In this document: in pieces, positions 1 to 32,000 of the stretch | Position numbering within the stretch: the stretch's first letter is position 1 | Layout of the letters: each line of letters starts with the position of its first letter | Assembly: GCF_018688235.1 (NCBI RefSeq) | Contig: NZ_CP061313.1 | Location: forward strand, 1,570,538-1,602,537 | DNA length: 32,000 nucleotides | Direction: 5' to 3' | Source of the DNA: Polynucleobacter sp. AP-Nino-20-G2 | GTDB lineage: Bacteria; Pseudomonadota; Gammaproteobacteria; Burkholderiales; Burkholderiaceae | Notes under the pieces: model-generated | Told to the model about the DNA's origin: nothing | Databases searched by the model: none | What the model saw: only the letters and a program-made list of their open reading frames with translations | Position numbers and translations under genes: made by a program

Positions 1-315
1 TAAGATATCTTGAGCTTCTTTGGGTGCATTTACCCAATATCGGGCAGGATCCTTGTCCCAAGCCTTGATATCCACAGTTACTACAAATAATAGAGATCCA
101 TCAGTAACTTGAGCCTGATCATGAGCAGCTTCTCGTAATTTTGCCCTTAAAGCCTTGTCTGTAACATTCACCAAACGCCAGTGTTGGATATTGAATGAGG
201 ATGGCGCCTGCATAGCAAGGTCAAGCAACTGCTCTGTCTCTTGCTTAGTAAATTCATGGCTTGGGTCAAAATACTTAACGGCCCTACGTTCGTGGATTGC
301 ATCAAATGTATTCAT
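1..315 (-). CDS. nitroreductase family protein, N-terminal part (gene runs off the left edge)
   Basis: Absent from the ORF track because it has no stop in the window. My minus-strand translation from the ATG at 315..313 is MNTFDAIHERRAVKYFDPSHEFTKQETEQLLDLAMQAPSSFNIQHWRLVNVTDKALRAKLREAAHDQAQVTDGSLLFVV... and stays open to position 1. A GAGGA Shine-Dalgarno lies a few nt upstream. The RRAVKYF and PSSFNIQHW motifs are typical of the nitroreductase fold. Confidence 0.6.
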   Translation of the reverse strand, partial: MNTFDAIHERRAVKYFDPSHEFTKQETEQLLDLAMQAPSSFNIQHWRLVNVTDKALRAKLREAAHDQAQVTDGSLLFVVTVDIKAWDKDPARYWVNAPKEAQDIL

Positions 316-360
316 TAACTTCCTCAGTGAGATTCAAGCTCTGATAATACGGCAATATTC

Positions 361-403
361 AAAAGACAAAACCCTCACCGTTGCTGATGAGGGTTTGCTT
401 TTC
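361..403 (-). terminator. rho-independent terminator following the tRNA
   Basis: Hairpin AAACCCTCA-N10-TGAGGGTTT (369..396). On the minus strand it starts just after the tRNA CCA end and is followed by TTTTGTCTTTT. Confidence 0.55.
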
Positions 404-703
404 TGGTGGGCCCACCAGGACTTGAACCTGGGACCAAAGGATTCCGGTTTGTGTAGCTTTCACTACTCCCTGGACTATGCCTTCATCATATTCAAACTTA
501 ACATCTGAACTTAGATGGGTGCCGTCTAGTCTCTACACCTTCAACAGCACTTTCACGCTGAAGCTTGGCTCGGCGTTAGCTTGTGCAGCTTTTGGCTGCA
601 TTTAGCTTTCTCCGAATTTGACACCATCCCTTATGCAGTTTCCACGCATAAGGCACAACTTTCGCTATAAGTCCTCTGCTCTAACCAACTGAGCTATGGG
701 CCC
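404..703 (-). tRNA. tRNA-Ile-like gene (ileX/tRNA-Ile2-type body, genomic anticodon TAT) split by a group I intron; exons 703..667 and 443..404
   Basis: The minus strand reads GGGCCCATAGCTCAGTTGGTTAGAGCAGAGGACTTAT (703->667) and AATCCTTTGGTCCCAGGTTCAAGTCCTGGTGGGCCCACCA (443->404). Joined, they fold as a 77-nt cloverleaf: acceptor GGGCCCA/TGGGCCC, D stem GCTC/GAGC, anticodon stem GAGGA/TCCTT, 5-nt variable loop, T stem CCAGG/CCTGG, T loop TTCAAGT, encoded CCA. The anticodon loop is CT-TAT-AA. Confidence 0.8.
444..666 (-). ncRNA. group I self-splicing intron (IC3-like, Azoarcus tRNA-Ile intron type) in the anticodon loop
   Basis: This is 223 nt between the two exons with no ORF. The minus strand contains GTGCCTTATGCGTGGAAACTGCATAAGGGATGGTGTCAAATTCGG...GCCGAGCCAAGCTTCAGCG...GAAGGTGTAGAGACTAGACGGCACCCATCTAAG. 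From memory this is almost colinear with the Azoarcus pre-tRNA-Ile ribozyme core GUGCCUUGCGCCGGGAAACCACGCAAGGGAUGGUGUCAAAUUCGG...GCCGAGCCAAGCUUCGG...GAAGGUGUAGAGACUAGACGGCACCCACCUAAG, with compensatory changes in P2. The intron ends in G directly before the 3' exon, and a GTG guide can pair with the exon TAT. Confidence 0.8.
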
Positions 704-715
704 TAAAACTTTACG

Positions 716-820
716 TTTACTACACACCTTGCTGCTGGTGTTTTTTACTACAAAACCACATAAAAACCACATTTACTACACACCATGAAAAATGCCCTGG
801 TGTGTAAGCGGTGTGTAAGC
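716..820. repeat. cluster of five short motif copies (TTTACTACACACC x3 in one orientation, GGTGTGTAAGC x2 inverted) just upstream of the tRNA
   Basis: TTTACTACACACC occurs at 716..728 and 772..784, and TTTACTACAAAACC at 744..757. Tandem GGTGTGTAAGC occurs at 799..809 and 810..820, which is close to the reverse complement of the first motif. Related copies lie at 962..973, 3062..3086, about 3243..3262 and 18421..18442. Confidence 0.6.
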
Positions 821-897
821 AATTTTGACCACCTAATTCACCACTAAGCTCTTGAATCTATTGAGGTCTTTGTTACAAGACCCCTAGGGCTTCTTTC

Positions 898-1139
898 TTA
901 TGAGAGCAGAAGCCCATAATAGAGCCATATAAACAGGGGCTCTGCGGGTGGTCAGTGTCGATGTGTAAGTAAATGTGTGAGCAAATTCACGCATTTACTA
1001 GAAGAGCTCTCGGACTCTTTGGTCTTCAAAACCACAGGAATTTTGGAACAACCATCTAGCACCTCGTTGCTCCAAAGTACTTTCTAGAGGAATAAGCGTT
1101 ACTTTGAGTAACGCTTATGTAGCGAGGGGCAACTACCGA
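898..1139. repeat. ~240-bp repeat unit, copy 1 (starts with the junction motif TTATGAGAGCAGA, ends ...GCGAGGGGCAACTACCGA)
   Basis: Hand alignment with 3170..3419. The shared TTATGAGAGCAGA start is followed by a diverged middle. The last ~125 nt are well conserved (CTCTTTGGTCTTCAAAACCA...GTTGCTCC...ATAAGCGTTACTTTGAGTAACGCTTAT..GCGAGGGGCA). Confidence 0.6.
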
Positions 1140-1161
1140 CCCACAGCAGCCACACATTTAT

Positions 1162-1186
1162 AAAAAACCCGCCGAAGCGGGCTTTA
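1162..1186 (-). terminator. rho-independent terminator of the autotransporter gene
   Basis: The minus strand reads AAGCCCGC-TTCG-GCGGGTTTTTT about 25 nt after the stop codon. Confidence 0.6.
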
Positions 1187-1208
1187 TTAAAGACTATTAA
1201 TCAAGTGC

Positions 1209-2627
1209 TTACAGACCAACTGTGTACGTAGCCATCACAGTAGTTGTAGAAACAGCCTGATACGGCTCTTGACGATAAATGCCGGTCACACCTAAGCGTT
1301 GATTCTTTGCCACATCGTAAGTAGCCCCAACCATTGCTGTTGGGCGAGTCTTAACGGGGTTAGCGTTAAAGTTCACCGGGCTTAACCCAGCAACACCAGT
1401 TGCAGATACAGCACCATTAGCGGTATTGGTATCAGTCTCTACCCCAGCACTGGCAAAAAGATTGGTTTGAGGGATACCTCTATAGCTAGCCCCTACGCCT
1501 GCTAAAGCAGTAGTGGCATTGGTATTGAGTGCTGAGTAAGTCAACGGCGCTGTGACTGTTGCAGAAGTACCTTCTGTATAGCCACCCATATTGTTTTGGG
1601 TATAGCGAACACCGGCATATGGAGAAACAATCACGCTCTGTGCAACCCCAAATCCATACTTAACTACCGCTTGAGCGCCTTGGCTATTTAACTGGGATGA
1701 GCCTGAACCAGCTTCGGATGTCCCAACCACTTGGCGGTTAATCGTAGTGTTCTTTTGACCATAGGCCAAGGAGACCTTTACCTCAGCGCCAGCACCATCT
1801 AAACGTTCATTCCAAGCACCAAACAGGCCAATGAGTGGCGTGTTATTTCCGAGGTTTACGGTAGAGCCTGCATTATTGACTGAGAGGTTCTGGTCTACAT
1901 ACGCGCCTACACGATAATTAATGTGTGGGCGATAAGCAGCAATGAGAAGACCGCTGGTGTTATTCAAGCCGTTAGCCGCTGAGACTGCCGTATTTCGACC
2001 ACCAGCAGATACGCAAACATTATTCTTATCAAATAAGGCGCAATCGTAGGCAAAGCTGTTAGCTAGAACTGAGTTCTGCAGTGTGTAGATATTTTGCAAA
2101 GATGATGCAGTGTTGACAAGGGAAGTTTGGGTGTCCGCAGCAGAGGGACCCTCAACAAGGTAAGTCACCGATAAATTCTCCCAGCTTGGTTCTCCACCAC
2201 CGGGGATGGTGCCAATATAAAAGAAAATGTTTGGGTTTGCCGTAGTGGTAGTAAGACGAATACTAAAGTTTGTAGAAGTATTTAAAGCGCTTCCAGTCAA
2301 TGAGGTGGTTGCACTATCCCCCAACTTAATAGACATTGTGTTTGAGAGGCTATAACTAAAATTGTAAGCACCTGAGACGGCGTAGGTTCCAGCTGAACCC
2401 GTAATGGACTGACTAAGCGAACCAGTCCCCGTATTCTGATAAGCATAAAATACACCACTCGAAGCATAGGCTGACAGTAAATTAGTTATTGTCCAGCCAG
2501 ATGTGCTATCCCCAGTAAAGGTTGGATTAACTAGCAAATTAGCTTGAGAATAGGCATTCGTCACTAATAAGCTGCCAGAAATTAAAGTCAGAAAGAAAGC
2601 AATTTTGATTTTTTTTAAGAGGCACAT
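1209..2627 (-). CDS. autotransporter outer-membrane protein (signal peptide, ~170-aa passenger, beta-barrel translocator)
   Basis: The N-terminus MCLLKKIKIAFFLTLISGSLLVTNAYSQ is a signal peptide. The segment TLQNSVLANSFAYDCALFDKNNVCVSAGGR is typical of an autotransporter linker. The C-terminal ~270 aa has the alternating beta-strand pattern of an autotransporter barrel (YAGVRYTQ.., GIYRQEPYQ..TTVMATYTVGL). Confidence 0.6.
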   Translation of the reverse strand: MCLLKKIKIAFFLTLISGSLLVTNAYSQANLLVNPTFTGDSTSGWTITNLLSAYASSGVFYAYQNTGTGSLSQSITGSAGTYAVSGAYNFSYSLSNTMSIKLGDSATTSLTGSALNTSTNFSIRLTTTTANPNIFFYIGTIPGGGEPSWENLSVTYLVEGPSAADTQTSLVNTASSLQNIYTLQNSVLANSFAYDCALFDKNNVCVSAGGRNTAVSAANGLNNTSGLLIAAYRPHINYRVGAYVDQNLSVNNAGSTVNLGNNTPLIGLFGAWNERLDGAGAEVKVSLAYGQKNTTINRQVVGTSEAGSGSSQLNSQGAQAVVKYGFGVAQSVIVSPYAGVRYTQNNMGGYTEGTSATVTAPLTYSALNTNATTALAGVGASYRGIPQTNLFASAGVETDTNTANGAVSATGVAGLSPVNFNANPVKTRPTAMVGATYDVAKNQRLGVTGIYRQEPYQAVSTTTVMATYTVGL

Positions 2628-3089
2628 GGCTACGTGAGGATAAGTGTTGGCTGTAGAGCTAATATTTTAAAAAACCGATTATGCCTCCAATCTATGACTA
2701 ACCTACTAGATTGCGCTTAATAATTTGTTGAGACAAGAGTCTGCGACAATAAAACCCCATTCACCAACCCCGCCCCAATACCCCTTACTTAGACTTACAA
2801 AATAAAAATCGGGTTATGTTCGCTTTGTTTGGAGCTTCTGTCCAAATCTTTCCAAGTAAAACTAAAGATTTAGACAAGATTGAAGTTACTTGCGTTGAAA
2901 TGGAAGCGCTTACACAGTGCAAGTCACCCTCCTAACAATTTACGACATACGTAATGTCGCTTACTGGCCGAAAGCAGCCCTTGAGCACTTGCAAACCAAG
3001 GGCAACAAATAGTTCATTGCTCCAAGCTAGAGCCATATATCTATTGGGGTCTAGCGGTGATATTTGCTACACACCGACTACACATTAAA

Positions 3090-3120
3090 GAAAAACGACT
3101 TAGGAATTTCTCCCTAAGTC
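3090..3120 (-). terminator. terminator-like hairpin directly downstream of the orphan tRNA 3' fragment
   Basis: GACTTAGG-N8-CCTAAGTC (3097..3120), followed on the minus strand by GTTTTT. Confidence 0.45.
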
Positions 3121-3131
3121 GCTAATTTCAT

Positions 3132-3171
3132 TGGTAGGCCCACCAGGACTTGAACCTGGGACCAAAGGATT
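3132..3171 (-). repeat. orphan duplicate of the tRNA 3' exon (att-type direct repeat)
   Basis: TGGTAGGCCCACCAGGACTTGAACCTGGGACCAAAGGATT matches 404..443 at 39 of 40 positions. Identity stops exactly at the exon/intron boundary of the intact gene. Confidence 0.85.
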
Positions 3172-3419
3172 ATGAGAGCAGATACCCAAAGAAAACCATT
3201 AGGATTTCAAGAGGTTACGTTGTCTGGTTATCGGTGTGTGAGTATTTGTGTGACTAGATTAACTAGATCATAAGGAGTAATGCCTCACTCTTTGGTTTTC
3301 AAAACCAATGAATATTTGGAGCAACCATTTCACACTTCGTTGCTCCACAGTGCCTTTTGAGAGATTTATAAGCGTTACTTAAAGTAACGCTTATATAGCG
3401 AGGGGCAGCTAACGATTCG
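3170..3419. repeat. ~240-bp repeat unit, copy 2
   Basis: The unit starts with TTATGAGAGCAGA. Positions 3170..3220 also match 18552..18602 (about 45/51 by hand). It contains three palindromes: TTGGTTTTCAAAACCAA (3292..3308), GGAGCAAC-N13-GTTGCTCC (3318..3346) and TATAAGCGTTACT-TAA-AGTAACGCTTATA (3367..3395). Confidence 0.6.
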
Positions 3420-4075
3420 TAGCTGCCGCCCAAAGAAAAACCACCCGTAATGGTTGCCCCTGATGTTGTTTGTGTTTCGTTTTTATTATTTAAAGTATAG
3501 ATACCGCTTGCGGTAAACCCAGCAATTGAATCGGTTTTAAATGACAATGTATTTGCCGTGCGAGCTGTAAAACCAATGTAGCTAGTTCCAGCGCTTGCAC
3601 TCGCAATTCCCTGCGCACTTGCGTATATGACGTTACCAGTCAGGTTGTTAAAGTTACCTGGATCCGTTGCTAACCCTGCGTTAAAAATTGGCGTGTATTG
3701 CAAACCAAGTGCCGCTTGTCCAATACCATTCTTTTTTAGACCAACGAATGACTGTCGATTAAATAAGCCATTATTTGCATTGCCACCTAAGTTTGCATCT
3801 TGAGGATAAATTTGAAATTCTGTTGTGAAAAATGCGGATGATCCACCACCCAAGTCTTCAATTCCTTTTAGACCAATACGACTAGAGCTCTCTGCATTCT
3901 GACCAAATTGACTTACTGTTGTCTTTGTTTCTGCGCCTGTTGTGGGGCTGACTACTCTTGAGTTGCCGCCTACATAACCCGCATCAATAATTCCATACAC
4001 CGTTACACTTGATTGTGCTTGTACGCCGCTTGCACAAACAGCTGCTAAGCCCGCCGCTGTAATAATCTTTTTCAT
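3299..4075 (-). pseudogene. Gram-negative general porin (Burkholderiales OmpC-like), 3'-truncated by the repeat unit
   Basis: The N-terminus MKKIITAAGLAAVCASGVQAQSSVTVYGIIDAGYVG... is a classic porin start. Porin-like sequence stops near aa ~215, where the reading frame runs into repeat unit 2 (about 3419). The normal C-terminal third is missing. Confidence 0.6.
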
Positions 4076-4282
4076 TTCCTATTTCCTTTACCTTTTAACT
4101 TTCAATTAATTTTGGTGACCCGAATGCAAAACCTGCAATCGAAGCCAGTCTAGGTAAAGAACTGCATGATGTCTAATGCATTTTAATGACACTTAATATA
4201 ATTAAATGTAATACATTGCTATAGTGAAGTAGATAAATGAATTCACAATTAATTTCTAAACTTTTGGACGAAAATTTGTAGC

Positions 4283-4320
4283 AAAAAAAATGCCAACAAA
4301 GGCTCAAGCTCTGTTGGCAT
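4283..4320 (-). terminator. rho-independent terminator closing the catabolic operon
   Basis: The minus strand reads ATGCCAACA-N13-TGTTGGCAT followed by TTTTTTTT, 29 nt after the Bug gene stop. Confidence 0.6.
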
Positions 4321-4348
4321 TCAGAATGAAAATGTGGGTAGCTAGATC

Positions 4349-5344
4349 TTAATCAGCCTTAATTTGATTTACTGAAATAACCTTTCCCCAGCGTTCAATT
4401 TCTTTATTTAGATAAACCCCCAGCTCTTCTGGCGATGATCCTATAGGTTCAGCACCAATACTTTCAAACTTATCCTTAATGGCAAGAGTATTCATACTGG
4501 CTACCAAGGCTACATTCAACTTCTTAATAATAGGCTTTGGAGTATTCGCTGGCACAAAAACTGCAAACCAAGGCGTGACATCATATCCTGGTAACCCAGA
4601 CTCAGCAATGGTTGGTATGCCTGGCAAGGCCTTAGAGCGCTTGATTGTCGTTAAACCGATTGGCCTTAGCTTTCCAGAAAGAATATGAGGCTTTGCAGAA
4701 GTGATGCTGTCAAACATGTAATTCACTTGACCGCCAAGTAAGTCAGTCACTGCTGGGCCGCTACCCTTATAAGGAATATGTTGCATATCTATTTTCGCTA
4801 ACGACGTAAATACCTCTCCAGCCAAATGAATAGAAGTGCCGTTACCTGCTGACGCATAGGTAATCCTTCCAGGCTGCGCCTTTGCATTTGCTATCACATC
4901 CGCAACTGTTTTTACGTTAGGCTGGGTAGCATTAGTAACCAATACATTAGGCACAATAGCAATGAGACTAACGGGCGCAAAATCCTTTATCGGGTCATAG
5001 CTTAATTTTGGATATAAAAACTTATTGGTAGCCATGCCAATTGAAGTAATCATCATTGTGTAACCATCAGCTTCAGAACGAGCTACTAATTCCGCTCCAA
5101 TATTCCCGCCTGCACCGGGCTTATTTTCGACAAAGATTGTCTGACCCAAAGATTTGGAGGAGCTATCTGCAAGTGCGCGTGCAATCACATCCATTGCCCC
5201 GCCGGGCGGAAAAGGAACAATCCATTTAATTGGCTTAGTGGGCCATTCCTGTGCATTAGCCATACTGAAGTACAGGAATATTGCAGCAATTCCAATGCCC
5301 TTTCCTATCCAGGATGGCTTCCGTTTATTTCCCATCATGCCCAC
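4349..5344 (-). CDS. Bug-family (TctC-like) tripartite tricarboxylate transporter substrate-binding protein
   Basis: A signal peptide is followed by QEWPTKPIKWIVPFPPGGAMDVIAR, the hallmark N-terminus of the Bug family. At 331 aa it has the typical size. Confidence 0.8.
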   Translation of the reverse strand: MGMMGNKRKPSWIGKGIGIAAIFLYFSMANAQEWPTKPIKWIVPFPPGGAMDVIARALADSSSKSLGQTIFVENKPGAGGNIGAELVARSEADGYTMMITSIGMATNKFLYPKLSYDPIKDFAPVSLIAIVPNVLVTNATQPNVKTVADVIANAKAQPGRITYASAGNGTSIHLAGEVFTSLAKIDMQHIPYKGSGPAVTDLLGGQVNYMFDSITSAKPHILSGKLRPIGLTTIKRSKALPGIPTIAESGLPGYDVTPWFAVFVPANTPKPIIKKLNVALVASMNTLAIKDKFESIGAEPIGSSPEELGVYLNKEIERWGKVISVNQIKAD

Positions 5345-6635
5345 TTTTCCCTGCTAATGAGATTGCAATACATGCAATTGCGCCTGGAATTGCGAATGCA
5401 TAGAAGTTAAATTCCAATGGCAAACCCAAGCTTAACAAAGTACCGCCTAGCACTGGACCTAAAATAGCGCCCACACGACCAATGCCAGAGGCCCAACCAA
5501 TACCAGTGGAACGAATTTTTAATGGGTAGTATTGCGCAACATAGGCATAGAGCAAGATTTGAGAGCCAATTGTGGTTGCGCCTGCAATAGCTACCAATAG
5601 ATTTAAAACAATGAATGGACTCTTAACACCTAAGAGACTAATTGAAGCGGCAGCGCAAATAAAGAAAATGGTAAGTACCTTGCGTGGATGGAACTTATCG
5701 GCAAGCCAACCACCTCCAACCGCTCCAAAGATAGCGCCAATGTTTAGCACCATCAAGAACATTAGGCTTGAACCCATCTCATACCCAGCTTTGTTCATTA
5801 GCTTTGGAAGCCAAGATCCCAACGCATAAACCATTAATAGGCACATAAAGAATGAAGTCCAGAACATTAAAGTACTTAATACGCGACCATCTTTAAAGAG
5901 CGAAACCAAAGGTACAGAGCTAGAGGCTTTACCTAATGGATAGATATATTCATTAGAAAGCAATGTGCCGCGCTCTGGGGCGATTTTTTTTAATATTTTT
6001 CCAGCATCAGAGTTCCGATTTGATTTAATCAAAAATCCAGGTGACTCAGGCAGATAGTAAAGAATGATTGGTAGCAGCAGCAGTGGAATAATGGCAACGA
6101 AAAAAACTGAGGGCCAGCCATAGGTCGGAATTAAATAGATTCCTACGCCAGCCGATAACATACCGCCAACTGAGTAACCGCTAAACATAATCGTTACCAG
6201 CAGGCTACGAATTTTTTTAGGTGAATATTCAGTCATCAAAGCAACCACGTTAGGCATTACGCCACCAATGCCTAATCCAGCAATAAATCGACAGATACCA
6301 AACTGCGTAAGGTTTTCTGCAAAACCATTAATAAAGGTAAAGAAGCTAAACAATGTAACGCACATTGCAATAGTCTTTTTTCTCCCTATCTTGTCTGATA
6401 ACGGCCCAAAGAACATAGCTCCAAACATCATGCCAAATAATGCATAACTACCCAAAGTCCCTGCCTGCATGGGTGATAACTGCCATTCGGCCATTAATTT
6501 AGGCAAAACAACTCCATAGATGACGAGATCGTAACCATCAAAAATGATGATTAGACCGCACCAAAATAAAAGACCCCAGTGAAATTTATTAAACCTCGCT
6601 TCGTCTATTAACTTATGAACATCAATTTGACTCAT
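5325..6635 (-). CDS. MFS transporter, aromatic acid:H+ symporter family (BenK/PcaK-like)
   Basis: 436 aa with a 12-TM-like profile. The FDGYDLVIYG and GPLSDKIGRKK motifs are typical of AAHS-family MFS transporters. It sits between pcaD and the Bug gene. Confidence 0.75.
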   Translation of the reverse strand: MSQIDVHKLIDEARFNKFHWGLLFWCGLIIIFDGYDLVIYGVVLPKLMAEWQLSPMQAGTLGSYALFGMMFGAMFFGPLSDKIGRKKTIAMCVTLFSFFTFINGFAENLTQFGICRFIAGLGIGGVMPNVVALMTEYSPKKIRSLLVTIMFSGYSVGGMLSAGVGIYLIPTYGWPSVFFVAIIPLLLLPIILYYLPESPGFLIKSNRNSDAGKILKKIAPERGTLLSNEYIYPLGKASSSVPLVSLFKDGRVLSTLMFWTSFFMCLLMVYALGSWLPKLMNKAGYEMGSSLMFLMVLNIGAIFGAVGGGWLADKFHPRKVLTIFFICAAASISLLGVKSPFIVLNLLVAIAGATTIGSQILLYAYVAQYYPLKIRSTGIGWASGIGRVGAILGPVLGGTLLSLGLPLEFNFYAFAIPGAIACIAISLAGKSGHDGK

Positions 6636-6637
6636 GC

Positions 6638-7441
6638 TTATGTCTCCAATTTGTGTTTGATTTGATTTGCAAAAAATTGCTTGATTACTTGATTGAATTC
6701 AGTTTCTGCTTCAATGTTTGAAATGTGCGAAGCAGGCACCTCTTGTAGTTGAGACCCTTTAATTTGGGACTGCATATACTGAGCATCACTAATAGTGGTA
6801 ACAGGATCTTTATCCCCGCTGATAATTAATGCAGGAATATTGATTTCTGAAATCCCCCCCTTAAGATCCTCAGTAGCCAATGCCTCGCAACAACTTGCAT
6901 AACCTTCAGGGTTCATATTTTTCAAGTTAATCAGTAATTCGTTAACTGCTTTAGGGCTTGAACCATAAAACTCTGGTGTAAACCATCTCGAAGGAGCGGA
7001 TTCTGCGATAGTATTGAGACCCTCTTTTCTAGCTAAAGCCGCCCGCTCATTCCATGCCTGCTCATTACCTATTTTTGGCGCAGTATTTGCAATCACTAAC
7101 GCCTCAATTCTTTCGGGCGCATTGACCGCTAGCCATTGACCAATAAGCCCGCCCATCGAAATTCCACAGAAGAAAGCCTTATCAATACTGAGGTAATCAA
7201 GAAGACCTAAAACATCATTTGCTAGCTGTGCAATGGTGTACGGACCCTTTGGAGAATGAGTTAATCCATGACCTCTAGTGTCGTATCTGATTAAGTAGAA
7301 ATCTCTTCTTAATACTTCAAGCTGACCATCCCACATAGAATGATCTGTTCCTAAAGAGTTAGAGAAAATAATTGCTGGTTTGTGAGGATCGCCATCTGTC
7401 AAATAGAAGATGTCAATTCCGTTAATGTGCGCAATACTCAT
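6638..7441 (-). CDS. pcaD: 3-oxoadipate enol-lactonase
   Basis: Alpha/beta hydrolase of 267 aa with GISMGG nucleophile elbow and the YDTRGHG motif. It lies in the beta-ketoadipate gene context. Confidence 0.8.
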   Translation of the reverse strand: MSIAHINGIDIFYLTDGDPHKPAIIFSNSLGTDHSMWDGQLEVLRRDFYLIRYDTRGHGLTHSPKGPYTIAQLANDVLGLLDYLSIDKAFFCGISMGGLIGQWLAVNAPERIEALVIANTAPKIGNEQAWNERAALARKEGLNTIAESAPSRWFTPEFYGSSPKAVNELLINLKNMNPEGYASCCEALATEDLKGGISEINIPALIISGDKDPVTTISDAQYMQSQIKGSQLQEVPASHISNIEAETEFNQVIKQFFANQIKHKLET

Positions 7442-7449
7442 TACTACTC

Positions 7450-8658
7450 CTAAACTCGTTCAATAATCATGGCTATGCCCTGCCCAACACCAATACACAT
7501 AGTGCAAAGAGCGTATCTACCTTTAGTGCGAATCAGTTGATACATAGCTGCAGTTACTAATCGCGCACCAGATGCCCCTAGTGGATGCCCAAGAGAAATA
7601 GCGCCCCCATTTGGATTGACGTGCGCCGCGTTGTCAGGAAGACCAAGATCACGAGTAACTGCTAAAGCCTGCGATGCAAATGCCTCATTTAGCTCAACCA
7701 CATCCATCTGACTAAGCTTTAAACCTGCTTTTTCCAAAACCTTCTTCACTGCAGGCGAAGGACCAAATCCCATGATTCTTGGAGCAACGCCAGCCGCAGC
7801 CACAGCCACAACACGCGCCTTTGGAGTCAGGGAATGCTGCTTTACACCAAGCTCTGAGGCAAGAAGCAAGGCGCAAGCGCCATCATTTACGCCTGAAGCA
7901 TTGCCGGCAGTAACTGTGCCACCTTGTTTAACAATGCTTTTTAGAGAAGCTAAAGTTTCTAGGGTGGTGAGACGCGGATGCTCATCCTTAGAAAAAACAA
8001 CAGGATCGCCCTTTTTCTGCGGAATATTTACCGGAATAATTTCATCGTCAAAGATGCCTGCAGCCTGCGCCTTTGCAGTACGCTGCTGACTAGTAAACGC
8101 AAATAGATCCTGATCAGCCCTGGAAATCCTAAAGTCTTCGGCAACGTTTTCTGCTGTTTCTGGCATGGAGTCAACGCCATACTGAGCCTTCATTAAGGGA
8201 TTAATGAAGCGCCAACCAATAGTTGTATCTTCAATTTTTGCCGATCTTGAATACGCAGAGTCGGCTTTACCCATTACAAAAGGTGCCCGAGACATGCTCT
8301 CTACACCCCCCGCAATCATTAGATGGTTGCCGCCACCTTTAATTGCATTTGCAGCTATACCAATGGCATCAAGACTAGAGCCACAGAGTCTATTGATGGT
8401 GGATCCAGGCACTTCCACTGGTAGACGAGCCAACAAGCTGGCCATCCTAGCAACGTTACGATTATCTTCACCCGCCTGATTGGCGCAACCAAAAATAACG
8501 TCATCTAACATTGACCAATCAACAATATTACGCATCATGAGAGCTTGAATTGGTAATGCAGCCAAATCATCCGCCCTTAAAGTAGATAGTGACCCACCGT
8601 ACCTACCAAAAGGAGTTCTAATGGCATCACAAATATATGCATTTGAATTATTTTTCAT
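7450..8658 (-). CDS. pcaF: 3-oxoadipyl-CoA thiolase
   Basis: Thiolase of 402 aa. It has the INRLCGSS active-site Cys, GNASGVNDGA, and C-terminal CIGVGQG motifs. It is adjacent to pcaIJ. Confidence 0.85.
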   Translation of the reverse strand: MKNNSNAYICDAIRTPFGRYGGSLSTLRADDLAALPIQALMMRNIVDWSMLDDVIFGCANQAGEDNRNVARMASLLARLPVEVPGSTINRLCGSSLDAIGIAANAIKGGGNHLMIAGGVESMSRAPFVMGKADSAYSRSAKIEDTTIGWRFINPLMKAQYGVDSMPETAENVAEDFRISRADQDLFAFTSQQRTAKAQAAGIFDDEIIPVNIPQKKGDPVVFSKDEHPRLTTLETLASLKSIVKQGGTVTAGNASGVNDGACALLLASELGVKQHSLTPKARVVAVAAAGVAPRIMGFGPSPAVKKVLEKAGLKLSQMDVVELNEAFASQALAVTRDLGLPDNAAHVNPNGGAISLGHPLGASGARLVTAAMYQLIRTKGRYALCTMCIGVGQGIAMIIERV

Positions 8659-9305
8659 GATTGAGCTATAGATAAAGGTGCGTCAGTTAGTTTTTGCAGC
8701 TCGCCCAAGGTGAGCCCAGGAACCATTTCACTCACAACCAAACCGTTTGGTGTGACATCGATAACAGCAAGATCTGTATAAATGCGATTTACGCAACCCA
8801 TACCGGTAAGTGGGTATGTGCATTTTTCAACAATCTTTGCCTCACCATTCTTGGTGACATGCTCCATCGTTACAAATACATTTCTTGCGCCAATTGCTAA
8901 ATCCATTGCTCCACCTACAGCGGGAATCGCATCTGGCGAACCAGTGTGCCAATTTGCTAGATCACCATTTTGAGCAACCTGGAAAGCGCCCAATACACAG
9001 ATATCAATATGTCCACCGCGCATCATCGTGAATGAATCGCCATGATGGAAATAGGAGCCGCCCTTTAATAGGGTGATAAATTCCTTCCCCGCATTGATCA
9101 AATCAGGATCTTCGTCTCCCTTAGCTGGAGCTGGACCCATGCCAAGAACCCCATTCTCGCTTTGCAAAAATATCTCTTTATCAACATCAAGGTAATTAGC
9201 GATTTTTGTAGGCAACCCAATACCTAAATTTACGTAAGAGCCCTCCGGAATATCTTGAGCCACTCTTTGAACAATTTGCTCTCTAGTTAAACGTTGGTAT
9301 GCCAT
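8655..9305 (-). CDS. pcaJ: 3-oxoadipate CoA-transferase subunit B
   Basis: CoA-transferase family I beta subunit with SENG catalytic-Glu motif. It overlaps pcaF by 4 nt. Confidence 0.85.
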   Translation of the reverse strand: MAYQRLTREQIVQRVAQDIPEGSYVNLGIGLPTKIANYLDVDKEIFLQSENGVLGMGPAPAKGDEDPDLINAGKEFITLLKGGSYFHHGDSFTMMRGGHIDICVLGAFQVAQNGDLANWHTGSPDAIPAVGGAMDLAIGARNVFVTMEHVTKNGEAKIVEKCTYPLTGMGCVNRIYTDLAVIDVTPNGLVVSEMVPGLTLGELQKLTDAPLSIAQS

Positions 9306-9307
9306 TT

Positions 9308-9976
9308 TTATTTCCCCTTCACAGCAACAACGTGCTTTACAAAAATACCCGGTGTAACAACATGCTCGGGATCTAGATCTCCCAGAGGCACCACTTCATT
9401 TACCTGAGCGATGGTGCATTTAGCTGCGGTCGCCATAATGGGGCCAAAATTTCTAGCGCTCATTCGATAAGTAAGATTGCCCCAGCGATCACCCTTAAAT
9501 GCTTTAATGAGTGCAAAGTCGGCATAAATCGGATACTCAAGCACATAGCCTTTGCCATTAATAACTTTGCTTTCTTTGCCTTCAGCCAAGAGGGTGCCAA
9601 ATCCTGTTGGGGTATAGATAGCACCAAGACCAGCCCCTGCCGCCTGAATGCGAGCCGCTAAGTTACCTTGCGGGACTAATTCGAGTTCAATTTTTTTGGC
9701 GTAGTACAACTTATCAAACTCATAAGAGTCAGATTGCCTTGGAAAGGAGCAGATAATTTTTTTCACCTGGCCTGCTTTGAGCAAGGCGGCCAAACCGACA
9801 TCACCATTTCCAGCGTTGTTGTTTACTACTGTTAGCTCTTTGGCTCCATGCTCAATCAAAGCATCAATTAACTGCGCAGGCTGACCAGCCGTCCCAAAGC
9901 CACCAATCATGACGGTTGAGCCATCTTTGATTTGTTTTATAGCTTCATGTATTGAAGCCGATGTTTTATCAATCAT
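9308..9976 (-). CDS. pcaI: 3-oxoadipate CoA-transferase subunit A
   Basis: CoA-transferase family I alpha subunit (GGFGTAGQP...NNNAGNG), 222 aa. Confidence 0.85.
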   Translation of the reverse strand: MIDKTSASIHEAIKQIKDGSTVMIGGFGTAGQPAQLIDALIEHGAKELTVVNNNAGNGDVGLAALLKAGQVKKIICSFPRQSDSYEFDKLYYAKKIELELVPQGNLAARIQAAGAGLGAIYTPTGFGTLLAEGKESKVINGKGYVLEYPIYADFALIKAFKGDRWGNLTYRMSARNFGPIMATAAKCTIAQVNEVVPLGDLDPEHVVTPGIFVKHVVAVKGK

Positions 9977-11167
9977 TCTTTTCTTTACTCTTTAATTTCA
10001 ATAAATCTTTATCAAAAACAACATATGCAATAGATCCAATCACAATTCCCCAGAATGCTGATCCCAGACCTAAAAAAGTCATGCCAGATGCAGTTGCTAA
10101 AAATGTGATTGCGGCAGCCTCACGATGATCGGGTTCTTCTAAAGTGCTCATGAGGCTAGTGACGATTGCGCCAAGTAAAGCTAAGCCAGCCAAAAGCGCG
10201 ATGAGCTCTTTTGGAAGACTGGTAAAAATGAGAACGATTGAACCTGCTAAGGAACCGCCAATTAAAAAGAAAACGCCGCTGAAAATGCCTGCAACATATC
10301 GCTTGTTTGGATCTTCGTTAGCTTCTTTGCCTGTACATAGGGTTGCCGTAATTGCTGCAGTCGTAGTGGTAATGCCACCAAAGAATGCGGTTACCAGGGA
10401 CATGAAACTTGTAAAAGTAATAATGGGCTTAGCGGGCACGTGATAGTTCGATAACTTGAGGATTGCCATTCCCGGCAAGTATTGGCCGGTCAAACTTACT
10501 AGAACCAACGGTATTGCAAAGCTGAATGTTGATTCCCAAGTCCACACAGGAGTGATGAATGTAGGATGGGCCAAAGCTAGCCTGAAATTATCTGGATTAA
10601 CATCACCAATGAGATATGCCAGCCCGATTCCTGAAAATAAAACAACTAAGATCGCGAATTTTGGTATCAACCTTTTGAATATCAGATAAATTCCAATCAT
10701 CGATAAAGCCAAGGCAGGCATGGTTGATACAGATTTAAATATATTGATACCAAACTGAAATAGAATGCCCGCCATCATTCCGGCCGCTATTCCCTTGGGT
10801 ATATGCTTTATTAGCTTGTCAAAGGTACCCGTAATGCCAATTAATAGAATGATCATTGCGGCAGTGATATAAGAAGAAATTGCCTCATTGACCGACATAT
10901 GCGGAAATAAGGCGATTAAGAGCGCAGCGCCAGGAGCGGACCAAGCAGTAATGATCGGCATCTTGTATTTCCAACTGAGATAAATCCCGGAAATGCCACC
11001 ACCAAACGATACCGCCCATACCCAAGAAGATAGAACTTCATTAGATACCTGAGCTAGAGATGCGGCCTGAAAAAATATCAGCATCGGCCCAGCATAGGAA
11101 ATCAATACAACTAGAAATCCAGCCGTAATTGAAGAGGGTGAAATATCTTTGAAAAAGGCGCGCTTCA

Positions 11168-11168
<1 letters not shown>
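9969..11168 (-). CDS. benE: benzoate membrane transport protein (BenE family)
   Basis: A 399-aa polytopic membrane protein directly downstream of benD, with a TAATG stop/start overlap. Its N-terminus and size are typical of BenE. Confidence 0.7.
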
Positions 11169-13480
<2,312 letters not shown>

Positions 13481-13484
<4 letters not shown>

Positions 13485-14851
13485 GCGTTCACCTGCTCTT
13501 GCTCAACTGCTTTTTTCATTGTTTCAAGCCAATAGCGATGCTGAACTGTGTACAGGCCCTCATCTTCAGTTTTCAAGCCACTTAATACGGGTTTCAAGCC
13601 GATCTCTTTAGCCGCATCGTCAGCGCCTTCAATCCAATGCTCTGAACCACGACACATATCGTTCCACTCGATCGTCTTTGCAGCAAAGCCTTCCTGGCAA
13701 GCTCTAAACTCTTCCAAGTCATCTGGAGTAGCCATACCGCTCACGTTAAAGAAGTCCTCGTATTGACGAATTCTTCTAGAGCGCGCTTCTGCTGACTCGC
13801 CTTTTGGAGCAATACAGTAGATAGTGACTTCAGTTTTATCAACAGCTAATGGGCGCAGTAAGCGGATCTGTGAACCAAACTGATCCATCAAATACACGTT
13901 TGGATATAAGCAAAGATTTCTGGAGCGCTCAATCATCCAATCAGCAATTGGTTTGCCAAACTTATCGGAAAATTCCTGGTGCCTCGGGAAATTTGGCCGG
14001 TCCTGTGGATTAGCCCACTTTGTCCAGAGGAGCATATGGCCGTGATCAAATGAATAGAAGCCACCACCCTGCTTACCCCACTTGCCAGCATCCATTGCTT
14101 TGATGTTGTCTTCGCGAATTGCTTCTTGCTCTTTACGATGGTTGGTAGTTGCAGCATAGTTCCAATGAACAGCAGATACGTGATAACCATCAGCACCGTT
14201 TTCTGCCTGAAGCTTCCAATTACCGTTAAAGGTATAAGTTGAGGCGCCCTTCAATACTTCGAGTCCATCAGCAGATTGATCCACAATCATGTCAATGATC
14301 TTGGCGGCTTCACCCAAAAAGTCCTTTAAAGGGGCAACATCATTATTTAAGCTACCAAATAAGAAGCCACGATAGCTTTCAAACTTAGGCACCTTCTTGA
14401 GATCGTGTGAGCCTTCCTTGTTAAAGCACTCTGGGTAGCCGGCCTCCTCTGGATCTTTAACCTTCAAGAGCTTTCCGCTGTTATTAAATGTCCAGCCGTG
14501 GAATGGGCAAGTGAAAGTAGCCTTGTTGCCGCGCTTATGACGGCACAACTGAGCGCCACGATGGCTACAAGCATTCATCATGGCGTTCAGTTCACCCTGA
14601 CGATTACGAGAAATGAAGATTGGCTGACTACCAATATAGGTAGAGTAGTAATCATTGATGTTTGGGATTTGACTTTCGTGCGCCAAATAAATCCAATTAC
14701 CCTCAAAGATGTGCTTCATCTCTAATTCAAACAAATCTTTATCGGTAAAAGCACTACGGTGAAGACGATAGTCGCCCTTCTCCTTATCCTCAATTAAGAA
14801 TTCATCAAGGCTTTTGAGTTTTGGACTGTTATCTACATGAATTGGGATCAT
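13481..14851 (-). CDS. benA: benzoate 1,2-dioxygenase large (alpha) subunit
   Basis: Rieske motif CSHRGAQLC...CPFHGW and a mononuclear-iron catalytic domain, 456 aa. Confidence 0.9.
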
Positions 14852-14894
14852 TTTTTATCCTTTATGAATGGGATGCTGGCATCCCATATTCAAA

Positions 14895-15815
14895 TTACGC
14901 AGCTGCGCGAGTTCTCTCGACAATTCCAGAGGCAGCGGCTGGCTTCTCAATCACCATCTGAATATCGAAATCAATCGAAGCAAATGGTTTGCTTACACCC
15001 TTAGCTTTAAGTTCGGCTGCGTCATTAACGCGAACTACTGGAGGAACAAGTCCTTCACGACTTGCAAAGGCGAAGTCATCCCAGAGATATTTATCGCCAT
15101 CAATATTGATTTGAGTAGTTAACTTTCTGTGACCAGGTGCAGTTACAAAGAAATGAACGTGCGCTGGGCGTTGGCCATGACGACCCAATAAATTCAACAA
15201 AGCTTGAGTAGAACCATCCGGCGGGCAGCCATAACCATTTGGCATGATGCTTTGGAATGAATAGCGACCATTCTCATCAGTAATGATGGTGCGACGTAAA
15301 TTGAATGAAGACTGAGTCTTATCAAAGAATGAGTAACCACCCAATGTATTGGCATGCCAAACTTCTACCTTGGCATTTGGTAATGGCTTACCGTCAGCAC
15401 CAAAAACTGTACCTTGCATAAACAATGGTTCTGCTTTATCCACCTCAGAGCCATCGTCCATGCGTGCAAAGCCTTTTGACTCTGGAGCACCAGCAACATA
15501 TAAAGGACCCTCAATAGCACGTGGTGTACCGCCTGTTAGGCCAGCCTTCTCATCGGCCTCATCCGCGCGCATATCTAAGAAGCGCTCTAGACCAATGCCA
15601 GGAGCCAATAGGCCTAATTCATTACGTGCGCCAGCCTCTGAGAAATACTCTAAGCCCTTCCAGAATTCCGTTGGGGTAATGTCCAAGTCTTCAATTGCTT
15701 TGCATAGGTCAGTAACCAAGCGCAATGTAATTTCTTGAACACGCTTGTTCGCAGGAGAATCGGCTGCATCAACAATCCATTCTTTTGCTAATTTTTCAAT
15801 ATCAGTATGTTTCAT
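14895..15815 (-). CDS. catA: catechol 1,2-dioxygenase
   Basis: Intradiol dioxygenase of 306 aa with GPLYVAGAP and RPAHVHFFV motifs. Confidence 0.9.
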   Translation of the reverse strand: MKHTDIEKLAKEWIVDAADSPANKRVQEITLRLVTDLCKAIEDLDITPTEFWKGLEYFSEAGARNELGLLAPGIGLERFLDMRADEADEKAGLTGGTPRAIEGPLYVAGAPESKGFARMDDGSEVDKAEPLFMQGTVFGADGKPLPNAKVEVWHANTLGGYSFFDKTQSSFNLRRTIITDENGRYSFQSIMPNGYGCPPDGSTQALLNLLGRHGQRPAHVHFFVTAPGHRKLTTQINIDGDKYLWDDFAFASREGLVPPVVRVNDAAELKAKGVSKPFASIDFDIQMVIEKPAAASGIVERTRAAA

Positions 15816-15889
15816 TTTGTATCCTATTAATTTGTATGTGTGTAATTAAGTTCGCTACCAACTGCATATCTGTGAAATTTTTCAAATAA

Positions 15890-16180
15890 TTAACTGTCGT
15901 CCCCCCTTACGGAAGATGGATGTCTGCACAAAGGCATTACTTCAATTTGCATGTATGGGAAGAGTGGAAGTGTCGAAATAGCTGTATGCAATTCCTCTAC
16001 GCTCGCAACATCAAATACGCTAATGTTTGCGTACTGGCCAGCGATGCGCCAGAGATGACGCCACTTGCCAGAGCTTTGCAATCCTTGCGCAATTTCTTTT
16101 TCTTTCTTTTTCAATGCCGCTGCCTCAGCCTCTGGCATTGAAGTGGGTAAATTCACATTCATTCTTACGTGGAATAACAT
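15890..16180 (-). CDS. catC: muconolactone delta-isomerase
   Basis: 96 aa: MLFHVRMNVNLP...GKWRHLWRIAG...LPLFPYMQIEVMPLCRHPSS, the canonical CatC pattern. Confidence 0.9.
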   Translation of the reverse strand: MLFHVRMNVNLPTSMPEAEAAALKKKEKEIAQGLQSSGKWRHLWRIAGQYANISVFDVASVEELHTAISTLPLFPYMQIEVMPLCRHPSSVRGDDS

Positions 16181-16191
16181 GTTGTCTCCTT

Positions 16192-17337
16192 TTATGCAGG
16201 TATCAAATCAACTTGGTCTGAATGACCTTGCTGACGTTTTAAATAATTAATTTTTTCAATGTCTAGCCGAATGCCAAGACCAGGACCTTTAGGAACCTGT
16301 AGAGAAAAATCCTTGTAAACCAATGGCTCAGTCAGAATTTCTTCAGTAAGTAATAGCGGTCCGAATAATTCGGTTCCAAATGCTAAGTCGCTGAAAGTAG
16401 AAAACACATGGGCAGAGGCTGCTGTACCAACTGCACCTTCAAGCATGGTGCCGCCATACAAACTAATGCCACTAAGTTCTGCAATGGTTGCTACCTGAAG
16501 CGCTGGGAAGAGACCGCCTGACTGATTGATCTTGACGGCAAAAACATCGGCTGCAAATTTATTTGCTAGTTCCAATGCATCAAAAGGACCATGCAATGCT
16601 TCATCGGCCATGATGGCAACATCAAACTGATTAGTCAGGCGAGCCATGCTTGCTTTATATGAAGCTTTGACAGGCTGCTCAATTAAATCAATTCCACCTG
16701 CCTGAAGTGAAGCTATACCTTTAACAGCATCTAATTCACTCCATGCCTGGTTCACATCTACACGCACACTGATATCAGAGCCTAATGCACGTTTAATTGC
16801 GAGTACGTGTTCTACATCCGCTTCAACAGAGCGCAAGCCAATTTTCAATTTGAAAATATTGTGTCTGCGCAGTGAAATCATCTTCTCCGCTTCGGCAATA
16901 TCTTTTTTGGTATCTCCACTTGCTAATGTCCATGCAACTGGAAGCTCATCCCGAACGCGGCCGCCTAGCAATTCACTAACCGGAACACCAAGGCGCTTAC
17001 CTTGAGCATCAAGCAATGCAGTCTCGATTGCGCACTTAGCAAAACGATTACCTTGTATAGTAGAGCGCAACTTATTCATTGCCTTGGCAACCTGATCGGC
17101 TTTCATACCAACAATCAGGGGTGCCATATAGGTATCGATATTGGTCTTGATACTTTCTGGGCTCTCTTCACCATAATTCAGACCTCCAATCGTGGTGGCC
17201 TCACCCCATCCCTCAATACCGTCATCACAAAGAATGCGCACCAAAACAAGAGCCTGGGCATTCATCGTGGCCACAGATAACTTGTGTGGGCGGATAGTCG
17301 GCACATCAACTATTAGGGTTTCTACTGATTTGATCAT
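16192..17337 (-). CDS. catB: muconate cycloisomerase
   Basis: A 381-aa enolase-superfamily protein (MR/MLE) positioned first in the operon and divergent from the LysR gene. Confidence 0.9.
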   Translation of the reverse strand: MIKSVETLIVDVPTIRPHKLSVATMNAQALVLVRILCDDGIEGWGEATTIGGLNYGEESPESIKTNIDTYMAPLIVGMKADQVAKAMNKLRSTIQGNRFAKCAIETALLDAQGKRLGVPVSELLGGRVRDELPVAWTLASGDTKKDIAEAEKMISLRRHNIFKLKIGLRSVEADVEHVLAIKRALGSDISVRVDVNQAWSELDAVKGIASLQAGGIDLIEQPVKASYKASMARLTNQFDVAIMADEALHGPFDALELANKFAADVFAVKINQSGGLFPALQVATIAELSGISLYGGTMLEGAVGTAASAHVFSTFSDLAFGTELFGPLLLTEEILTEPLVYKDFSLQVPKGPGLGIRLDIEKINYLKRQQGHSDQVDLIPA

Positions 17338-17407
17338 ATCTATTTCGTATAGTTTTTCGATAAATGAACTCTAAACAGGTCTTTTTGACGAGTCCAAGAC
17401 TGATTTG

Positions 17408-17435
17408 GTATCCTTTTGATACTTAAAAGGTATAC
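17408..17435. promoter_or_regulatory. candidate CatR/BenM operator in the catB-catR divergent region
   Basis: GTATCCTTTTGATACTTAAAAGGTATAC contains ATAC-N7-GTAT (17419..17433), the dyad reported for BenM/CatM-type regulators, plus an overlapping GTAT-N7-ATAC. It lies ~82-96 nt upstream of the catB ATG. Confidence 0.5.
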
Positions 17436-17437
17436 AT

Positions 17438-18352
17438 ATGGAATTAAGGCATCTACGCTACTTTGTTGCTGTTGCAGAAGAAAAGAACTTCACTAGAGCT
17501 TCTGAAAAACTGTTCATAGCACAGCCGCCCTTGAGCAGGCAGATCCAACAACTCGAAGAAGAGTTGGGCGTAACTTTGTTTGTAAGGAACTCGCGACCCC
17601 TCAAACTGACAGACGCGGGCAACTTTTTCTATGAGCATGCCAAGCAGGTTTTAGCTAGAACTGGCGAACTCAAGGCTATGACTCAACGGGTTGGTAATAT
17701 CAACCGAATTCTGAATGTCGGTTTTGTTGCATCAACGCTCTACGGAAAACTTCCGAAAATTATTCGAAAATATCGAGCCAAATTTAATTCCATTGAATTG
17801 CGGATGTATGAAATGACAACAATGGAACAGCTCAAAGCTTTGAAAGATGGAAAGATTGATATTGGCTTTGGACGAGTACGTCATGAAGACGCCAATATCA
17901 GACGGATTGTATTGAGGGAGGAAAAACTCATTGCTGCAGTTCCTTATGAGCACCCACTATCAAAATCAAACAAGCCCATCAACTTAAAAGACTTAGCCGA
18001 TGAAAATCTCATTGTCTTTCCAAAAAATCCCCGTCCTAGTTACGCAGACCAAGTATTAAATGGTTTCAAAGAAAGGGATGTTCATCCCAAAAAGATTATT
18101 GAAGTTCGAGAATTACAAATAGCTATTGGCCTTGTTGCTGCAGGCGAAGGTGTATCCATTGTTCCATTTAGCTTGCAGGGCATGAAACGTGATGACGTTG
18201 TATATCTAGAATTAAATGAAAAGCATGCCTACTCCCCCATCATCATGAGCACTAGATCAATGGATAAGTCTGAAGAAATTAAGGCAATGCTTGATTTAAT
18301 TTATTGCATCTATGACGAAGAGGGTATTTCTTATACGAGAGAAGAGTTATAA
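17438..18352 (+). CDS. catR: LysR-family transcriptional activator of the cat/ben genes (CatR/CatM/BenM type)
   Basis: The N-terminal wHTH MELRHLRYFVAVAEEKNFTRASEKLFIAQPPLSRQIQQLEEELG is characteristic. The protein is 304 aa and transcribed divergently from catB. Confidence 0.85.
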   Translation: MELRHLRYFVAVAEEKNFTRASEKLFIAQPPLSRQIQQLEEELGVTLFVRNSRPLKLTDAGNFFYEHAKQVLARTGELKAMTQRVGNINRILNVGFVASTLYGKLPKIIRKYRAKFNSIELRMYEMTTMEQLKALKDGKIDIGFGRVRHEDANIRRIVLREEKLIAAVPYEHPLSKSNKPINLKDLADENLIVFPKNPRPSYADQVLNGFKERDVHPKKIIEVRELQIAIGLVAAGEGVSIVPFSLQGMKRDDVVYLELNEKHAYSPIIMSTRSMDKSEEIKAMLDLIYCIYDEEGISYTREEL

Positions 18353-18420
18353 ATTTGCCGCACACTACAACCCCAATATATTTTTGTAGGTAGATTATTT
18401 AAAGTATCGCCATTGAAAAA

Positions 18421-18442
18421 TGTGTAGTATTTGACTACACAC
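18421..18442. repeat. inverted pair of the GTGTGTAGT-type motif
   Basis: TGTGTAGTATTTGACTACACAC: two copies of the motif family also seen at 716..820 and 3062..3086, here facing each other. Confidence 0.5.
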
Positions 18443-18456
18443 TTTCTAGCATGCCC

Positions 18457-18477
18457 AGCGTTACTTAAAGTAACGCT
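18457..18477. repeat. palindrome AGCGTTACT-TAA-AGTAACGCT (copy 3 of 4)
   Basis: It has the same core as 1092..1118, 3367..3395 and 25425..25441. Confidence 0.6.
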
Positions 18478-18551
18478 CAAATGACCAAACCCCACCTTTA
18501 GTCTCAAAAGCTAGCTTTTTGTAATGTTTAGGTCCTGTTTAGGTTCTCTGG

Positions 18552-18602
18552 TTATGAGAGCAGACATCCAAGGTAGACCATTAGGATTTCAAGGGGTTAC
18601 GT
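18552..18602. repeat. junction motif copy 3 (TTATGAGAGCAGA plus 38 nt), candidate left boundary of the accessory island
   Basis: TTATGAGAGCAGACATCCAAGGTAGACCATTAGGATTTCAAGGGGTTACGT versus 3170..3220 TTATGAGAGCAGATACCCAAAGAAAACCATTAGGATTTCAAGAGGTTACGT. The first 13 nt also occur at 898..910. Confidence 0.7.
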
Positions 18603-18613
18603 CTCCTATATAA

Positions 18614-19135
18614 CTACACTTTATTTAAAAGGTAAAACGATTCAGGCTTCCGCTTTAGCCAGTTTCTAATAGAGTCTTTAGTCACCACATAATGCTCAGC
18701 TGCAGCTCGCATCGTAGGAAATTCACCATCAGGCGTCATGATTGGTTTAGCCGACTTCATGCCAGCCTGACTGGGAGCATTTAAATTTCTTACCGTCTTT
18801 GGTAGCTTTGGATCCAAAAAATAAAATCCTGGCTTTTGCGATCGCTCAATCCACCAATGGATAGTTTGACCTAGTACACCATAAGTCTCAGCAGCAAGCT
18901 TGATTGAAGCAAACTCCCCTAAAGGGGTCATTACCCTTCTTTGCCACTTCGATTTATCAATCGTACCTTGCGCATAACCCCTATTCATAATTTCAGATCT
19001 TTTTTTACCGAAATCGGCCGGAAGCCTCTTACCCTTGAGCGCCATTGTTTGTCGACTCCCATTCCACCTAGAAAACTCCTCCCAAGTAACTTCGGTGCCA
19101 TTACTTAACTTAATCATGTGATTGCTATTGTTCAT
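18614..19135 (-). CDS. hypothetical DNA-binding protein with two NUMOD1/IENR-like HTH modules (paralog B)
   Basis: AAGGAGG Shine-Dalgarno. There are two internal repeats: VMTPLGEFASIKLAAETYGVLGQTIHWWI...FYFLD and IMTPDGEFPTMRAAAEHYVVTKDSIRNWL...FYLL. The N-terminus I.L..G..V.WEEFS.W is shared with the upstream paralog. Confidence 0.6.
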   Translation of the reverse strand: MNNSNHMIKLSNGTEVTWEEFSRWNGSRQTMALKGKRLPADFGKKRSEIMNRGYAQGTIDKSKWQRRVMTPLGEFASIKLAAETYGVLGQTIHWWIERSQKPGFYFLDPKLPKTVRNLNAPSQAGMKSAKPIMTPDGEFPTMRAAAEHYVVTKDSIRNWLKRKPESFYLLNKV

Positions 19136-19145
19136 TTAAGCCTCC

Positions 19146-19670
19146 TTATTCGCTATATAAAAATTCATTTTTTCGCATCGTACGAATCCAAGTCTTAATC
19201 GTTCTAGCGCCAACACCGTAGCGTCTTGCCGCAGCGTTAATCGAGTCAAACTTTCCATCTGGTGTAATGACAACCTTTGCTTTAGATCCTTTCCCTGTAT
19301 CGCCGCTTGCCGTATCTAGAAAATAAAATTCATCGCAGCGTGTTTTACGCATCCAATCCCGTAATTTTTCTGTGTTAACACCATAATGATCTCTAGCTTC
19401 TTTTAACGACGAAAACTTGCCCGCTGGCGTCATTACGGCTTTAGCCATTCCATTCTTGCCACCAAAGTTCCAGTTAATTTTTCGTGTACCTTTTTCATAA
19501 CTTTCCTTTACGATCTGCCGCATTTTGTTCGAATGATCAACACCCCAGACCATGTTTTTAGCATGTGGGTTTAACCCCATTCTTTGCTTATGCGCACTCC
19601 AAGAGGAAAACTCCTCCCAACTTACTTGCCGCCCATCTGCTAGAGAAATAATTACATTGTTATTTTTCAT
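19146..19670 (-). CDS. hypothetical DNA-binding protein with two NUMOD1/IENR-like HTH modules (paralog A)
   Basis: AAGGGGG Shine-Dalgarno. The repeats are VMTPAGKFSSLKEARDHYGVNTEKLRDWM...FYFLD and VITPDGKFDSINAAARRYGVGARTIKTWI...FLY. The architecture matches 18614..19135. Confidence 0.6.
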   Translation of the reverse strand: MKNNNVIISLADGRQVSWEEFSSWSAHKQRMGLNPHAKNMVWGVDHSNKMRQIVKESYEKGTRKINWNFGGKNGMAKAVMTPAGKFSSLKEARDHYGVNTEKLRDWMRKTRCDEFYFLDTASGDTGKGSKAKVVITPDGKFDSINAAARRYGVGARTIKTWIRTMRKNEFLYSE

Positions 19671-19679
19671 ATAGCCCCC

Positions 19680-20498
19680 TTATTCCTCTGTCTCGTTAAG
19701 TAAGCCGCTATCTGCCATACATTGCCAATCTTTAGCATTGATCGCGATAAGCTGCGCTAATTTCACCGCGGTACGTAAACTTATCTTGTCTAACTTTTCT
19801 AAGTTGTCCTCGATGTACTGCAAAATTGCAAACTCTTGTTTTTTGCTCAATTTAAAATCACCCAGTAAGTTTTTCTTTGAAACCATGAAGCACACTTGTT
19901 TAAAGCAGCTTTCCTTTGAGCCGTCAGCAATAACAAGCTTATAACTACGATCTTTTAATGCATCTAAGTGCGCTGAAAGATCGCCTTTTGTACGTCCGTT
20001 AAAGCCAATGTTCGAAATTAGAATTACGCTGCCTTTAAATTCAAACGAGTCCGGAATATTTGTACCTTTCAACGGGGAAGTACTCTCCCAGCTAATTTTT
20101 CGTACCGCAGATGTATCAATTGCTGCTTTTAATAAATTGACTCCTTCAATTTTCTTAAATACCGAATCAATATCATCCAATACCAAAACACTGTTTTCAT
20201 CTCTATGCAAGTACAAATTGCCATACAAGCTCAGCGGGGTCATATGCCCCTTAACTACTTTGTATTTTCCTTGGGCATATTTGTTCAAGTAGTTTTCAAC
20301 AGAGTATGTCTTTCCAACTCCCGGAGGCCCGTTAACAATTAAGTTATGTATTTTTCCGTTTGCAATTTGCTTGATGTAAGTCTCAACATTGCTATAACGC
20401 TTCTCAAGATCCCTGTAATTATCTTTGTCGTATTGACATCCAGCTTTATTGGCTGTCATCCGTAATCCGAAATTGCCGTTTGTTTTAGTTGCGTACAT
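19680..20498 (-). CDS. stand-alone AAA+ ATPase (clamp-loader/RuvB/helicase-loader-like motif set)
   Basis: Walker A HNLIVNGPPGVGKTYS, Walker B VLVLDDIDS, sensor-1 VILISN, an LKDRS arginine motif, and a C-terminal helical lid with ISLRTAVKL. The protein is 272 aa with an AAGGAAA Shine-Dalgarno. Confidence 0.75.
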   Translation of the reverse strand: MYATKTNGNFGLRMTANKAGCQYDKDNYRDLEKRYSNVETYIKQIANGKIHNLIVNGPPGVGKTYSVENYLNKYAQGKYKVVKGHMTPLSLYGNLYLHRDENSVLVLDDIDSVFKKIEGVNLLKAAIDTSAVRKISWESTSPLKGTNIPDSFEFKGSVILISNIGFNGRTKGDLSAHLDALKDRSYKLVIADGSKESCFKQVCFMVSKKNLLGDFKLSKKQEFAILQYIEDNLEKLDKISLRTAVKLAQLIAINAKDWQCMADSGLLNETEE

Positions 20499-20511
20499 GA
20501 TTATTTTTCCT

Positions 20512-21348
20512 TTAGATTGATTGATTTTTTGATTGATTCATTTCTTCGCGCACTTCATGCTTAGCTTGGTCTACTGCTTCACGCACAGCTCGTCTTTTTT
20601 GAGCTTCAGTAACAACCTTAGCTACGCCAGTTCTTGCTTGATCTATGTCTTTGCATAAGTGTTTTGAGAAAAACCTGATCGCGTAATGCTCAAAAGTTAC
20701 TTCAGCTGGCAACTTGCCAAGAACGTTGTACTGACCATTAGCACTTACTGAGCAAATAACATATTCATAAGTGCAGCTCTTGCTGTAAATTCCGTTAAAT
20801 GCTTTGGGTGCATCAAAGCTAGCAAACGGCATTTCGGTGCGTGCATTCAAAAACTCATACGCTAAGCTAAGCTGCTCTTCTTCTAAGTCTTGAATAGCTT
20901 CTGCTGCCTGCGTGTCTACCCCAATAGCGCGTATTTGCTCAATACCGCCAGCCTGCTCTAAATACTCAGTAAACTGCGCTGGGGCAATTTGATTTACCCT
21001 TGCAGTTTGAATTGCCCTTGCATACACGTGTGCAGTTTTACGATCAGCACGAGTGATGTAGCGCACTAATACAGTGACATCAGAGGTATTGTCTTGCGTC
21101 TTAATGCCGTACTGCTCTTGTAGGTTTTTACGAACTATTTTGATCAGATCAGCCTTATCAACAGCCGCATCAAACTGATCAACTAATACTGCAATCTTCC
21201 CTAATAAGCTATACAACGCTTTACGCCCACCAATCACATAATTTGTATTAAATGCCTCATGCTCAGCCGCTAAATCCTCAGCCTGCCCAATCAGCGACTT
21301 TGTTACGCCTAAATTACCCTCCAGAACCACTTCTTGATTTGCTAACAT
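20512..21348 (-). CDS. hypothetical protein, first gene of the island operon
   Basis: 278-aa ORF with an AAGGAAA Shine-Dalgarno and a 13-nt gap to the AAA+ gene. I recognise no motif. The C-terminal tail is charged and helical. Confidence 0.6.
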   Translation of the reverse strand: MLANQEVVLEGNLGVTKSLIGQAEDLAAEHEAFNTNYVIGGRKALYSLLGKIAVLVDQFDAAVDKADLIKIVRKNLQEQYGIKTQDNTSDVTVLVRYITRADRKTAHVYARAIQTARVNQIAPAQFTEYLEQAGGIEQIRAIGVDTQAAEAIQDLEEEQLSLAYEFLNARTEMPFASFDAPKAFNGIYSKSCTYEYVICSVSANGQYNVLGKLPAEVTFEHYAIRFFSKHLCKDIDQARTGVAKVVTEAQKRRAVREAVDQAKHEVREEMNQSKNQSI

Positions 21349-21579
21349 TTTTATTTCCTTTGTAAAAATTGATGTTTAAAAATCACCGAACTTGTTTGTT
21401 GCTGAGTAACAATTTAATTTTTAATTCATCAATTTTTTAGGGATTTGGTTATTGCGCCTTCTCCCTAAATCGCACAAAATACTGAAAATATGACCTCAAT
21501 ACCTGTATTTTTCGATGTGTTAATGTGGAATCAATTTAGCTAGTTAATTAAGCGCAGTAGCTCCAGAGGGCCCATACAA

Positions 21580-22383
21580 ATGACCATTCATTTCTTCTTA
21601 AAGGGGCTTAGCCCTGAAGATCGGCTATTCCCCCAAACTCTGGAGAGCTCCTCAAAACTGGCTAAAGGCACCCTCTATGAATCTTGGTTTGATACCCTCA
21701 AGGCATCACCTTGGTATGAAAAGGTTTCACAGACATTAGAGTTTCCAAGCGAGGTATCCCAAAGAACCTGGGAGCTATTTGGAGACTTACGAGACATAGA
21801 GTTTTCAGCATGGTGGCAACGTACTGGCTATCAGATTTTCTCTGAGCAAGTTCCATACCAAGCCATACAAGTCTTAGATAAAGATCAACCTGAATTAACC
21901 TTCAAATTAAATCAGCCAGTTAATAAACTGCCAACCCTAAAAATAGAAGTTCCATTGAATTTAGCTCCTAAGGCACTAAAAGCTCAATTTGATGAAATAT
22001 TAGAGCGCTACAGTGAGTACTATCGGGAAAAGGATGATCGCTGGGATCACAGTACTGCCCCAGCCCATCAATACCGTGAATCTAAACTAACCTATCAAAC
22101 GATTAAAAAATGGCTTGATGTTTATAAAGCCTATCAGCAGCAATCTGCAAAACCAGGCTTTAAGCTCTACAACTTTGCTTACAAAATGGACCTTCACCCC
22201 ACGCTATTTAAAGGCTTGCGAAAAAATGTGGATGTGCCCGAGGATTTACGTATACAAGCTGCAAATATTGCCAGTGATATTTTGAAATCCGCTAACTTTT
22301 TAATGGCAAACGCTACAGAGATGAAGTTTCCCTGCACTGATCCTCATCCTTGGGCAGTCTCTGAAAAACGCAAAAAGAGCTAA
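21580..22383 (+). CDS. hypothetical protein
   Basis: A 267-aa ORF divergent from the island operon and convergent with the recombinase gene. I recognise no motif. Confidence 0.5.
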   Translation: MTIHFFLKGLSPEDRLFPQTLESSSKLAKGTLYESWFDTLKASPWYEKVSQTLEFPSEVSQRTWELFGDLRDIEFSAWWQRTGYQIFSEQVPYQAIQVLDKDQPELTFKLNQPVNKLPTLKIEVPLNLAPKALKAQFDEILERYSEYYREKDDRWDHSTAPAHQYRESKLTYQTIKKWLDVYKAYQQQSAKPGFKLYNFAYKMDLHPTLFKGLRKNVDVPEDLRIQAANIASDILKSANFLMANATEMKFPCTDPHPWAVSEKRKKS

Positions 22384-22388
22384 GCTTA

Positions 22389-23027
22389 TTAAATTAGCTC
22401 TACCGCTTTACGCTTCATATCGTCATTGACATCAATATAAGCCTGCGTTGTGCTGATATTTCGGTGCCCTGCTAAGCTCATCAGCACTCTTACCCCAATA
22501 CCTTTACTTGCTAAGTTAGTAATGAAGCTACGGCGACCACTATGACTAGTAGCACCAGCGATACCCGCTGCTTTATATATGTGCTTAAAGTGCTGCGTAA
22601 GTGTATTAGCCGTAAATCCGCGTTTTGGATACTTCTGCGTGGGAAAGAATGCGTAGTTGCGGTCTTTAATGGCGATCTCATTGGCAAACGCTTGTAACTC
22701 CGCTTTTAAACGTTCATTTAGGAAGACTGTGCGTGGATGGCGACCTTTAGTTTGCTCTGGCAATAAGCGGATCTCACTTTTGACTTGGTTTTCAGGGTCT
22801 AAAACGTCGCATACACGTAGGGCCGCTACCTCCCCTACTCTGAGCCCACCCCAATGCGTTAATAGCAACATAGCGCGATTACGTACGCTGTGTTTGGTGG
22901 CTTTTATATACTCCAAAACTTGGGTAAGTTCTGTACTACTAAACGATTTTGCTTGTGGCATATAGCTGTCCTTTAAATGTAATAAATACGCAGCTACAGT
23001 ATGTTTTCTGATGTTTGGTTTGGACAA
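22389..23027 (-). CDS. short tyrosine recombinase (catalytic domain only; FimB/FimE-sized)
   Basis: Box I GGLRVGEVAALR and box II HSGRRSFITNLA...LAGHRNISTTQAY give the R..H-x-x-R..H..Y catalytic set. The track start at 23027 is a TTG. The first ATG (MPQAKSF...) would give ~190 aa. Either way there is no N-terminal arm- or core-binding domain of normal size. Confidence 0.85.
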   Translation of the reverse strand: MSKPNIRKHTVAAYLLHLKDSYMPQAKSFSSTELTQVLEYIKATKHSVRNRAMLLLTHWGGLRVGEVAALRVCDVLDPENQVKSEIRLLPEQTKGRHPRTVFLNERLKAELQAFANEIAIKDRNYAFFPTQKYPKRGFTANTLTQHFKHIYKAAGIAGATSHSGRRSFITNLASKGIGVRVLMSLAGHRNISTTQAYIDVNDDMKRKAVELI

Positions 23028-23087
23028 CCGACTATGGCTTAAATGCCACAGAAAAAAGGGCTTTCGATTTCAACGACTTACAAGACA

Positions 23088-23121
23088 ACTACAGGAAAGT
23101 ACTATTTCCTGTAGTTTTTTA
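23088..23121 (+). terminator. orphan terminator-like hairpin upstream of the recombinase gene
   Basis: ACTACAGGAAA-GTACTA-TTTCCTGTAGT followed by TTTTT on the plus strand. No plus-strand gene ends nearby. Confidence 0.5.
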
Positions 23122-23240
23122 TTTAGCCAGTTTTTACTGGAAAACCATGGCATAAATGGCTAAAGTACTAGGAAATACATGACTAGCATTAAAACAAACC
23201 ATTATTAGAAAATCCCACCCAGATACTCACTTTCAATTTC

Positions 23241-23729
23241 ATGAAAAATTTTTATCACATATTTTTTAACGTTGGCATATCTGAGGAGGCGGATTGCTGG
23301 GAGTCTGGGTATTTAAATAATGCCCAGATGGGCGAAATGAACTACATGATGGTTCAAATAGTGAAATCTGAATTGCAATGTATTGAGTTTCAAGTAAAGC
23401 ATGAAGTTCGAAGAATTGAGTCAGGAGGCACACTTTCACAAAAAGAATTCACATCAAAATACTCAGAGTATTTCAATTTATCTAAGGAAGTTTTTGAAGA
23501 AATTCTTGCTATATCAATATTGCCAAAAAAACTTTCTAGATTAAATGACACTGGATTTGTAATCTATAACAAAAATACCATGGGTGAAATTAATGCTGAA
23601 GGGCTTGGTCTCATGCCAAGCGAGCTAAAAACTGCTCGAATTGCATTTACTTCGGTTGAGCAAGAGCCTCTCGGGGAGGATAATTTTTTAGATCATGAAG
23701 AAATTGCAGCGATCTACATTCCCGACTAG
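23241..23729 (+). CDS. hypothetical protein
   Basis: A 162-aa ORF in a visibly AT-rich stretch, with no clear Shine-Dalgarno. It is followed by the weak hairpin TGTGAT-N12-ATCACA plus a T-run. Confidence 0.4.
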   Translation: MKNFYHIFFNVGISEEADCWESGYLNNAQMGEMNYMMVQIVKSELQCIEFQVKHEVRRIESGGTLSQKEFTSKYSEYFNLSKEVFEEILAISILPKKLSRLNDTGFVIYNKNTMGEINAEGLGLMPSELKTARIAFTSVEQEPLGEDNFLDHEEIAAIYIPD

Positions 23730-24107
23730 ATGCATATAGGCGAACTGCGTTCTCCTGTGATTTCGCTTCTCGCTCATCACATTTTTCTTTTCTCTGATTC
23801 TTTTATTAATTGATGATTGGGTGATAGAACTTTTAGCCAAACGACGGCTATAGCACTTAAAAAGCACTATGAGCCGCCGCTACGTGTAGATTGGTCTGAT
23901 GTCACTTCCAGCTAACACGACTCTAGAGGGTATTCCGAAAGACTGATGGATTAAAACTTTCGACCTATTTTGGCATTGATTTGCCTAATAGGAACCTGCG
24001 GCCACCTGTTATACATAACCTCTAGAGCGATTATGTCAGGGCGGGGTCATTAGCCGACGTATTACAACCCGCGTTTTCTGCCGTTTTAGGTGGGCTAACC
24101 TTCACTA

Positions 24108-24476
24108 CTATTGCCTATGTATTTGCCTGCGAATCTTCTTATAAAGATTTAATACTCCAAATATCTGCCTAGCCGTTGCCTGTGTTTGCTTCAAATTAAA
24201 TGTCTGTACTTGCTTTAGTTGCGCCTGATCTAATCGCAGCCTATGTTCTTGCAATAAGCAGTGAGCGGCTCTTTTTGCCAAAATAAACTTGGCTTCCAAA
24301 TCGGGATTGATGCACTTTTCCGGATTAAGTCCCTGCGATCTAAACCATTGATCTGTAGCACTGCTGTCTTTGAGGGTCTTATATCTATTCATATAGTTAT
24401 TTAGCAAACCACACAAATCACCACTAAATTTCTGGTTTCTAGTGGTTACCAATTTTTCAGGTTGCTCAACCACCAT
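24108..24476 (-). CDS. hypothetical protein (weakly supported)
   Basis: A 122-aa ORF with a poor ribosome-binding site. It is divergent from 24524 with only 47 nt between the starts. Confidence 0.35.
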   Translation of the reverse strand: MVVEQPEKLVTTRNQKFSGDLCGLLNNYMNRYKTLKDSSATDQWFRSQGLNPEKCINPDLEAKFILAKRAAHCLLQEHRLRLDQAQLKQVQTFNLKQTQATARQIFGVLNLYKKIRRQIHRQ

Positions 24477-24523
24477 TTCTGATCATATTGTTGTATGTGC
24501 CCATTCACTATTAAGGAGTAAAC

Positions 24524-24961
24524 ATGAGCACACTAGAAACACTGAAATTCGTCAGCGTTACTAAACCCACTAAATTACCCGCTGTTGTCCAAAGACGTAA
24601 TAAGCTATCCGATAAGCTTTGGGAACAGATCCAATTAGCTGAAGCTAAAAGCGCTGGCACAAGCTATGCCCCATTGAAAACCAAACGATTAAAAGATATT
24701 GAAGGCAATATCAAAATCTTAGAAGTGCCAAAACGTATCAAGCCTTGGTGGTTTACTGCCCAAAATGGCAAGTCCTGCCTTGTTGTCAGGTACGGATCCA
24801 AAACGCTAGAAATATCACAAGGTAAATCGGCTATTGAGCTAGATAAGCCCTATGAACTTATACATACATTAGAGATGATTAAAACGGCTGTAGAAGCTGG
24901 CGAGCTAGATGCACAAATAGAGCGGGCGGCTGGACTGCTTAAAGAAGGGTTTCTCAAATGA
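24524..24961 (+). CDS. conserved hypothetical protein common in proteobacterial genomic islands
   Basis: AAGGAG Shine-Dalgarno. The pattern LPAVVQRRNKL...WEQIQLAEA...VPKRIKPWWF...VRYG...ELDAQIE is one I recall from uncharacterised island proteins. That is memory, not a search. Confidence 0.6.
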   Translation: MSTLETLKFVSVTKPTKLPAVVQRRNKLSDKLWEQIQLAEAKSAGTSYAPLKTKRLKDIEGNIKILEVPKRIKPWWFTAQNGKSCLVVRYGSKTLEISQGKSAIELDKPYELIHTLEMIKTAVEAGELDAQIERAAGLLKEGFLK

Positions 24962-25107
24962 AGAAATACTTACTATGGGTACGTATTAACCAAACCCAAA
25001 CCGCCAATACGATTGTGTATGCAGAAGGTCAATATCAAGCCAGGCAATTGGGTGAGATGCAGTACGGCATAGGAAATGTACTTAATTACACAGAAATTCA
25101 TGAATAA
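24958..25107 (+). CDS. small ORF (49 aa) translationally coupled to the preceding gene
   Basis: It falls below the track cutoff. The ATGA overlap with the stop of 24524..24961 gives MKKYLLWVRINQTQTANTIVYAEGQYQARQLGEMQYGIGNVLNYTEIHE. Confidence 0.4.
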   Translation: MKKYLLWVRINQTQTANTIVYAEGQYQARQLGEMQYGIGNVLNYTEIHE

Positions 25108-25130
25108 TAAGCATTGGGTTAAATACATTA

Positions 25131-25313
25131 ATGCGCTTCTATGAATTTGGCATTAAACCCATTAAACCCTTATCAGCCCTAACCCCTGAAAAAGCACGCC
25201 TTGCCCACCTCAAGCAATCTAGCGAGCGAGCCAAAAAACTTTATAAGGCTGAACGAGAGCGACAAAACCTGATTAAATCCCAACGTAAGATTTTTAATCT
25301 TTCGAGACCTTGA
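25131..25313 (+). CDS. small basic hypothetical protein (weakly supported)
   Basis: A 60-aa Lys/Arg-rich ORF with no clear Shine-Dalgarno. Confidence 0.3.
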   Translation: MRFYEFGIKPIKPLSALTPEKARLAHLKQSSERAKKLYKAERERQNLIKSQRKIFNLSRP

Positions 25314-25424
25314 TTCATTTTGACTGAAATCGGGCTGGTTTTTGGTGGTTTTAAGTCAAAAAAGGGATCAATTATCATGACGGATGTCAGGCTATGCTAC
25401 GCTGGCTTTAAATACCTTTATCAC

Positions 25425-25441
25425 CGTTACTTTAAGTAACG
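25425..25441. repeat. palindrome CGTTACT-TTA-AGTAACG (copy 4 of 4)
   Basis: It has the same core as the three other copies. About 25 nt of left-flank sequence (TGCTACGCTGGCTTTAAATACCTTTATCAC) also loosely resembles the flank in repeat unit 2 (TGCTCCACAGTGCCTTTTGAGAGATTTATAAG). Confidence 0.5.
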
Positions 25442-25499
25442 ATTGGCTACCTGCAATACTAGAAAACTCAAATTAAGCAACCGCAAAGAAAATCTAATC

Positions 25500-25841
25500 A
25501 TGCCTAAATCACTTGAAGATTATCAGCTTGAATTTGATCACCTTGATCAATACTTGTCTGACTCTTTAGATAATGGAATCATAACGGGGGATCACTATGA
25601 CAATGCCGGAATGATCATTAGCGCTCTATATCCTGATGAGACTCGTAGCATTAATATGAAGAATGGAAATCTTGACGAAGGCTCGGACCCAGATGATATT
25701 GGCGGGATTCCGATGCTAGATATGCTATTTAAGGCAGTTGATGATAAGAAACAATTTGTGAGTGATTTTAGAGAGGCAATTAAAGAATGCCGAAACTACA
25801 ATATTGATGAGGTTGTAGCTGAAATTATCAAATCAAGATAA
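25500..25841 (+). CDS. small strongly acidic hypothetical protein
   Basis: From the first ATG the sequence is MPKSLEDYQLEFDHLDQYLSDSLDNGIITGDHYDN...DEGSDPDDIGG.... Asp/Glu residues clearly outnumber Lys/Arg. The track's longer form starts at a TTG at 25443. Confidence 0.5.
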   Translation: MPKSLEDYQLEFDHLDQYLSDSLDNGIITGDHYDNAGMIISALYPDETRSINMKNGNLDEGSDPDDIGGIPMLDMLFKAVDDKKQFVSDFREAIKECRNYNIDEVVAEIIKSR

Positions 25842-25845
25842 CTAC

Positions 25846-26502
25846 ATGACCAAAACCATTATTTTCGATACCGAAGCTACGGGCATAAAAGAACCCGTAT
25901 TAATTGAAGCTGCTTGGGTTGAGCTTGAGTCTATTGAGCCCTTTACTGTTACCAACCCTTTCGTACAGCGTTATAACCCTGGTAAACCCATTACCCTTGG
26001 TGCACTAGCTACTCATCACATTATGGATGAAGAGTTAGTTGATTGCCCACCAGCAGCTAGCTTCACCTTGCCTGGGCATGTGGACTACATCATTGGGCAT
26101 AACGTGGACTTTGACTGGGAAGTAATTGGCAAACCTGAAATCAAACGTATTTGCACGCTGGCACTTGCTCGCAAGCTTTGGCCAGATTTAGATAGCCATA
26201 ATCAAAGCGCACTGATGTATTACTTAGAGCGGGCTACAGCACGTGAGCAATTACGCAATGCCCACTCAGCCATTGCAGATGTTGGTGTTTGTGCTGTGAT
26301 CCTTGATCATATTTGCCAGCAGCTAGGCGTTAAAACTATTGAAGATTTATATAAGGAATCCGAGAAGGCTAGAACCCCAACCACAATGCCATTTGGCAAA
26401 CATAAAGGCTTATTGCTAGCGGATGTTCCCAGTGATTACAAACAGTGGCTACTGACTCAAGGAGATATTGATCCCTACTTACGGAAGGCATTAGGAGCAT
26501 AG
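25846..26502 (+). CDS. exoX: DEDDh 3'-5' exonuclease, exodeoxyribonuclease X-like
   Basis: Exo motifs IIFDTEATG (Exo I), GHNVDFDW (Exo II) and HSAIADV (Exo III, DEDDh). ICTLALARKLWP and the C-terminal MPFGKHKGLLLADVPSDYKQWLL tail parallel E. coli ExoX (ICTMKLARRLWP ... FGKYRGKAVSDV..GYLRWL), as I remember it. Confidence 0.7.
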   Translation: MTKTIIFDTEATGIKEPVLIEAAWVELESIEPFTVTNPFVQRYNPGKPITLGALATHHIMDEELVDCPPAASFTLPGHVDYIIGHNVDFDWEVIGKPEIKRICTLALARKLWPDLDSHNQSALMYYLERATAREQLRNAHSAIADVGVCAVILDHICQQLGVKTIEDLYKESEKARTPTTMPFGKHKGLLLADVPSDYKQWLLTQGDIDPYLRKALGA

Positions 26503-26552
26503 ATTTAAATCCTATGGCACGCTTATTCAATCTCGCCCGACCCACCAAAAAT

Positions 26553-26584
26553 AAAGCCCTTGAATGCAGATTCAGGGGCTTTTT
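26553..26584 (+). terminator. rho-independent terminator after exoX
   Basis: AAGCCCTTGAAT-GCAG-ATTCAGGGGCTT followed by TTTT. Confidence 0.65.
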
Positions 26585-26650
26585 CATTACAGAAACTGAA
26601 GAATTTAGTGCAACGGTCTATATGTCCGCTGGTCATTTATTCATGGAAAC

Positions 26651-27466
26651 TTAAGCTAGGCGGCTGTTTAAGGATTTAAATATTTCCCCGCTCTTGTCGG
26701 TGAGTTCATCCATTATTGTGTAGTGATTTTTTTCGAGTATATTTTTAAAACTACCTGCAGCTTTGAATGAACTTCTATAGCTCGCAAAATCAATTGACTG
26801 CCTCTGCATCTCAGGTAACTCAGCTCCACCTACAAAGACATCTAATGGCTTAATGAGATCTTGTTGAAGTAGCATAGGAGAATTTTTTAATACGGCGCTC
26901 TCATCTAGCTGTAGTTTGTCATTGATGTAGCAGTGCTTCATCGGCTCTAAATCATAAATTCCACTAATCGCAGTTCCACCTAGAACGCAGTCTTCATCCT
27001 GAACCATGGATACGAGATGGGCACCCGCAGACCAACCTAAAAGCCATATCTTTTGAGAAGCAATGTTCTGCTCTTTCATATAAGCTCTAATTGCTTTTAG
27101 ACCATCTCTTACGTCCTGAATAATTTCATTCATATTAGCATGGGGTGCCAATCGATATCCAAGCATGGCAACACTAAAACCAGCCTCAACTAATGGCGGG
27201 GCAATAAAAGTAAAGTCGTCCTTAGATCGCATTTGCCAAAACCCGCCATGCAGAAAGACAATCACGGGAGCATTATTGCCTGCGGAAAAAAAATCAAAGG
27301 ATTGAGATTTAGAATTCCCATATGAAATATCGCGATCACCATGGAGCCTTTCCTTGGCGGAGATACTAGACTGAACCCATGACTGCACAATCTCCGAACT
27401 CTTAGCAACGGCTAAGGAATTGTTATAAGCCTTATCTAAATCTTCTTTGGATAAATTTTTCCACAT
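26651..27466 (-). CDS. alpha/beta hydrolase (arylformamidase/esterase-like, fold-3 type)
   Basis: HGGFW oxyanion motif and GWSAGAHL nucleophile elbow, 271 aa. Confidence 0.7.
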   Translation of the reverse strand: MWKNLSKEDLDKAYNNSLAVAKSSEIVQSWVQSSISAKERLHGDRDISYGNSKSQSFDFFSAGNNAPVIVFLHGGFWQMRSKDDFTFIAPPLVEAGFSVAMLGYRLAPHANMNEIIQDVRDGLKAIRAYMKEQNIASQKIWLLGWSAGAHLVSMVQDEDCVLGGTAISGIYDLEPMKHCYINDKLQLDESAVLKNSPMLLQQDLIKPLDVFVGGAELPEMQRQSIDFASYRSSFKAAGSFKNILEKNHYTIMDELTDKSGEIFKSLNSRLA

Positions 27467-27521
27467 GCCCTAAACTCCTTATGTAGCTTCTAGATTCTAA
27501 ATACTCTTTCAATTTTCCATT

Positions 27522-28700
27522 ATGCCCACAATCTTCGAACGCGATATCGTCAATGCTTTCTGTAAAGAAGCGCCGATAGAGATTATTTCTGACGACTCCG
27601 GTCCACTGAGTGGACTTACTTTTGGCGTGAAAGATGTATTTGATATTGCCAATGTTCCCACCGGATTCGGAAGCCCAGCTTGGCTTAATACACACCCCAT
27701 TCCCAGCAAGACCGCCCCTTTTATCTCAAGCCTTGTTGATGCTGGTGCATCACTAGTTGGCAAAACACATACTGATGAGCTGACCTATAGCATTTTGGGT
27801 ATAAACGCACATTACGGCACCCCTATAAATACGGCCGCTCCTGATAGAGCTCCGGGCGGATCATCCAGTGGATCAGCCGCTGCAGTTGCCGCCAAATTAG
27901 TTGACTTTGCTATTGGCTCAGATACTGGTGGCTCTGTTAGGACCCCAGCAAGTTTTTGCGGTATTTATGGCTTCCGCCCAACCCATGGCCGTATAAGCCT
28001 TGAGAATGCTCGTCCACTCGCAAAAAGTTTTGATACCTTAGGATGGTTTGCGCGCGATCCAGAAATTCTCCTGAGGGTTGGCGAAACCCTTCTCAATGAA
28101 ACTCGCGCTACTAAATCAAAACCATCCTACTTTTTCTTAAAAGAGGCATTTGATTTATTGCCCGCTAATGTTGCCGAACAGGCAAAAGAAGCTATTGCAC
28201 TTCGACTAGGAAATTCTCCAATTTCTACTGTGAGTATCGGTAATCATGACCTTCAAGAATGGGCAGAAACTTTCCGCATTCTTCAAGGAGCAGAAATCTG
28301 GAAAGAGCATGGGGAATGGGCCAAGGAGCACTTTAATGAAATGGGGCCGGGGATAAAAGAGCGCTTTGAGGCTGCTAGCTTGATCACGGAAGAGCAACGG
28401 AAAGCTGCCCTACTAAAAAAAATTCAAGTGATATCAATCCTTGATCAATTGCTCACCGAGAATACCTACCTCATACTGCCAACAGTAATTGATATTGCCC
28501 CTCGCCTGAATTCCACACCCGGCGAATTAGATGCCTTTCGAAAAAATAGCTTCAAACTACTATGCATCGCTGGTCTTTGTGGACTTCCACAAGTGACTTT
28601 ACCCTTGCTTACTGTTGAACATGCACCATTTGGGGTATCCATCCTGGCCAAGCAAAATATGGATATGCCCCTTTTGAGTGAAATCAGTGCACCAAAGTGA
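27522..28700 (+). CDS. amidase signature (AS) family amidase
   Basis: The GGSSSGSAAAVA signature and upstream GKTHTDELT (catalytic Lys region), 392 aa. Confidence 0.85.
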   Translation: MPTIFERDIVNAFCKEAPIEIISDDSGPLSGLTFGVKDVFDIANVPTGFGSPAWLNTHPIPSKTAPFISSLVDAGASLVGKTHTDELTYSILGINAHYGTPINTAAPDRAPGGSSSGSAAAVAAKLVDFAIGSDTGGSVRTPASFCGIYGFRPTHGRISLENARPLAKSFDTLGWFARDPEILLRVGETLLNETRATKSKPSYFFLKEAFDLLPANVAEQAKEAIALRLGNSPISTVSIGNHDLQEWAETFRILQGAEIWKEHGEWAKEHFNEMGPGIKERFEAASLITEEQRKAALLKKIQVISILDQLLTENTYLILPTVIDIAPRLNSTPGELDAFRKNSFKLLCIAGLCGLPQVTLPLLTVEHAPFGVSILAKQNMDMPLLSEISAPK

Positions 28701-28767
28701 AGAATAGTAATCGTTAACACCTACAAGTTAGCCTTAGGATGCATACATTACTTAAAGGAATGGATGC

Positions 28768-29763
28768 ATGAACACAAAACAATACTCAAGACGTAATGCT
28801 TTAGTACTCGGACTTAAATCTAGTCTTGCTTTGGCCATGGGATCTATGGGCCTTAGCGCAAAAGCACAAGAAAAGAAGTTACTAATTGGTTATTGGCCAA
28901 TTGCAGCTGGTCTACCTTTTTATGCTGCTGTAGAACGCGGCCTCTTTAAGCAAGCCGGAGTAAATGTCGAGGCTGTGAAGTTTGCAAGCCCAAACCAGGT
29001 AGTTGAAGCCATGATCGCTGGCAGGATTGATGGTTGCGCAAACGGGGTAGCCATTACAGCGCTTGCCTTAGCGGATGCCCAGTCACCTGGCTCAATCAAA
29101 TTCACCTGCATGAATTATGCAAACGAAAAATATATCTTGGACCAAGTGATTGTTCCAATCAATTCCAGCATTAAAGGAATTTCTGAACTTGCTGGTAAAA
29201 AAGTGGCTTGTGGCCCTGGAATTAATAACGTTACCCTTGCTAAAGCTGTACTCGCAGGGGCAGGAGCAACCAATGCGCAAGTCATTGAATTACCGATTGC
29301 TCAAATTCTTCCAGCTTTAGTAGCCGGTCAAATTGATGGCGCTTATGTACTAGAGCCAACTGCCGTTATTGGAAAACAACAAAAAATCTCTCGCTCAATT
29401 GGCGCAGGAGTTGTATCGAAATATGTTTTGGGTGACAACCTTCCATGGATTGGTGGTGCTGCTGCCCTAAACACAAAGACACTCAAAGAAAAAGCTGACT
29501 TAGTTAATGGATTCCTTAAGGGATATGCGGGGGGTGTTGATTATGTTCGCAAAGAAGGTATGGCTGCTAATCAATACCTAAAGGGCTACACAGCGATTGA
29601 CGGTGATTTAGCAAAAGAAGTACCAATTAGCGGATACATTCAATATAACGAAGTGAAAGCTGCTGATGTAAAGGCTTTGCAAAGATTATTTGATGTCTTT
29701 ACCGAGCGTAAGGTGTTTGAAAAACCGATCTCGGCACTAACACTCATCTACAAGCAGTCCTAA
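28768..29763 (+). CDS. ABC transporter substrate-binding protein (NitT/TauT family)
   Basis: A signal peptide and periplasmic-binding-protein pattern, immediately followed by the cognate permease and ATPase. Confidence 0.75.
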   Translation: MNTKQYSRRNALVLGLKSSLALAMGSMGLSAKAQEKKLLIGYWPIAAGLPFYAAVERGLFKQAGVNVEAVKFASPNQVVEAMIAGRIDGCANGVAITALALADAQSPGSIKFTCMNYANEKYILDQVIVPINSSIKGISELAGKKVACGPGINNVTLAKAVLAGAGATNAQVIELPIAQILPALVAGQIDGAYVLEPTAVIGKQQKISRSIGAGVVSKYVLGDNLPWIGGAAALNTKTLKEKADLVNGFLKGYAGGVDYVRKEGMAANQYLKGYTAIDGDLAKEVPISGYIQYNEVKAADVKALQRLFDVFTERKVFEKPISALTLIYKQS

Positions 29764-29765
29764 TA

Positions 29766-30539
29766 ATGAATTTGAAACATCGTAAGCACCTATTTATGGT
29801 GCTTCCCTTTATTGGGCCGATCCTGCTTTATCTACTCTGGTCACTAACACTATCGGCCAAGTGGGTATCACCAACCTTGCTACCTGCTCCGGATGCAACC
29901 TTTGAATACATGGGTCACCTTTTTGTTACGGGCGCTATTTTCAAGGACCTCTGGGCTACTGTTCTTCGTACCTTCTATGCATTTCTGATTGCATGCGTTA
30001 TTGGCGTTCCTCTTGGAGTCATTTTAGGCAGCTCAGTACCAGCCTACAGAAGTGTTGAATTTTTGATTGATTTTTTCAGATCAACACCATCTTCAGCATT
30101 GATTCCTTTGTTTATGCTGATCTTCGGTATTACTGATATTAATAAAATTGCTATCGCTGCTTTTGCAGCTGTACTTGTCATTCTCTTCAATAGCGCGTAT
30201 GGCGTAATGAATGCTAAGAAAACTCGAGTGATGGCTGCCAAGACTATGGGCATTAGTAACTTCCATATCTTCAAGGACGTACTGCTCATGGAAAGCCTAC
30301 CGCAAACCTTTGTAGGACTTAGAACCGGTGTATCTCTCGCACTGGTCATTGTGATTGTTGCCGAGATGTTCATTGGATCTGAGGCTGGTCTTGGACATCG
30401 AATTATCGATGCCCAGCAAGTCTTCAATATCAAAGATATGTATAGCTCAATCCTTATTACCGGCGCTCTTGGTTACGCTCTCAATTTAATCTTTATGGCA
30501 ACTGAATCGAAGTTAGTTCACTGGAGCGGAAAAGCATGA
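29766..30539 (+). CDS. ABC transporter permease (NitT/TauT family)
   Basis: A 257-aa protein with a six-TM profile and an EAA-like loop (AAKTMGISNFHIFKDVLLMESLPQ). Confidence 0.8.
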   Translation: MNLKHRKHLFMVLPFIGPILLYLLWSLTLSAKWVSPTLLPAPDATFEYMGHLFVTGAIFKDLWATVLRTFYAFLIACVIGVPLGVILGSSVPAYRSVEFLIDFFRSTPSSALIPLFMLIFGITDINKIAIAAFAAVLVILFNSAYGVMNAKKTRVMAAKTMGISNFHIFKDVLLMESLPQTFVGLRTGVSLALVIVIVAEMFIGSEAGLGHRIIDAQQVFNIKDMYSSILITGALGYALNLIFMATESKLVHWSGKA

Positions 30540-31306
30540 GTCAAAATCCGCCACGCACGCACGTCACTATTAAGAACTTATGCAAAGAGTTTGGCGGCGC
30601 AACCCTTTATAAAGACTTTAATTTTGAAATTCCGTATGGAAAGATTGTTTCTATATTTGGTCCAAATGGATGTGGAAAATCTACCCTCATTAATATGATC
30701 GCAGGGTTAATACCCTATGACTCTGGTCAGGTTTTGTTTGATGGAAAAGATTTAAAAGATACCAAGATTGGTTATGTATTTCAAAACTACAGAGATGCTC
30801 TATTTCCGTGGATGAGTTCCCGTGACAATATCGCCTATCCGCTGAGGCGCACTGGAATGAGCGAGGCTAAGGTAGCAGCTCGCGTTGAAGAATTGGTTCA
30901 GCTATTTGAAATTAGATTCAATCTGGATCTATACCCTTATGAGCTGTCTGGGGGGCAACAGCAAACCATATCAATCATGAGGGCCTTAGCGCCCAAGCCA
31001 GAGATACTCTTCTTAGATGAGCCATTCTCAGCCTTAGACTTTGAAATGACACTTTTCATCAGAGAAAAGCTGCAAGAAGCCAATATTGCTACCGGAACAA
31101 CGATGATGATCGTCTCACATGATCTTGAGGATGCAGTCTTTCTAGCTGATGAAATCCTCCTTCTCACAAGAAGGCCAACGGCGATTGCCTCTCTTTTGTA
31201 TTTTGATATGCCAAAACCACGCTTACCTGAAGCAGTGAGTCATCCCGATTTCATTCAGATCAAATCAAAAGCACTTGAAATCTTTCAGGCAGAGATGCGA
31301 AAATAA
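30536..31306 (+). CDS. ABC transporter ATP-binding protein
   Basis: Walker A GPNGCGKST, signature LSGGQQQ, Walker B ILFLDEPFSALD, and an H-loop VSHD. Confidence 0.85.
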   Translation: MSQNPPRTHVTIKNLCKEFGGATLYKDFNFEIPYGKIVSIFGPNGCGKSTLINMIAGLIPYDSGQVLFDGKDLKDTKIGYVFQNYRDALFPWMSSRDNIAYPLRRTGMSEAKVAARVEELVQLFEIRFNLDLYPYELSGGQQQTISIMRALAPKPEILFLDEPFSALDFEMTLFIREKLQEANIATGTTMMIVSHDLEDAVFLADEILLLTRRPTAIASLLYFDMPKPRLPEAVSHPDFIQIKSKALEIFQAEMRK

Positions 31307-31311
31307 GCCTC

Positions 31312-31737
31312 ATGGAAAGCAAAAAGTCGCTTGTAGGGACATGGAAACTATTCTCCTATGAGGTTGAGGTCAAAGAATCTGGTGAGTTTTTTTATCCTCT
31401 GGGAGAAAATCCTACTGGATTCATCTGCATTACTGAGAACAACCATGTCATGGTGACGCTTACTGGTGAAGGTCGGAAGCCAGCCTCAAGCAGCGAAGAC
31501 AGTACAGAGTTATTAAATAGCTTAGTGTCCTATGCAGGTACTTATCGCATAGAGGGTAATGAGTGGATCACGAGCGTTCAGGTTGCCTGGAAGCCTGATT
31601 GGGTTAACACCGAGCAAAGACGTCAATTTGAAATCAAAGATAACCATCTGCGTGTTTTGACTACTTGGCGCGTCATGCCTAATTGGGCAGATAAAGGTCT
31701 ACAGCGTAGCATTTTGACCTTTGTTAAAACAGATTAA
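31312..31737 (+). CDS. lipocalin-like domain protein
   Basis: The N-terminus LVGTWKLFSYEVE... and the 141-aa size resemble the bacterial lipocalin-like domain family. Function is unknown. Confidence 0.5.
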   Translation: MESKKSLVGTWKLFSYEVEVKESGEFFYPLGENPTGFICITENNHVMVTLTGEGRKPASSSEDSTELLNSLVSYAGTYRIEGNEWITSVQVAWKPDWVNTEQRRQFEIKDNHLRVLTTWRVMPNWADKGLQRSILTFVKTD

Positions 31738-32000
31738 CCTTCTCCCAAATACTCGCTAATCATTTCTTCTGATTGCAACAGATCTGCTGCATTACCTTCT
31801 AAGGTAATTTTTCCAGAAGAAAATACATATCCACGATCAGCAATCTGCAATACGGTTTTCGCGAACTGATCTACCACCATTAATCCTGTACCCTCGCCTG
31901 CAATTTTTTGGATTGCCTGATAAACCTCAGCCACTAGCTTAGGCGCAAGGCCTAAGGATGGCTCATCTAATAGAAGCAAGTCTGGCGCAGACATCATTGC
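31734..32000 (-). CDS. branched-chain amino acid ABC transporter ATP-binding protein (LivF-like), C-terminal part; gene continues beyond the window
   Basis: Walker B LLLLDEPSLGLAP is followed by the typical LivF C-terminus (GKITLEGNAADLLQSEEMISEYLG). Confidence 0.75.
   Translation of the reverse strand, partial: AMMSAPDLLLLDEPSLGLAPKLVAEVYQAIQKIAGEGTGLMVVDQFAKTVLQIADRGYVFSSGKITLEGNAADLLQSEEMISEYLGEG

Follow-up and report, generated by a model that had tools for sequence, protein, structure and literature searches.

A tRNA-Ile2-family gene with anticodon UAU, split by a predicted Azoarcus-type group I intron, in inserted DNA of a Polynucleobacter-like bacterium

The stretch of DNA analysed here (the window, 32 kb in its full length) very probably carries a gene of the tRNA-Ile2 family that is split between nucleotides 36 and 37 by a predicted self-splicing group I intron of the Azoarcus/IC3 type, and that represents a secondary copy, with anticodon UAU, residing in inserted, att-flanked DNA. 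An initial annotation had proposed an intron-split tRNA gene yielding a 77-nt cloverleaf upon excision of 444..666. The same limits are returned by ARAGORN when introns are allowed: a single gene is reported, tRNA-Ile(tat), of 77 nt including CCA, with an intron of 223 nt and the junction 'cttat-Intron-aatcc', corresponding to window 666..444. The accompanying warning that standard tRNA finders often miss the host gene was justified, as default ARAGORN finds no tRNA over the whole 32-kb window.

Read on the minus strand from 703 to 404, the gene consists of GGGCCCATAGCTCAGTTGGTTAGAGCAGAGGACTTAT, followed by 223 nt, followed by AATCCTTTGGTCCCAGGTTCAAGTCCTGGTGGGCCCACCA (Table 1). Its exons match, over their full length, the E. 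coli genes annotated as tRNA-Ile (ileX locus, rpoD-mug-tRNA) at 83-84 % identity and a Legionella tRNA with a CAT anticodon, located downstream of rpoD, at 91 % identity, while the 3' exon is 100 % identical to that of most Polynucleobacter homologues. In tRNA-Ile2, C34 is turned into lysidine by TilS. The pairs C4-G69, C5-G68 and G27.U43, which, following E. coli work, we take to be TilS determinants, are invariant in alignment A1, composed of 60 non-redundant precursors (the window and 59 homologues taken from the matches listed). Judged by sequence, the tRNA body is of the Ile2 type, neither Met nor fMet. The anticodon is another matter: tRNA-Ile2 is characterised by CAU with C34 as the TilS target, and the window gene has T at position 34. 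A scan for sigma-70-like promoter consensus sequences over window 1..1300 found none. The tRNA-Ile2-family gene would be transcribed from the minus strand as a precursor of about 300 nt, ending at the hairpin terminator. Strand, anticodon and location within inserted DNA were all absent from the initial annotation.

Table 1. Features of the tRNA gene, its predicted intron and the surrounding DNA (window coordinates).
Feature	Position	Strand	Remarks
Pre-tRNA gene	703->404	minus	Exact limits; 5' end at 703, CCA at 406-404
5' exon, tRNA nt 1-36	667..703	-	ARAGORN with introns; acceptor 5' strand, D arm, anticodon-stem 5' strand, CT and anticodon TAT (669-667); wobble base 34 = window 669
3' exon, tRNA nt 37-76	404..443	-	ARAGORN with introns; AA, anticodon-stem 3' strand, variable loop, T arm, acceptor 3' strand, A73, encoded CCA (406-404)
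Intrinsic-terminator-like hairpin and T run	369..396	-	8 nt past CCA; hairpin conserved at homologous loci
Group I intron, 223 nt, IC3/Azoarcus type	444..666	-	Rfam RF00028, Azoarcus alignment, covariation
P1	654..669	-	Exon UAU (669-667) and intron AGC, with partner GUU and internal guide GUG (656-654); GAAA loop
P2	629..653	-	CCUUAUGC/GCAUAAGG, GAAA-type L2 loop; 6/8 pairs changed on both sides
P3 5' strand	625-620	-	
P4-P5-P5a domain	570..616	-	J4/5 AAA; all 6 P5a pairs compensatory; 3 nt longer than Azoarcus
P6/P6a hairpin	537..569	-	GAAA loop; all 6 P6a pairs compensatory
P7 5' strand, J7/3, P3 3' strand	518..533	-	P7 5' strand GAGACUA (533-527, bulged A); P3 3' strand GGCACC (523-518)
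P8	484..517	-	11-nt-type tetraloop-receptor motif (UCUAAG/UAUGA); Azoarcus alignment; compensatory pairs in A1
J8/7 and P7 3' strand	472..483	-	AAGGCA and UAGUCC; invariant in 60 sequences; same string in Azoarcus
P9 hairpin	453..466	-	GUAGU-GAAA-GCUAC, then tail ACAAACCGG; 4/5 pairs compensatory; Azoarcus length
Module a1	3440-3172	-	Ends ...TCTGCTCTCAT; outer end 3440/3441 = porin truncation point
Orphan intron-less tRNA-Ile2 3' half	3171-3132	-	Joined directly to module a1
Autotransporter-type gene	2627-1209	-	PF03797
Module a2, ~240 nt	900..1140	-	Hairpin-rich; ends ...TCTGCTCTCAT, same 11-mer as a1
Module b	704..899	-	Conserved ~197-nt upstream spacer; starts AAGAAAGAAGCCC; direct repeats GCTTACACACC x2
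Nitroreductase gene	1..315	-	PF00881, E 3e-15
Short tyrosine recombinase gene	22389-23027		Same strand as, and 4 kb from, third TCTGCTCTCATAA copy

The intron contains no ORF. It is preceded by U-1 (window 667) and ends, as had been noted before, in a G, the omega-G at window 444; this base is invariant in alignment A1 (G260), and excision exactly up to G444 leaves a perfect cloverleaf. The covariance check suggested at the outset was positive: the Rfam model RF00028 (Intron_gpI) matches 678..451 on the minus strand with 55.7 bits, the gathering score being 50. The match (E 9.7e-12) is untruncated and takes in model positions 1-253 of 253, and no other Rfam family rises above threshold in the 32-kb window. 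A structure of 90 pairs was drawn by hand, comprising P1, P2, P3, P4, P5, P5a, P6, P6a, P7 (as a pseudoknot), P8, P9 and the four tRNA arms, with the P3/P7 pseudoknot taken from the known group I topology. On alignment A1, standard pairs fill 95.8 % of the cells of this structure, a share that drops to 35-40 % after a shift of the 3' partners by 1-3 columns. Compensatory double changes are found at 41 of the 90 pairs, and none of 500 column shuffles reaches the alignment on any of five measures. The covariation is carried by P2, P5a, P6a, P8 and P9. P3 and P7 are identical to those of Azoarcus and invariant or nearly so in the 60 sequences, an invariance that neither supports nor contradicts the two helices. 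Folded by itself, the window intron adopts a minimum free energy structure (z = -3.3 relative to 200 shuffles) that recovers P1, P2, P4-P5a, P8 and P9. P1 is 100 % paired in alignment A1; the wobble U-1.G at the 5' splice site (667/656, A1 columns 39/53) is U.G in 60/60 sequences, and the first P1 pair, C-G in the 59 homologues, is U.G in the window alone. Within P7, the G-binding pair would be G531-C473.

A group I intron in a tRNA-Ile2 gene was reportedly described in Azoarcus in 1992. Over the span between the guide GUG and the terminal G, 148 of 190 comparable positions (78 %) are identical in the window intron and the published Azoarcus ribozyme, whose template of 197 nt does not include the first eight intron nucleotides (PMC8890501). 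The two introns have in common the host tRNA family, the insertion after anticodon nt 36, the U-1/omega-G pair of borders, the guide GUG and helices P1-P9, with identical J3/4, P3, P7, J8/7 and 3' tail, and neither contains an ORF. Shared strings include GGGATGGTGTCAAATTCGG, GCCGAGCCAAGCTTC, GGTGTAG.GACTAGACGGCACCCA, GAAGGCATAGTC.AGGGAG and the tail ACACAAACCGG. The Azoarcus-like IC3 core put forward by the initial annotation is borne out by this end-to-end alignment and by the Rfam match, the IC3 assignment itself being based on Azoarcus similarity. Its further observations also stand: the strings quoted for the compensatory changes in P2, the near-identical P3, J3/4, P6 and P7 blocks and the quoted hairpins are all present on the minus strand, and the block-by-block resemblance holds apart from P9.

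The window intron is longer than that of Azoarcus (223 versus 205 nt), with 2 additional nucleotides in the P1 loop, 3 in P5a, 2 in P6a and 11 in distal P8. The tetraloop-receptor-like motif of P8 is kept (UCUAAG/UAUGA, versus CCUAAG/UAUGG in Azoarcus), whereas the receptor motif of P5 reads GCUAAA/ACAAGC instead of CCUAAG/UAUGG. P9 is equal in size and shows compensatory differences: GUAGU-GAAA-GCUAC in the window (hairpin GTAGTGAAAGCTAC) versus GNGGC-GAAA-GUCAC in Azoarcus. The extended P9 previously suggested must accordingly be withdrawn. The hairpin CAUCUAAG...UAUGAUG lies between the P3 3' strand and J8/7 and is therefore P8 and not P9; the element read as a longer P9, CATCTAAG...TATGATG, is this P8 with its 11-nt extension of the distal stem, and the P9 hairpin and tail ACACAAACCGG are also present in Azoarcus, whose ribozyme likewise carries ...TATGGTGAAGGCATAGTCNAGGGAGNGGCGAAAGTCACACAAACCGG (PMC8890501). 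The earlier comparison was with a truncated Azoarcus sequence; the misread hairpin, CATCTAAGTTCAGATG...TATGATG, is situated between P3' and J8/7. The other differences concern the anticodon (UAU in the window gene, CAU in Azoarcus) and the host, a Polynucleobacter-like member of the Burkholderiaceae with 43 % G+C, in which the gene is found in inserted DNA, unlike that of Azoarcus.

Type 'Ile2.5Ug' is one of the four classical bacterial tRNA intron types recognised in a genome survey of the 2017 era (Williams 2020, 10.1101/2020.01.27.920355). Insertion point, U-1/omega-G and Azoarcus similarity all match, and the window intron can on these sequence features be assigned to this class (Azoarcus type). 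The tRNA-Leu(UAA) intron of cyanobacteria and plastids (Leu.3Ug) is likewise an IC3 intron in the anticodon loop of a bacterial tRNA, and its strings around P7 and J8/7 resemble the Rfam model consensus, as do those of the window intron. It differs in the tRNA that it interrupts, in its insertion between nt 34 and 35 and in its J3/4-P4 string.

By homology with Azoarcus, the guide GUG would pair with the anticodon triplet to form P1, in which the U36.G wobble would mark the 5' splice site, while the P3-P8 and P4-P6 domains would build the core around P7. Free GTP would attack after U36, and the terminal G (window 444) would next occupy the same site. Ligation of the exons would then produce a 77-nt tRNA with an encoded CCA. 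The sequence comparisons themselves establish the gene, its intron boundaries, the family, the structure, the singularity of U34 and the non-native location, and from these the splicing activity, expression, charging and decoding of the window gene are deduced.

A two-block core pattern, searched over 185,579 species genomes, gave at least 120 homologous loci, and a scan of JGI metagenomes with the exon-intron junction added 92 further contigs. Among the matches listed, the closest locus is that of Polynucleobacter sp. 71A-WALBACH, with 97 % identity over 350 nt. Phage and plasmid collections contained no near relatives, the only matches being to tRNA exons and, at 74 %, to the core in Agrobacterium phage Atu_ph07; a scan of IMG/VR with the exon-intron junction bearing either anticodon found nothing. 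A literature search for papers combining 'group I intron' with 'Polynucleobacter' returned none.

One major aspect of the window gene is its location. In relatives, the gene is preceded by dnaG-rpoD at 26 or more homologous loci. The window copy departs from this conserved rpoD linkage and is preceded by module a2, an autotransporter gene and a porin gene that is truncated. In the direction of the tRNA, window 1..3440 comprises module a1, an orphan 3' half, the autotransporter-type gene, module a2, module b, the intron-containing gene and the nitroreductase gene. Beyond this region, the flanking benzoate/catechol/beta-ketoadipate genes are 99.1-99.7 % identical to those of two Polynucleobacter-type assemblies. 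Synteny with near-identical genomes spans window 3441..13635 and breaks at 3441/3440, inside the porin gene; these genomes, reached via an MFS protein, do not have the insertion. Judging from these comparisons, window 1..3440 is inserted DNA that cuts the porin gene short. The att-like modules on its flanks end in CTCAT^A, exactly the site at which the intron inserts. For the nitroreductase, the top homologue shows 91 % identity and lies on contigs that have no tRNA upstream, while searches for exact matches to the autotransporter and truncated porin proteins gave no hit. Module b, which lies behind an orphan tRNA 5' half in most relatives, lies behind module a2 in the window, and the joining of a2 to b constitutes an attP-like junction, a-CTCATAA-b. 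At E<=1 on window 1..3600, no Rfam family explains modules a or b. Native and secondary copies can coexist, as in P. sinensis, which harbours one rpoD-linked copy besides one of the a-b type (L007, L120). The window gene is not the ancestral rpoD-linked one but very probably such a secondary copy.

The second distinctive aspect is the anticodon. The site reads CTTAT in the window and CTCAT in 45/45 alignable homologous loci among the matches listed; in the JGI metagenomes, the exon-intron junction was found as the CAT 26-mer in 92 contigs and as the TAT 26-mer in none. Over the 300-nt precursor, the C->T change at base 34 (window 669) is the sole departure from the >=90 % consensus of the 59 other sequences. 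It turns the C34-G pair of P1 into U.G, and in the triplet that complements the IGS this 5' position is described as mattering least (PMC2241849). Since P1 pairing is kept in the form of U.G, splicing should by analogy be unaffected by U34. With U in place of C at the wobble position, the spliced tRNA would have the anticodon UAU and would no longer be a substrate for lysidine synthesis. The genes tilS and ileS lie outside the window; we infer that the source genome also possesses tilS and an rpoD-linked CAU copy. The location of the window gene in att-flanked DNA, as a secondary copy beside such an rpoD-linked one, leads us to favour, as its most likely history, a switch of anticodon that happened recently in a spare gene.

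What such a switch means for the tRNA can be read in different ways. It is quite conceivable, if short of probable, that C34->U arose recently, as a neutral or slightly deleterious mutation, in a redundant copy, which would still splice, yield a useless or poorly charged product and be at the start of its decay. The gene does lie in inserted DNA, away from rpoD, and related genomes contain several complete and partial copies (L007, L120, L022), which makes redundancy plausible; the U34 variant, moreover, was seen nowhere else among the listed loci or in the metagenomes. This explanation has to accommodate the lack of a second defect anywhere in the 300 nt, and the chance that about 10 random differences from the closest relative would include base 34, which is estimated at roughly 3 %.

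The restriction of change to the wobble base of a very conserved family, with nothing else decayed and P1 preserved as U.G, speaks for a selected switch in a spare, element-borne gene. That the UAU copy functions as an AUA decoder independent of TilS can be entertained only tentatively. In the genes of the window, AUA accounts for 8.3 per 1000 codons, UAU precedents exist in Mycoplasma mobile and in a suppressor of a B. subtilis tilS deletion (PMC3575796, PMC3919564), and selection on the TilS/tRNA-Ile2 pair has been described in a Burkholderia (10.1101/2022.10.28.514323). In both precedents, as in the window, an isoleucine-type body bears UAU in replacement of a lysidine-dependent CAU. Both tRNAs are intron-less, however, and have been shown to be charged and to decode AUA; M. 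mobile furthermore has no tilS and an adapted IleRS, and the B. subtilis suppressor derives from tRNA-Ile1 (G34U) and not from tRNA-Ile2 (PMC3575796, PMC3919564). Against a working decoder stand its single occurrence, with U34 shared by 0/92 metagenome contigs and 0/45 loci among the matches listed, and the prospect that an ordinary IleRS charges UAU poorly and that AUG is misread. Indeed, tRNA-Ile(UAU) is poorly charged by E. coli IleRS and can misread AUG on E. coli ribosomes (PMC3575796), and a functional UAU tRNA is therefore not a given.

A simpler account, which we regard as unlikely, is that the T read at base 34 (A at + strand 669) stems from faulty sequencing or assembly, the gene being an ordinary CAU tRNA-Ile2 gene with an intron. 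A single base that is unique among all relatives found, in a genome for which the collections searched yielded no second assembly, invites this suspicion, but its flanks are clean, the identity of 99.1-99.7 % to other assemblies elsewhere in the window indicates good quality, and a random error falling on exactly base 34 is improbable a priori. Finally, the notion that the region encodes the protein of ORF 155..508(+), the RNA features being coincidental, can be set aside as extremely improbable: this ORF of 117 aa with a TTG start does exist, as the initial annotation pointed out when citing it as an illustration of the risk of overlooking the gene, but it overlaps a covariation-supported RNA conserved at the nucleotide level, with compensatory changes, in >150 loci, and it is taken as spurious because it is antisense to the nitroreductase gene (1..315 -, PF00881, E 3e-15) and to the tRNA and intron.

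The modules around the window gene belong to arrays that recur at other loci. The commonest arrangement elsewhere, among the matches listed, is rpoD, an orphan 5' half, b and the full gene; others are a, b and the full gene (as in the window), a, intron and 3' exon, and a followed by a 3' exon without intron. An orphan 5' half is found 140-220 nt upstream of the full gene at 53 of the 80 loci among the matches listed that have enough upstream sequence, including loci of Massilia, Duganella, Janthinobacterium, Gulbenkiania, Methylotenera and Sterolibacterium, and ARAGORN detects no complete tRNA at these halves. At other loci, extra 3' halves occur 0.8-11 kb downstream. All junction types (a/b, a/T3, a/intron and T5/b) break at CTCAT^A, that is, in the anticodon loop and at the intron insertion point. 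Larger inserts between two orphan 5' halves carry a recombinase 49 % identical to that of the window; these recombinases, of about 200-250 aa, score below every NCBIfam cut-off. The sequence TCTGCTCTCATAA is present in three exact copies in the window, the third at 18552-18564. The array beside the tRNA (1..3440) contains no integrase gene, its far end lying beyond the window.

Two other explanations were considered. Plain tandem duplication as the source of the orphan 5' half was rejected: in Duganella (L071), this half departs from the 5' exon of the complete gene in its D loop and stems, as would suit the arrival of a foreign gene better than a mere tandem copy. That modules a are IS110-type bridge RNAs or integron-like attC sites seems less likely, there being no DEDD recombinase nearby and the recombinases found being of the tyrosine type.

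The arrays are reminiscent of genomic islands and integrative elements that enter tRNA genes by means of tyrosine integrases (anticodon-loop sublocation). Common to both are variable DNA bordered by tRNA fragments, breakpoints within the 7-nt loop CTCATAA, arm-like direct repeats beside these breakpoints and, in some inserts, tyrosine recombinase genes. Unlike in such islands, the orphan by rpoD is usually a 5' half and a complete, intron-bearing replacement gene is located ~200 nt inside; many of the cassettes described here have no integrase, the recombinases are short and recombination is deduced from sequence. We read the arrays as traces of putative integrative elements that would enter the resident tRNA-Ile2 gene through its anticodon loop and deliver a replacement copy with the intron, the window gene being one such secondary copy. 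It may further be, although we consider it doubtful, that the tRNA-Ile2 gene with its intron travels as cargo of such elements across Polynucleobacter and other Betaproteobacteria, that the intron, devoid of a homing endonuclease gene, spreads by hitch-hiking on recombination at CTCATAA, and that spare copies permit the change from CAU to UAU. Their target would be the loop CTCATAA of the tRNA-Ile2 gene that resides downstream of rpoD, exactly where the intron inserts; recombination there would leave an orphan 5' half, and the element would supply an intron-containing replacement gene. Because the intron splits the att core in the replacement gene, the latter would be a poor target for further recombination. 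The spare copies arising in this way would be where switches from CAU to UAU, creating a TilS-independent AUA decoder, could arise.

A group I intron in a tRNA-Ile2 gene belongs to an already known, textbook class, and the intrinsic novelty of the present example is low. By itself it contributes a host genus and one more reminder that such genes escape default tRNA finders. The UAU anticodon, a single unconfirmed base, and the mobile-element context were unexpected. The set of 60 sequences, with its reassorted peripheral hairpins, provides naturally occurring variants of a ribozyme much used as a laboratory model. Array junctions that fall exactly where the intron inserts hint at how an intron without a homing endonuclease might spread, and the UAU anticodon, if real and functional, would be a natural snapshot of AUA decoding escaping TilS.

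Synteny with the Polynucleobacter-type genomes GCA_018705835.1 and GCA_018881695.1 (99.1-99.7 % identical) breaks inside the porin gene (3299..4075, minus strand) at window position 3441/3440, and the remainder of this gene is absent from the window. The stretch 1..3440 is inserted or rearranged DNA that extends past position 1, so that its far end is outside the window. It contains two types of module that look like the att arms of an integrative element. Module a is hairpin-rich, about 240-270 nt long and present in two copies, each terminating in TCTGCTCTCAT; one copy abuts a tRNA-Ile2 3′ half that lacks the intron, while the other abuts module b, a spacer of about 197 nt carrying two direct repeats of GCTTACACACC. 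A search of Rfam returned no family match for either module.

A third a-end, again with the CTCATAA core, adjoins the gene of the LysR regulator of the catechol pathway. After it come a gene block (unknown, HTH and AAA-ATPase-like) and a short tyrosine recombinase, which falls under every NCBIfam cut-off and shares 49 % identity with the recombinases of related loci L200, L171, L194, L159 and L164; the latter sit between orphan tRNA 5′ halves, i.e., partial tRNA-Ile2 copies broken in the anticodon loop. The window also holds a complete-looking aromatic catabolism cluster, which is ordinary for the group and comprises genes for benzoate dioxygenase, BenE, catechol 1,2-dioxygenase and muconate cycloisomerase, then the beta-ketoadipate genes (CoA-transferase, thiolase and enol-lactonase), as well as TctC-type binding proteins and a LysR regulator.

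Coordinates of features in the window and in related loci (L-numbers)
Feature	Position	Strand	Remark
Modules a (two copies) and b	window 3132..3440, 900..1140, 704..899	all -	
Aromatic catabolism cluster	window 4349..18352		
Third a-end and CTCATAA core	window 18552-18602	-	within 18400..23027
Short tyrosine recombinase	window 22389-23027	-	PF00589
Orphan 5′ half	L003 6438-6474		also L054, L071, L076, L080, L009, L033, L095 and about 45 further loci
Uninterrupted CAT tRNA (tRNA-Ile2 family)	L162 2042-2118		inside metagenomic array
GIY-YIG protein, 385 aa, free-standing	L159 5843-7000; L171 1592-2749; L135 7071-8228; L213 1291-2448		
tRNA-Leu(taa), 278-nt intron	L001 517-878		Agrobacterium phage Atu_ph07, MF403008.1, around 113 kb; ARAGORN, introns allowed

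Introns with an Azoarcus-like core pattern also interrupt, among the matches listed (L004-L122, where counts are lower bounds), Leu-CAA, Leu-TAA, Arg-TCT, Ser, Val and initiator-like CAT tRNAs, in hosts that include Omnitrophota, Patescibacteria/CPR, Chloroflexota, Acidobacteriota, Planctomycetota and Vibrionaceae. The core of the Atu_ph07 phage intron, located in a stretch annotated in part as hypothetical proteins, is 74 % identical to that of the window intron and scores under the Rfam gathering threshold. The P5 tetraloop-receptor motif is CCUAAG/UAUGG in Azoarcus, whereas the window's clade has GCUAAA/ACAAGC. In alignment A1 (60 non-redundant intron-bearing precursors), the P5a, P6a, P8 and P9 hairpins of Polynucleobacter introns (columns 105-180, 195-220, 242-281 and 299-312) each fall into a small number of discrete variants, and the differing combinations of these variants suggest that intron copies have recombined with one another. 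In one locus (L136), P5a contains about 40 inserted nucleotides.

Some intron-bearing tRNA genes are followed, at a distance of about 0.8 kb, by the gene of a GIY-YIG protein that scores 99.7 bits against TIGR01453, 'group I intron endonuclease' (cut-off 56). This protein is separate from the intron, which is ORF-less.

Across several families of Betaproteobacteria, an orphan tRNA-Ile2 5′ half ending in CTCATAA is found immediately 3′ of rpoD, and the complete gene with its intron lies 140-220 nt further downstream; in Duganella (L071), the sequence of the orphan half differs from that of the complete gene. An uninterrupted CAT tRNA of the same family is present in a metagenomic array; therefore, intron-plus and intron-minus alleles both circulate.

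Follow-up and report, generated by a model that had tools for sequence, protein, structure and literature searches.

The stretch analysed here, the window, comprises 32,000 nt of Polynucleobacter sp. AP-Nino-20-G2 (NZ_CP061313.1), and all coordinates are window-based (Table 1). A complete tRNA-Ile2 gene at 404-703, interrupted by a group I intron of the Azoarcus type and missed by ARAGORN, is followed by a first cargo segment with an autotransporter gene, by a second segment that encodes a truncated porin, TctC, MFS, a pcaD-like hydrolase, pcaF, pcaIJ, benE, benDCBA, catA, catC, and catB, all minus-strand, as well as plus-strand catR (17438-18352), and by the backbone of a recombinase island whose gene order is repeated in the related loci L015, L143, L148-L153, and L277.

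Table 1. Features of the window, in order of position.
Feature	Coordinates	Strand	Basis or remarks
term1, terminator hairpin after tRNA	369..396	-	terminator scan
tRNA-Ile2* 3' exon	404..443	-	sequence; positions 37-76, ends CCA
Group I intron, Azoarcus tRNA-Ile type	444..666	-	223 nt; between anticodon-loop positions 36 and 37
tRNA-Ile2* 5' exon	667..703	-	anticodon TAT
X195, right (P') arm of element	704..897	-	194 nt; replacement tRNA gene next
Motif copy 1	898..910	-	core CTCATAA 898-904; element/element junction: P1 arm, core, X195
Block 1, long left (P1-type) arm	905..1171	-	CACAC/GTGTG repeats, two hairpins, palindrome 1092-1118
Segment 1 cargo, autotransporter beta-domain protein	1209..2627	-	Pfam PF03797, 4.7e-13
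Degenerate P1-arm-like remnant	3029..3060	-	AGAGCCATATA module of the preliminary description; downstream of term2
term2, terminator-like hairpin after orphan tRNA 3' half	3090..3121	-	read from sequence; recurs in other loci
Orphan tRNA-Ile2 3' half	3132..3171	-	positions 37-76, C72T; 98% copy of 404-443
Motif copy 2 and 44-nt P2 arm	3170..3220	-	core 3170-3176; element/tRNA (attR-type) junction
Block 2, distal left arm	3221..3447	-	palindrome 3368-3394; fused to truncated porin gene
Segment 2 cargo, truncated porin to catR	3299..18352	-	Pfam
Palindrome AGCGTTACTTAAAGTAACGCT	18457..18477	.	outer limit of right arm; copy 3 side
U80, non-tRNA right arm	18478..18551	-	recurs after P1 and P2 arms
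Motif copy 3 and 44-nt P2 arm	18552..18602	-	core 18552-18558; element/element junction, recombinase-island end
Recombinase-island backbone	18614..26502	-	two HTH paralogues, AAA ATPase, two unknown proteins, 190-aa recombinase, DUF6641, RNase T-like protein
190-aa tyrosine recombinase	22389..22961	-	catalytic domain only; R, K, HxxR, H, Y present
Fourth palindrome copy	25425..25441	.	inside island backbone; same position in L143, L148, L149, L152

The exact 13-mer TTATGAGAGCAGA occurs three times in the window, at 898, 3170, and 18552, always on the plus strand, against 0.01 copies expected from shuffles, none of which (0/100) reaches three. On the minus strand it reads TCTGCT-CTCATAA, where the last seven bases, CTCATAA, correspond to the tRNA-Ile2(CAU) anticodon loop. 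The preliminary description had reported these three copies in one orientation, an extension of copies 2 and 3 to about 51 nt, a palindrome CGTTACT-N3-AGTAACG and GTGTGTAGT-type short repeats at the boundaries, and a module common to 921..951 and 3029..3060, all of which are reproduced. Specifically, 3170-3220 aligns with 18552-18602 over 51 nt at 88% (45/51), the palindrome lies at 1097, 3373, and 18459 with none expected by chance, the GTGTGTAGT-type 9-mers number 11 against 3.75 expected, six of them within ~200 nt of the motif copies, and the shared module aligns at ~25/31 with two gaps. Moreover, cores have a 24-fold excess of RTGTGTAR repeats in the surrounding 350 nt, and copies 1 and 2 belong to diverged blocks of ~275 nt (898-1171 and 3170-3447, 78-80% identity).

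Each copy joins its left arm to a different right-hand sequence. Copy 1 is centred in a perfect 8-bp inverted repeat, since X195 begins with GAAAGAAGCCC, bases 4-11 of which (AGAAGCCC) repeat the left-arm segment GGGCTTCT in inverted orientation, each 3 nt from the core; the arm of block 1 is 87% identical to L010 18583-18801, where it directly abuts a tRNA 3' half. Copy 2 runs on into tRNA positions 39-76 of the orphan half, upstream of which there is no 5' half, and the stretch 2953-3131, with term2 and the remnant module, is found again after tRNA-Ile2 in at least 14 loci. Likewise, the unit of tRNA plus term1 has homologous copies in L001, L010, L020, and L023, and adjoins catR in relatives. 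At copy 3, the order of island end, arm, core, U80, and palindrome is shared with L015, L149, and L165, and U80 is possibly a decayed tRNA 3' half plus terminator. The copies had been described as segment boundaries; they are indeed junctions, but hybrid element/element or element/tRNA sites inside an array and not the ends of one island.

The unit of left arm and tRNA 3' half could alternatively be a functional RNA gene, namely a tRNA of split or unusual form or a small RNA resembling a tRNA, as it is kept in many genomes, may hold the group I intron at its usual site (L002), and includes TCTGCTCT, complementary to tRNA positions 21-28. This is very improbable: the 5' acceptor strand and D arm are absent, ARAGORN and Rfam make no tRNA call on the orphan half even with E up to 10, the same left arms join the non-tRNA U80 and X195 equally often, and orphan 3' halves decay, as in L015 and maybe in U80.

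X195 directly follows the CTCATAA of the rpoD-linked tRNA 5' half in L023, where the order is rpoD, tRNA 5' half, CTCATAA, X195, intron-bearing tRNA, terminator, palindrome, and island. X195 leads into a full tRNA-Ile2 gene, at 180-217 nt, in 19 of 21 readable cases; the element disrupts the tRNA gene and carries a replacement copy, which is a new feature. In the window, the joined exons of this copy form a cloverleaf (ARAGORN) with the anticodon TAT, against CAT in 59 related copies, and the intron scores 55.7 bits with Rfam RF00028 (gathering score 50, E 1e-11). The intron is present in 16 of the 19 X195-linked genes and in seven more with other or unreadable upstream context, and in none of the 23 native rpoD-linked genes of this sample; it is seen only away from the native gene and mostly in replacement copies, a second new feature. 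In 1992, Reinhold-Hurek and Shub reportedly described a group I intron of the Azoarcus type in tRNA-Ile(CAU). The host gene, the insertion point after CAU, the GUGCCUU...GGGAUGGUGUCAAAUUCGG elements, the overall fold, and the absence of a homing endonuclease are common to both, whereas here the intron is mainly element-borne, never in the native gene, and in the window accompanied by the TAT anticodon.

Comparison with about 250 related loci, most of which were picked via the tRNA or the motif so that counts are biased thereby, yields four junction types (tRNA/tRNA, tRNA/element, element/tRNA, and element/element) that have only the 7 bp CTCATAA in common. The genome scan of junctions gave 35 tRNA/tRNA, 8 tRNA/X195, at least 40 arm/tRNA, and 8 arm/X195 or arm/U80 cases. 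A matrix of 216 de-duplicated junctions shows that left and right arms assort freely. Breakpoints in relatives, anticipated at the motif copies, fall on the 7-bp core at copies 1 and 3 and are of both presence/absence and swap types: L010 departs from the window at copy 1, while at copy 3 L001, L002, and the window all differ, L002 combining the left arm of L001 with the right arm of the window through a switch inside the motif. Moreover, L071 and L115 carry integrase-less modules between a tRNA and a junction. A relative with ben/cat/pca at the same place and no such repeats, which would have spoken against the initial proposal, was not found. Together, the sequences next to the copies and these comparisons show the tRNA origin of the sites, the sharing of only 7 bp among four junction types, and breakpoints at the core.

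There is hardly any likelihood that the motif belongs to a dispersed REP/MITE-like intergenic repeat near which the catabolic cluster lies incidentally. The accompanying GTGTGTAGT-type repeats and palindrome would fit such a repeat, and the palindrome alone is dispersed, but all 38 matches of TCTGCTCTCAT in 1.22 Mb of related loci (the set used for motif and palindrome counts) lie at tRNA-Ile2-derived junctions, followed on the right by the tRNA 3' half, the intron, U80, or X195; the motif itself holds the anticodon loop and copy 2 runs into the tRNA. In a metagenome scan with the right flank not fixed, ~100 of 128 matches have the same arms and few kinds of right flank, about 20 being chance matches. 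The motif is thus not the general intergenic repeat that the preliminary description had named as a refuting outcome.

The stretch 3441-18499 is 99.7-99.8% identical to GCA_018705835.1, another Polynucleobacter genome, with flanks at only 85-87%, and the neighbours of the ben/cat/pca block vary among at least five genomes, with five different ones on the catR side. These comparisons show that the block has recently been exchanged. The identity between the window and L010 breaks at 3441, within the porin gene (410 aa in L010, truncated in the window), and the high-identity segment stops at this truncation and at the palindrome (~18499). As these ends lie off the core, the last transfer into the window genome may have used other recombination.

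These ends bear on another explanation, in which the cores are old inactive scars and modules, ben/cat among them, are now shuffled at the 21-bp palindrome AGCGTTACTTWAAGTAACGCT or by homologous recombination in conserved arms; the 190-aa recombinase, which has no arm-binding domain, might be the enzyme acting on the palindrome. The palindrome brackets nearly every module, including the 450-aa integrase gene in L097, L258, L262, and L277; a GDT1+BV97 module distinguishes the window from L015, with the crossover inside the palindrome at copy 3; L009 and L010 diverge immediately beyond a palindrome; and half of its 62 copies in 1.22 Mb are over 700 nt away from the nearest core. Against this, many exchanges break precisely at the 7-bp core and have unrelated sequence on either side, a pattern that the palindrome cannot explain, and the palindrome may only mark where conserved att arms end on the outside and differing cargo begins. 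This explanation is unlikely, albeit the one alternative of some weight.

The motif is probably an att-site scar of elements that target the tRNA-Ile2 anticodon loop, with ben/cat/pca as one cargo module in a tandem array. It would consist of the left-arm end (TCTGCT) and the 7-bp crossover segment (CTCATAA) of the attachment sites of an integrative-element family that would recombine with tRNA-Ile2 just downstream of rpoD in Polynucleobacter and related freshwater Burkholderiales. Successive insertions, followed by recombination between any two sites, would build the array, in which the putative junction unit between modules comprises palindrome, left arm of ~200 nt, CTCATAA, right arm, and palindrome, the right arm being a tRNA 3' half plus terminator, U80, or X195 with a complete, usually intron-bearing replacement tRNA-Ile2 gene. 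The tRNA 3' half at copy 2, the intron-split tRNA, the four junction types, and the exchanged cluster indicate that the window is the interior of such an array, made of mostly integrase-less modules; in the tRNA sense it reads island backbone, core 3, ben/cat/pca, core 2, autotransporter, core 1, and replacement tRNA. Against this reading, rpoD does not adjoin the array here, and a core is missing from the array's right limit at ~26610. The first suggestion for the locus, that site-specific elements or their remnants accreted in tandem, gains support from the confinement of the motif to tRNA-Ile2-derived junctions and from the core-breaking polymorphisms.

The acting enzyme would be a tyrosine integrase of ~450 aa. 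Such integrases occur in 19 loci, in 8 together with the 190-aa enzyme, and in L110, L224, and L250 lie ~100-160 nt from a tRNA-Ile2 3' end. The sole recombinase in the window is the 190-aa protein (Pfam PF00589 2.9e-26; phrog_216 2e-41; 5798 homologues), which is found as well in islands of Burkholderia cenocepacia that lack any link to tRNA-Ile2; the large integrase is predicted, from its position in L277, to sit 6-7 kb past the right end. In L154, a relative of the island backbone lies at the anticodon loop of tRNA-Lys(CUU), with the tRNA restored.

Tyrosine integrases of islands and prophages in the anticodon-loop sublocation class, attributed to Williams (2002), reportedly cross over in the 7-nt tRNA anticodon loop. 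As in that class, the crossover segment here is the anticodon loop between inverted repeats, tRNA-derived direct repeats bound the inserted DNA, and in relatives the tRNA has beside it a tyrosine integrase whose N-terminal domain is SAM-like. Unlike that class, the X195-type element has just 7 bp in common with the tRNA, which is not restored, a second complete tRNA-Ile2, usually with a group I intron, lies ~190 nt away, and the 450-aa integrases are very divergent, most members falling below Pfam thresholds. ICESt1 of Streptococcus thermophilus exemplifies how ICEs and integrase-less cis-mobilisable elements (CIMEs) accrete in tandem. It likewise shows att-flanked segments in direct orientation, most of them integrase-less beside an integrase-bearing element, and hybrid element/element junctions, but host group, target, and integrase family differ and no conjugation genes were seen here. 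The array also resembles integron cassettes in having cargo modules between short structured junctions and a recombinase at one side; it differs in the missing IntI-specific extra domain (NCBIfam integron-integrase scores far below cutoff), the absence of attI and attC, the tRNA-derived junctions, and the multi-gene modules with their own regulators.

Tycheposons, or tRNA-proximal additive flexible genomic islands, of streamlined aquatic bacteria grow by repeated integration at one tRNA, newer elements pushing older ones inward, and leave scattered partial tRNAs and degenerate elements with nutrient and catabolic cargo; in Methylophilaceae, one that has a xerD-type recombinase is reported at tRNA-Met(cat) (bioRxiv 10.1101/2020.12.28.424599; PMC10872708). 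The aquatic host, growth at one tRNA, partial tRNAs, and nutrient/catabolic cargo are shared, whereas here there is no recognisable replication module with primase or helicase, the repeat consists of an anticodon loop with non-tRNA arms and not a 3'-terminal tRNA segment, and the replacement tRNA with its intron has no counterpart in tycheposon descriptions.

Lastly, the catabolic cluster had been proposed to be, or to have been, a mobilisable island. The near-identical block, its diverged flanks, and its changing neighbours support this proposal, although the exchanged ends do not coincide exactly with copies 2 and 3, and neither an excised circle nor an empty site was found for the ben/cat module itself. 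Since segment 2, like segment 1, contains no integrase, its present mobility would need a recombinase in trans, and integrase-less modules such as ben/cat would move only with the ~450-aa enzyme supplied in trans, or within larger blocks.

Three exact copies of the junction motif, TTATGAGAGCAGA, occupy positions 898, 3170 and 18552, as the preliminary description had reported, all on the plus strand; shuffled sequence is expected to hold 0.01 copies, and a count of three was reached in 0 of 100 shuffles. The 51-nt extension proposed for copies 2 and 3 was recovered at 88% identity, and copies 1 and 2 are each part of a longer block, 898-1171 and 3170-3447, the two blocks having diverged to 78-80% identity. 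The accompanying boundary elements were likewise borne out: the CGTTACT-N3-AGTAACG palindrome is located at 1097, 3373 and 18459, and also at 25425, against a chance expectation of none; 9-mers of the GTGTGTAGT type number 11 against 3.75 expected and cluster at the three sites; and the module common to 921-951 and 3029-3060 is real. Moreover, RTGTGTAR repeats are 24-fold enriched within 350 nt of the cores (core, the CTCATAA part of the motif), where they may represent arm-type binding sites, and at copy 1 a perfect 8-bp inverted repeat, GGGCTTCT/AGAAGCCC, is centred on the core. The GC content is 0.39-0.41 in the island versus 0.43-0.45 in the cluster, and the segments are hardly separable by this measure. 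The full 21-bp palindrome, AGCGTTACTTWAAGTAACGCT, at the same four window positions, has 62 copies in 1.22 Mb of fetched related loci; it brackets nearly every module, including the gene of a 450-aa integrase (L097, L258, L262, L277), and a module indel that distinguishes the window from the related locus L015 has its crossover there. A match to the small RNA rsmX at 1162-1248 on the minus strand was discarded, being below threshold (29 bits versus 56) and driven by the hairpin CCCGCTTCGGCGGG.

Read on the minus strand, the motif is TCTGCT-CTCATAA, and copy 2 runs directly into TCCTTTGGTCCCAGGTTCAAGTCCTGGTGGGCCTACCA, which covers tRNA positions 39-76, from the 3' strand of the anticodon stem through the variable loop, T arm and acceptor strand to CCA. 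Because copy 2 continues into the 3' part of a tRNA, CTCATAA corresponds to the anticodon loop of a CAU tRNA. This orphan 3' half (3132-3171) is a 98% copy of 404-443, the 3' exon of an interrupted tRNA-Ile2 gene. ARAGORN called no tRNA in the window; the gene was missed because an intron hides it, and it was recovered by Rfam and manual joining of the exons. Specifically, Rfam RF00028 (group I intron) matches 451-678 on the minus strand with 55.7 bits against a gathering score of 50, and the exons, spliced in silico, form a perfect 77-nt cloverleaf resembling tRNA-Ile2, with the intron in the anticodon loop. By Rfam class and position the insert is an RF00028 group I intron, its splicing being predicted, and on the Rfam alignment it resembles the Azoarcus tRNA-Ile(CAU) intron. 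The anticodon of the window copy is TAT (C34T; 667-703, minus strand), as opposed to CAT in 59 others (20 intron-bearing, 39 intron-less); this copy is either a tRNA-Ile(UAU) with no need for lysidine or a gene at the onset of decay.

Features of the window and neighbours of the catR side of the ben/cat/pca block in the window and related loci
Feature	Locus	Position	Strand	Remarks
tRNA-Ile2 5' exon	window	703-667	-	37 nt
Group I intron	window	666-444	-	Rfam RF00028 and exon boundaries
tRNA-Ile2 3' exon	window	443-404	-	40 nt
Terminator hairpin CCCGCTTCGGCGGG	window	within 1162-1248	-	after autotransporter gene
190-aa tyrosine recombinase	window	22389-22961	-	catalytic domain only, catalytic residues present; 3.8 kb from core 3
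catR-side neighbour	window			recombinase island
catR-side neighbour	L015			GDT1+BV97 module
catR-side neighbour	L001, L002			tRNA-Gly/htpG block
catR-side neighbour	L020			intron-bearing tRNA exon
catR-side neighbour	L003			IS

In relatives, sampled by a scan of one genome per species, the sequence preceding the tRNA 3' half was classified at 133 places. A normal 5' half, hence an intact intron-less gene, precedes it at 35, the end of an Azoarcus-type intron at about 40, and a second kind of insert at about 14, while 22 exact matches plus near variants carry left arms of the window type ending in TCTGCTCTCAT, which fall into two types, P1 and P2. A related third arm type accounts for about 12 places in Limnohabitans and Comamonadaceae; it reads TGTAACCTATTGATTTGCAATAGGTTTTATTTCTTAAAGCTG-CTCAT before the same tRNA half and has a 9-bp palindrome at the place of the AACCTCT...AGAGGTT of P2 (eleven loci). 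The second insert splits the same tRNA one step earlier, between positions 33 and 34 (GGACT, TAAAGAGCAG...GTAGTAAG, CATAATCC) in nine loci of Limnohabitans and other Burkholderiales, and is probably another group I intron. That the left arms are themselves intron ends or odd 5' exons was considered and rejected, since they have no acceptor strand and the same arms also join non-tRNA sequence.

A tRNA/X195 junction is found in L023, where the rpoD stop codon is followed after 13 nt by the tRNA 5' half through CTCATAA, and then by a homologue of X195, the right arm of copy 1 (window 897-704); beyond X195 lie a complete intron-bearing tRNA-Ile2 gene with its terminator, then the palindrome, and then an island that has its recombinase backbone in common with the window. 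Counted by genome locus, there are 35 tRNA/tRNA, 8 tRNA/X195, at least 40 arm/tRNA and 8 arm/X195 or arm/U80 junctions (U80, the right arm of copy 3), and left and right arms assort freely in a de-duplicated matrix of 216 junctions. In the alignment, the sole sequence common to all four junction types is CTCATAA; with 7 bp of common sequence, homologous recombination is ruled out, and, as far as sequence comparison can tell, the overall pattern is the one expected if a tyrosine recombinase acts on att sites with a 7-bp overlap. Copies 1 and 3 are, on this view, element/element junctions, made up at copy 1 of P1 arm, core and X195 and having U80 as right arm at copy 3, and copy 2 is an element/tRNA junction; to judge from a partial similarity, U80 may have arisen by decay of a 3' half and its terminator. 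With respect to the tRNA gene, two kinds of right arm coexist: a 3' half plus terminator restores the tRNA gene (L001, L020, L154), and an X195-type arm does not restore it but is accompanied by a whole tRNA gene. Of the 21 cases that could be read, 19 have a complete tRNA-Ile2 gene 180-217 nt after X195, and the Azoarcus-type intron is present in 16 of 19 X195-linked genes versus none of 23 rpoD-linked 5' ends, indicating that the intron travels with the element. No sigma-70-like promoter was found in X195, and a search of phage and plasmid collections for a free attP (block 1, core, X195, tRNA) returned tRNA and intron similarity only. In L090, the closest relative of the left flank of the window, unrelated sequence meets the tRNA 3' half exactly at position 37 (7552-7600, ...AAAATATCT followed by AATCC) with no CTCAT, a junction left unexplained by the core model.

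A dispersed repeat of the REP or MITE kind would have many copies in unrelated intergenic regions across the genome, and the preliminary description had named a common intergenic repeat as a finding that would overturn its proposal. TCTGCTCTCAT has 38 copies in the 1.22 Mb of fetched loci against 0.6 expected; all 38 lie at tRNA-Ile2-type junctions, being followed by the tRNA 3' half (26), the intron (4), U80 (5) or X195 (3). The metagenome contexts agree: a scan with TGGNNNTCTGCTCTCATAA, the right flank left free, gave at least 128 matches on at least 120 contigs, and among the matches listed about 100 have P1 or P2 arms, joined to the right flanks already named or to two additional types of right arm, and about 20 look like chance. 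In these loci and metagenome contexts, the dispersed repeat was rejected.

Polymorphism between relatives had been expected to have its breakpoints at 898, 3170 and 18552; this proved correct for copy 1 (L010) and copy 3 (L001 and L002), whereas the exchanged block ends at 3441 and at the palindrome. At copy 1, block 1, the core and the tRNA 3' half directly abut in L010; in the window, X195, the 5' exon and the intron add 454 bases whose limits are the core and the exon border. At copy 3, the left arm is common to L001 and L002 and the right arm to L002 and the window, so that L002 switches inside the motif. At copy 2, the unit made of the 3' half, its terminator-like hairpin and the module has counterparts in at least 14 loci, where it comes after a P1 arm or an intact tRNA. 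The ben/cat/pca block (3441-18499) is 99.7-99.8% identical to that of GCA_018705835.1, with flanks at 85-87%; there it is enclosed by a decayed 3' half with terminator and, at the opposite end, by block 1, core and a 3' half with terminator. Its catR side has at least five different neighbours (see the table), and no further catR contexts were found in the scan loci. Exact-protein look-ups matched CatR, the MFS protein and CatB, and found no match for the window autotransporter; together with the genome scan, they assign the window to Polynucleobacter, and the nitroreductase flank of the window is 98% identical to strain AP-Capit-er-40B-B4. In relatives, the far end of the ben/cat module comprises a D-amino-acid oxidase gene preceded by a glycine riboswitch (66.6 bits; L009 and L010, 17074-17162), a part that is deleted in the window. 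A paper related to work on Polynucleobacter genomic islands (PMC5644125) makes no mention of tRNA or integrases.

Two recombinases are associated with these junctions. The 190-aa enzyme belongs to a family with 5798 homologues at E < 1e-10; an exact-protein look-up of its 212-aa ORF gave no match, which fits a wrong start codon because the gene of a relative is called at 190 aa. It is part of a backbone conserved across Burkholderiales that includes an RNase T-like gene, DUF6641, an AAA ATPase (weak DnaC-like matches only) and two HTH paralogues, and in the window, L015, L149 and L165 the HTH end leads into the P2 arm, after which come the core, U80 and the palindrome. The HTH paralogues (18614-19135 and 19146-19670; 173 and 174 aa, mutual E ~1e-24) adjoin the P2 arm; as the recombinase has no arm-binding domain, they are candidates for factors that bind the arms or set directionality. 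In Burkholderia cenocepacia, the same backbone resides in an island that has a 328-aa integrase at its border and is not linked to tRNA-Ile2; this island (L144-L147) contains the 190-aa recombinase, DUF6641 and neighbours together with SIR2-HerA and other defence genes. The 190-aa enzyme had appeared to be the only integrase in three motif screens that were too strict, a view abandoned when phmmer with the L154 integrase as query detected a family of ~450-aa integrases in 19 loci, of which only some members reach Pfam scores for integrase or SAM-like domains. This integrase gene lies within ~100-160 nt of the tRNA-Ile2 3' end in L110, L224 and L250, and co-occurs with the 190-aa enzyme in 8 loci. 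The full layout (L155, L258, L262) reads arm, core, X195, tRNA, terminator and palindrome, then the ~450-aa integrase gene between two palindromes, the backbone with the 190-aa enzyme, P2 arm and core. In L154 (6405; 18367-18500), the DUF6641/190-aa backbone and a 414-aa integrase are flanked by a complete tRNA-Lys(CUU) gene and, on the other side, by a partial copy starting at the anticodon loop, CTCTTAA; L154 is a sister system on another tRNA.

The ~450-aa integrase gene is absent from the window. Positions 25845-32000 are 98.2% identical to L277, in which an 11-kb amidase/ABC block lies between the RNase T-like gene on one side and the palindrome-bracketed integrase gene and a truncated tRNA end on the other; from this match, the integrase gene is predicted 6-7 kb past position 32000. 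The 11-kb block (window 26610-32000: esterase, amidase, NMT1/ABC transporter, lipocalin, branched-chain ABC transporter, amidohydrolase) occurs at 99% identity in two different neighbourhoods, inside the island (L277, window) and by an aryl-polyene-like lipid cluster (L275, L276, L278), and its left junction has neither core nor palindrome.

Segment 2, the catabolic segment, contains no integrase. At its copy-2 end, a porin gene cut short at 3441 is fused with block 2, and at its copy-3 end the crossover relative to L015 lies inside the palindrome, which indicates that the last rearrangements here did not use the cores. Recombination of copy 3 with copy 2 would give P2/core/U80 and P2/core/3' half, both common in nature in the 216-junction matrix, making excision of segment 2 in trans plausible. 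Integrase-less segments between att sites in direct orientation, beside an integrase-bearing element, comprise segments 1 and 2 of the window and occur in L071 and L115. The proposed tandem accretion of site-specific elements or their remnants is supported and sharpened, with junctions derived from a tRNA, freely assorting arms and breakpoints at the core.

In tRNA-targeting tyrosine-integrase islands of the anticodon-loop class, attP usually carries the 3' part of the tRNA so that integration restores the gene, although this is not strictly defining. The system resembles anticodon-loop tRNA integrases in its tRNA-derived repeats starting at the anticodon loop and in having all four att-type junctions, and tandem accretion with integrase-less elements in its att-flanked, integrase-less segments in direct orientation. 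In the tycheposon or additive-island model, older elements are displaced inward by newly arriving ones, and partial tRNAs are left behind (bioRxiv 10.1101/2020.12.28.424599; PMC10872708); the array of the window behaves alike, the likeness being one of the array. Tycheposons proper are recognized by an integrase of their own tyrosine-recombinase clades and a replication module (primase or helicase). The system differs from all three patterns in that only 7 bp are identical with the tRNA, the element brings along an entire, intron-containing replacement tRNA, palindromes surround nearly every module and two recombinases are involved. Integrons are recognized by an IntI with an extra domain, an attI site and promoterless cassettes bounded by attC; an integron was rejected, given 51 bits for TIGR02249 against a cutoff of 265, multi-gene modules with regulators and junctions derived from a tRNA.

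The array marks a hot spot at which the abundant freshwater Polynucleobacter gain and swap multi-gene traits, here the complete route from benzoate to beta-ketoadipate. It also shows an uncommon solution for an essential single-copy tRNA target: the element has only 7 bp in common with the gene, breaks it and supplies a full replacement. The patchy distribution of Azoarcus-type tRNA-Ile group I introns is linked in this way to carriage by mobile elements, and the spread of bacterial tRNA introns without homing endonucleases, an open question, becomes testable. Annotation of these genomes is affected, since tRNA finders missed the gene split by the intron and orphan halves of tRNAs are common; the exact junction sequences can be used for tracking in metagenomes.

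A joint reading, which we regard as rather improbable, is that the elements destroy the only tRNA-Ile2 gene of the host and substitute their own, that the intron confers target immunity, and that the array is an integron-like platform. The intron would split the 7-bp crossover site and remove the right-hand inverted repeat at the DNA level, and would in this way keep the family integrase off the replacement gene. If the reading is true, integrative elements would spread endonuclease-free tRNA introns among Betaproteobacteria, and the array would work much like an integron, its multi-gene cassettes set between copies of the 21-bp palindrome and served in trans by the 450-aa and 190-aa recombinases.

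Follow-up and report, generated by a model that had tools for sequence, protein, structure and literature searches.

The locus poses a question of position: why does the 3' half of a tRNA-Ile gene lie, cut off at the anticodon loop, upstream of a complete copy of the gene? In the window, by which we mean the whole stretch of 32,000 nt of Polynucleobacter DNA that was analysed, positions 3132..3171 match the 3' exon of the resident tRNA gene (404..443) at 39 of 40 nucleotides, and none of 100 dinucleotide-preserving shuffles reproduced this match. The plus strand of the orphan reads TGGTAGGCCC...AAGGATT. On the minus strand, which is the tRNA strand, it reads ...GGGTATCTGCTCTCAT|AATCCTTTGG...CCTACCA, with TCTGCTCTCAT directly preceding the 3' half. 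As the initial annotation had described, the sole mismatch (A at 3136, G at 408; T versus C on the minus strand) falls at tRNA position 72, the likeness ends precisely at 443/444, which is the 3' splice site of the resident group I intron, and the orphan is followed by a terminator of its own. ARAGORN called no tRNA in the whole window, missing the resident tRNA because of its intron, and a search for additional tRNA pieces within the window yielded two 3' halves only.

Arms and cores in the window

The orphan proved to be the terminus of a far longer repeat than had been described. The segment 3170..3447 aligns with 898..1171 (283 nt, 70% identity), and 3170..3220 aligns with 18552..18602 (51 nt, 88% identity). 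The window contains two full P-arms and one short one, with cores at 3170, 898 and 18552, and all three copies share the end TCTGCTCTCATAA. The conserved P-arm is about 220 nt long (3177..3394) and halts at the 7-nt anticodon loop CTCATAA. We compared these sequences with a set of about 200 related genomic and metagenomic loci (given as L numbers). The features are:

404..703, minus strand: resident gene (tRNA*), with 5' exon 703..667 (anticodon TAT), intron 666..444 and 3' exon 443..404.
704..897, minus strand: 194-nt spacer or type 2 P'-arm, beginning GAAAGAAGCCC; upstream region of the resident gene.
898..904, minus strand: core B, CTCATAA, read directly from the sequence.
905..1171, minus strand: type B P-arm, with a palindrome (1092..1118) and repeats CTCACACA..CTTACACATCG.
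2953..3131, minus strand: type 1 P'-arm, a terminator-like hairpin (13 pairs and a T run, 3123..3094, from a terminator scan) and then GTGTAG..GGTGTGTAGCAAA repeats (3088..3060).
3132..3169, minus strand: orphan tRNA-Ile 3' half, tRNA positions 39-76 including CCA, with T72 (the 39/40 match also counts two A's of the core).
3170..3176, minus strand: core A, CTCATAA, the tRNA-Ile(CAU) anticodon loop and putative crossover (overlap) region, at which all junction classes break.
3177..3447, minus strand: type A P-arm, 80-85% identical over about 220 nt to arms in L061, L030, L049, L092, L094, L105 and L116.
18438..18551, minus strand: alternative right arm (CCAGAG arm), with CCAGAGAACC (about 70 nt), a palindrome (18457..18482) and a GTGTGTAGTC hairpin.
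18552..18607, minus strand: core C (18552..18558) with a short P-arm (49 nt), which ends a neighbouring integrative element.

Besides a palindrome (3368..3394), P-arm A contains two hairpins, direct repeats TCACACA..TCACACACC (3230..3250) and a core-proximal TTGAAATCCTAATGG. P-arm B is 82-89% identical to arms in L138, L104, L018, L092, L043, L064 and L071. Core B is centred in a perfect 8-bp inverted repeat (GGGCTTCT at 915..908, AGAAGCCC at 894..887), which, judged by its sequence, is the geometry of a tyrosine-recombinase core site. Left arms have paired direct repeats of CTTACACA, about 11 nt apart and about 55 nt from the core, and right arms carry the inverted form GTGTGTAG; the motif was defined after the data had been viewed, and its enrichment is descriptive only. 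With these paired and inverted repeats and the inverted repeat around core B, the arms appear to resemble attP arms. We considered arms A and B as miniature derivatives of the element at 18552..26613 and rejected this, only 51-56 nt being common to them.

The right-hand partners of the cores also recur. The type 1 P'-arm is 79-93% identical to the sequence downstream of intact genes or orphans in L064, L109, L092, L138, L140, L010, L098 and L137. The 194-nt spacer is rich in GGTGTGTAGTAAA and CTTACACACC repeats and is found with 81-92% identity in 13 places, preceded by either the tRNA 5' half and CTCATAA or a P-arm and CTCATAA. The end formed by core C occurs in metagenome contigs L001-L008 and L147 as well. 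The CCAGAG arm, also seen in L104 and L145, takes the place held in L009 by the 3' half and terminator; it counts against the array explanation developed below.

The two long arm copies share one orientation and have a constant spacing of 2272-2276 nt, as they would if a unit of about 2.27 kb had been doubled by slippage or unequal crossing-over, with the orphan as a by-product and no integrase involved. Such a local segmental duplication is highly improbable. The copies are only 70% identical to each other whereas each is 80-89% identical to arms of other genomes, and they represent two arm types with separate distributions. Moreover, their right-hand partners are unlike (3' half versus spacer) and the intervening DNA is not duplicated.

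Junctions at the anticodon loop in related loci

Among the roughly 200 loci, all four combinations of a tRNA 5' half or P-arm, CTCATAA, and a 3' half or other arm were found, all with the same 7-nt break; such a pattern is characteristic of a tyrosine integrase that recombines within the anticodon loop of an intron-less tRNA-Ile(CAU) gene. The junctions seen were 5' half-core-3' half; P-arm A, B or L-core-3' half; 5' half-core-spacer; P-arm-core-spacer; and P-arm-core-CCAGAG arm. Every arm type ends ...CTCAT|AA and the alternative right arms all begin right after CTCATAA. Arms of at least three types, unrelated or diverged, which come from Polynucleobacter and Limnohabitans/Comamonadaceae, meet CTCAT|AA at one point. 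Because all junctions break at these 7 nt, and 7 bp is too short for homologous recombination, that process is not their cause.

The intron-less tRNA-Ile(CAU) gene that the initial annotation had supposed to exist elsewhere is present and intact in relatives, downstream of rpoD (GGGCCyATAGC..GAGGACTCATAATCCTTTGG..CCA), and the rpoD-linked gene was found in 16 of the 18 loci that have the canonical flank. In L071 and L108 an intact gene is followed 4.5-4.9 kb further downstream by an orphan, L061 packs three orphans into 7 kb, and L061, L092 and L171 contain arrays like that of the window. An integrase-bearing element that carries the repeat was found too. L191 contains a complete 4.3-kb element, bounded by repeats of the core and 3' half, with the order 3' half-442-aa integrase-...-188-aa recombinase-P-arm-core-3' half. 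The intact genes, the orphans at CTCAT|AA and the L191 element uphold the original reading of the orphan as a footprint of integration into an intron-less tRNA-Ile(CAU) gene with crossover in the anticodon loop.

Dispersed as the repeat is, its copies fall at the borders of cassettes, which answers the concern that it might be a genome-wide sequence unrelated to island borders. A 35-nt block of the orphan 3' half is present in at least 120 genomic stretches, and at least 240 stretches carry the 3'-half block at a cassette border; the block of identity spans C32 to CCA. In freshwater metagenomes, the junction occurs in at least 120 stretches and contig ends often fall there. Methylophilaceae genomes (L040, L076) carry an identical 3' half. 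An orphan half-tRNA as such is a routine, common kind of scar that marks a cassette boundary. The right flank of the orphan (3131..2953) is that found after intact genes at the heads of arrays (L071, L119, L060, L132), and therefore element DNA lies on both sides of the orphan.

Among the metagenome loci, no excised circles or contigs with terminal overlaps were found. L171, which has two junctions, was rejected as a circle; a 7-kb cassette lies between two different joints. Viral contigs scanned for attP contained no attP-like joints, and the scan gave two phage contigs only, with complete, promoter-bearing tRNA-Ile(CAU) genes.

The arm and 3' half could also be imagined as a functional RNA gene, either a tRNA-like 3' domain or half of a split tRNA, with an orphan 5' half as its partner by way of GGGCTTCT/AGAAGCCC pairing. 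This would fit the three conserved hairpins in the arm, the terminator, and the 8-nt complementarity of the P-arm B leader to the sequence that trails orphan 5' halves. It is nonetheless so improbable that we give it almost no weight, for the 5' acceptor strand is missing, the three hairpins predicted by RNAalifold show sequence conservation with hardly any two-sided compensatory changes, and the orphan has a G1-U72-type change. The partner of the arm also varies (3' half, spacer, CCAGAG arm or intron), and every genome with an orphan 5' half also has a complete gene some 200 nt further downstream.

The cassette array and its neighbouring element

At the orphan, a benzoate/catechol cassette meets a 2.27-kb autotransporter cassette. 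Four further features bear on what the orphan joins:

3169..898, minus strand: 2.27-kb cassette, with no integrase.
1209..2627, minus strand: 472-aa protein with an autotransporter beta-domain (Pfam PF03797, 4.7e-13).
3441..4075, minus strand: porin gene, cut at 3441 and matching Pfam Porin_4 over the N-terminal part only (the L018 porin has 410 aa).
22389..22961, minus strand: 190-aa Xer-like tyrosine recombinase (Pfam PF00589, 2.9e-26; PHROG integrase, 2e-41).

Neither of the two cassettes that meet at the orphan has a recombinase gene. No homologue of the 472-aa protein was found in the other related loci, and exact-sequence look-ups of the autotransporter and TctC proteins in the collection gave no match. 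On the minus strand, the window is ordered as four units. The first is an integrase-type element that ends with the short P-arm and core. The second consists of the CCAGAG arm, a palindrome, the benzoate/catechol cassette cut in the porin gene, P-arm A and the core. The third runs 3' half-P'1-autotransporter-P-arm B-core, and the fourth 194-nt arm-tRNA* with intron-terminator-nitroreductase.

We consider it very probable that the orphan marks an att junction inside a tandem array of cassettes built by tyrosine integrase recombination in the CTCATAA of tRNA-Ile(CAU). The attP of an element would consist of the P-arm of about 220 nt, the core CTCATAA and a right arm, the last being the tRNA 3' half with terminator and GTGTAG repeats, or another arm. 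Integration would couple the chromosomal 5' half to the element's right arm and leave P-arm-core-3' half at the far end. In the proposed order of events, newcomers at the head would displace older cassettes outward, and internal joints would therefore read P-arm(newer)-core-3' half-P'-arm(older). The window shows exactly the order P-arm-core-3' half-P'-arm at 3447..2953 (minus strand). If the array is still mobile, the circle joint of an excised 2.27-kb cassette would read P-arm B-CTCATAA-TCCTTTGG..CCTACCA-ATGAAATTAGCG and the matching empty joint P-arm A-CTCATAA-GAAAGAAGCCC.

The 190-aa Xer-like protein is the only recombinase in the window and lies inside the neighbouring element, which probably reaches from 18552 to at least 26613. 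Gene order in this element is kept in L145-L149 and L152, and comparison with L150 places a boundary at 26614. The element encodes an AAA ATPase (phrog_1250) and an exonuclease, and no primase was recognised in it. A CCCACCA at 26547..26553 was considered as a tRNA end at the left border of the element and dropped, the empty site in L150 having no tRNA. Elsewhere, a divergent integrase of about 450 aa (PHROG integrase, 1e-28) lies 0.1-4.4 kb downstream of 3' halves in seven loci, with homologues in 13 loci overall; most cassettes have no accompanying integrase. The 32,000-nt window contains no such integrase, no array head (rpoD-tRNA) and no intact target tRNA gene. L152 is 98% identical to window 25841..32000, and its integrase of about 450 aa lies beyond the point that matches the window's right end; by this comparison, the counterpart here would sit about 6 kb past that end.

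Integration is not the only process to have left traces at the joint. The porin gene to the left of P-arm A is truncated, and therefore at least one illegitimate or homologous event also shaped it. Window 16635..3441 corresponds to L018 1..13195 at 99.8% identity, ending at 3441 in the porin gene, whereas window 1..3441 is only about 87% identical to L018, and part of the mosaic may therefore have arisen by homologous replacement instead of integration. One cassette is found with differing att neighbours in L018, L009 and L010/window: L018 reads DAO-P-arm B-core-3' half-terminator-nitroreductase with no 5' half, and in L009 P-arm A-core-3' half takes the place of the CCAGAG arm seen in the window and L010.

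One could propose from this that homologous recombination among conserved modules shuffles the cassettes, the att-like joints being old and no integrase acting today. The sharp drop in identity at 3441, the divergence of L017 and L018 exactly past the palindrome, the swap of the core-to-palindrome segment between L009 and L010/window, and the scarcity of integrases all agree with this, but shuffling is unable to make the 7-nt core breakpoints or the four-way set of junctions, and complete integrase-bearing elements exist. As a full account it is unlikely. Homologous shuffling fits best as an additional process, one that works on an array which integration had built. With the orphan as a key to the locus, the benzoate/catechol pathway, the porin, the autotransporter and the recombinase-bearing element would be successive modules of one tRNA-Ile(CAU) array, and nearly identical att modules are interspersed through the flexible genome in Polynucleobacter and other freshwater Burkholderiales.

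The resident gene and comparison with known systems

The resident intron (223 nt, 444..666) is a group I intron by its Rfam match (RF00028, 55.7 bits, over the gathering threshold), its fold, the pairing of the final U of the 5' exon with G in P1, and its terminal G. Its boundaries are ...CTTAT|AGCG...ACCGG|AATCC, with insertion after U36. Removal of 444..666 in silico gave a canonical 77-nt tRNA that was called tRNA-Ile(TAT) and, with C34 restored, tRNA-Met(CAT). The anticodon of the resident gene is TAT and not CAU, whereas the other intron-containing copies counted have CAT (13 of 13); JGI metagenomes gave no hits for the TAT form.

At least 14 related loci have a truncated tRNA 5' half followed by a spacer of about 160-195 nt and a complete tRNA gene. 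The spacer is of the window's type in 10 and of another type in six, and 12 of the complete genes have an intron and one is intron-less. Wherever the upstream gene was examined, the orphan 5' half lay directly downstream of rpoD. Probably, therefore, the resident gene is a replacement copy that came with the right arm of a target-splitting element; it would not be the original target and would ride with the 194-nt arm, joined at the core. The position of the orphan upstream of a complete gene, which had been put down to a second gene or to tandem accretion with rearrangement, is thereby explained: tandem accretion stands, but the puzzle goes away if integration first struck another gene than the resident intron-containing one.

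The initial annotation had also speculated that the intron protects the locus from further integration. Partly in keeping with this, the 7-nt core is interrupted by introns of two unrelated kinds, inserted at 33/34 and at 36/37 respectively. However, in five loci an arm is joined straight to CTCAT|intron, and any block is therefore not absolute. A tentative extension, which we hold possible but somewhat short of an even chance, is that some elements split tRNA-Ile(CAU), leave the 5' half by rpoD and bring an intron-split replacement gene 160-195 nt from the core, with the intron serving the element. If this is true, the intron would keep the replacement gene from being a second att site, preventing self-deletion or re-targeting, and the essential tRNA would thereby be tied to the element. 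On this reading, the resident gene of the window would belong among these copies and would have lost one further core position through its change of C34 to T. Should the link between integrase and intron be functional, it would provide a concrete selective reason for the persistence of some bacterial tRNA introns.

Islands and prophages reportedly occupy tRNA genes with crossover in the anticodon loop, as in the sublocation classes and the Islander database. The borders here are likewise marked by a direct repeat of the tRNA part that begins in the anticodon loop and runs to the 3' end, the overlap is a 7-nt loop flanked by the anticodon stem, and a tyrosine integrase adjoins the tRNA end, here in related elements. 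By contrast, most cassettes here are integrase-less, the arms (about 220 and about 170 nt) are conserved across cassettes with unrelated cargo, and some elements lack a 3' half, with the target split. In the accretion-mobilisation model of CIMEs, exemplified by ICESt1/CIME of Streptococcus thermophilus, integrase-less segments bounded by functional-looking att sites also share a target with integrase-bearing elements, beside which they lie in tandem; the two cases differ in phylum, target and integrase family. Group I introns of the Azoarcus type are said to occur in tRNA-Ile(CAU), and the resident gene similarly has a small intron, which is inserted between positions 36 and 37 and lacks a homing endonuclease gene. 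The intron core sequences GATGGTGTCAAATTCGG and GTAGAGACTAGACGGCACCCA presumably resemble those of the Azoarcus intron, but the gene here is on the arm of an integrative element beside an att core and has the anticodon TAT.

Closest in layout are tycheposons (Hackl et al., bioRxiv 10.1101/2020.12.28.424599) and the 'additive' flexible islands of Methylophilaceae (PMC10872708), where serial integration at one tRNA pushes older elements inward, leaving partial tRNAs between modules of nutrient or catabolic cargo; one target gene described there is a tRNA with a CAT anticodon (bioRxiv 10.1101/2020.12.28.424599; PMC10872708). The window shares with them a tandem array with partial tRNAs and its benzoate/catechol and autotransporter cargo, a likeness of layout and cargo. 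The probable integrase here is a divergent protein of about 450 aa paired with a 190-aa Xer-like recombinase, and an intron-containing replacement tRNA is not described in the accounts of tycheposons and flexible islands. Tandem accretion at a tRNA gene is known, and the interesting part of this locus is the replacement tRNA, in which an intron interrupts the att core.

The resident tRNA gene and the orphan 3' half

All tRNA-related features of the window lie on the minus strand. They include an intron-containing tRNA gene (the resident gene) and a lone tRNA-Ile 3' half (the orphan).

703..404, minus: resident tRNA gene, two exons and a group I intron
703..667, minus: 5' exon, GGGCCCATAGCTCAGTTGGTTAGAGCAGAGGACTTAT
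666..444, minus: group I intron, 223 nt (Rfam RF00028, 55.7 bits; gathering score 50)
443..404, minus: 3' exon, AATCCTTTGG...CCCACCA
3132..3171, minus: orphan 3' half
3123..3094, minus: hairpin of 13 pairs and a T run, after the orphan

ARAGORN called no tRNA across the window as it stands and, once the intron was removed, called a 77-nt tRNA-Ile(TAT) for the resident gene. The anticodon (669..671) is TAT rather than CAT, and the core sequence defined below reads CTTATAG there (5/7). Among the 14 intron-containing copies counted in the loci retrieved, the other 13 have CAT and only the window has TAT, and the TAT form with its intron start had 0 exact matches in JGI metagenomes. A redundant copy may have drifted to TAT, the gene may encode a true tRNA-Ile(UAU), or the base may be a sequencing error.

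The orphan matches the resident 3' exon at 39 of 40 positions, the sole mismatch being at tRNA position 72; 0 of 100 shuffles gave a match. It is directly preceded by ...GGGTATCTGCTCTCAT. The initial annotation had read the orphan as the att footprint of an intron-less tRNA-Ile(CAU), and every feature it described (the 39/40 repeat, the preceding sequence and the terminator-like hairpin) is present.

The sequence before the orphan belongs to a repeat that we call the P-arm. In a self-comparison of the window, 3170..3447 aligns with 898..1171 as a diverged repeat (283 nt, 70%), and the final 51 nt are found again at 18552..18602 (88%). All three copies share the end TCTGCTCTCATAA and stop at a core, CTCATAA, after which come three different partners: the tRNA 3' half (3169, core A), GAAAGAAGCCC... 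(897, core B), and CCAGAGAACC... (18551, core C).

Junctions at the anticodon loop in related loci

We scanned one genome per species for a 35-nt 3' half and obtained at least 120 stretches; those listed came from Polynucleobacter, Limnohabitans and other Comamonadaceae, Methylophilaceae, Oxalobacteraceae, and Gallionella.

Sequence upstream of the 3' half, among the matches listed
Azoarcus-type intron: 40
Intact intron-less gene, GGGCCyATAGC...GAGGACTCAT: 36
Second intron class: 12
Limnohabitans/Comamonadaceae arm: 11
P-arm type A: 10
P-arm type B: 10
Other: 9

CTCAT is kept in every orphan among the matches listed, so the orphans and the tRNA have C32 to CCA in common. Intact genes and chromosomal 5' halves lie downstream of rpoD, itself preceded by dnaG, which is the position of ileX in E. 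coli. This position and the acceptor stem (C4-G69, C5-G68) identify the target as tRNA-Ile(CAU). The intron-less gene that had been postulated outside the window has counterparts in relatives, where intact genes lie downstream of rpoD. In L071 and L108 a P-arm orphan lies 4.5-4.9 kb downstream of an intact gene, L061 has three orphans within 7 kb, and L092, L115, and L131 have two junctions apiece. This is the textbook layout of a tRNA island. A second scan, of JGI metagenomes for the P-arm end, core and 3' half, also gave at least 120 stretches; contigs frequently terminate at this junction, as expected of a repeat.

Complete intron-less tRNA-Ile(CAU) genes also occur on two viral contigs of IMG/VR (L143 3975..4055; L144 3150..3235), where they are identical over the searched 31-nt block, from the anticodon loop to most of the T arm. 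Each has its own promoter-like sequence; they are tRNA genes carried by phages, not attP sites. In at least nine loci (L010 5654..6890, L053, L055, L061, L062, L071, L074, L077, L092, L171) an insertion sequence with an rve-family transposase and the end sequence GGTACGTACCGGACAcATGcTTTACGTCCGG sits about 9-14 nt past the CCA of tRNA-Ile 3' halves, suggesting that it prefers the hairpin just downstream of the tRNA as a target.

Core B and the resident gene are separated by a 194-nt spacer (897..704) that is 81-92% conserved in 13 other places. In ten places (nine loci) it is preceded not by a P-arm but by a tRNA 5' half ending in CTCATAA, which in L023, L039, and L032 has the chromosomal flank TCCAAAGACTAAC beside rpoD; in L032 the 5' half, core, and spacer are duplicated in tandem. 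A complete tRNA gene follows the spacer, with an intron in most of these places. Orphan 5' halves number 16, spread over 14 loci, and in every case a complete tRNA gene lies about 160-195 nt further on; besides the window's spacer type the set includes four others, and it has introns of both classes. The chromosomal gene of these genomes has been broken within the anticodon loop, and a second, replacement gene (tRNA*) came along with the spacer. The resident gene of the window is a copy of this kind: there, as in L077, L142, and L034, the spacer and tRNA* have a P-arm before them. All four combinations of 5' half or P-arm with 3' half or spacer are found, with the breakpoint in the same 7 nt. 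Because 7 bp is too short for homologous recombination, that process is excluded for the core breakpoints; site-specific recombination with a 7-bp overlap directly explains the four-way set. Integration into tRNA-Ile(CAU), proposed earlier as the origin of the orphan, gains support from the fact that unrelated arms and the 3' half or spacer all break at CTCATAA.

An alignment of 24 P-arm sequences revealed, in order, the palindrome GAGCGTTACTTwAAGTAACGCTC, two hairpins, two direct repeats (C)TTACACA about 11 nt apart and roughly 55 nt from the core, and a type-specific stretch, which in type A contains TTGAAATCCTAGTGG. Right arms bear the (C)TTACACA repeat inverted: GTGTAGTCGGTGTGTAGCAAA lies at 3088..3060, the spacer has three GGTGTGTAGTAAA-like and two CTTACACACC copies of the motif, and GTGTGTAGTC lies past the palindrome at 18440. 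Core B is flanked by a perfect 8-bp inverted repeat, GGGCTTCT/AGAAGCCC (915..908, 894..887), centred on the middle base of CTCATAA, the geometry of a tyrosine-recombinase core site. Both kinds of arm look like att arms. We rejected the P-arm as an RNA gene because it is the sequence of its hairpins that is conserved, and two-sided compensatory changes are almost absent.

The palindrome (23-27 bp) marks module borders in the window (1092..1118, 3368..3394, 18457..18482, 25423..25448), in L017/L018 at about 18583, and in L145, L146, L147, and L023. Every full P-arm begins with it, and it also lies behind terminators and beside the exonuclease gene; its role could be that of a terminator or of a target for the 190-aa Xer-like recombinase described below (compare dif-like modules).

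Two group I introns interrupt tRNA-Ile(CAU), at 36/37 (Azoarcus-like) and at 33/34, so that two independent introns split the same loop, and both split the 7-nt core. The 33/34 intron, between U33 and C34, occupies 3529..3852 in L110 (GGACT/TAAAAGC...GGTAAG/CATAATCC), where its weak match to RF00028 (25.9 bits, E = 1e-4) stays under the gathering score, and also occurs in L024, L047, L073, L080, L097, L107, L127, L130, L135, and L139. The split also fits an element-borne tRNA* that must avoid offering a second core 200 nt from the real one. The earlier speculation that the intron protects the locus from integration is met by mixed evidence. Both introns divide the core, in keeping with that idea, but the 5' splice junction, CTCATAG, keeps 6/7 of it, and P-arms joined straight to CTCAT/intron in five loci (L010, L043, L115, L035, L037), together with the L032 tandem duplicate, indicate that recombination at the residual core does occur. 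The evidence for a block by the intron is suggestive.

Cassettes and recombinases

Upstream of the orphan lie a catabolic cassette and an integrative element.

3441..4075: Gram-negative porin gene, cut after about 211 codons at the end of the 99.8% identity to L018
4349..18352: complete benzoate/catechol/beta-ketoadipate gene set with a LysR regulator, BenE and MFS transporters, and a TctC-family solute-binding protein
18552..26613, perhaps beyond 32000: neighbouring integrative element with a 190-aa Xer-like tyrosine recombinase (PF00589)

Related loci came from Polynucleobacter genomes and freshwater metagenomes. The window at 16635..3441 is 99.8% identical to L018 (NCBI assembly contig JAANGT010000001.1). 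Identity falls to about 87% at 3441, within the porin gene, which encodes 410 aa in L018. A 258-aa porin ORF in the window was rejected as a real protein; its open frame continues into the P-arm and is a fusion artefact. In L018 five further genes continue the cluster, which ends in palindrome, P-arm B, CTCATAA, 3' half, terminator, and nitroreductase, with neither 5' half nor intron. At the other end L009 has tRNA-Gly(CCC), P-arm A, CTCATAA, 3' half, terminator, palindrome, and LysR, whereas L010 and the window have CCAGAGAACC... in place of the 3' half and terminator. Since both ends carry such modules, the cluster is a cassette bounded by att modules. The pathway, regulator, and transporters behave as one cassette, at 99.8% to L018 between flanks of about 87%. 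A segment of about 70 nt, CCAGAGAACCTAAAC..., replaces the 3' half and terminator after the core (window 18483..18551, L010 1607..1673, L104, L145, L147, L001, L002); it is conserved across genomes and has no tRNA features.

The porin truncation shows at least one additional event. This cut, the identity drop at 3441, and the divergence of L017/L018 immediately past the palindrome suggest a further contribution to the array from exchange between conserved modules, whether illegitimate or homologous.

Neither cassette meeting at the orphan encodes a recombinase. The neighbouring element encodes, in order, an exonuclease, DUF6641, the 190-aa recombinase, an AAA ATPase (phrog_1250), and two paralogous HTH-like proteins of ~174 aa. 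This order is kept in L145-L149 and L152; comparison with L150 places a border at 26614, and the other end (short P-arm, core, CCAGAG) is seen again in metagenome contigs. The 190-aa family has >5,700 homologues at E <= 1e-20, those listed being mostly from Burkholderiales and metagenomes, and in relatives the module adjoins defence-type cargo (RM system, Fic, helicases).

Relatives also contain a second, divergent integrase of ~450 aa (PHROG integrase, 1e-28; weak Pfam SAM-like matches only). Its gene lies 0.1-4.4 kb downstream of tRNA 3' halves, and homologues occur in 13 loci, often in the same element as the 190-aa protein. L191 holds a complete compact element, with 4.3 kb between direct repeats of core and 3' half. 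Its order is P-arm-core-3' half, a terminator, TTACACAC repeats, then genes for a 442-aa integrase, a 184-aa protein, a 188-aa recombinase and a 261-aa protein, and finally a P-arm with its repeats, CTCATAA/CCCTTTGG...CCA, and a terminator. L152 is 98% identical to window 25841..32000. At the equivalent of about 6 and 8 kb past the window's right end it carries the ~450-aa gene and, second, a tRNA 3' piece; by analogy, rather than by observation in this genome, both may lie there. The L152 piece (19467..19533) is shorter, starts in the T arm (CAGGTTCTCAAGTCCTGGTGGGCCCACCA), and is followed by a terminator and palindrome. It adjoins the ~450-aa gene; either the joint has decayed here or the crossover has a second sublocation.

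Order of the array and related systems

Read from high to low coordinates on the minus strand, the array has four units.

Unit 1: recombinase-bearing element and cargo, ending in a short P-arm and core (18558..18552)
Unit 2: CCAGAG arm, palindrome, benzoate/catechol cassette cut in the porin at 3441, P-arm A, core (3176..3170)
Unit 3, 2,272 nt: orphan 3' half, right arm P'1 and terminator, autotransporter gene, P-arm B, core (904..898)
Unit 4: spacer, tRNA* with intron, terminator, nitroreductase

On its right the orphan is flanked by 3131..2953, a sequence found as well after intact genes at array heads (L071, L119, L060, L132) and at other internal joints (L094, L064, L104, L138). The orphan therefore has element DNA on both sides, which bears out the tandem accretion raised by the initial annotation and would be expected of an internal joint in an array grown by repeated integration at its head. 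As to the class of mechanism we have fairly high confidence: the orphan marks an att joint within an array built by tandem accretion at tRNA-Ile(CAU).

We hold the specific history and the role of the intron with less confidence. An element carrying the spacer and tRNA* would have arrived first, splitting the target gene. Later arrivals with a 3' half would have recombined with the leftover 5' half and core, restoring an intron-less gene at the head and leaving P-arm, core, spacer, and tRNA* at the far end. Such an order would place the only complete tRNA gene of the window downstream of the orphan.

A limited literature search found no report of conserved att modules common to many integrase-less cassettes, or of an intron-split replacement tRNA on an element arm. 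Integrating elements leave partial tRNA genes in prokaryotic genomes generally (PMC9897764). In tycheposons newcomers push older elements into the island, with partial tRNAs between cargo modules (bioRxiv 10.1101/2020.12.28.424599). In Methylophilaceae an island at 'tRNA-Met(cat)' with a tyrosine recombinase has been reported (PMC10872708), and loci L040 and L076, which belong to this family, carry the identical tRNA 3' half. An accretion array with partial tRNAs is an already known kind of feature.

Follow-up and report, generated by a model that had tools for sequence, protein, structure and literature searches.

The window, a 32,000-nucleotide stretch of Polynucleobacter sp. AP-Nino-20-G2 DNA (NZ_CP061313.1), contains four closely packed minus-strand genes, a single operon, which occupy the right end of a mobile element of ~8.1 kb (Table 1). 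The open reading frames encode proteins of 278, 272, 174 and 173 residues, referred to here as P278, the ATPase, HTHa and HTHb. All four have an ATG start; 13, 9 and 10 nt separate consecutive genes, and each start codon lies 5–9 nt downstream of a Shine-Dalgarno sequence (AAGGAA, AAGGAAA, AAGGGGG and AAGGAGG, respectively). The first-pass annotation of this DNA had reported strong Shine-Dalgarno sites and gaps of 9–13 nt, and we found both as described. Homologous protein clusters exist for P278 (223 clusters, 711 representatives at 50% identity), the ATPase (265 clusters) and the HTH proteins (59 clusters), thus the four frames are not chance occurrences.

A simple scan of the minus strand revealed a single weak promoter-like match (9 of 12 positions), which falls within the P278 gene; terminator-like sites were absent from the operon. 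The stem-loop and T-run beyond the last gene are likely to be the operon terminator. Upstream, the intergenic region between P278 and the divergent P267 gene contains an inverted repeat (21364–21382 and 21419–21437). We place the promoter in this region by position, since the simple scan found no consensus sigma-70 promoter there.

Table 1 Features of the operon and of the mobile element that carries it.
Feature	Position	Strand	Basis and remarks
Whole mobile element, ~8.1 kb	18404..26502	.	DNA similarity to the ends of the L015/L017 element; right boundary approximate
Putative operon terminator	18417..18445	-	Stem-loop then T-run, past the last gene; 12-nt arms, 92% complementary
Intact recombinase-core-like site GGATGTCTG-CTCTCATAA-CCAGAGAACC	18542..18569	-	Just past the operon; core common to L012, L013 and L017
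HTHb, adaptor paralogue	18614..19135	-	173 aa; two HTH repeats; 35% identical to HTHa
HTHa, putative DNA-binding adaptor	19146..19670	-	174 aa; N-terminal domain and two NUMOD1-type HTH repeats
AAA+ ATPase, T4 NrdC.10 / phrog_1250 family (by profile match)	19680..20498	-	272 aa; phrog_1250 E=9.5e-66
P278, orphan helical protein of the element backbone	20512..21348	-	278-aa ORF and homologues
Divergent intergenic region P278/P267, presumed promoter/operator	21349..21579	.	Position only
P267, backbone protein, gene convergent with the recombinase gene	21580..22383	+	Conserved
Short tyrosine recombinase, catalytic domain only	22389..23027	-	PF00589 E=2.9e-26; phrog_216 E=2e-41
DUF6641 backbone protein	24524..24961	+	PF20346 E=2.6e-18; in nearly all related elements
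DnaQ-like exonuclease (RNase_T and QSregVF_b)	25846..26502	+	Stop codon is the left boundary of the element

The surrounding element was delimited by comparison with a 7.66-kb element found in two Polynucleobacter genomes (loci L015 and L017), where it is 98% identical and occupies different chromosomal sites. This bears out the earlier suggestion that the operon sits in an island. The window shares 80–90% nucleotide identity with the 7.66-kb element at the ends, in the exonuclease gene and in the recombinase gene, and the element has a GC content of 0.406 relative to 0.43 in the flanks. The family occurs in freshwater Burkholderiales (Polynucleobacter and Limnohabitans), and its backbone comprises the DnaQ-like exonuclease, DUF6641, the short tyrosine recombinase, P267 and P278. 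The exonuclease retains 92–96% amino-acid identity across most related elements. P267 is weakly homologous to the protein that occupies the corresponding position in L015 (289 aa, E=8e-6) and marginally to a 336-aa protein of L126 (E=0.004), and is kept even where a serine resolvase stands in for the tyrosine recombinase. The recombinase probably starts at the ATG at 22961, giving the 190 residues that are called in related loci. Its best models are XerA, XerD and XerC, all under their cut-offs, and at just 190–212 residues it lacks the N-terminal SAM-like domain, and is therefore a catalytic-domain-only member.

The recombinase-core-like site just past the operon shares its core with L012, L013 and L017, where the core is fused to the 3' half of tRNA-Ile at the right side of the element. 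A relative of the element is seen as circularly permuted contigs of ~10.5 kb, which makes an episomal phase plausible. As an integrative element of ~8 kb with a recombinase, phage-derived genes and a variable cargo slot, the island presumably resembles PICI, P4-like elements, PICMI and tycheposons. Like phage satellites, it carries no capsid or conjugation genes, and att sites linked to tRNAs, as well as a circular form, are seen among its relatives. However, the backbone proteins P267, P278, DUF6641 and the exonuclease match none of the PICI, P4-like, PICMI or tycheposon families, and we found no primase/Rep, small terminase, capsid-size redirection gene or AlpA in the element of the window.

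P278 had been called unrecognisable, and it remained so, without a match in Pfam, the PDB (by sequence or by Foldseek) or BFVD, nor in phages, viral contigs or plasmids. The AF2 model (pLDDT 89.7) is all-helical apart from one β-hairpin, with long N- and C-terminal helices. Across the operon, no nuclease, helicase, methylase, relaxase, capsid or secretion signature emerged from Pfam, PHROGs, PADLOC or NCBIfam, in agreement with the first-pass annotation. Against PADLOC-DB v2 the four proteins gave no defence-system match better than E=3e-4 (best values 7e-3, 1.6e-3, 3e-4 and 1.4e-3), all of them short hits of a generic P-loop or HTH kind. A defence or anti-defence role, one of the candidates of the first-pass annotation, is thereby neither favoured nor disfavoured.

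We compared the ATPase to AAA+ families by sequence. The motifs quoted previously are all present (HNLIVNGPPGVGKT, VLVLDDID, ILISN and LKDRS), and Walker A G57–K63, Walker B D108/D109, sensor 1 N163, the arginine finger R184 and the sensor 2 residue R242 are invariant across 40 homologues. The protein is thus predicted to be a catalytically complete member of the AAA+ superfamily. By profile match it belongs to the T4 NrdC.10 / phrog_1250 family, with residues 25–266 aligned to positions 79–325 of the 327-position profile, a region that spans the AAA+ core and lid. A tblastn search of GenBank phages returned 1,307 records, 1,234 of which cover at least 80% of the query. These homologues belong to T4-like and jumbo phages, with nrdC.10 genes ~35% identical, whereas a homologue was found on only 1 of 72,556 plasmids. 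The island ATPase shares with T4 NrdC.10 the motifs LNLLKAA.DT and SLRTA and the hairpin region described below. It differs from the phage members of phrog_1250 in lacking their N-terminal extension of ~80 residues (272 aa compared with 327–378 aa), in its chromosomal location and in having an HTH partner, no gene for which is detectable with the NrdC.10 relatives of cultured phages. In the sole paper that we found on T4 NrdC.10, an AAA motif was noted and the gene was present in three of six T4-like genomes (PMC1524935).

The AF2 model of the ATPase (pLDDT 81) has a topology that fits an α-β-α core with a helical lid. Two predicted strands (133–136 and 151–154) form a hairpin insert between the helix 117–126 and the sensor-1 strand 157–162. 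Foldseek returned 324 PDB matches at E≤1e-3, and the best 50 of the 324 are all AAA+ proteins. The best matches are Lon, RuvB, MuB, ORC/Cdc6, RFC and MoxR, led by Lon and RuvB; neither DnaC nor IstB is among the best 50 of 324. The E-values for RuvB, Lon, MuB, ORC and RFC span no more than about two orders of magnitude and the TM-scores range from 0.43 to 0.58 (MuB, 0.53 normalised to the target), so the clade placement follows from our reading of the topology.

Several family assignments were tried and rejected. The DnaC, IstB, ORC and RFC models give 13–20 bits against curated cut-offs of 181–354: RFC 16.4 against 317, Orc1/Cdc6 16 against 181, NF005304 20 against 215, PRK08116 16.2 against 189 and IstB 15.3 against 200. 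Homology to known initiator and loader pairs, raised by the first-pass annotation, was thus not found. The loader-type matches are confined to the P-loop region (phrog_50 E=4.8e-5 over residues 23–79, NF005304 E=3e-4, IstB E=0.012). The ATPase does resemble DnaC and IstB in being a small stand-alone AAA+ protein encoded beside a DNA-binding partner on mobile DNA, but scores 10–20 times under the curated cut-offs, and to our knowledge a hairpin insert ahead of sensor 1 is not a feature of the DnaC/IstB clade. ParA was rejected on its Walker A motif, which in the island protein is the classical AAA+ GPPGVGKT rather than the deviant KGGxxK.

RuvB provides the closer comparison. It matches the ATPase by Foldseek (E=5e-7 to 1e-5), the pre-sensor-1 insert of RuvB lies at the same place, and LKDRS resembles the RuvB arginine-finger motif LRDRF. 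The likeness is structural only, as TIGR00635 gives 15.4 bits against a cut-off of 299. In both systems the motor gene adjoins a separate gene for a DNA-binding partner; however, the island has no RuvA-like protein, and its NUMOD1 HTH array presumably reads sequence rather than DNA structure. The comparison with RuvA-RuvB concerns a possible mode of action and not family membership.

HTHa and HTHb are genuine paralogues that share 35% identity from end to end (E=8e-31) and have two repeats each, as the earlier description of tandem-HTH paralogs had it. Their family, whose members we call adaptors, combines a conserved N-terminal domain of ~35 residues, which is not an HTH and is the most conserved part, with one to four NUMOD1-type HTH repeats. 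Neither HTHa nor HTHb reaches the Pfam NUMOD1 cut-off (PF07453; HTHa 15 bits against 22.8, E=0.031). At the family level, NUMOD1 matches 6 of 11 members (best E=3.4e-8), HTH_28 matches 10 of 11, and precomputed PF07453 matches exist on several relatives. The homologue in L032 matches the DNA-binding part of phrog_314 (E=6.7e-11), and the remotest relative is a true GIY-YIG endonuclease. The adaptor is predicted from these profiles to be a DNA binder of homing-endonuclease type. Family-level matches to the NUMOD1, I-HmuI_NUMOD-like and I-TevI_DNA-bd models link it to the homing endonucleases I-TevI and I-HmuI, but the adaptors have no nuclease domain, place their repeats after a family-specific N-terminal domain and have an ATPase gene as partner. 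A second adaptor gene was seen only in L056 and in the near-identical contigs that reach that far (L001–L006).

We next turn to which of these genes travel together. In 45 metagenome loci the sequence extends 1.2 kb or more downstream of the P278 homologue. The ATPase comes next in 26 of these (58%), whereas the other 19 (42%) have P278 without the ATPase and HTH genes; P278 stands by itself in L008–L012. Conversely, P278 is missing from 9 of the 11 distinct genome loci centred on the ATPase, and phage contigs also carry the ATPase and HTH genes without it. The pairing of ATPase and adaptor is far more constant: the two genes adjoin in all 11 distinct bacterial genome loci, 22 of 25 metagenome loci have the adaptor gene after that of the ATPase, some of them from a clade whose ATPase is only ~30% identical, and phage contigs keep the pair at 33–57% ATPase identity in either gene order. 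The full set of four genes occurs only in the window, its near-identical metagenome relatives (L001 and L003–L006) and L056. Two further near-identical relatives, L002 and L007, are cut or frameshifted. Lack of conservation of the arrangement, which the first-pass annotation had named as a point against a dedicated system, applies in part.

The conserved unit is thus the ATPase and HTH pair and not a dedicated four-gene system, and the operon consists of two separable modules, the backbone orphan P278 and a phage-type ATPase/adaptor pair. We hold this architecture and modularity with high confidence. The pair appears to be phage-derived and accessory. P278 and the pair may nevertheless cooperate beyond what separable implies, since they are adjacent in 58% of the loci, including loci of the divergent ATPase clade. 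Mean column identity falls from the ATPase (62%) to P278 (46%) to the adaptor (36%, with one to four HTH repeats), the pattern that a conserved motor combined with a variable specificity subunit would produce. Gene fusion lends no support to the pairing, because the N-terminal extension of the phage ATPases is unrelated to the adaptor N-terminal domain (hhalign probability 0.2%); nor is an adaptor gene detectable with the ATPase homologues of cultured T4-like and jumbo phages (1,307 records).

We propose that the HTH partner would act as a sequence-reading adaptor whose N-terminal domain seats an oligomeric AAA+ ring on selected DNA. Hydrolysis of ATP would then remodel this DNA, or the proteins bound to it, in the style of RuvA-RuvB. 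The hairpin insert before sensor 1, and the matches to RuvB, Lon and MoxR rather than to DnaC/IstB, suggest this adaptor-and-motor reading, to which we give about an even chance. We found no repeated DNA motif adjoining the operon that could serve as an adaptor site. The island would probably direct the pair toward phages, either hijacking the DNA metabolism or packaging of a helper phage or excluding a phage; such a phage-directed role is a tentative suggestion, somewhat doubtful on present evidence. Taken as a whole, a two-module operon with an adaptor-targeted AAA+ remodeller that serves the dealings of island and phage is our best explanation, held just short of an even chance. In a more specific version, unlikely as it stands, the ATPase and the NUMOD1-HTH adaptor would be the two components of a hitherto unrecognised AAA+ DNA motor, targeted by sequence, that phages share with a new satellite-like island family of abundant freshwater bacteria; the islands would use it to seize helper genome processing or packaging or to block phage development without a nuclease effector. 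If true, this would give a first way into the function of T4 NrdC.10, an unexplained family in more than 1,300 sequenced phages.

The foremost alternative is a replication module of the excised element, with P278 as the initiator, the ATPase as a DnaC/IstB-like loader and the HTH proteins as origin-binding accessories. The order of P278 followed by the ATPase resembles that of phage initiator and loader pairs, the ATPase weakly matches DnaC-like, ORC/Cdc6 and RFC models, and ORC/Cdc6 and MuB appear in its Foldseek list. The circularly permuted relative makes an episomal phase plausible, and a conserved motor with a fast-evolving DNA binder would also be expected of diverging Rep-origin specificities. 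However, the loader and initiator models reach only the region around the P-loop, at the low scores given above, and neither the pre-sensor-1 hairpin nor the prominence of RuvB and Lon among the structural matches is in line with the DnaC/IstB clade. Neither iterons nor a repeat-flanked AT-rich block were found near the operon, and P278 and the pair are each dispensable for the other. T4-like phages, where the family is common without being universal, already possess a complete replisome. Only one plasmid in 72,556 has the ATPase, against 1,307 phage records, and this makes a plasmid-type replication or partition device, as the first-pass annotation had entertained, less likely; the pair is probably not one. 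Overall we consider the replication module unlikely.

Less probable still is that the HTH proteins and ATPase target or activate the catalytic-domain-only recombinase. There are precedents, as FtsK activates XerCD, and TnsC, MuB and IstB guide transposases. The recombinase has Xer proteins as its best, sub-cut-off models, MuB is among the better structural matches of the ATPase, and an intact core-like site lies just after the operon. Most genome loci with the short recombinase have the pair no more than one or two genes away, in two layouts, but this proximity carries little weight because every gene is near every other in an element of 8 kb. Moreover, in 42% of the elements with P278 the recombinase is there and the pair is not, and no such recombinase lies near the pair in phage contigs or near the ATPase in the 1,307 phages. 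P267, whose gene converges on that of the recombinase and persists beside the serine resolvase, is the better partner candidate.

We regard as similarly improbable that there is no joint machine, the HTH proteins being ordinary transcription regulators of the element, with the ATPase and P278 as unrelated cargo on one transcript. The HTH repeats do match generic regulator and transposase HTH models, and the inverted repeat lies upstream of the operon. Nonetheless, ATPase and adaptor stay adjacent over the range from 100% to ~30% ATPase identity, whichever gene comes first and in phages and islands alike, and it is the non-HTH N-terminal domain of the adaptor that is best conserved. Finally, AAA+-based partition, with the ATPase as ParA and the HTH protein as a ParB that binds a centromere of the episomal form, is very hard to credit: parAB operons also place the ATPase gene first and the DNA-binder gene second, and an episomal relative exists, but the Walker A motif is not KGGxxK, no centromere-like repeat array was found, and a family nearly absent from plasmids is common in T4-like phages, whose lytic life needs no partition.

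In keeping with a phage origin, the ATPase/adaptor pair of the three phage contigs L032–L034 immediately precedes the genes for terminase, portal, scaffold and capsid, a position that possibly just marks the end of the early-gene region.

The four minus-strand reading frames proposed in the first-pass annotation lie exactly where it had placed them, with intergenic gaps of 13, 9 and 10 nt and a purine-rich Shine-Dalgarno site preceding every start codon. The tandem-HTH proteins are paralogues as it had suggested (HTHa and HTHb are 35% identical, E=8e-31), and all the ATPase motifs it had quoted are found in the protein. A scan of the minus strand of the operon gave one weak promoter-like match, within P278, and no internal terminator-like site, and a stem-loop and T-run are located after the last gene. 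The GC content of the operon is 0.41 against 0.43 in the flanks. No iterons or replication origin were found beside the operon, and the region has no match at the DNA level to phages and plasmids.

The reading of these genes as a single four-gene system did not hold, since P278, the first gene product, and the pair of the AAA+ ATPase with its HTH DNA-binding partner (the adaptor) each occur without the other. Among 80 metagenome homologues of P278, 45 loci had enough downstream sequence to judge; the ATPase is next to P278 in 26 of these, in some cases with only ~30% identity, and is absent in 19. In elements lacking the pair, the slot holds other genes, such as a GNAT acetyltransferase, or a large integrase and a NERD protein. 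P278 is present in only two of the 11 distinct genome loci centred on the ATPase. The ATPase and adaptor are linked in all 11 of these genome loci and in 22 of 25 metagenome loci, and also in phage contigs, where the ATPase identity is 33–57% and the genes are found in either order. The second adaptor gene was detected solely in the window, its near-identical relatives and one further locus (L056), and in two loci (L013 and L029) the gene at this position is unrelated. We consider it very likely that the architecture of the operon is modular.

The ATPase adds a new member to a phage family that is known but uncharacterised. The phrog_1250 profile matches the protein (E=9.5e-66), which shares ~35% identity with nrdC.10 genes in 1,307 GenBank records of T4-like and jumbo phages; the phage products have ~80 extra N-terminal residues. 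The literature search found a single paper on NrdC.10, which notes an AAA motif and its occurrence in three of six T4-like genomes (PMC1524935). The Walker A, Walker B, sensor 1 (N163), arginine finger (R184) and sensor 2 (R242) residues are invariant in 40 homologues. The ATPase is a catalytically complete AAA+ protein, and its adjacent DNA-binding partner is co-inherited. The AF2 model (pLDDT 81) has a β-hairpin insert after helix 117-126 and ahead of the sensor-1 strand. Its best structural matches reach TM-scores of only 0.43–0.58; RuvB and the AAA+ module of Lon come first, then MuB, ORC/Cdc6, RFC and MoxR-type proteins. The ATPase scores 10–20 times under the cut-offs of the curated models for DnaC-like loaders, IstB, RuvB, RFC and Orc1/Cdc6, and its profile has no match among PDB sequences. 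A relative is found on one of 72,556 plasmids, and the distribution of the ATPase is typical of phage genes.

The N-terminal domain of the adaptors is specific to the family (consensus V.LANG..V.W.EFS.WS..KQ), and behind it come one to four repeats of ~35 aa. At the family level, the repeats match the NUMOD1, HTH_28, I-HmuI and I-TevI DNA-binding models, together with the DNA-binding part of a homing-endonuclease PHROG. The remotest relative is a true GIY-YIG endonuclease; a nuclease domain is absent from all adaptors. The adaptor profile has no match among PDB sequences, and no adaptor gene was found in cultured phages. A conserved motor is paired with a partner that evolves fast and varies in its repeats, mean column identity being 62% for the ATPase and 36% for the adaptor. 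The idea that T4-like NrdC.10 carries a fused copy of the adaptor N-terminal domain as its N-terminal extension was rejected (hhalign probability 0.2%).

P278, described initially as unrecognisable, stayed without identification by sequence, profile and structure searches. Pfam (searched with the window protein and 52 relatives), PHROGs, PADLOC and NCBIfam did not identify it, nor did a PDB profile search, and no relative was found in phages, viral contigs or plasmids. The AF2 model is confident (pLDDT 89.7) and almost wholly helical with very long terminal helices, and Foldseek returned nothing similar (best E=1.5 in the PDB and 0.08 in BFVD). The family is nonetheless large: HMMER, run in full against 1.84 billion representatives, yielded 711 relatives, counted as representatives at 50% identity. 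Ten longer ones have N-terminal extensions that were uninformative by Pfam.

To the left of the operon lie ordinary catechol-pathway genes, the last encoding a LysR regulator at 18352. On the right side, P267 (+) is accompanied by a short tyrosine recombinase (-), small ORFs (several), DUF6641 and a DnaQ-like exonuclease whose gene stops at 26502; beyond it are ordinary hydrolase, amidase and ABC-transporter genes. P267 had no match in a PDB sequence search, and no mention of DUF6641 was found in the literature. The same backbone is found again in Polynucleobacter and Limnohabitans genomes and many lake-metagenome contigs. A 7.66-kb copy of the element, 98% identical, lies between different chromosomal genes in two Polynucleobacter genomes, its limits being the exonuclease stop codon and a point ~220 bp beyond the HTH gene. 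The window matches the ends of this copy with 88–90% nucleotide identity, which places its element at about 18,404-26,502. The right end of the window element contains an intact core-like site, and the element lacks the large integrase that its relatives have. The recombinase comprises a catalytic domain only, without the N-terminal DNA-binding domain; among relatives, this backbone position is held by a recombinase of either the tyrosine or the serine type. Two circularly permuted contigs (L126, 1-10343, and L127, 1-9465) represent a more distant ~10.5-kb relative, in which a serine resolvase replaces the short tyrosine recombinase and which also carries a large integrase and P267-like, P278-like, NERD, DUF6876 and DUF6641 proteins. 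This relative is probably circular or tandemly repeated, and the permuted contigs indicate that the element family probably has a circular phase.

Features of the operon, its element and associated repeats (window positions unless a related locus is named)
Feature	Position	Strand	Remark
P278	21348-20512	-	278 aa
ATPase	20498-19680	-	272 aa
HTHa	19670-19146	-	174 aa
HTHb	19135-18614	-	173 aa
Recombinase ORF as listed	22389-23027	-	212 aa, TTG start
Boundary exonuclease	25846-26502	+	
Palindrome CGTTACTTWAAGTAACG	1097-1113, 3373-3389, 18459-18475, 25425-25441		four in window, none expected by chance
tRNA-Ile(UAU) gene	404-703	-	223-nt group I intron
tRNA-Ile 3' exon	404-443		
Repeat of 3' exon	3132-3171		97.5% identity, adjoining core CTGCTCTCATAA
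Autotransporter gene	1209-2627		
Further repeats	898-1139, 3170-3415		
Related ~130-bp repeats	1014-1139, 3287-3415		
Core with inverted arms	18542-18569	-	GGATGTCTG-CTCTCATAA-CCAGAGAACC
Core copies in relatives	L012:11018, L013:4172 and 12151, L017:11892		
Intergenic segments resembling element flanks	359-443, 898-1117, 3005-3396		
Toxin/defence-type gene sites in relatives	L012:1-4480, L011:4264-4751, L015:2823-3893, L008:14465-16492		

We propose that the adaptor would recognise specific DNA while its N-terminal domain docks the ATPase ring, and that ATP hydrolysis would then remodel the DNA or proteins bound to it, in a similar manner to RuvA serving RuvB. An obligate-looking DNA-binding partner, in islands and environmental phage contigs, suggests such an adaptor and motor acting on specific DNA, an idea to which we assign an even chance. 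In three phage contigs the pair lies directly upstream of the genes for terminase, portal and capsid proteins, T4-like phages have the ATPase as an accessory, and in islands the pair takes a slot filled by other cargo in other elements. On these grounds we tentatively infer that the pair acts between island and phage, by hijack or by exclusion, and not in replication or partition of the plasmid type. A stand-alone defence system, one of the roles suggested initially, would be a possible sub-case of this explanation; it gained no PADLOC support and a recognisable effector is absent.

A replication initiator with its loader, replication being among the first-pass candidate roles, would fit the gene order, the episomal relatives and the weak P-loop matches. 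However, iterons are absent, the AAA+ flavour is wrong, the family is absent from plasmids (1 of 72,556), and P278 and the pair are mutually dispensable, making this role unlikely. We regard an FtsK- or TnsC-like helper of the recombinase as improbable: the recombinase is present in many elements that lack the pair, and the ATPase occurs in phages that lack the recombinase, despite the proximity of these genes, the catalytic-domain-only recombinase and the MuB match. Equally doubtful is a set of unrelated genes that merely share a transcript, which is contradicted by the deep conservation of the ATPase-adaptor adjacency. A partition system is highly improbable given the wrong Walker A type, the lack of a centromere array and the absence of the family from plasmids bar the single relative.

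We class the pair as an accessory module, combining an AAA+ protein with a DNA binder and carried by a mobile element; it is conserved and widespread in phages. The ATPase family is found in >1,300 sequenced phages, including T4 relatives. A literature search did not find the pairing of this ATPase with a NUMOD1-HTH adaptor, the P278 family or the element family, nor any of these under another name. The element family appears to be undescribed and consists of small mobile elements of two genera dominant among freshwater bacterioplankton, Polynucleobacter and Limnohabitans. If the island–phage role is correct, the elements would be compact, serve as satellite-like or exclusion elements and have an effector of a new kind; if wrong, the finding still illustrates cleanly how modules are shuffled between phages and islands.

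The exonuclease stop codon is the exact end of the DNA common to related elements, and this boundary protein retains 92–96% amino-acid identity in most of them, while other genes show only 40–80%. The recombinase is called at 190 aa in related loci, corresponding to an ATG at 22961 in the window. In several relatives, genes of toxin or defence type directly border the exonuclease end on its outer side or are found at the right end. They include ParDE, Fic, repeated pairs of zeta-toxin-like and VbhA genes, and a Zorya-like combination of an EH_Signature protein with an SNF2/Mrr helicase.

The 17-nt palindrome was considered as the terminal repeats of the element (18459 and 25425) and rejected, with further copies at 1097 and 3373. 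It occurs many times in Polynucleobacter loci, inside and outside the element and often just after genes, and is thus a genome-wide repeat.

The anticodon loop of the window tRNA-Ile(UAU) gene is split by a group I intron (Rfam RF00028, 55.7 bits versus a gathering score of 50), and ARAGORN detects the gene only with its intron option on. The 3' exon is repeated 2.7 kb away beside the core CTGCTCTCATAA, and the two copies flank an autotransporter gene, a segment resembling a small islet integrated at a tRNA. An intact copy of this core, with inverted arms, follows shortly after the operon. Polynucleobacter loci have the core joined to the 3' half of tRNA-Ile on the right side of the element, and one of them (L013) carries it at both ends. 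Such an arrangement suggests integration into the tRNA anticodon loop by the 450-460-aa integrase of the relatives, which the window element lacks. A Polynucleobacter-like host is indicated for the window by three intergenic segments in its left part, which share 75–100% nucleotide identity with element flanks in loci of Polynucleobacter sinensis and P. paneuropaeus, and by the 80–90% identity of the genes of the element.
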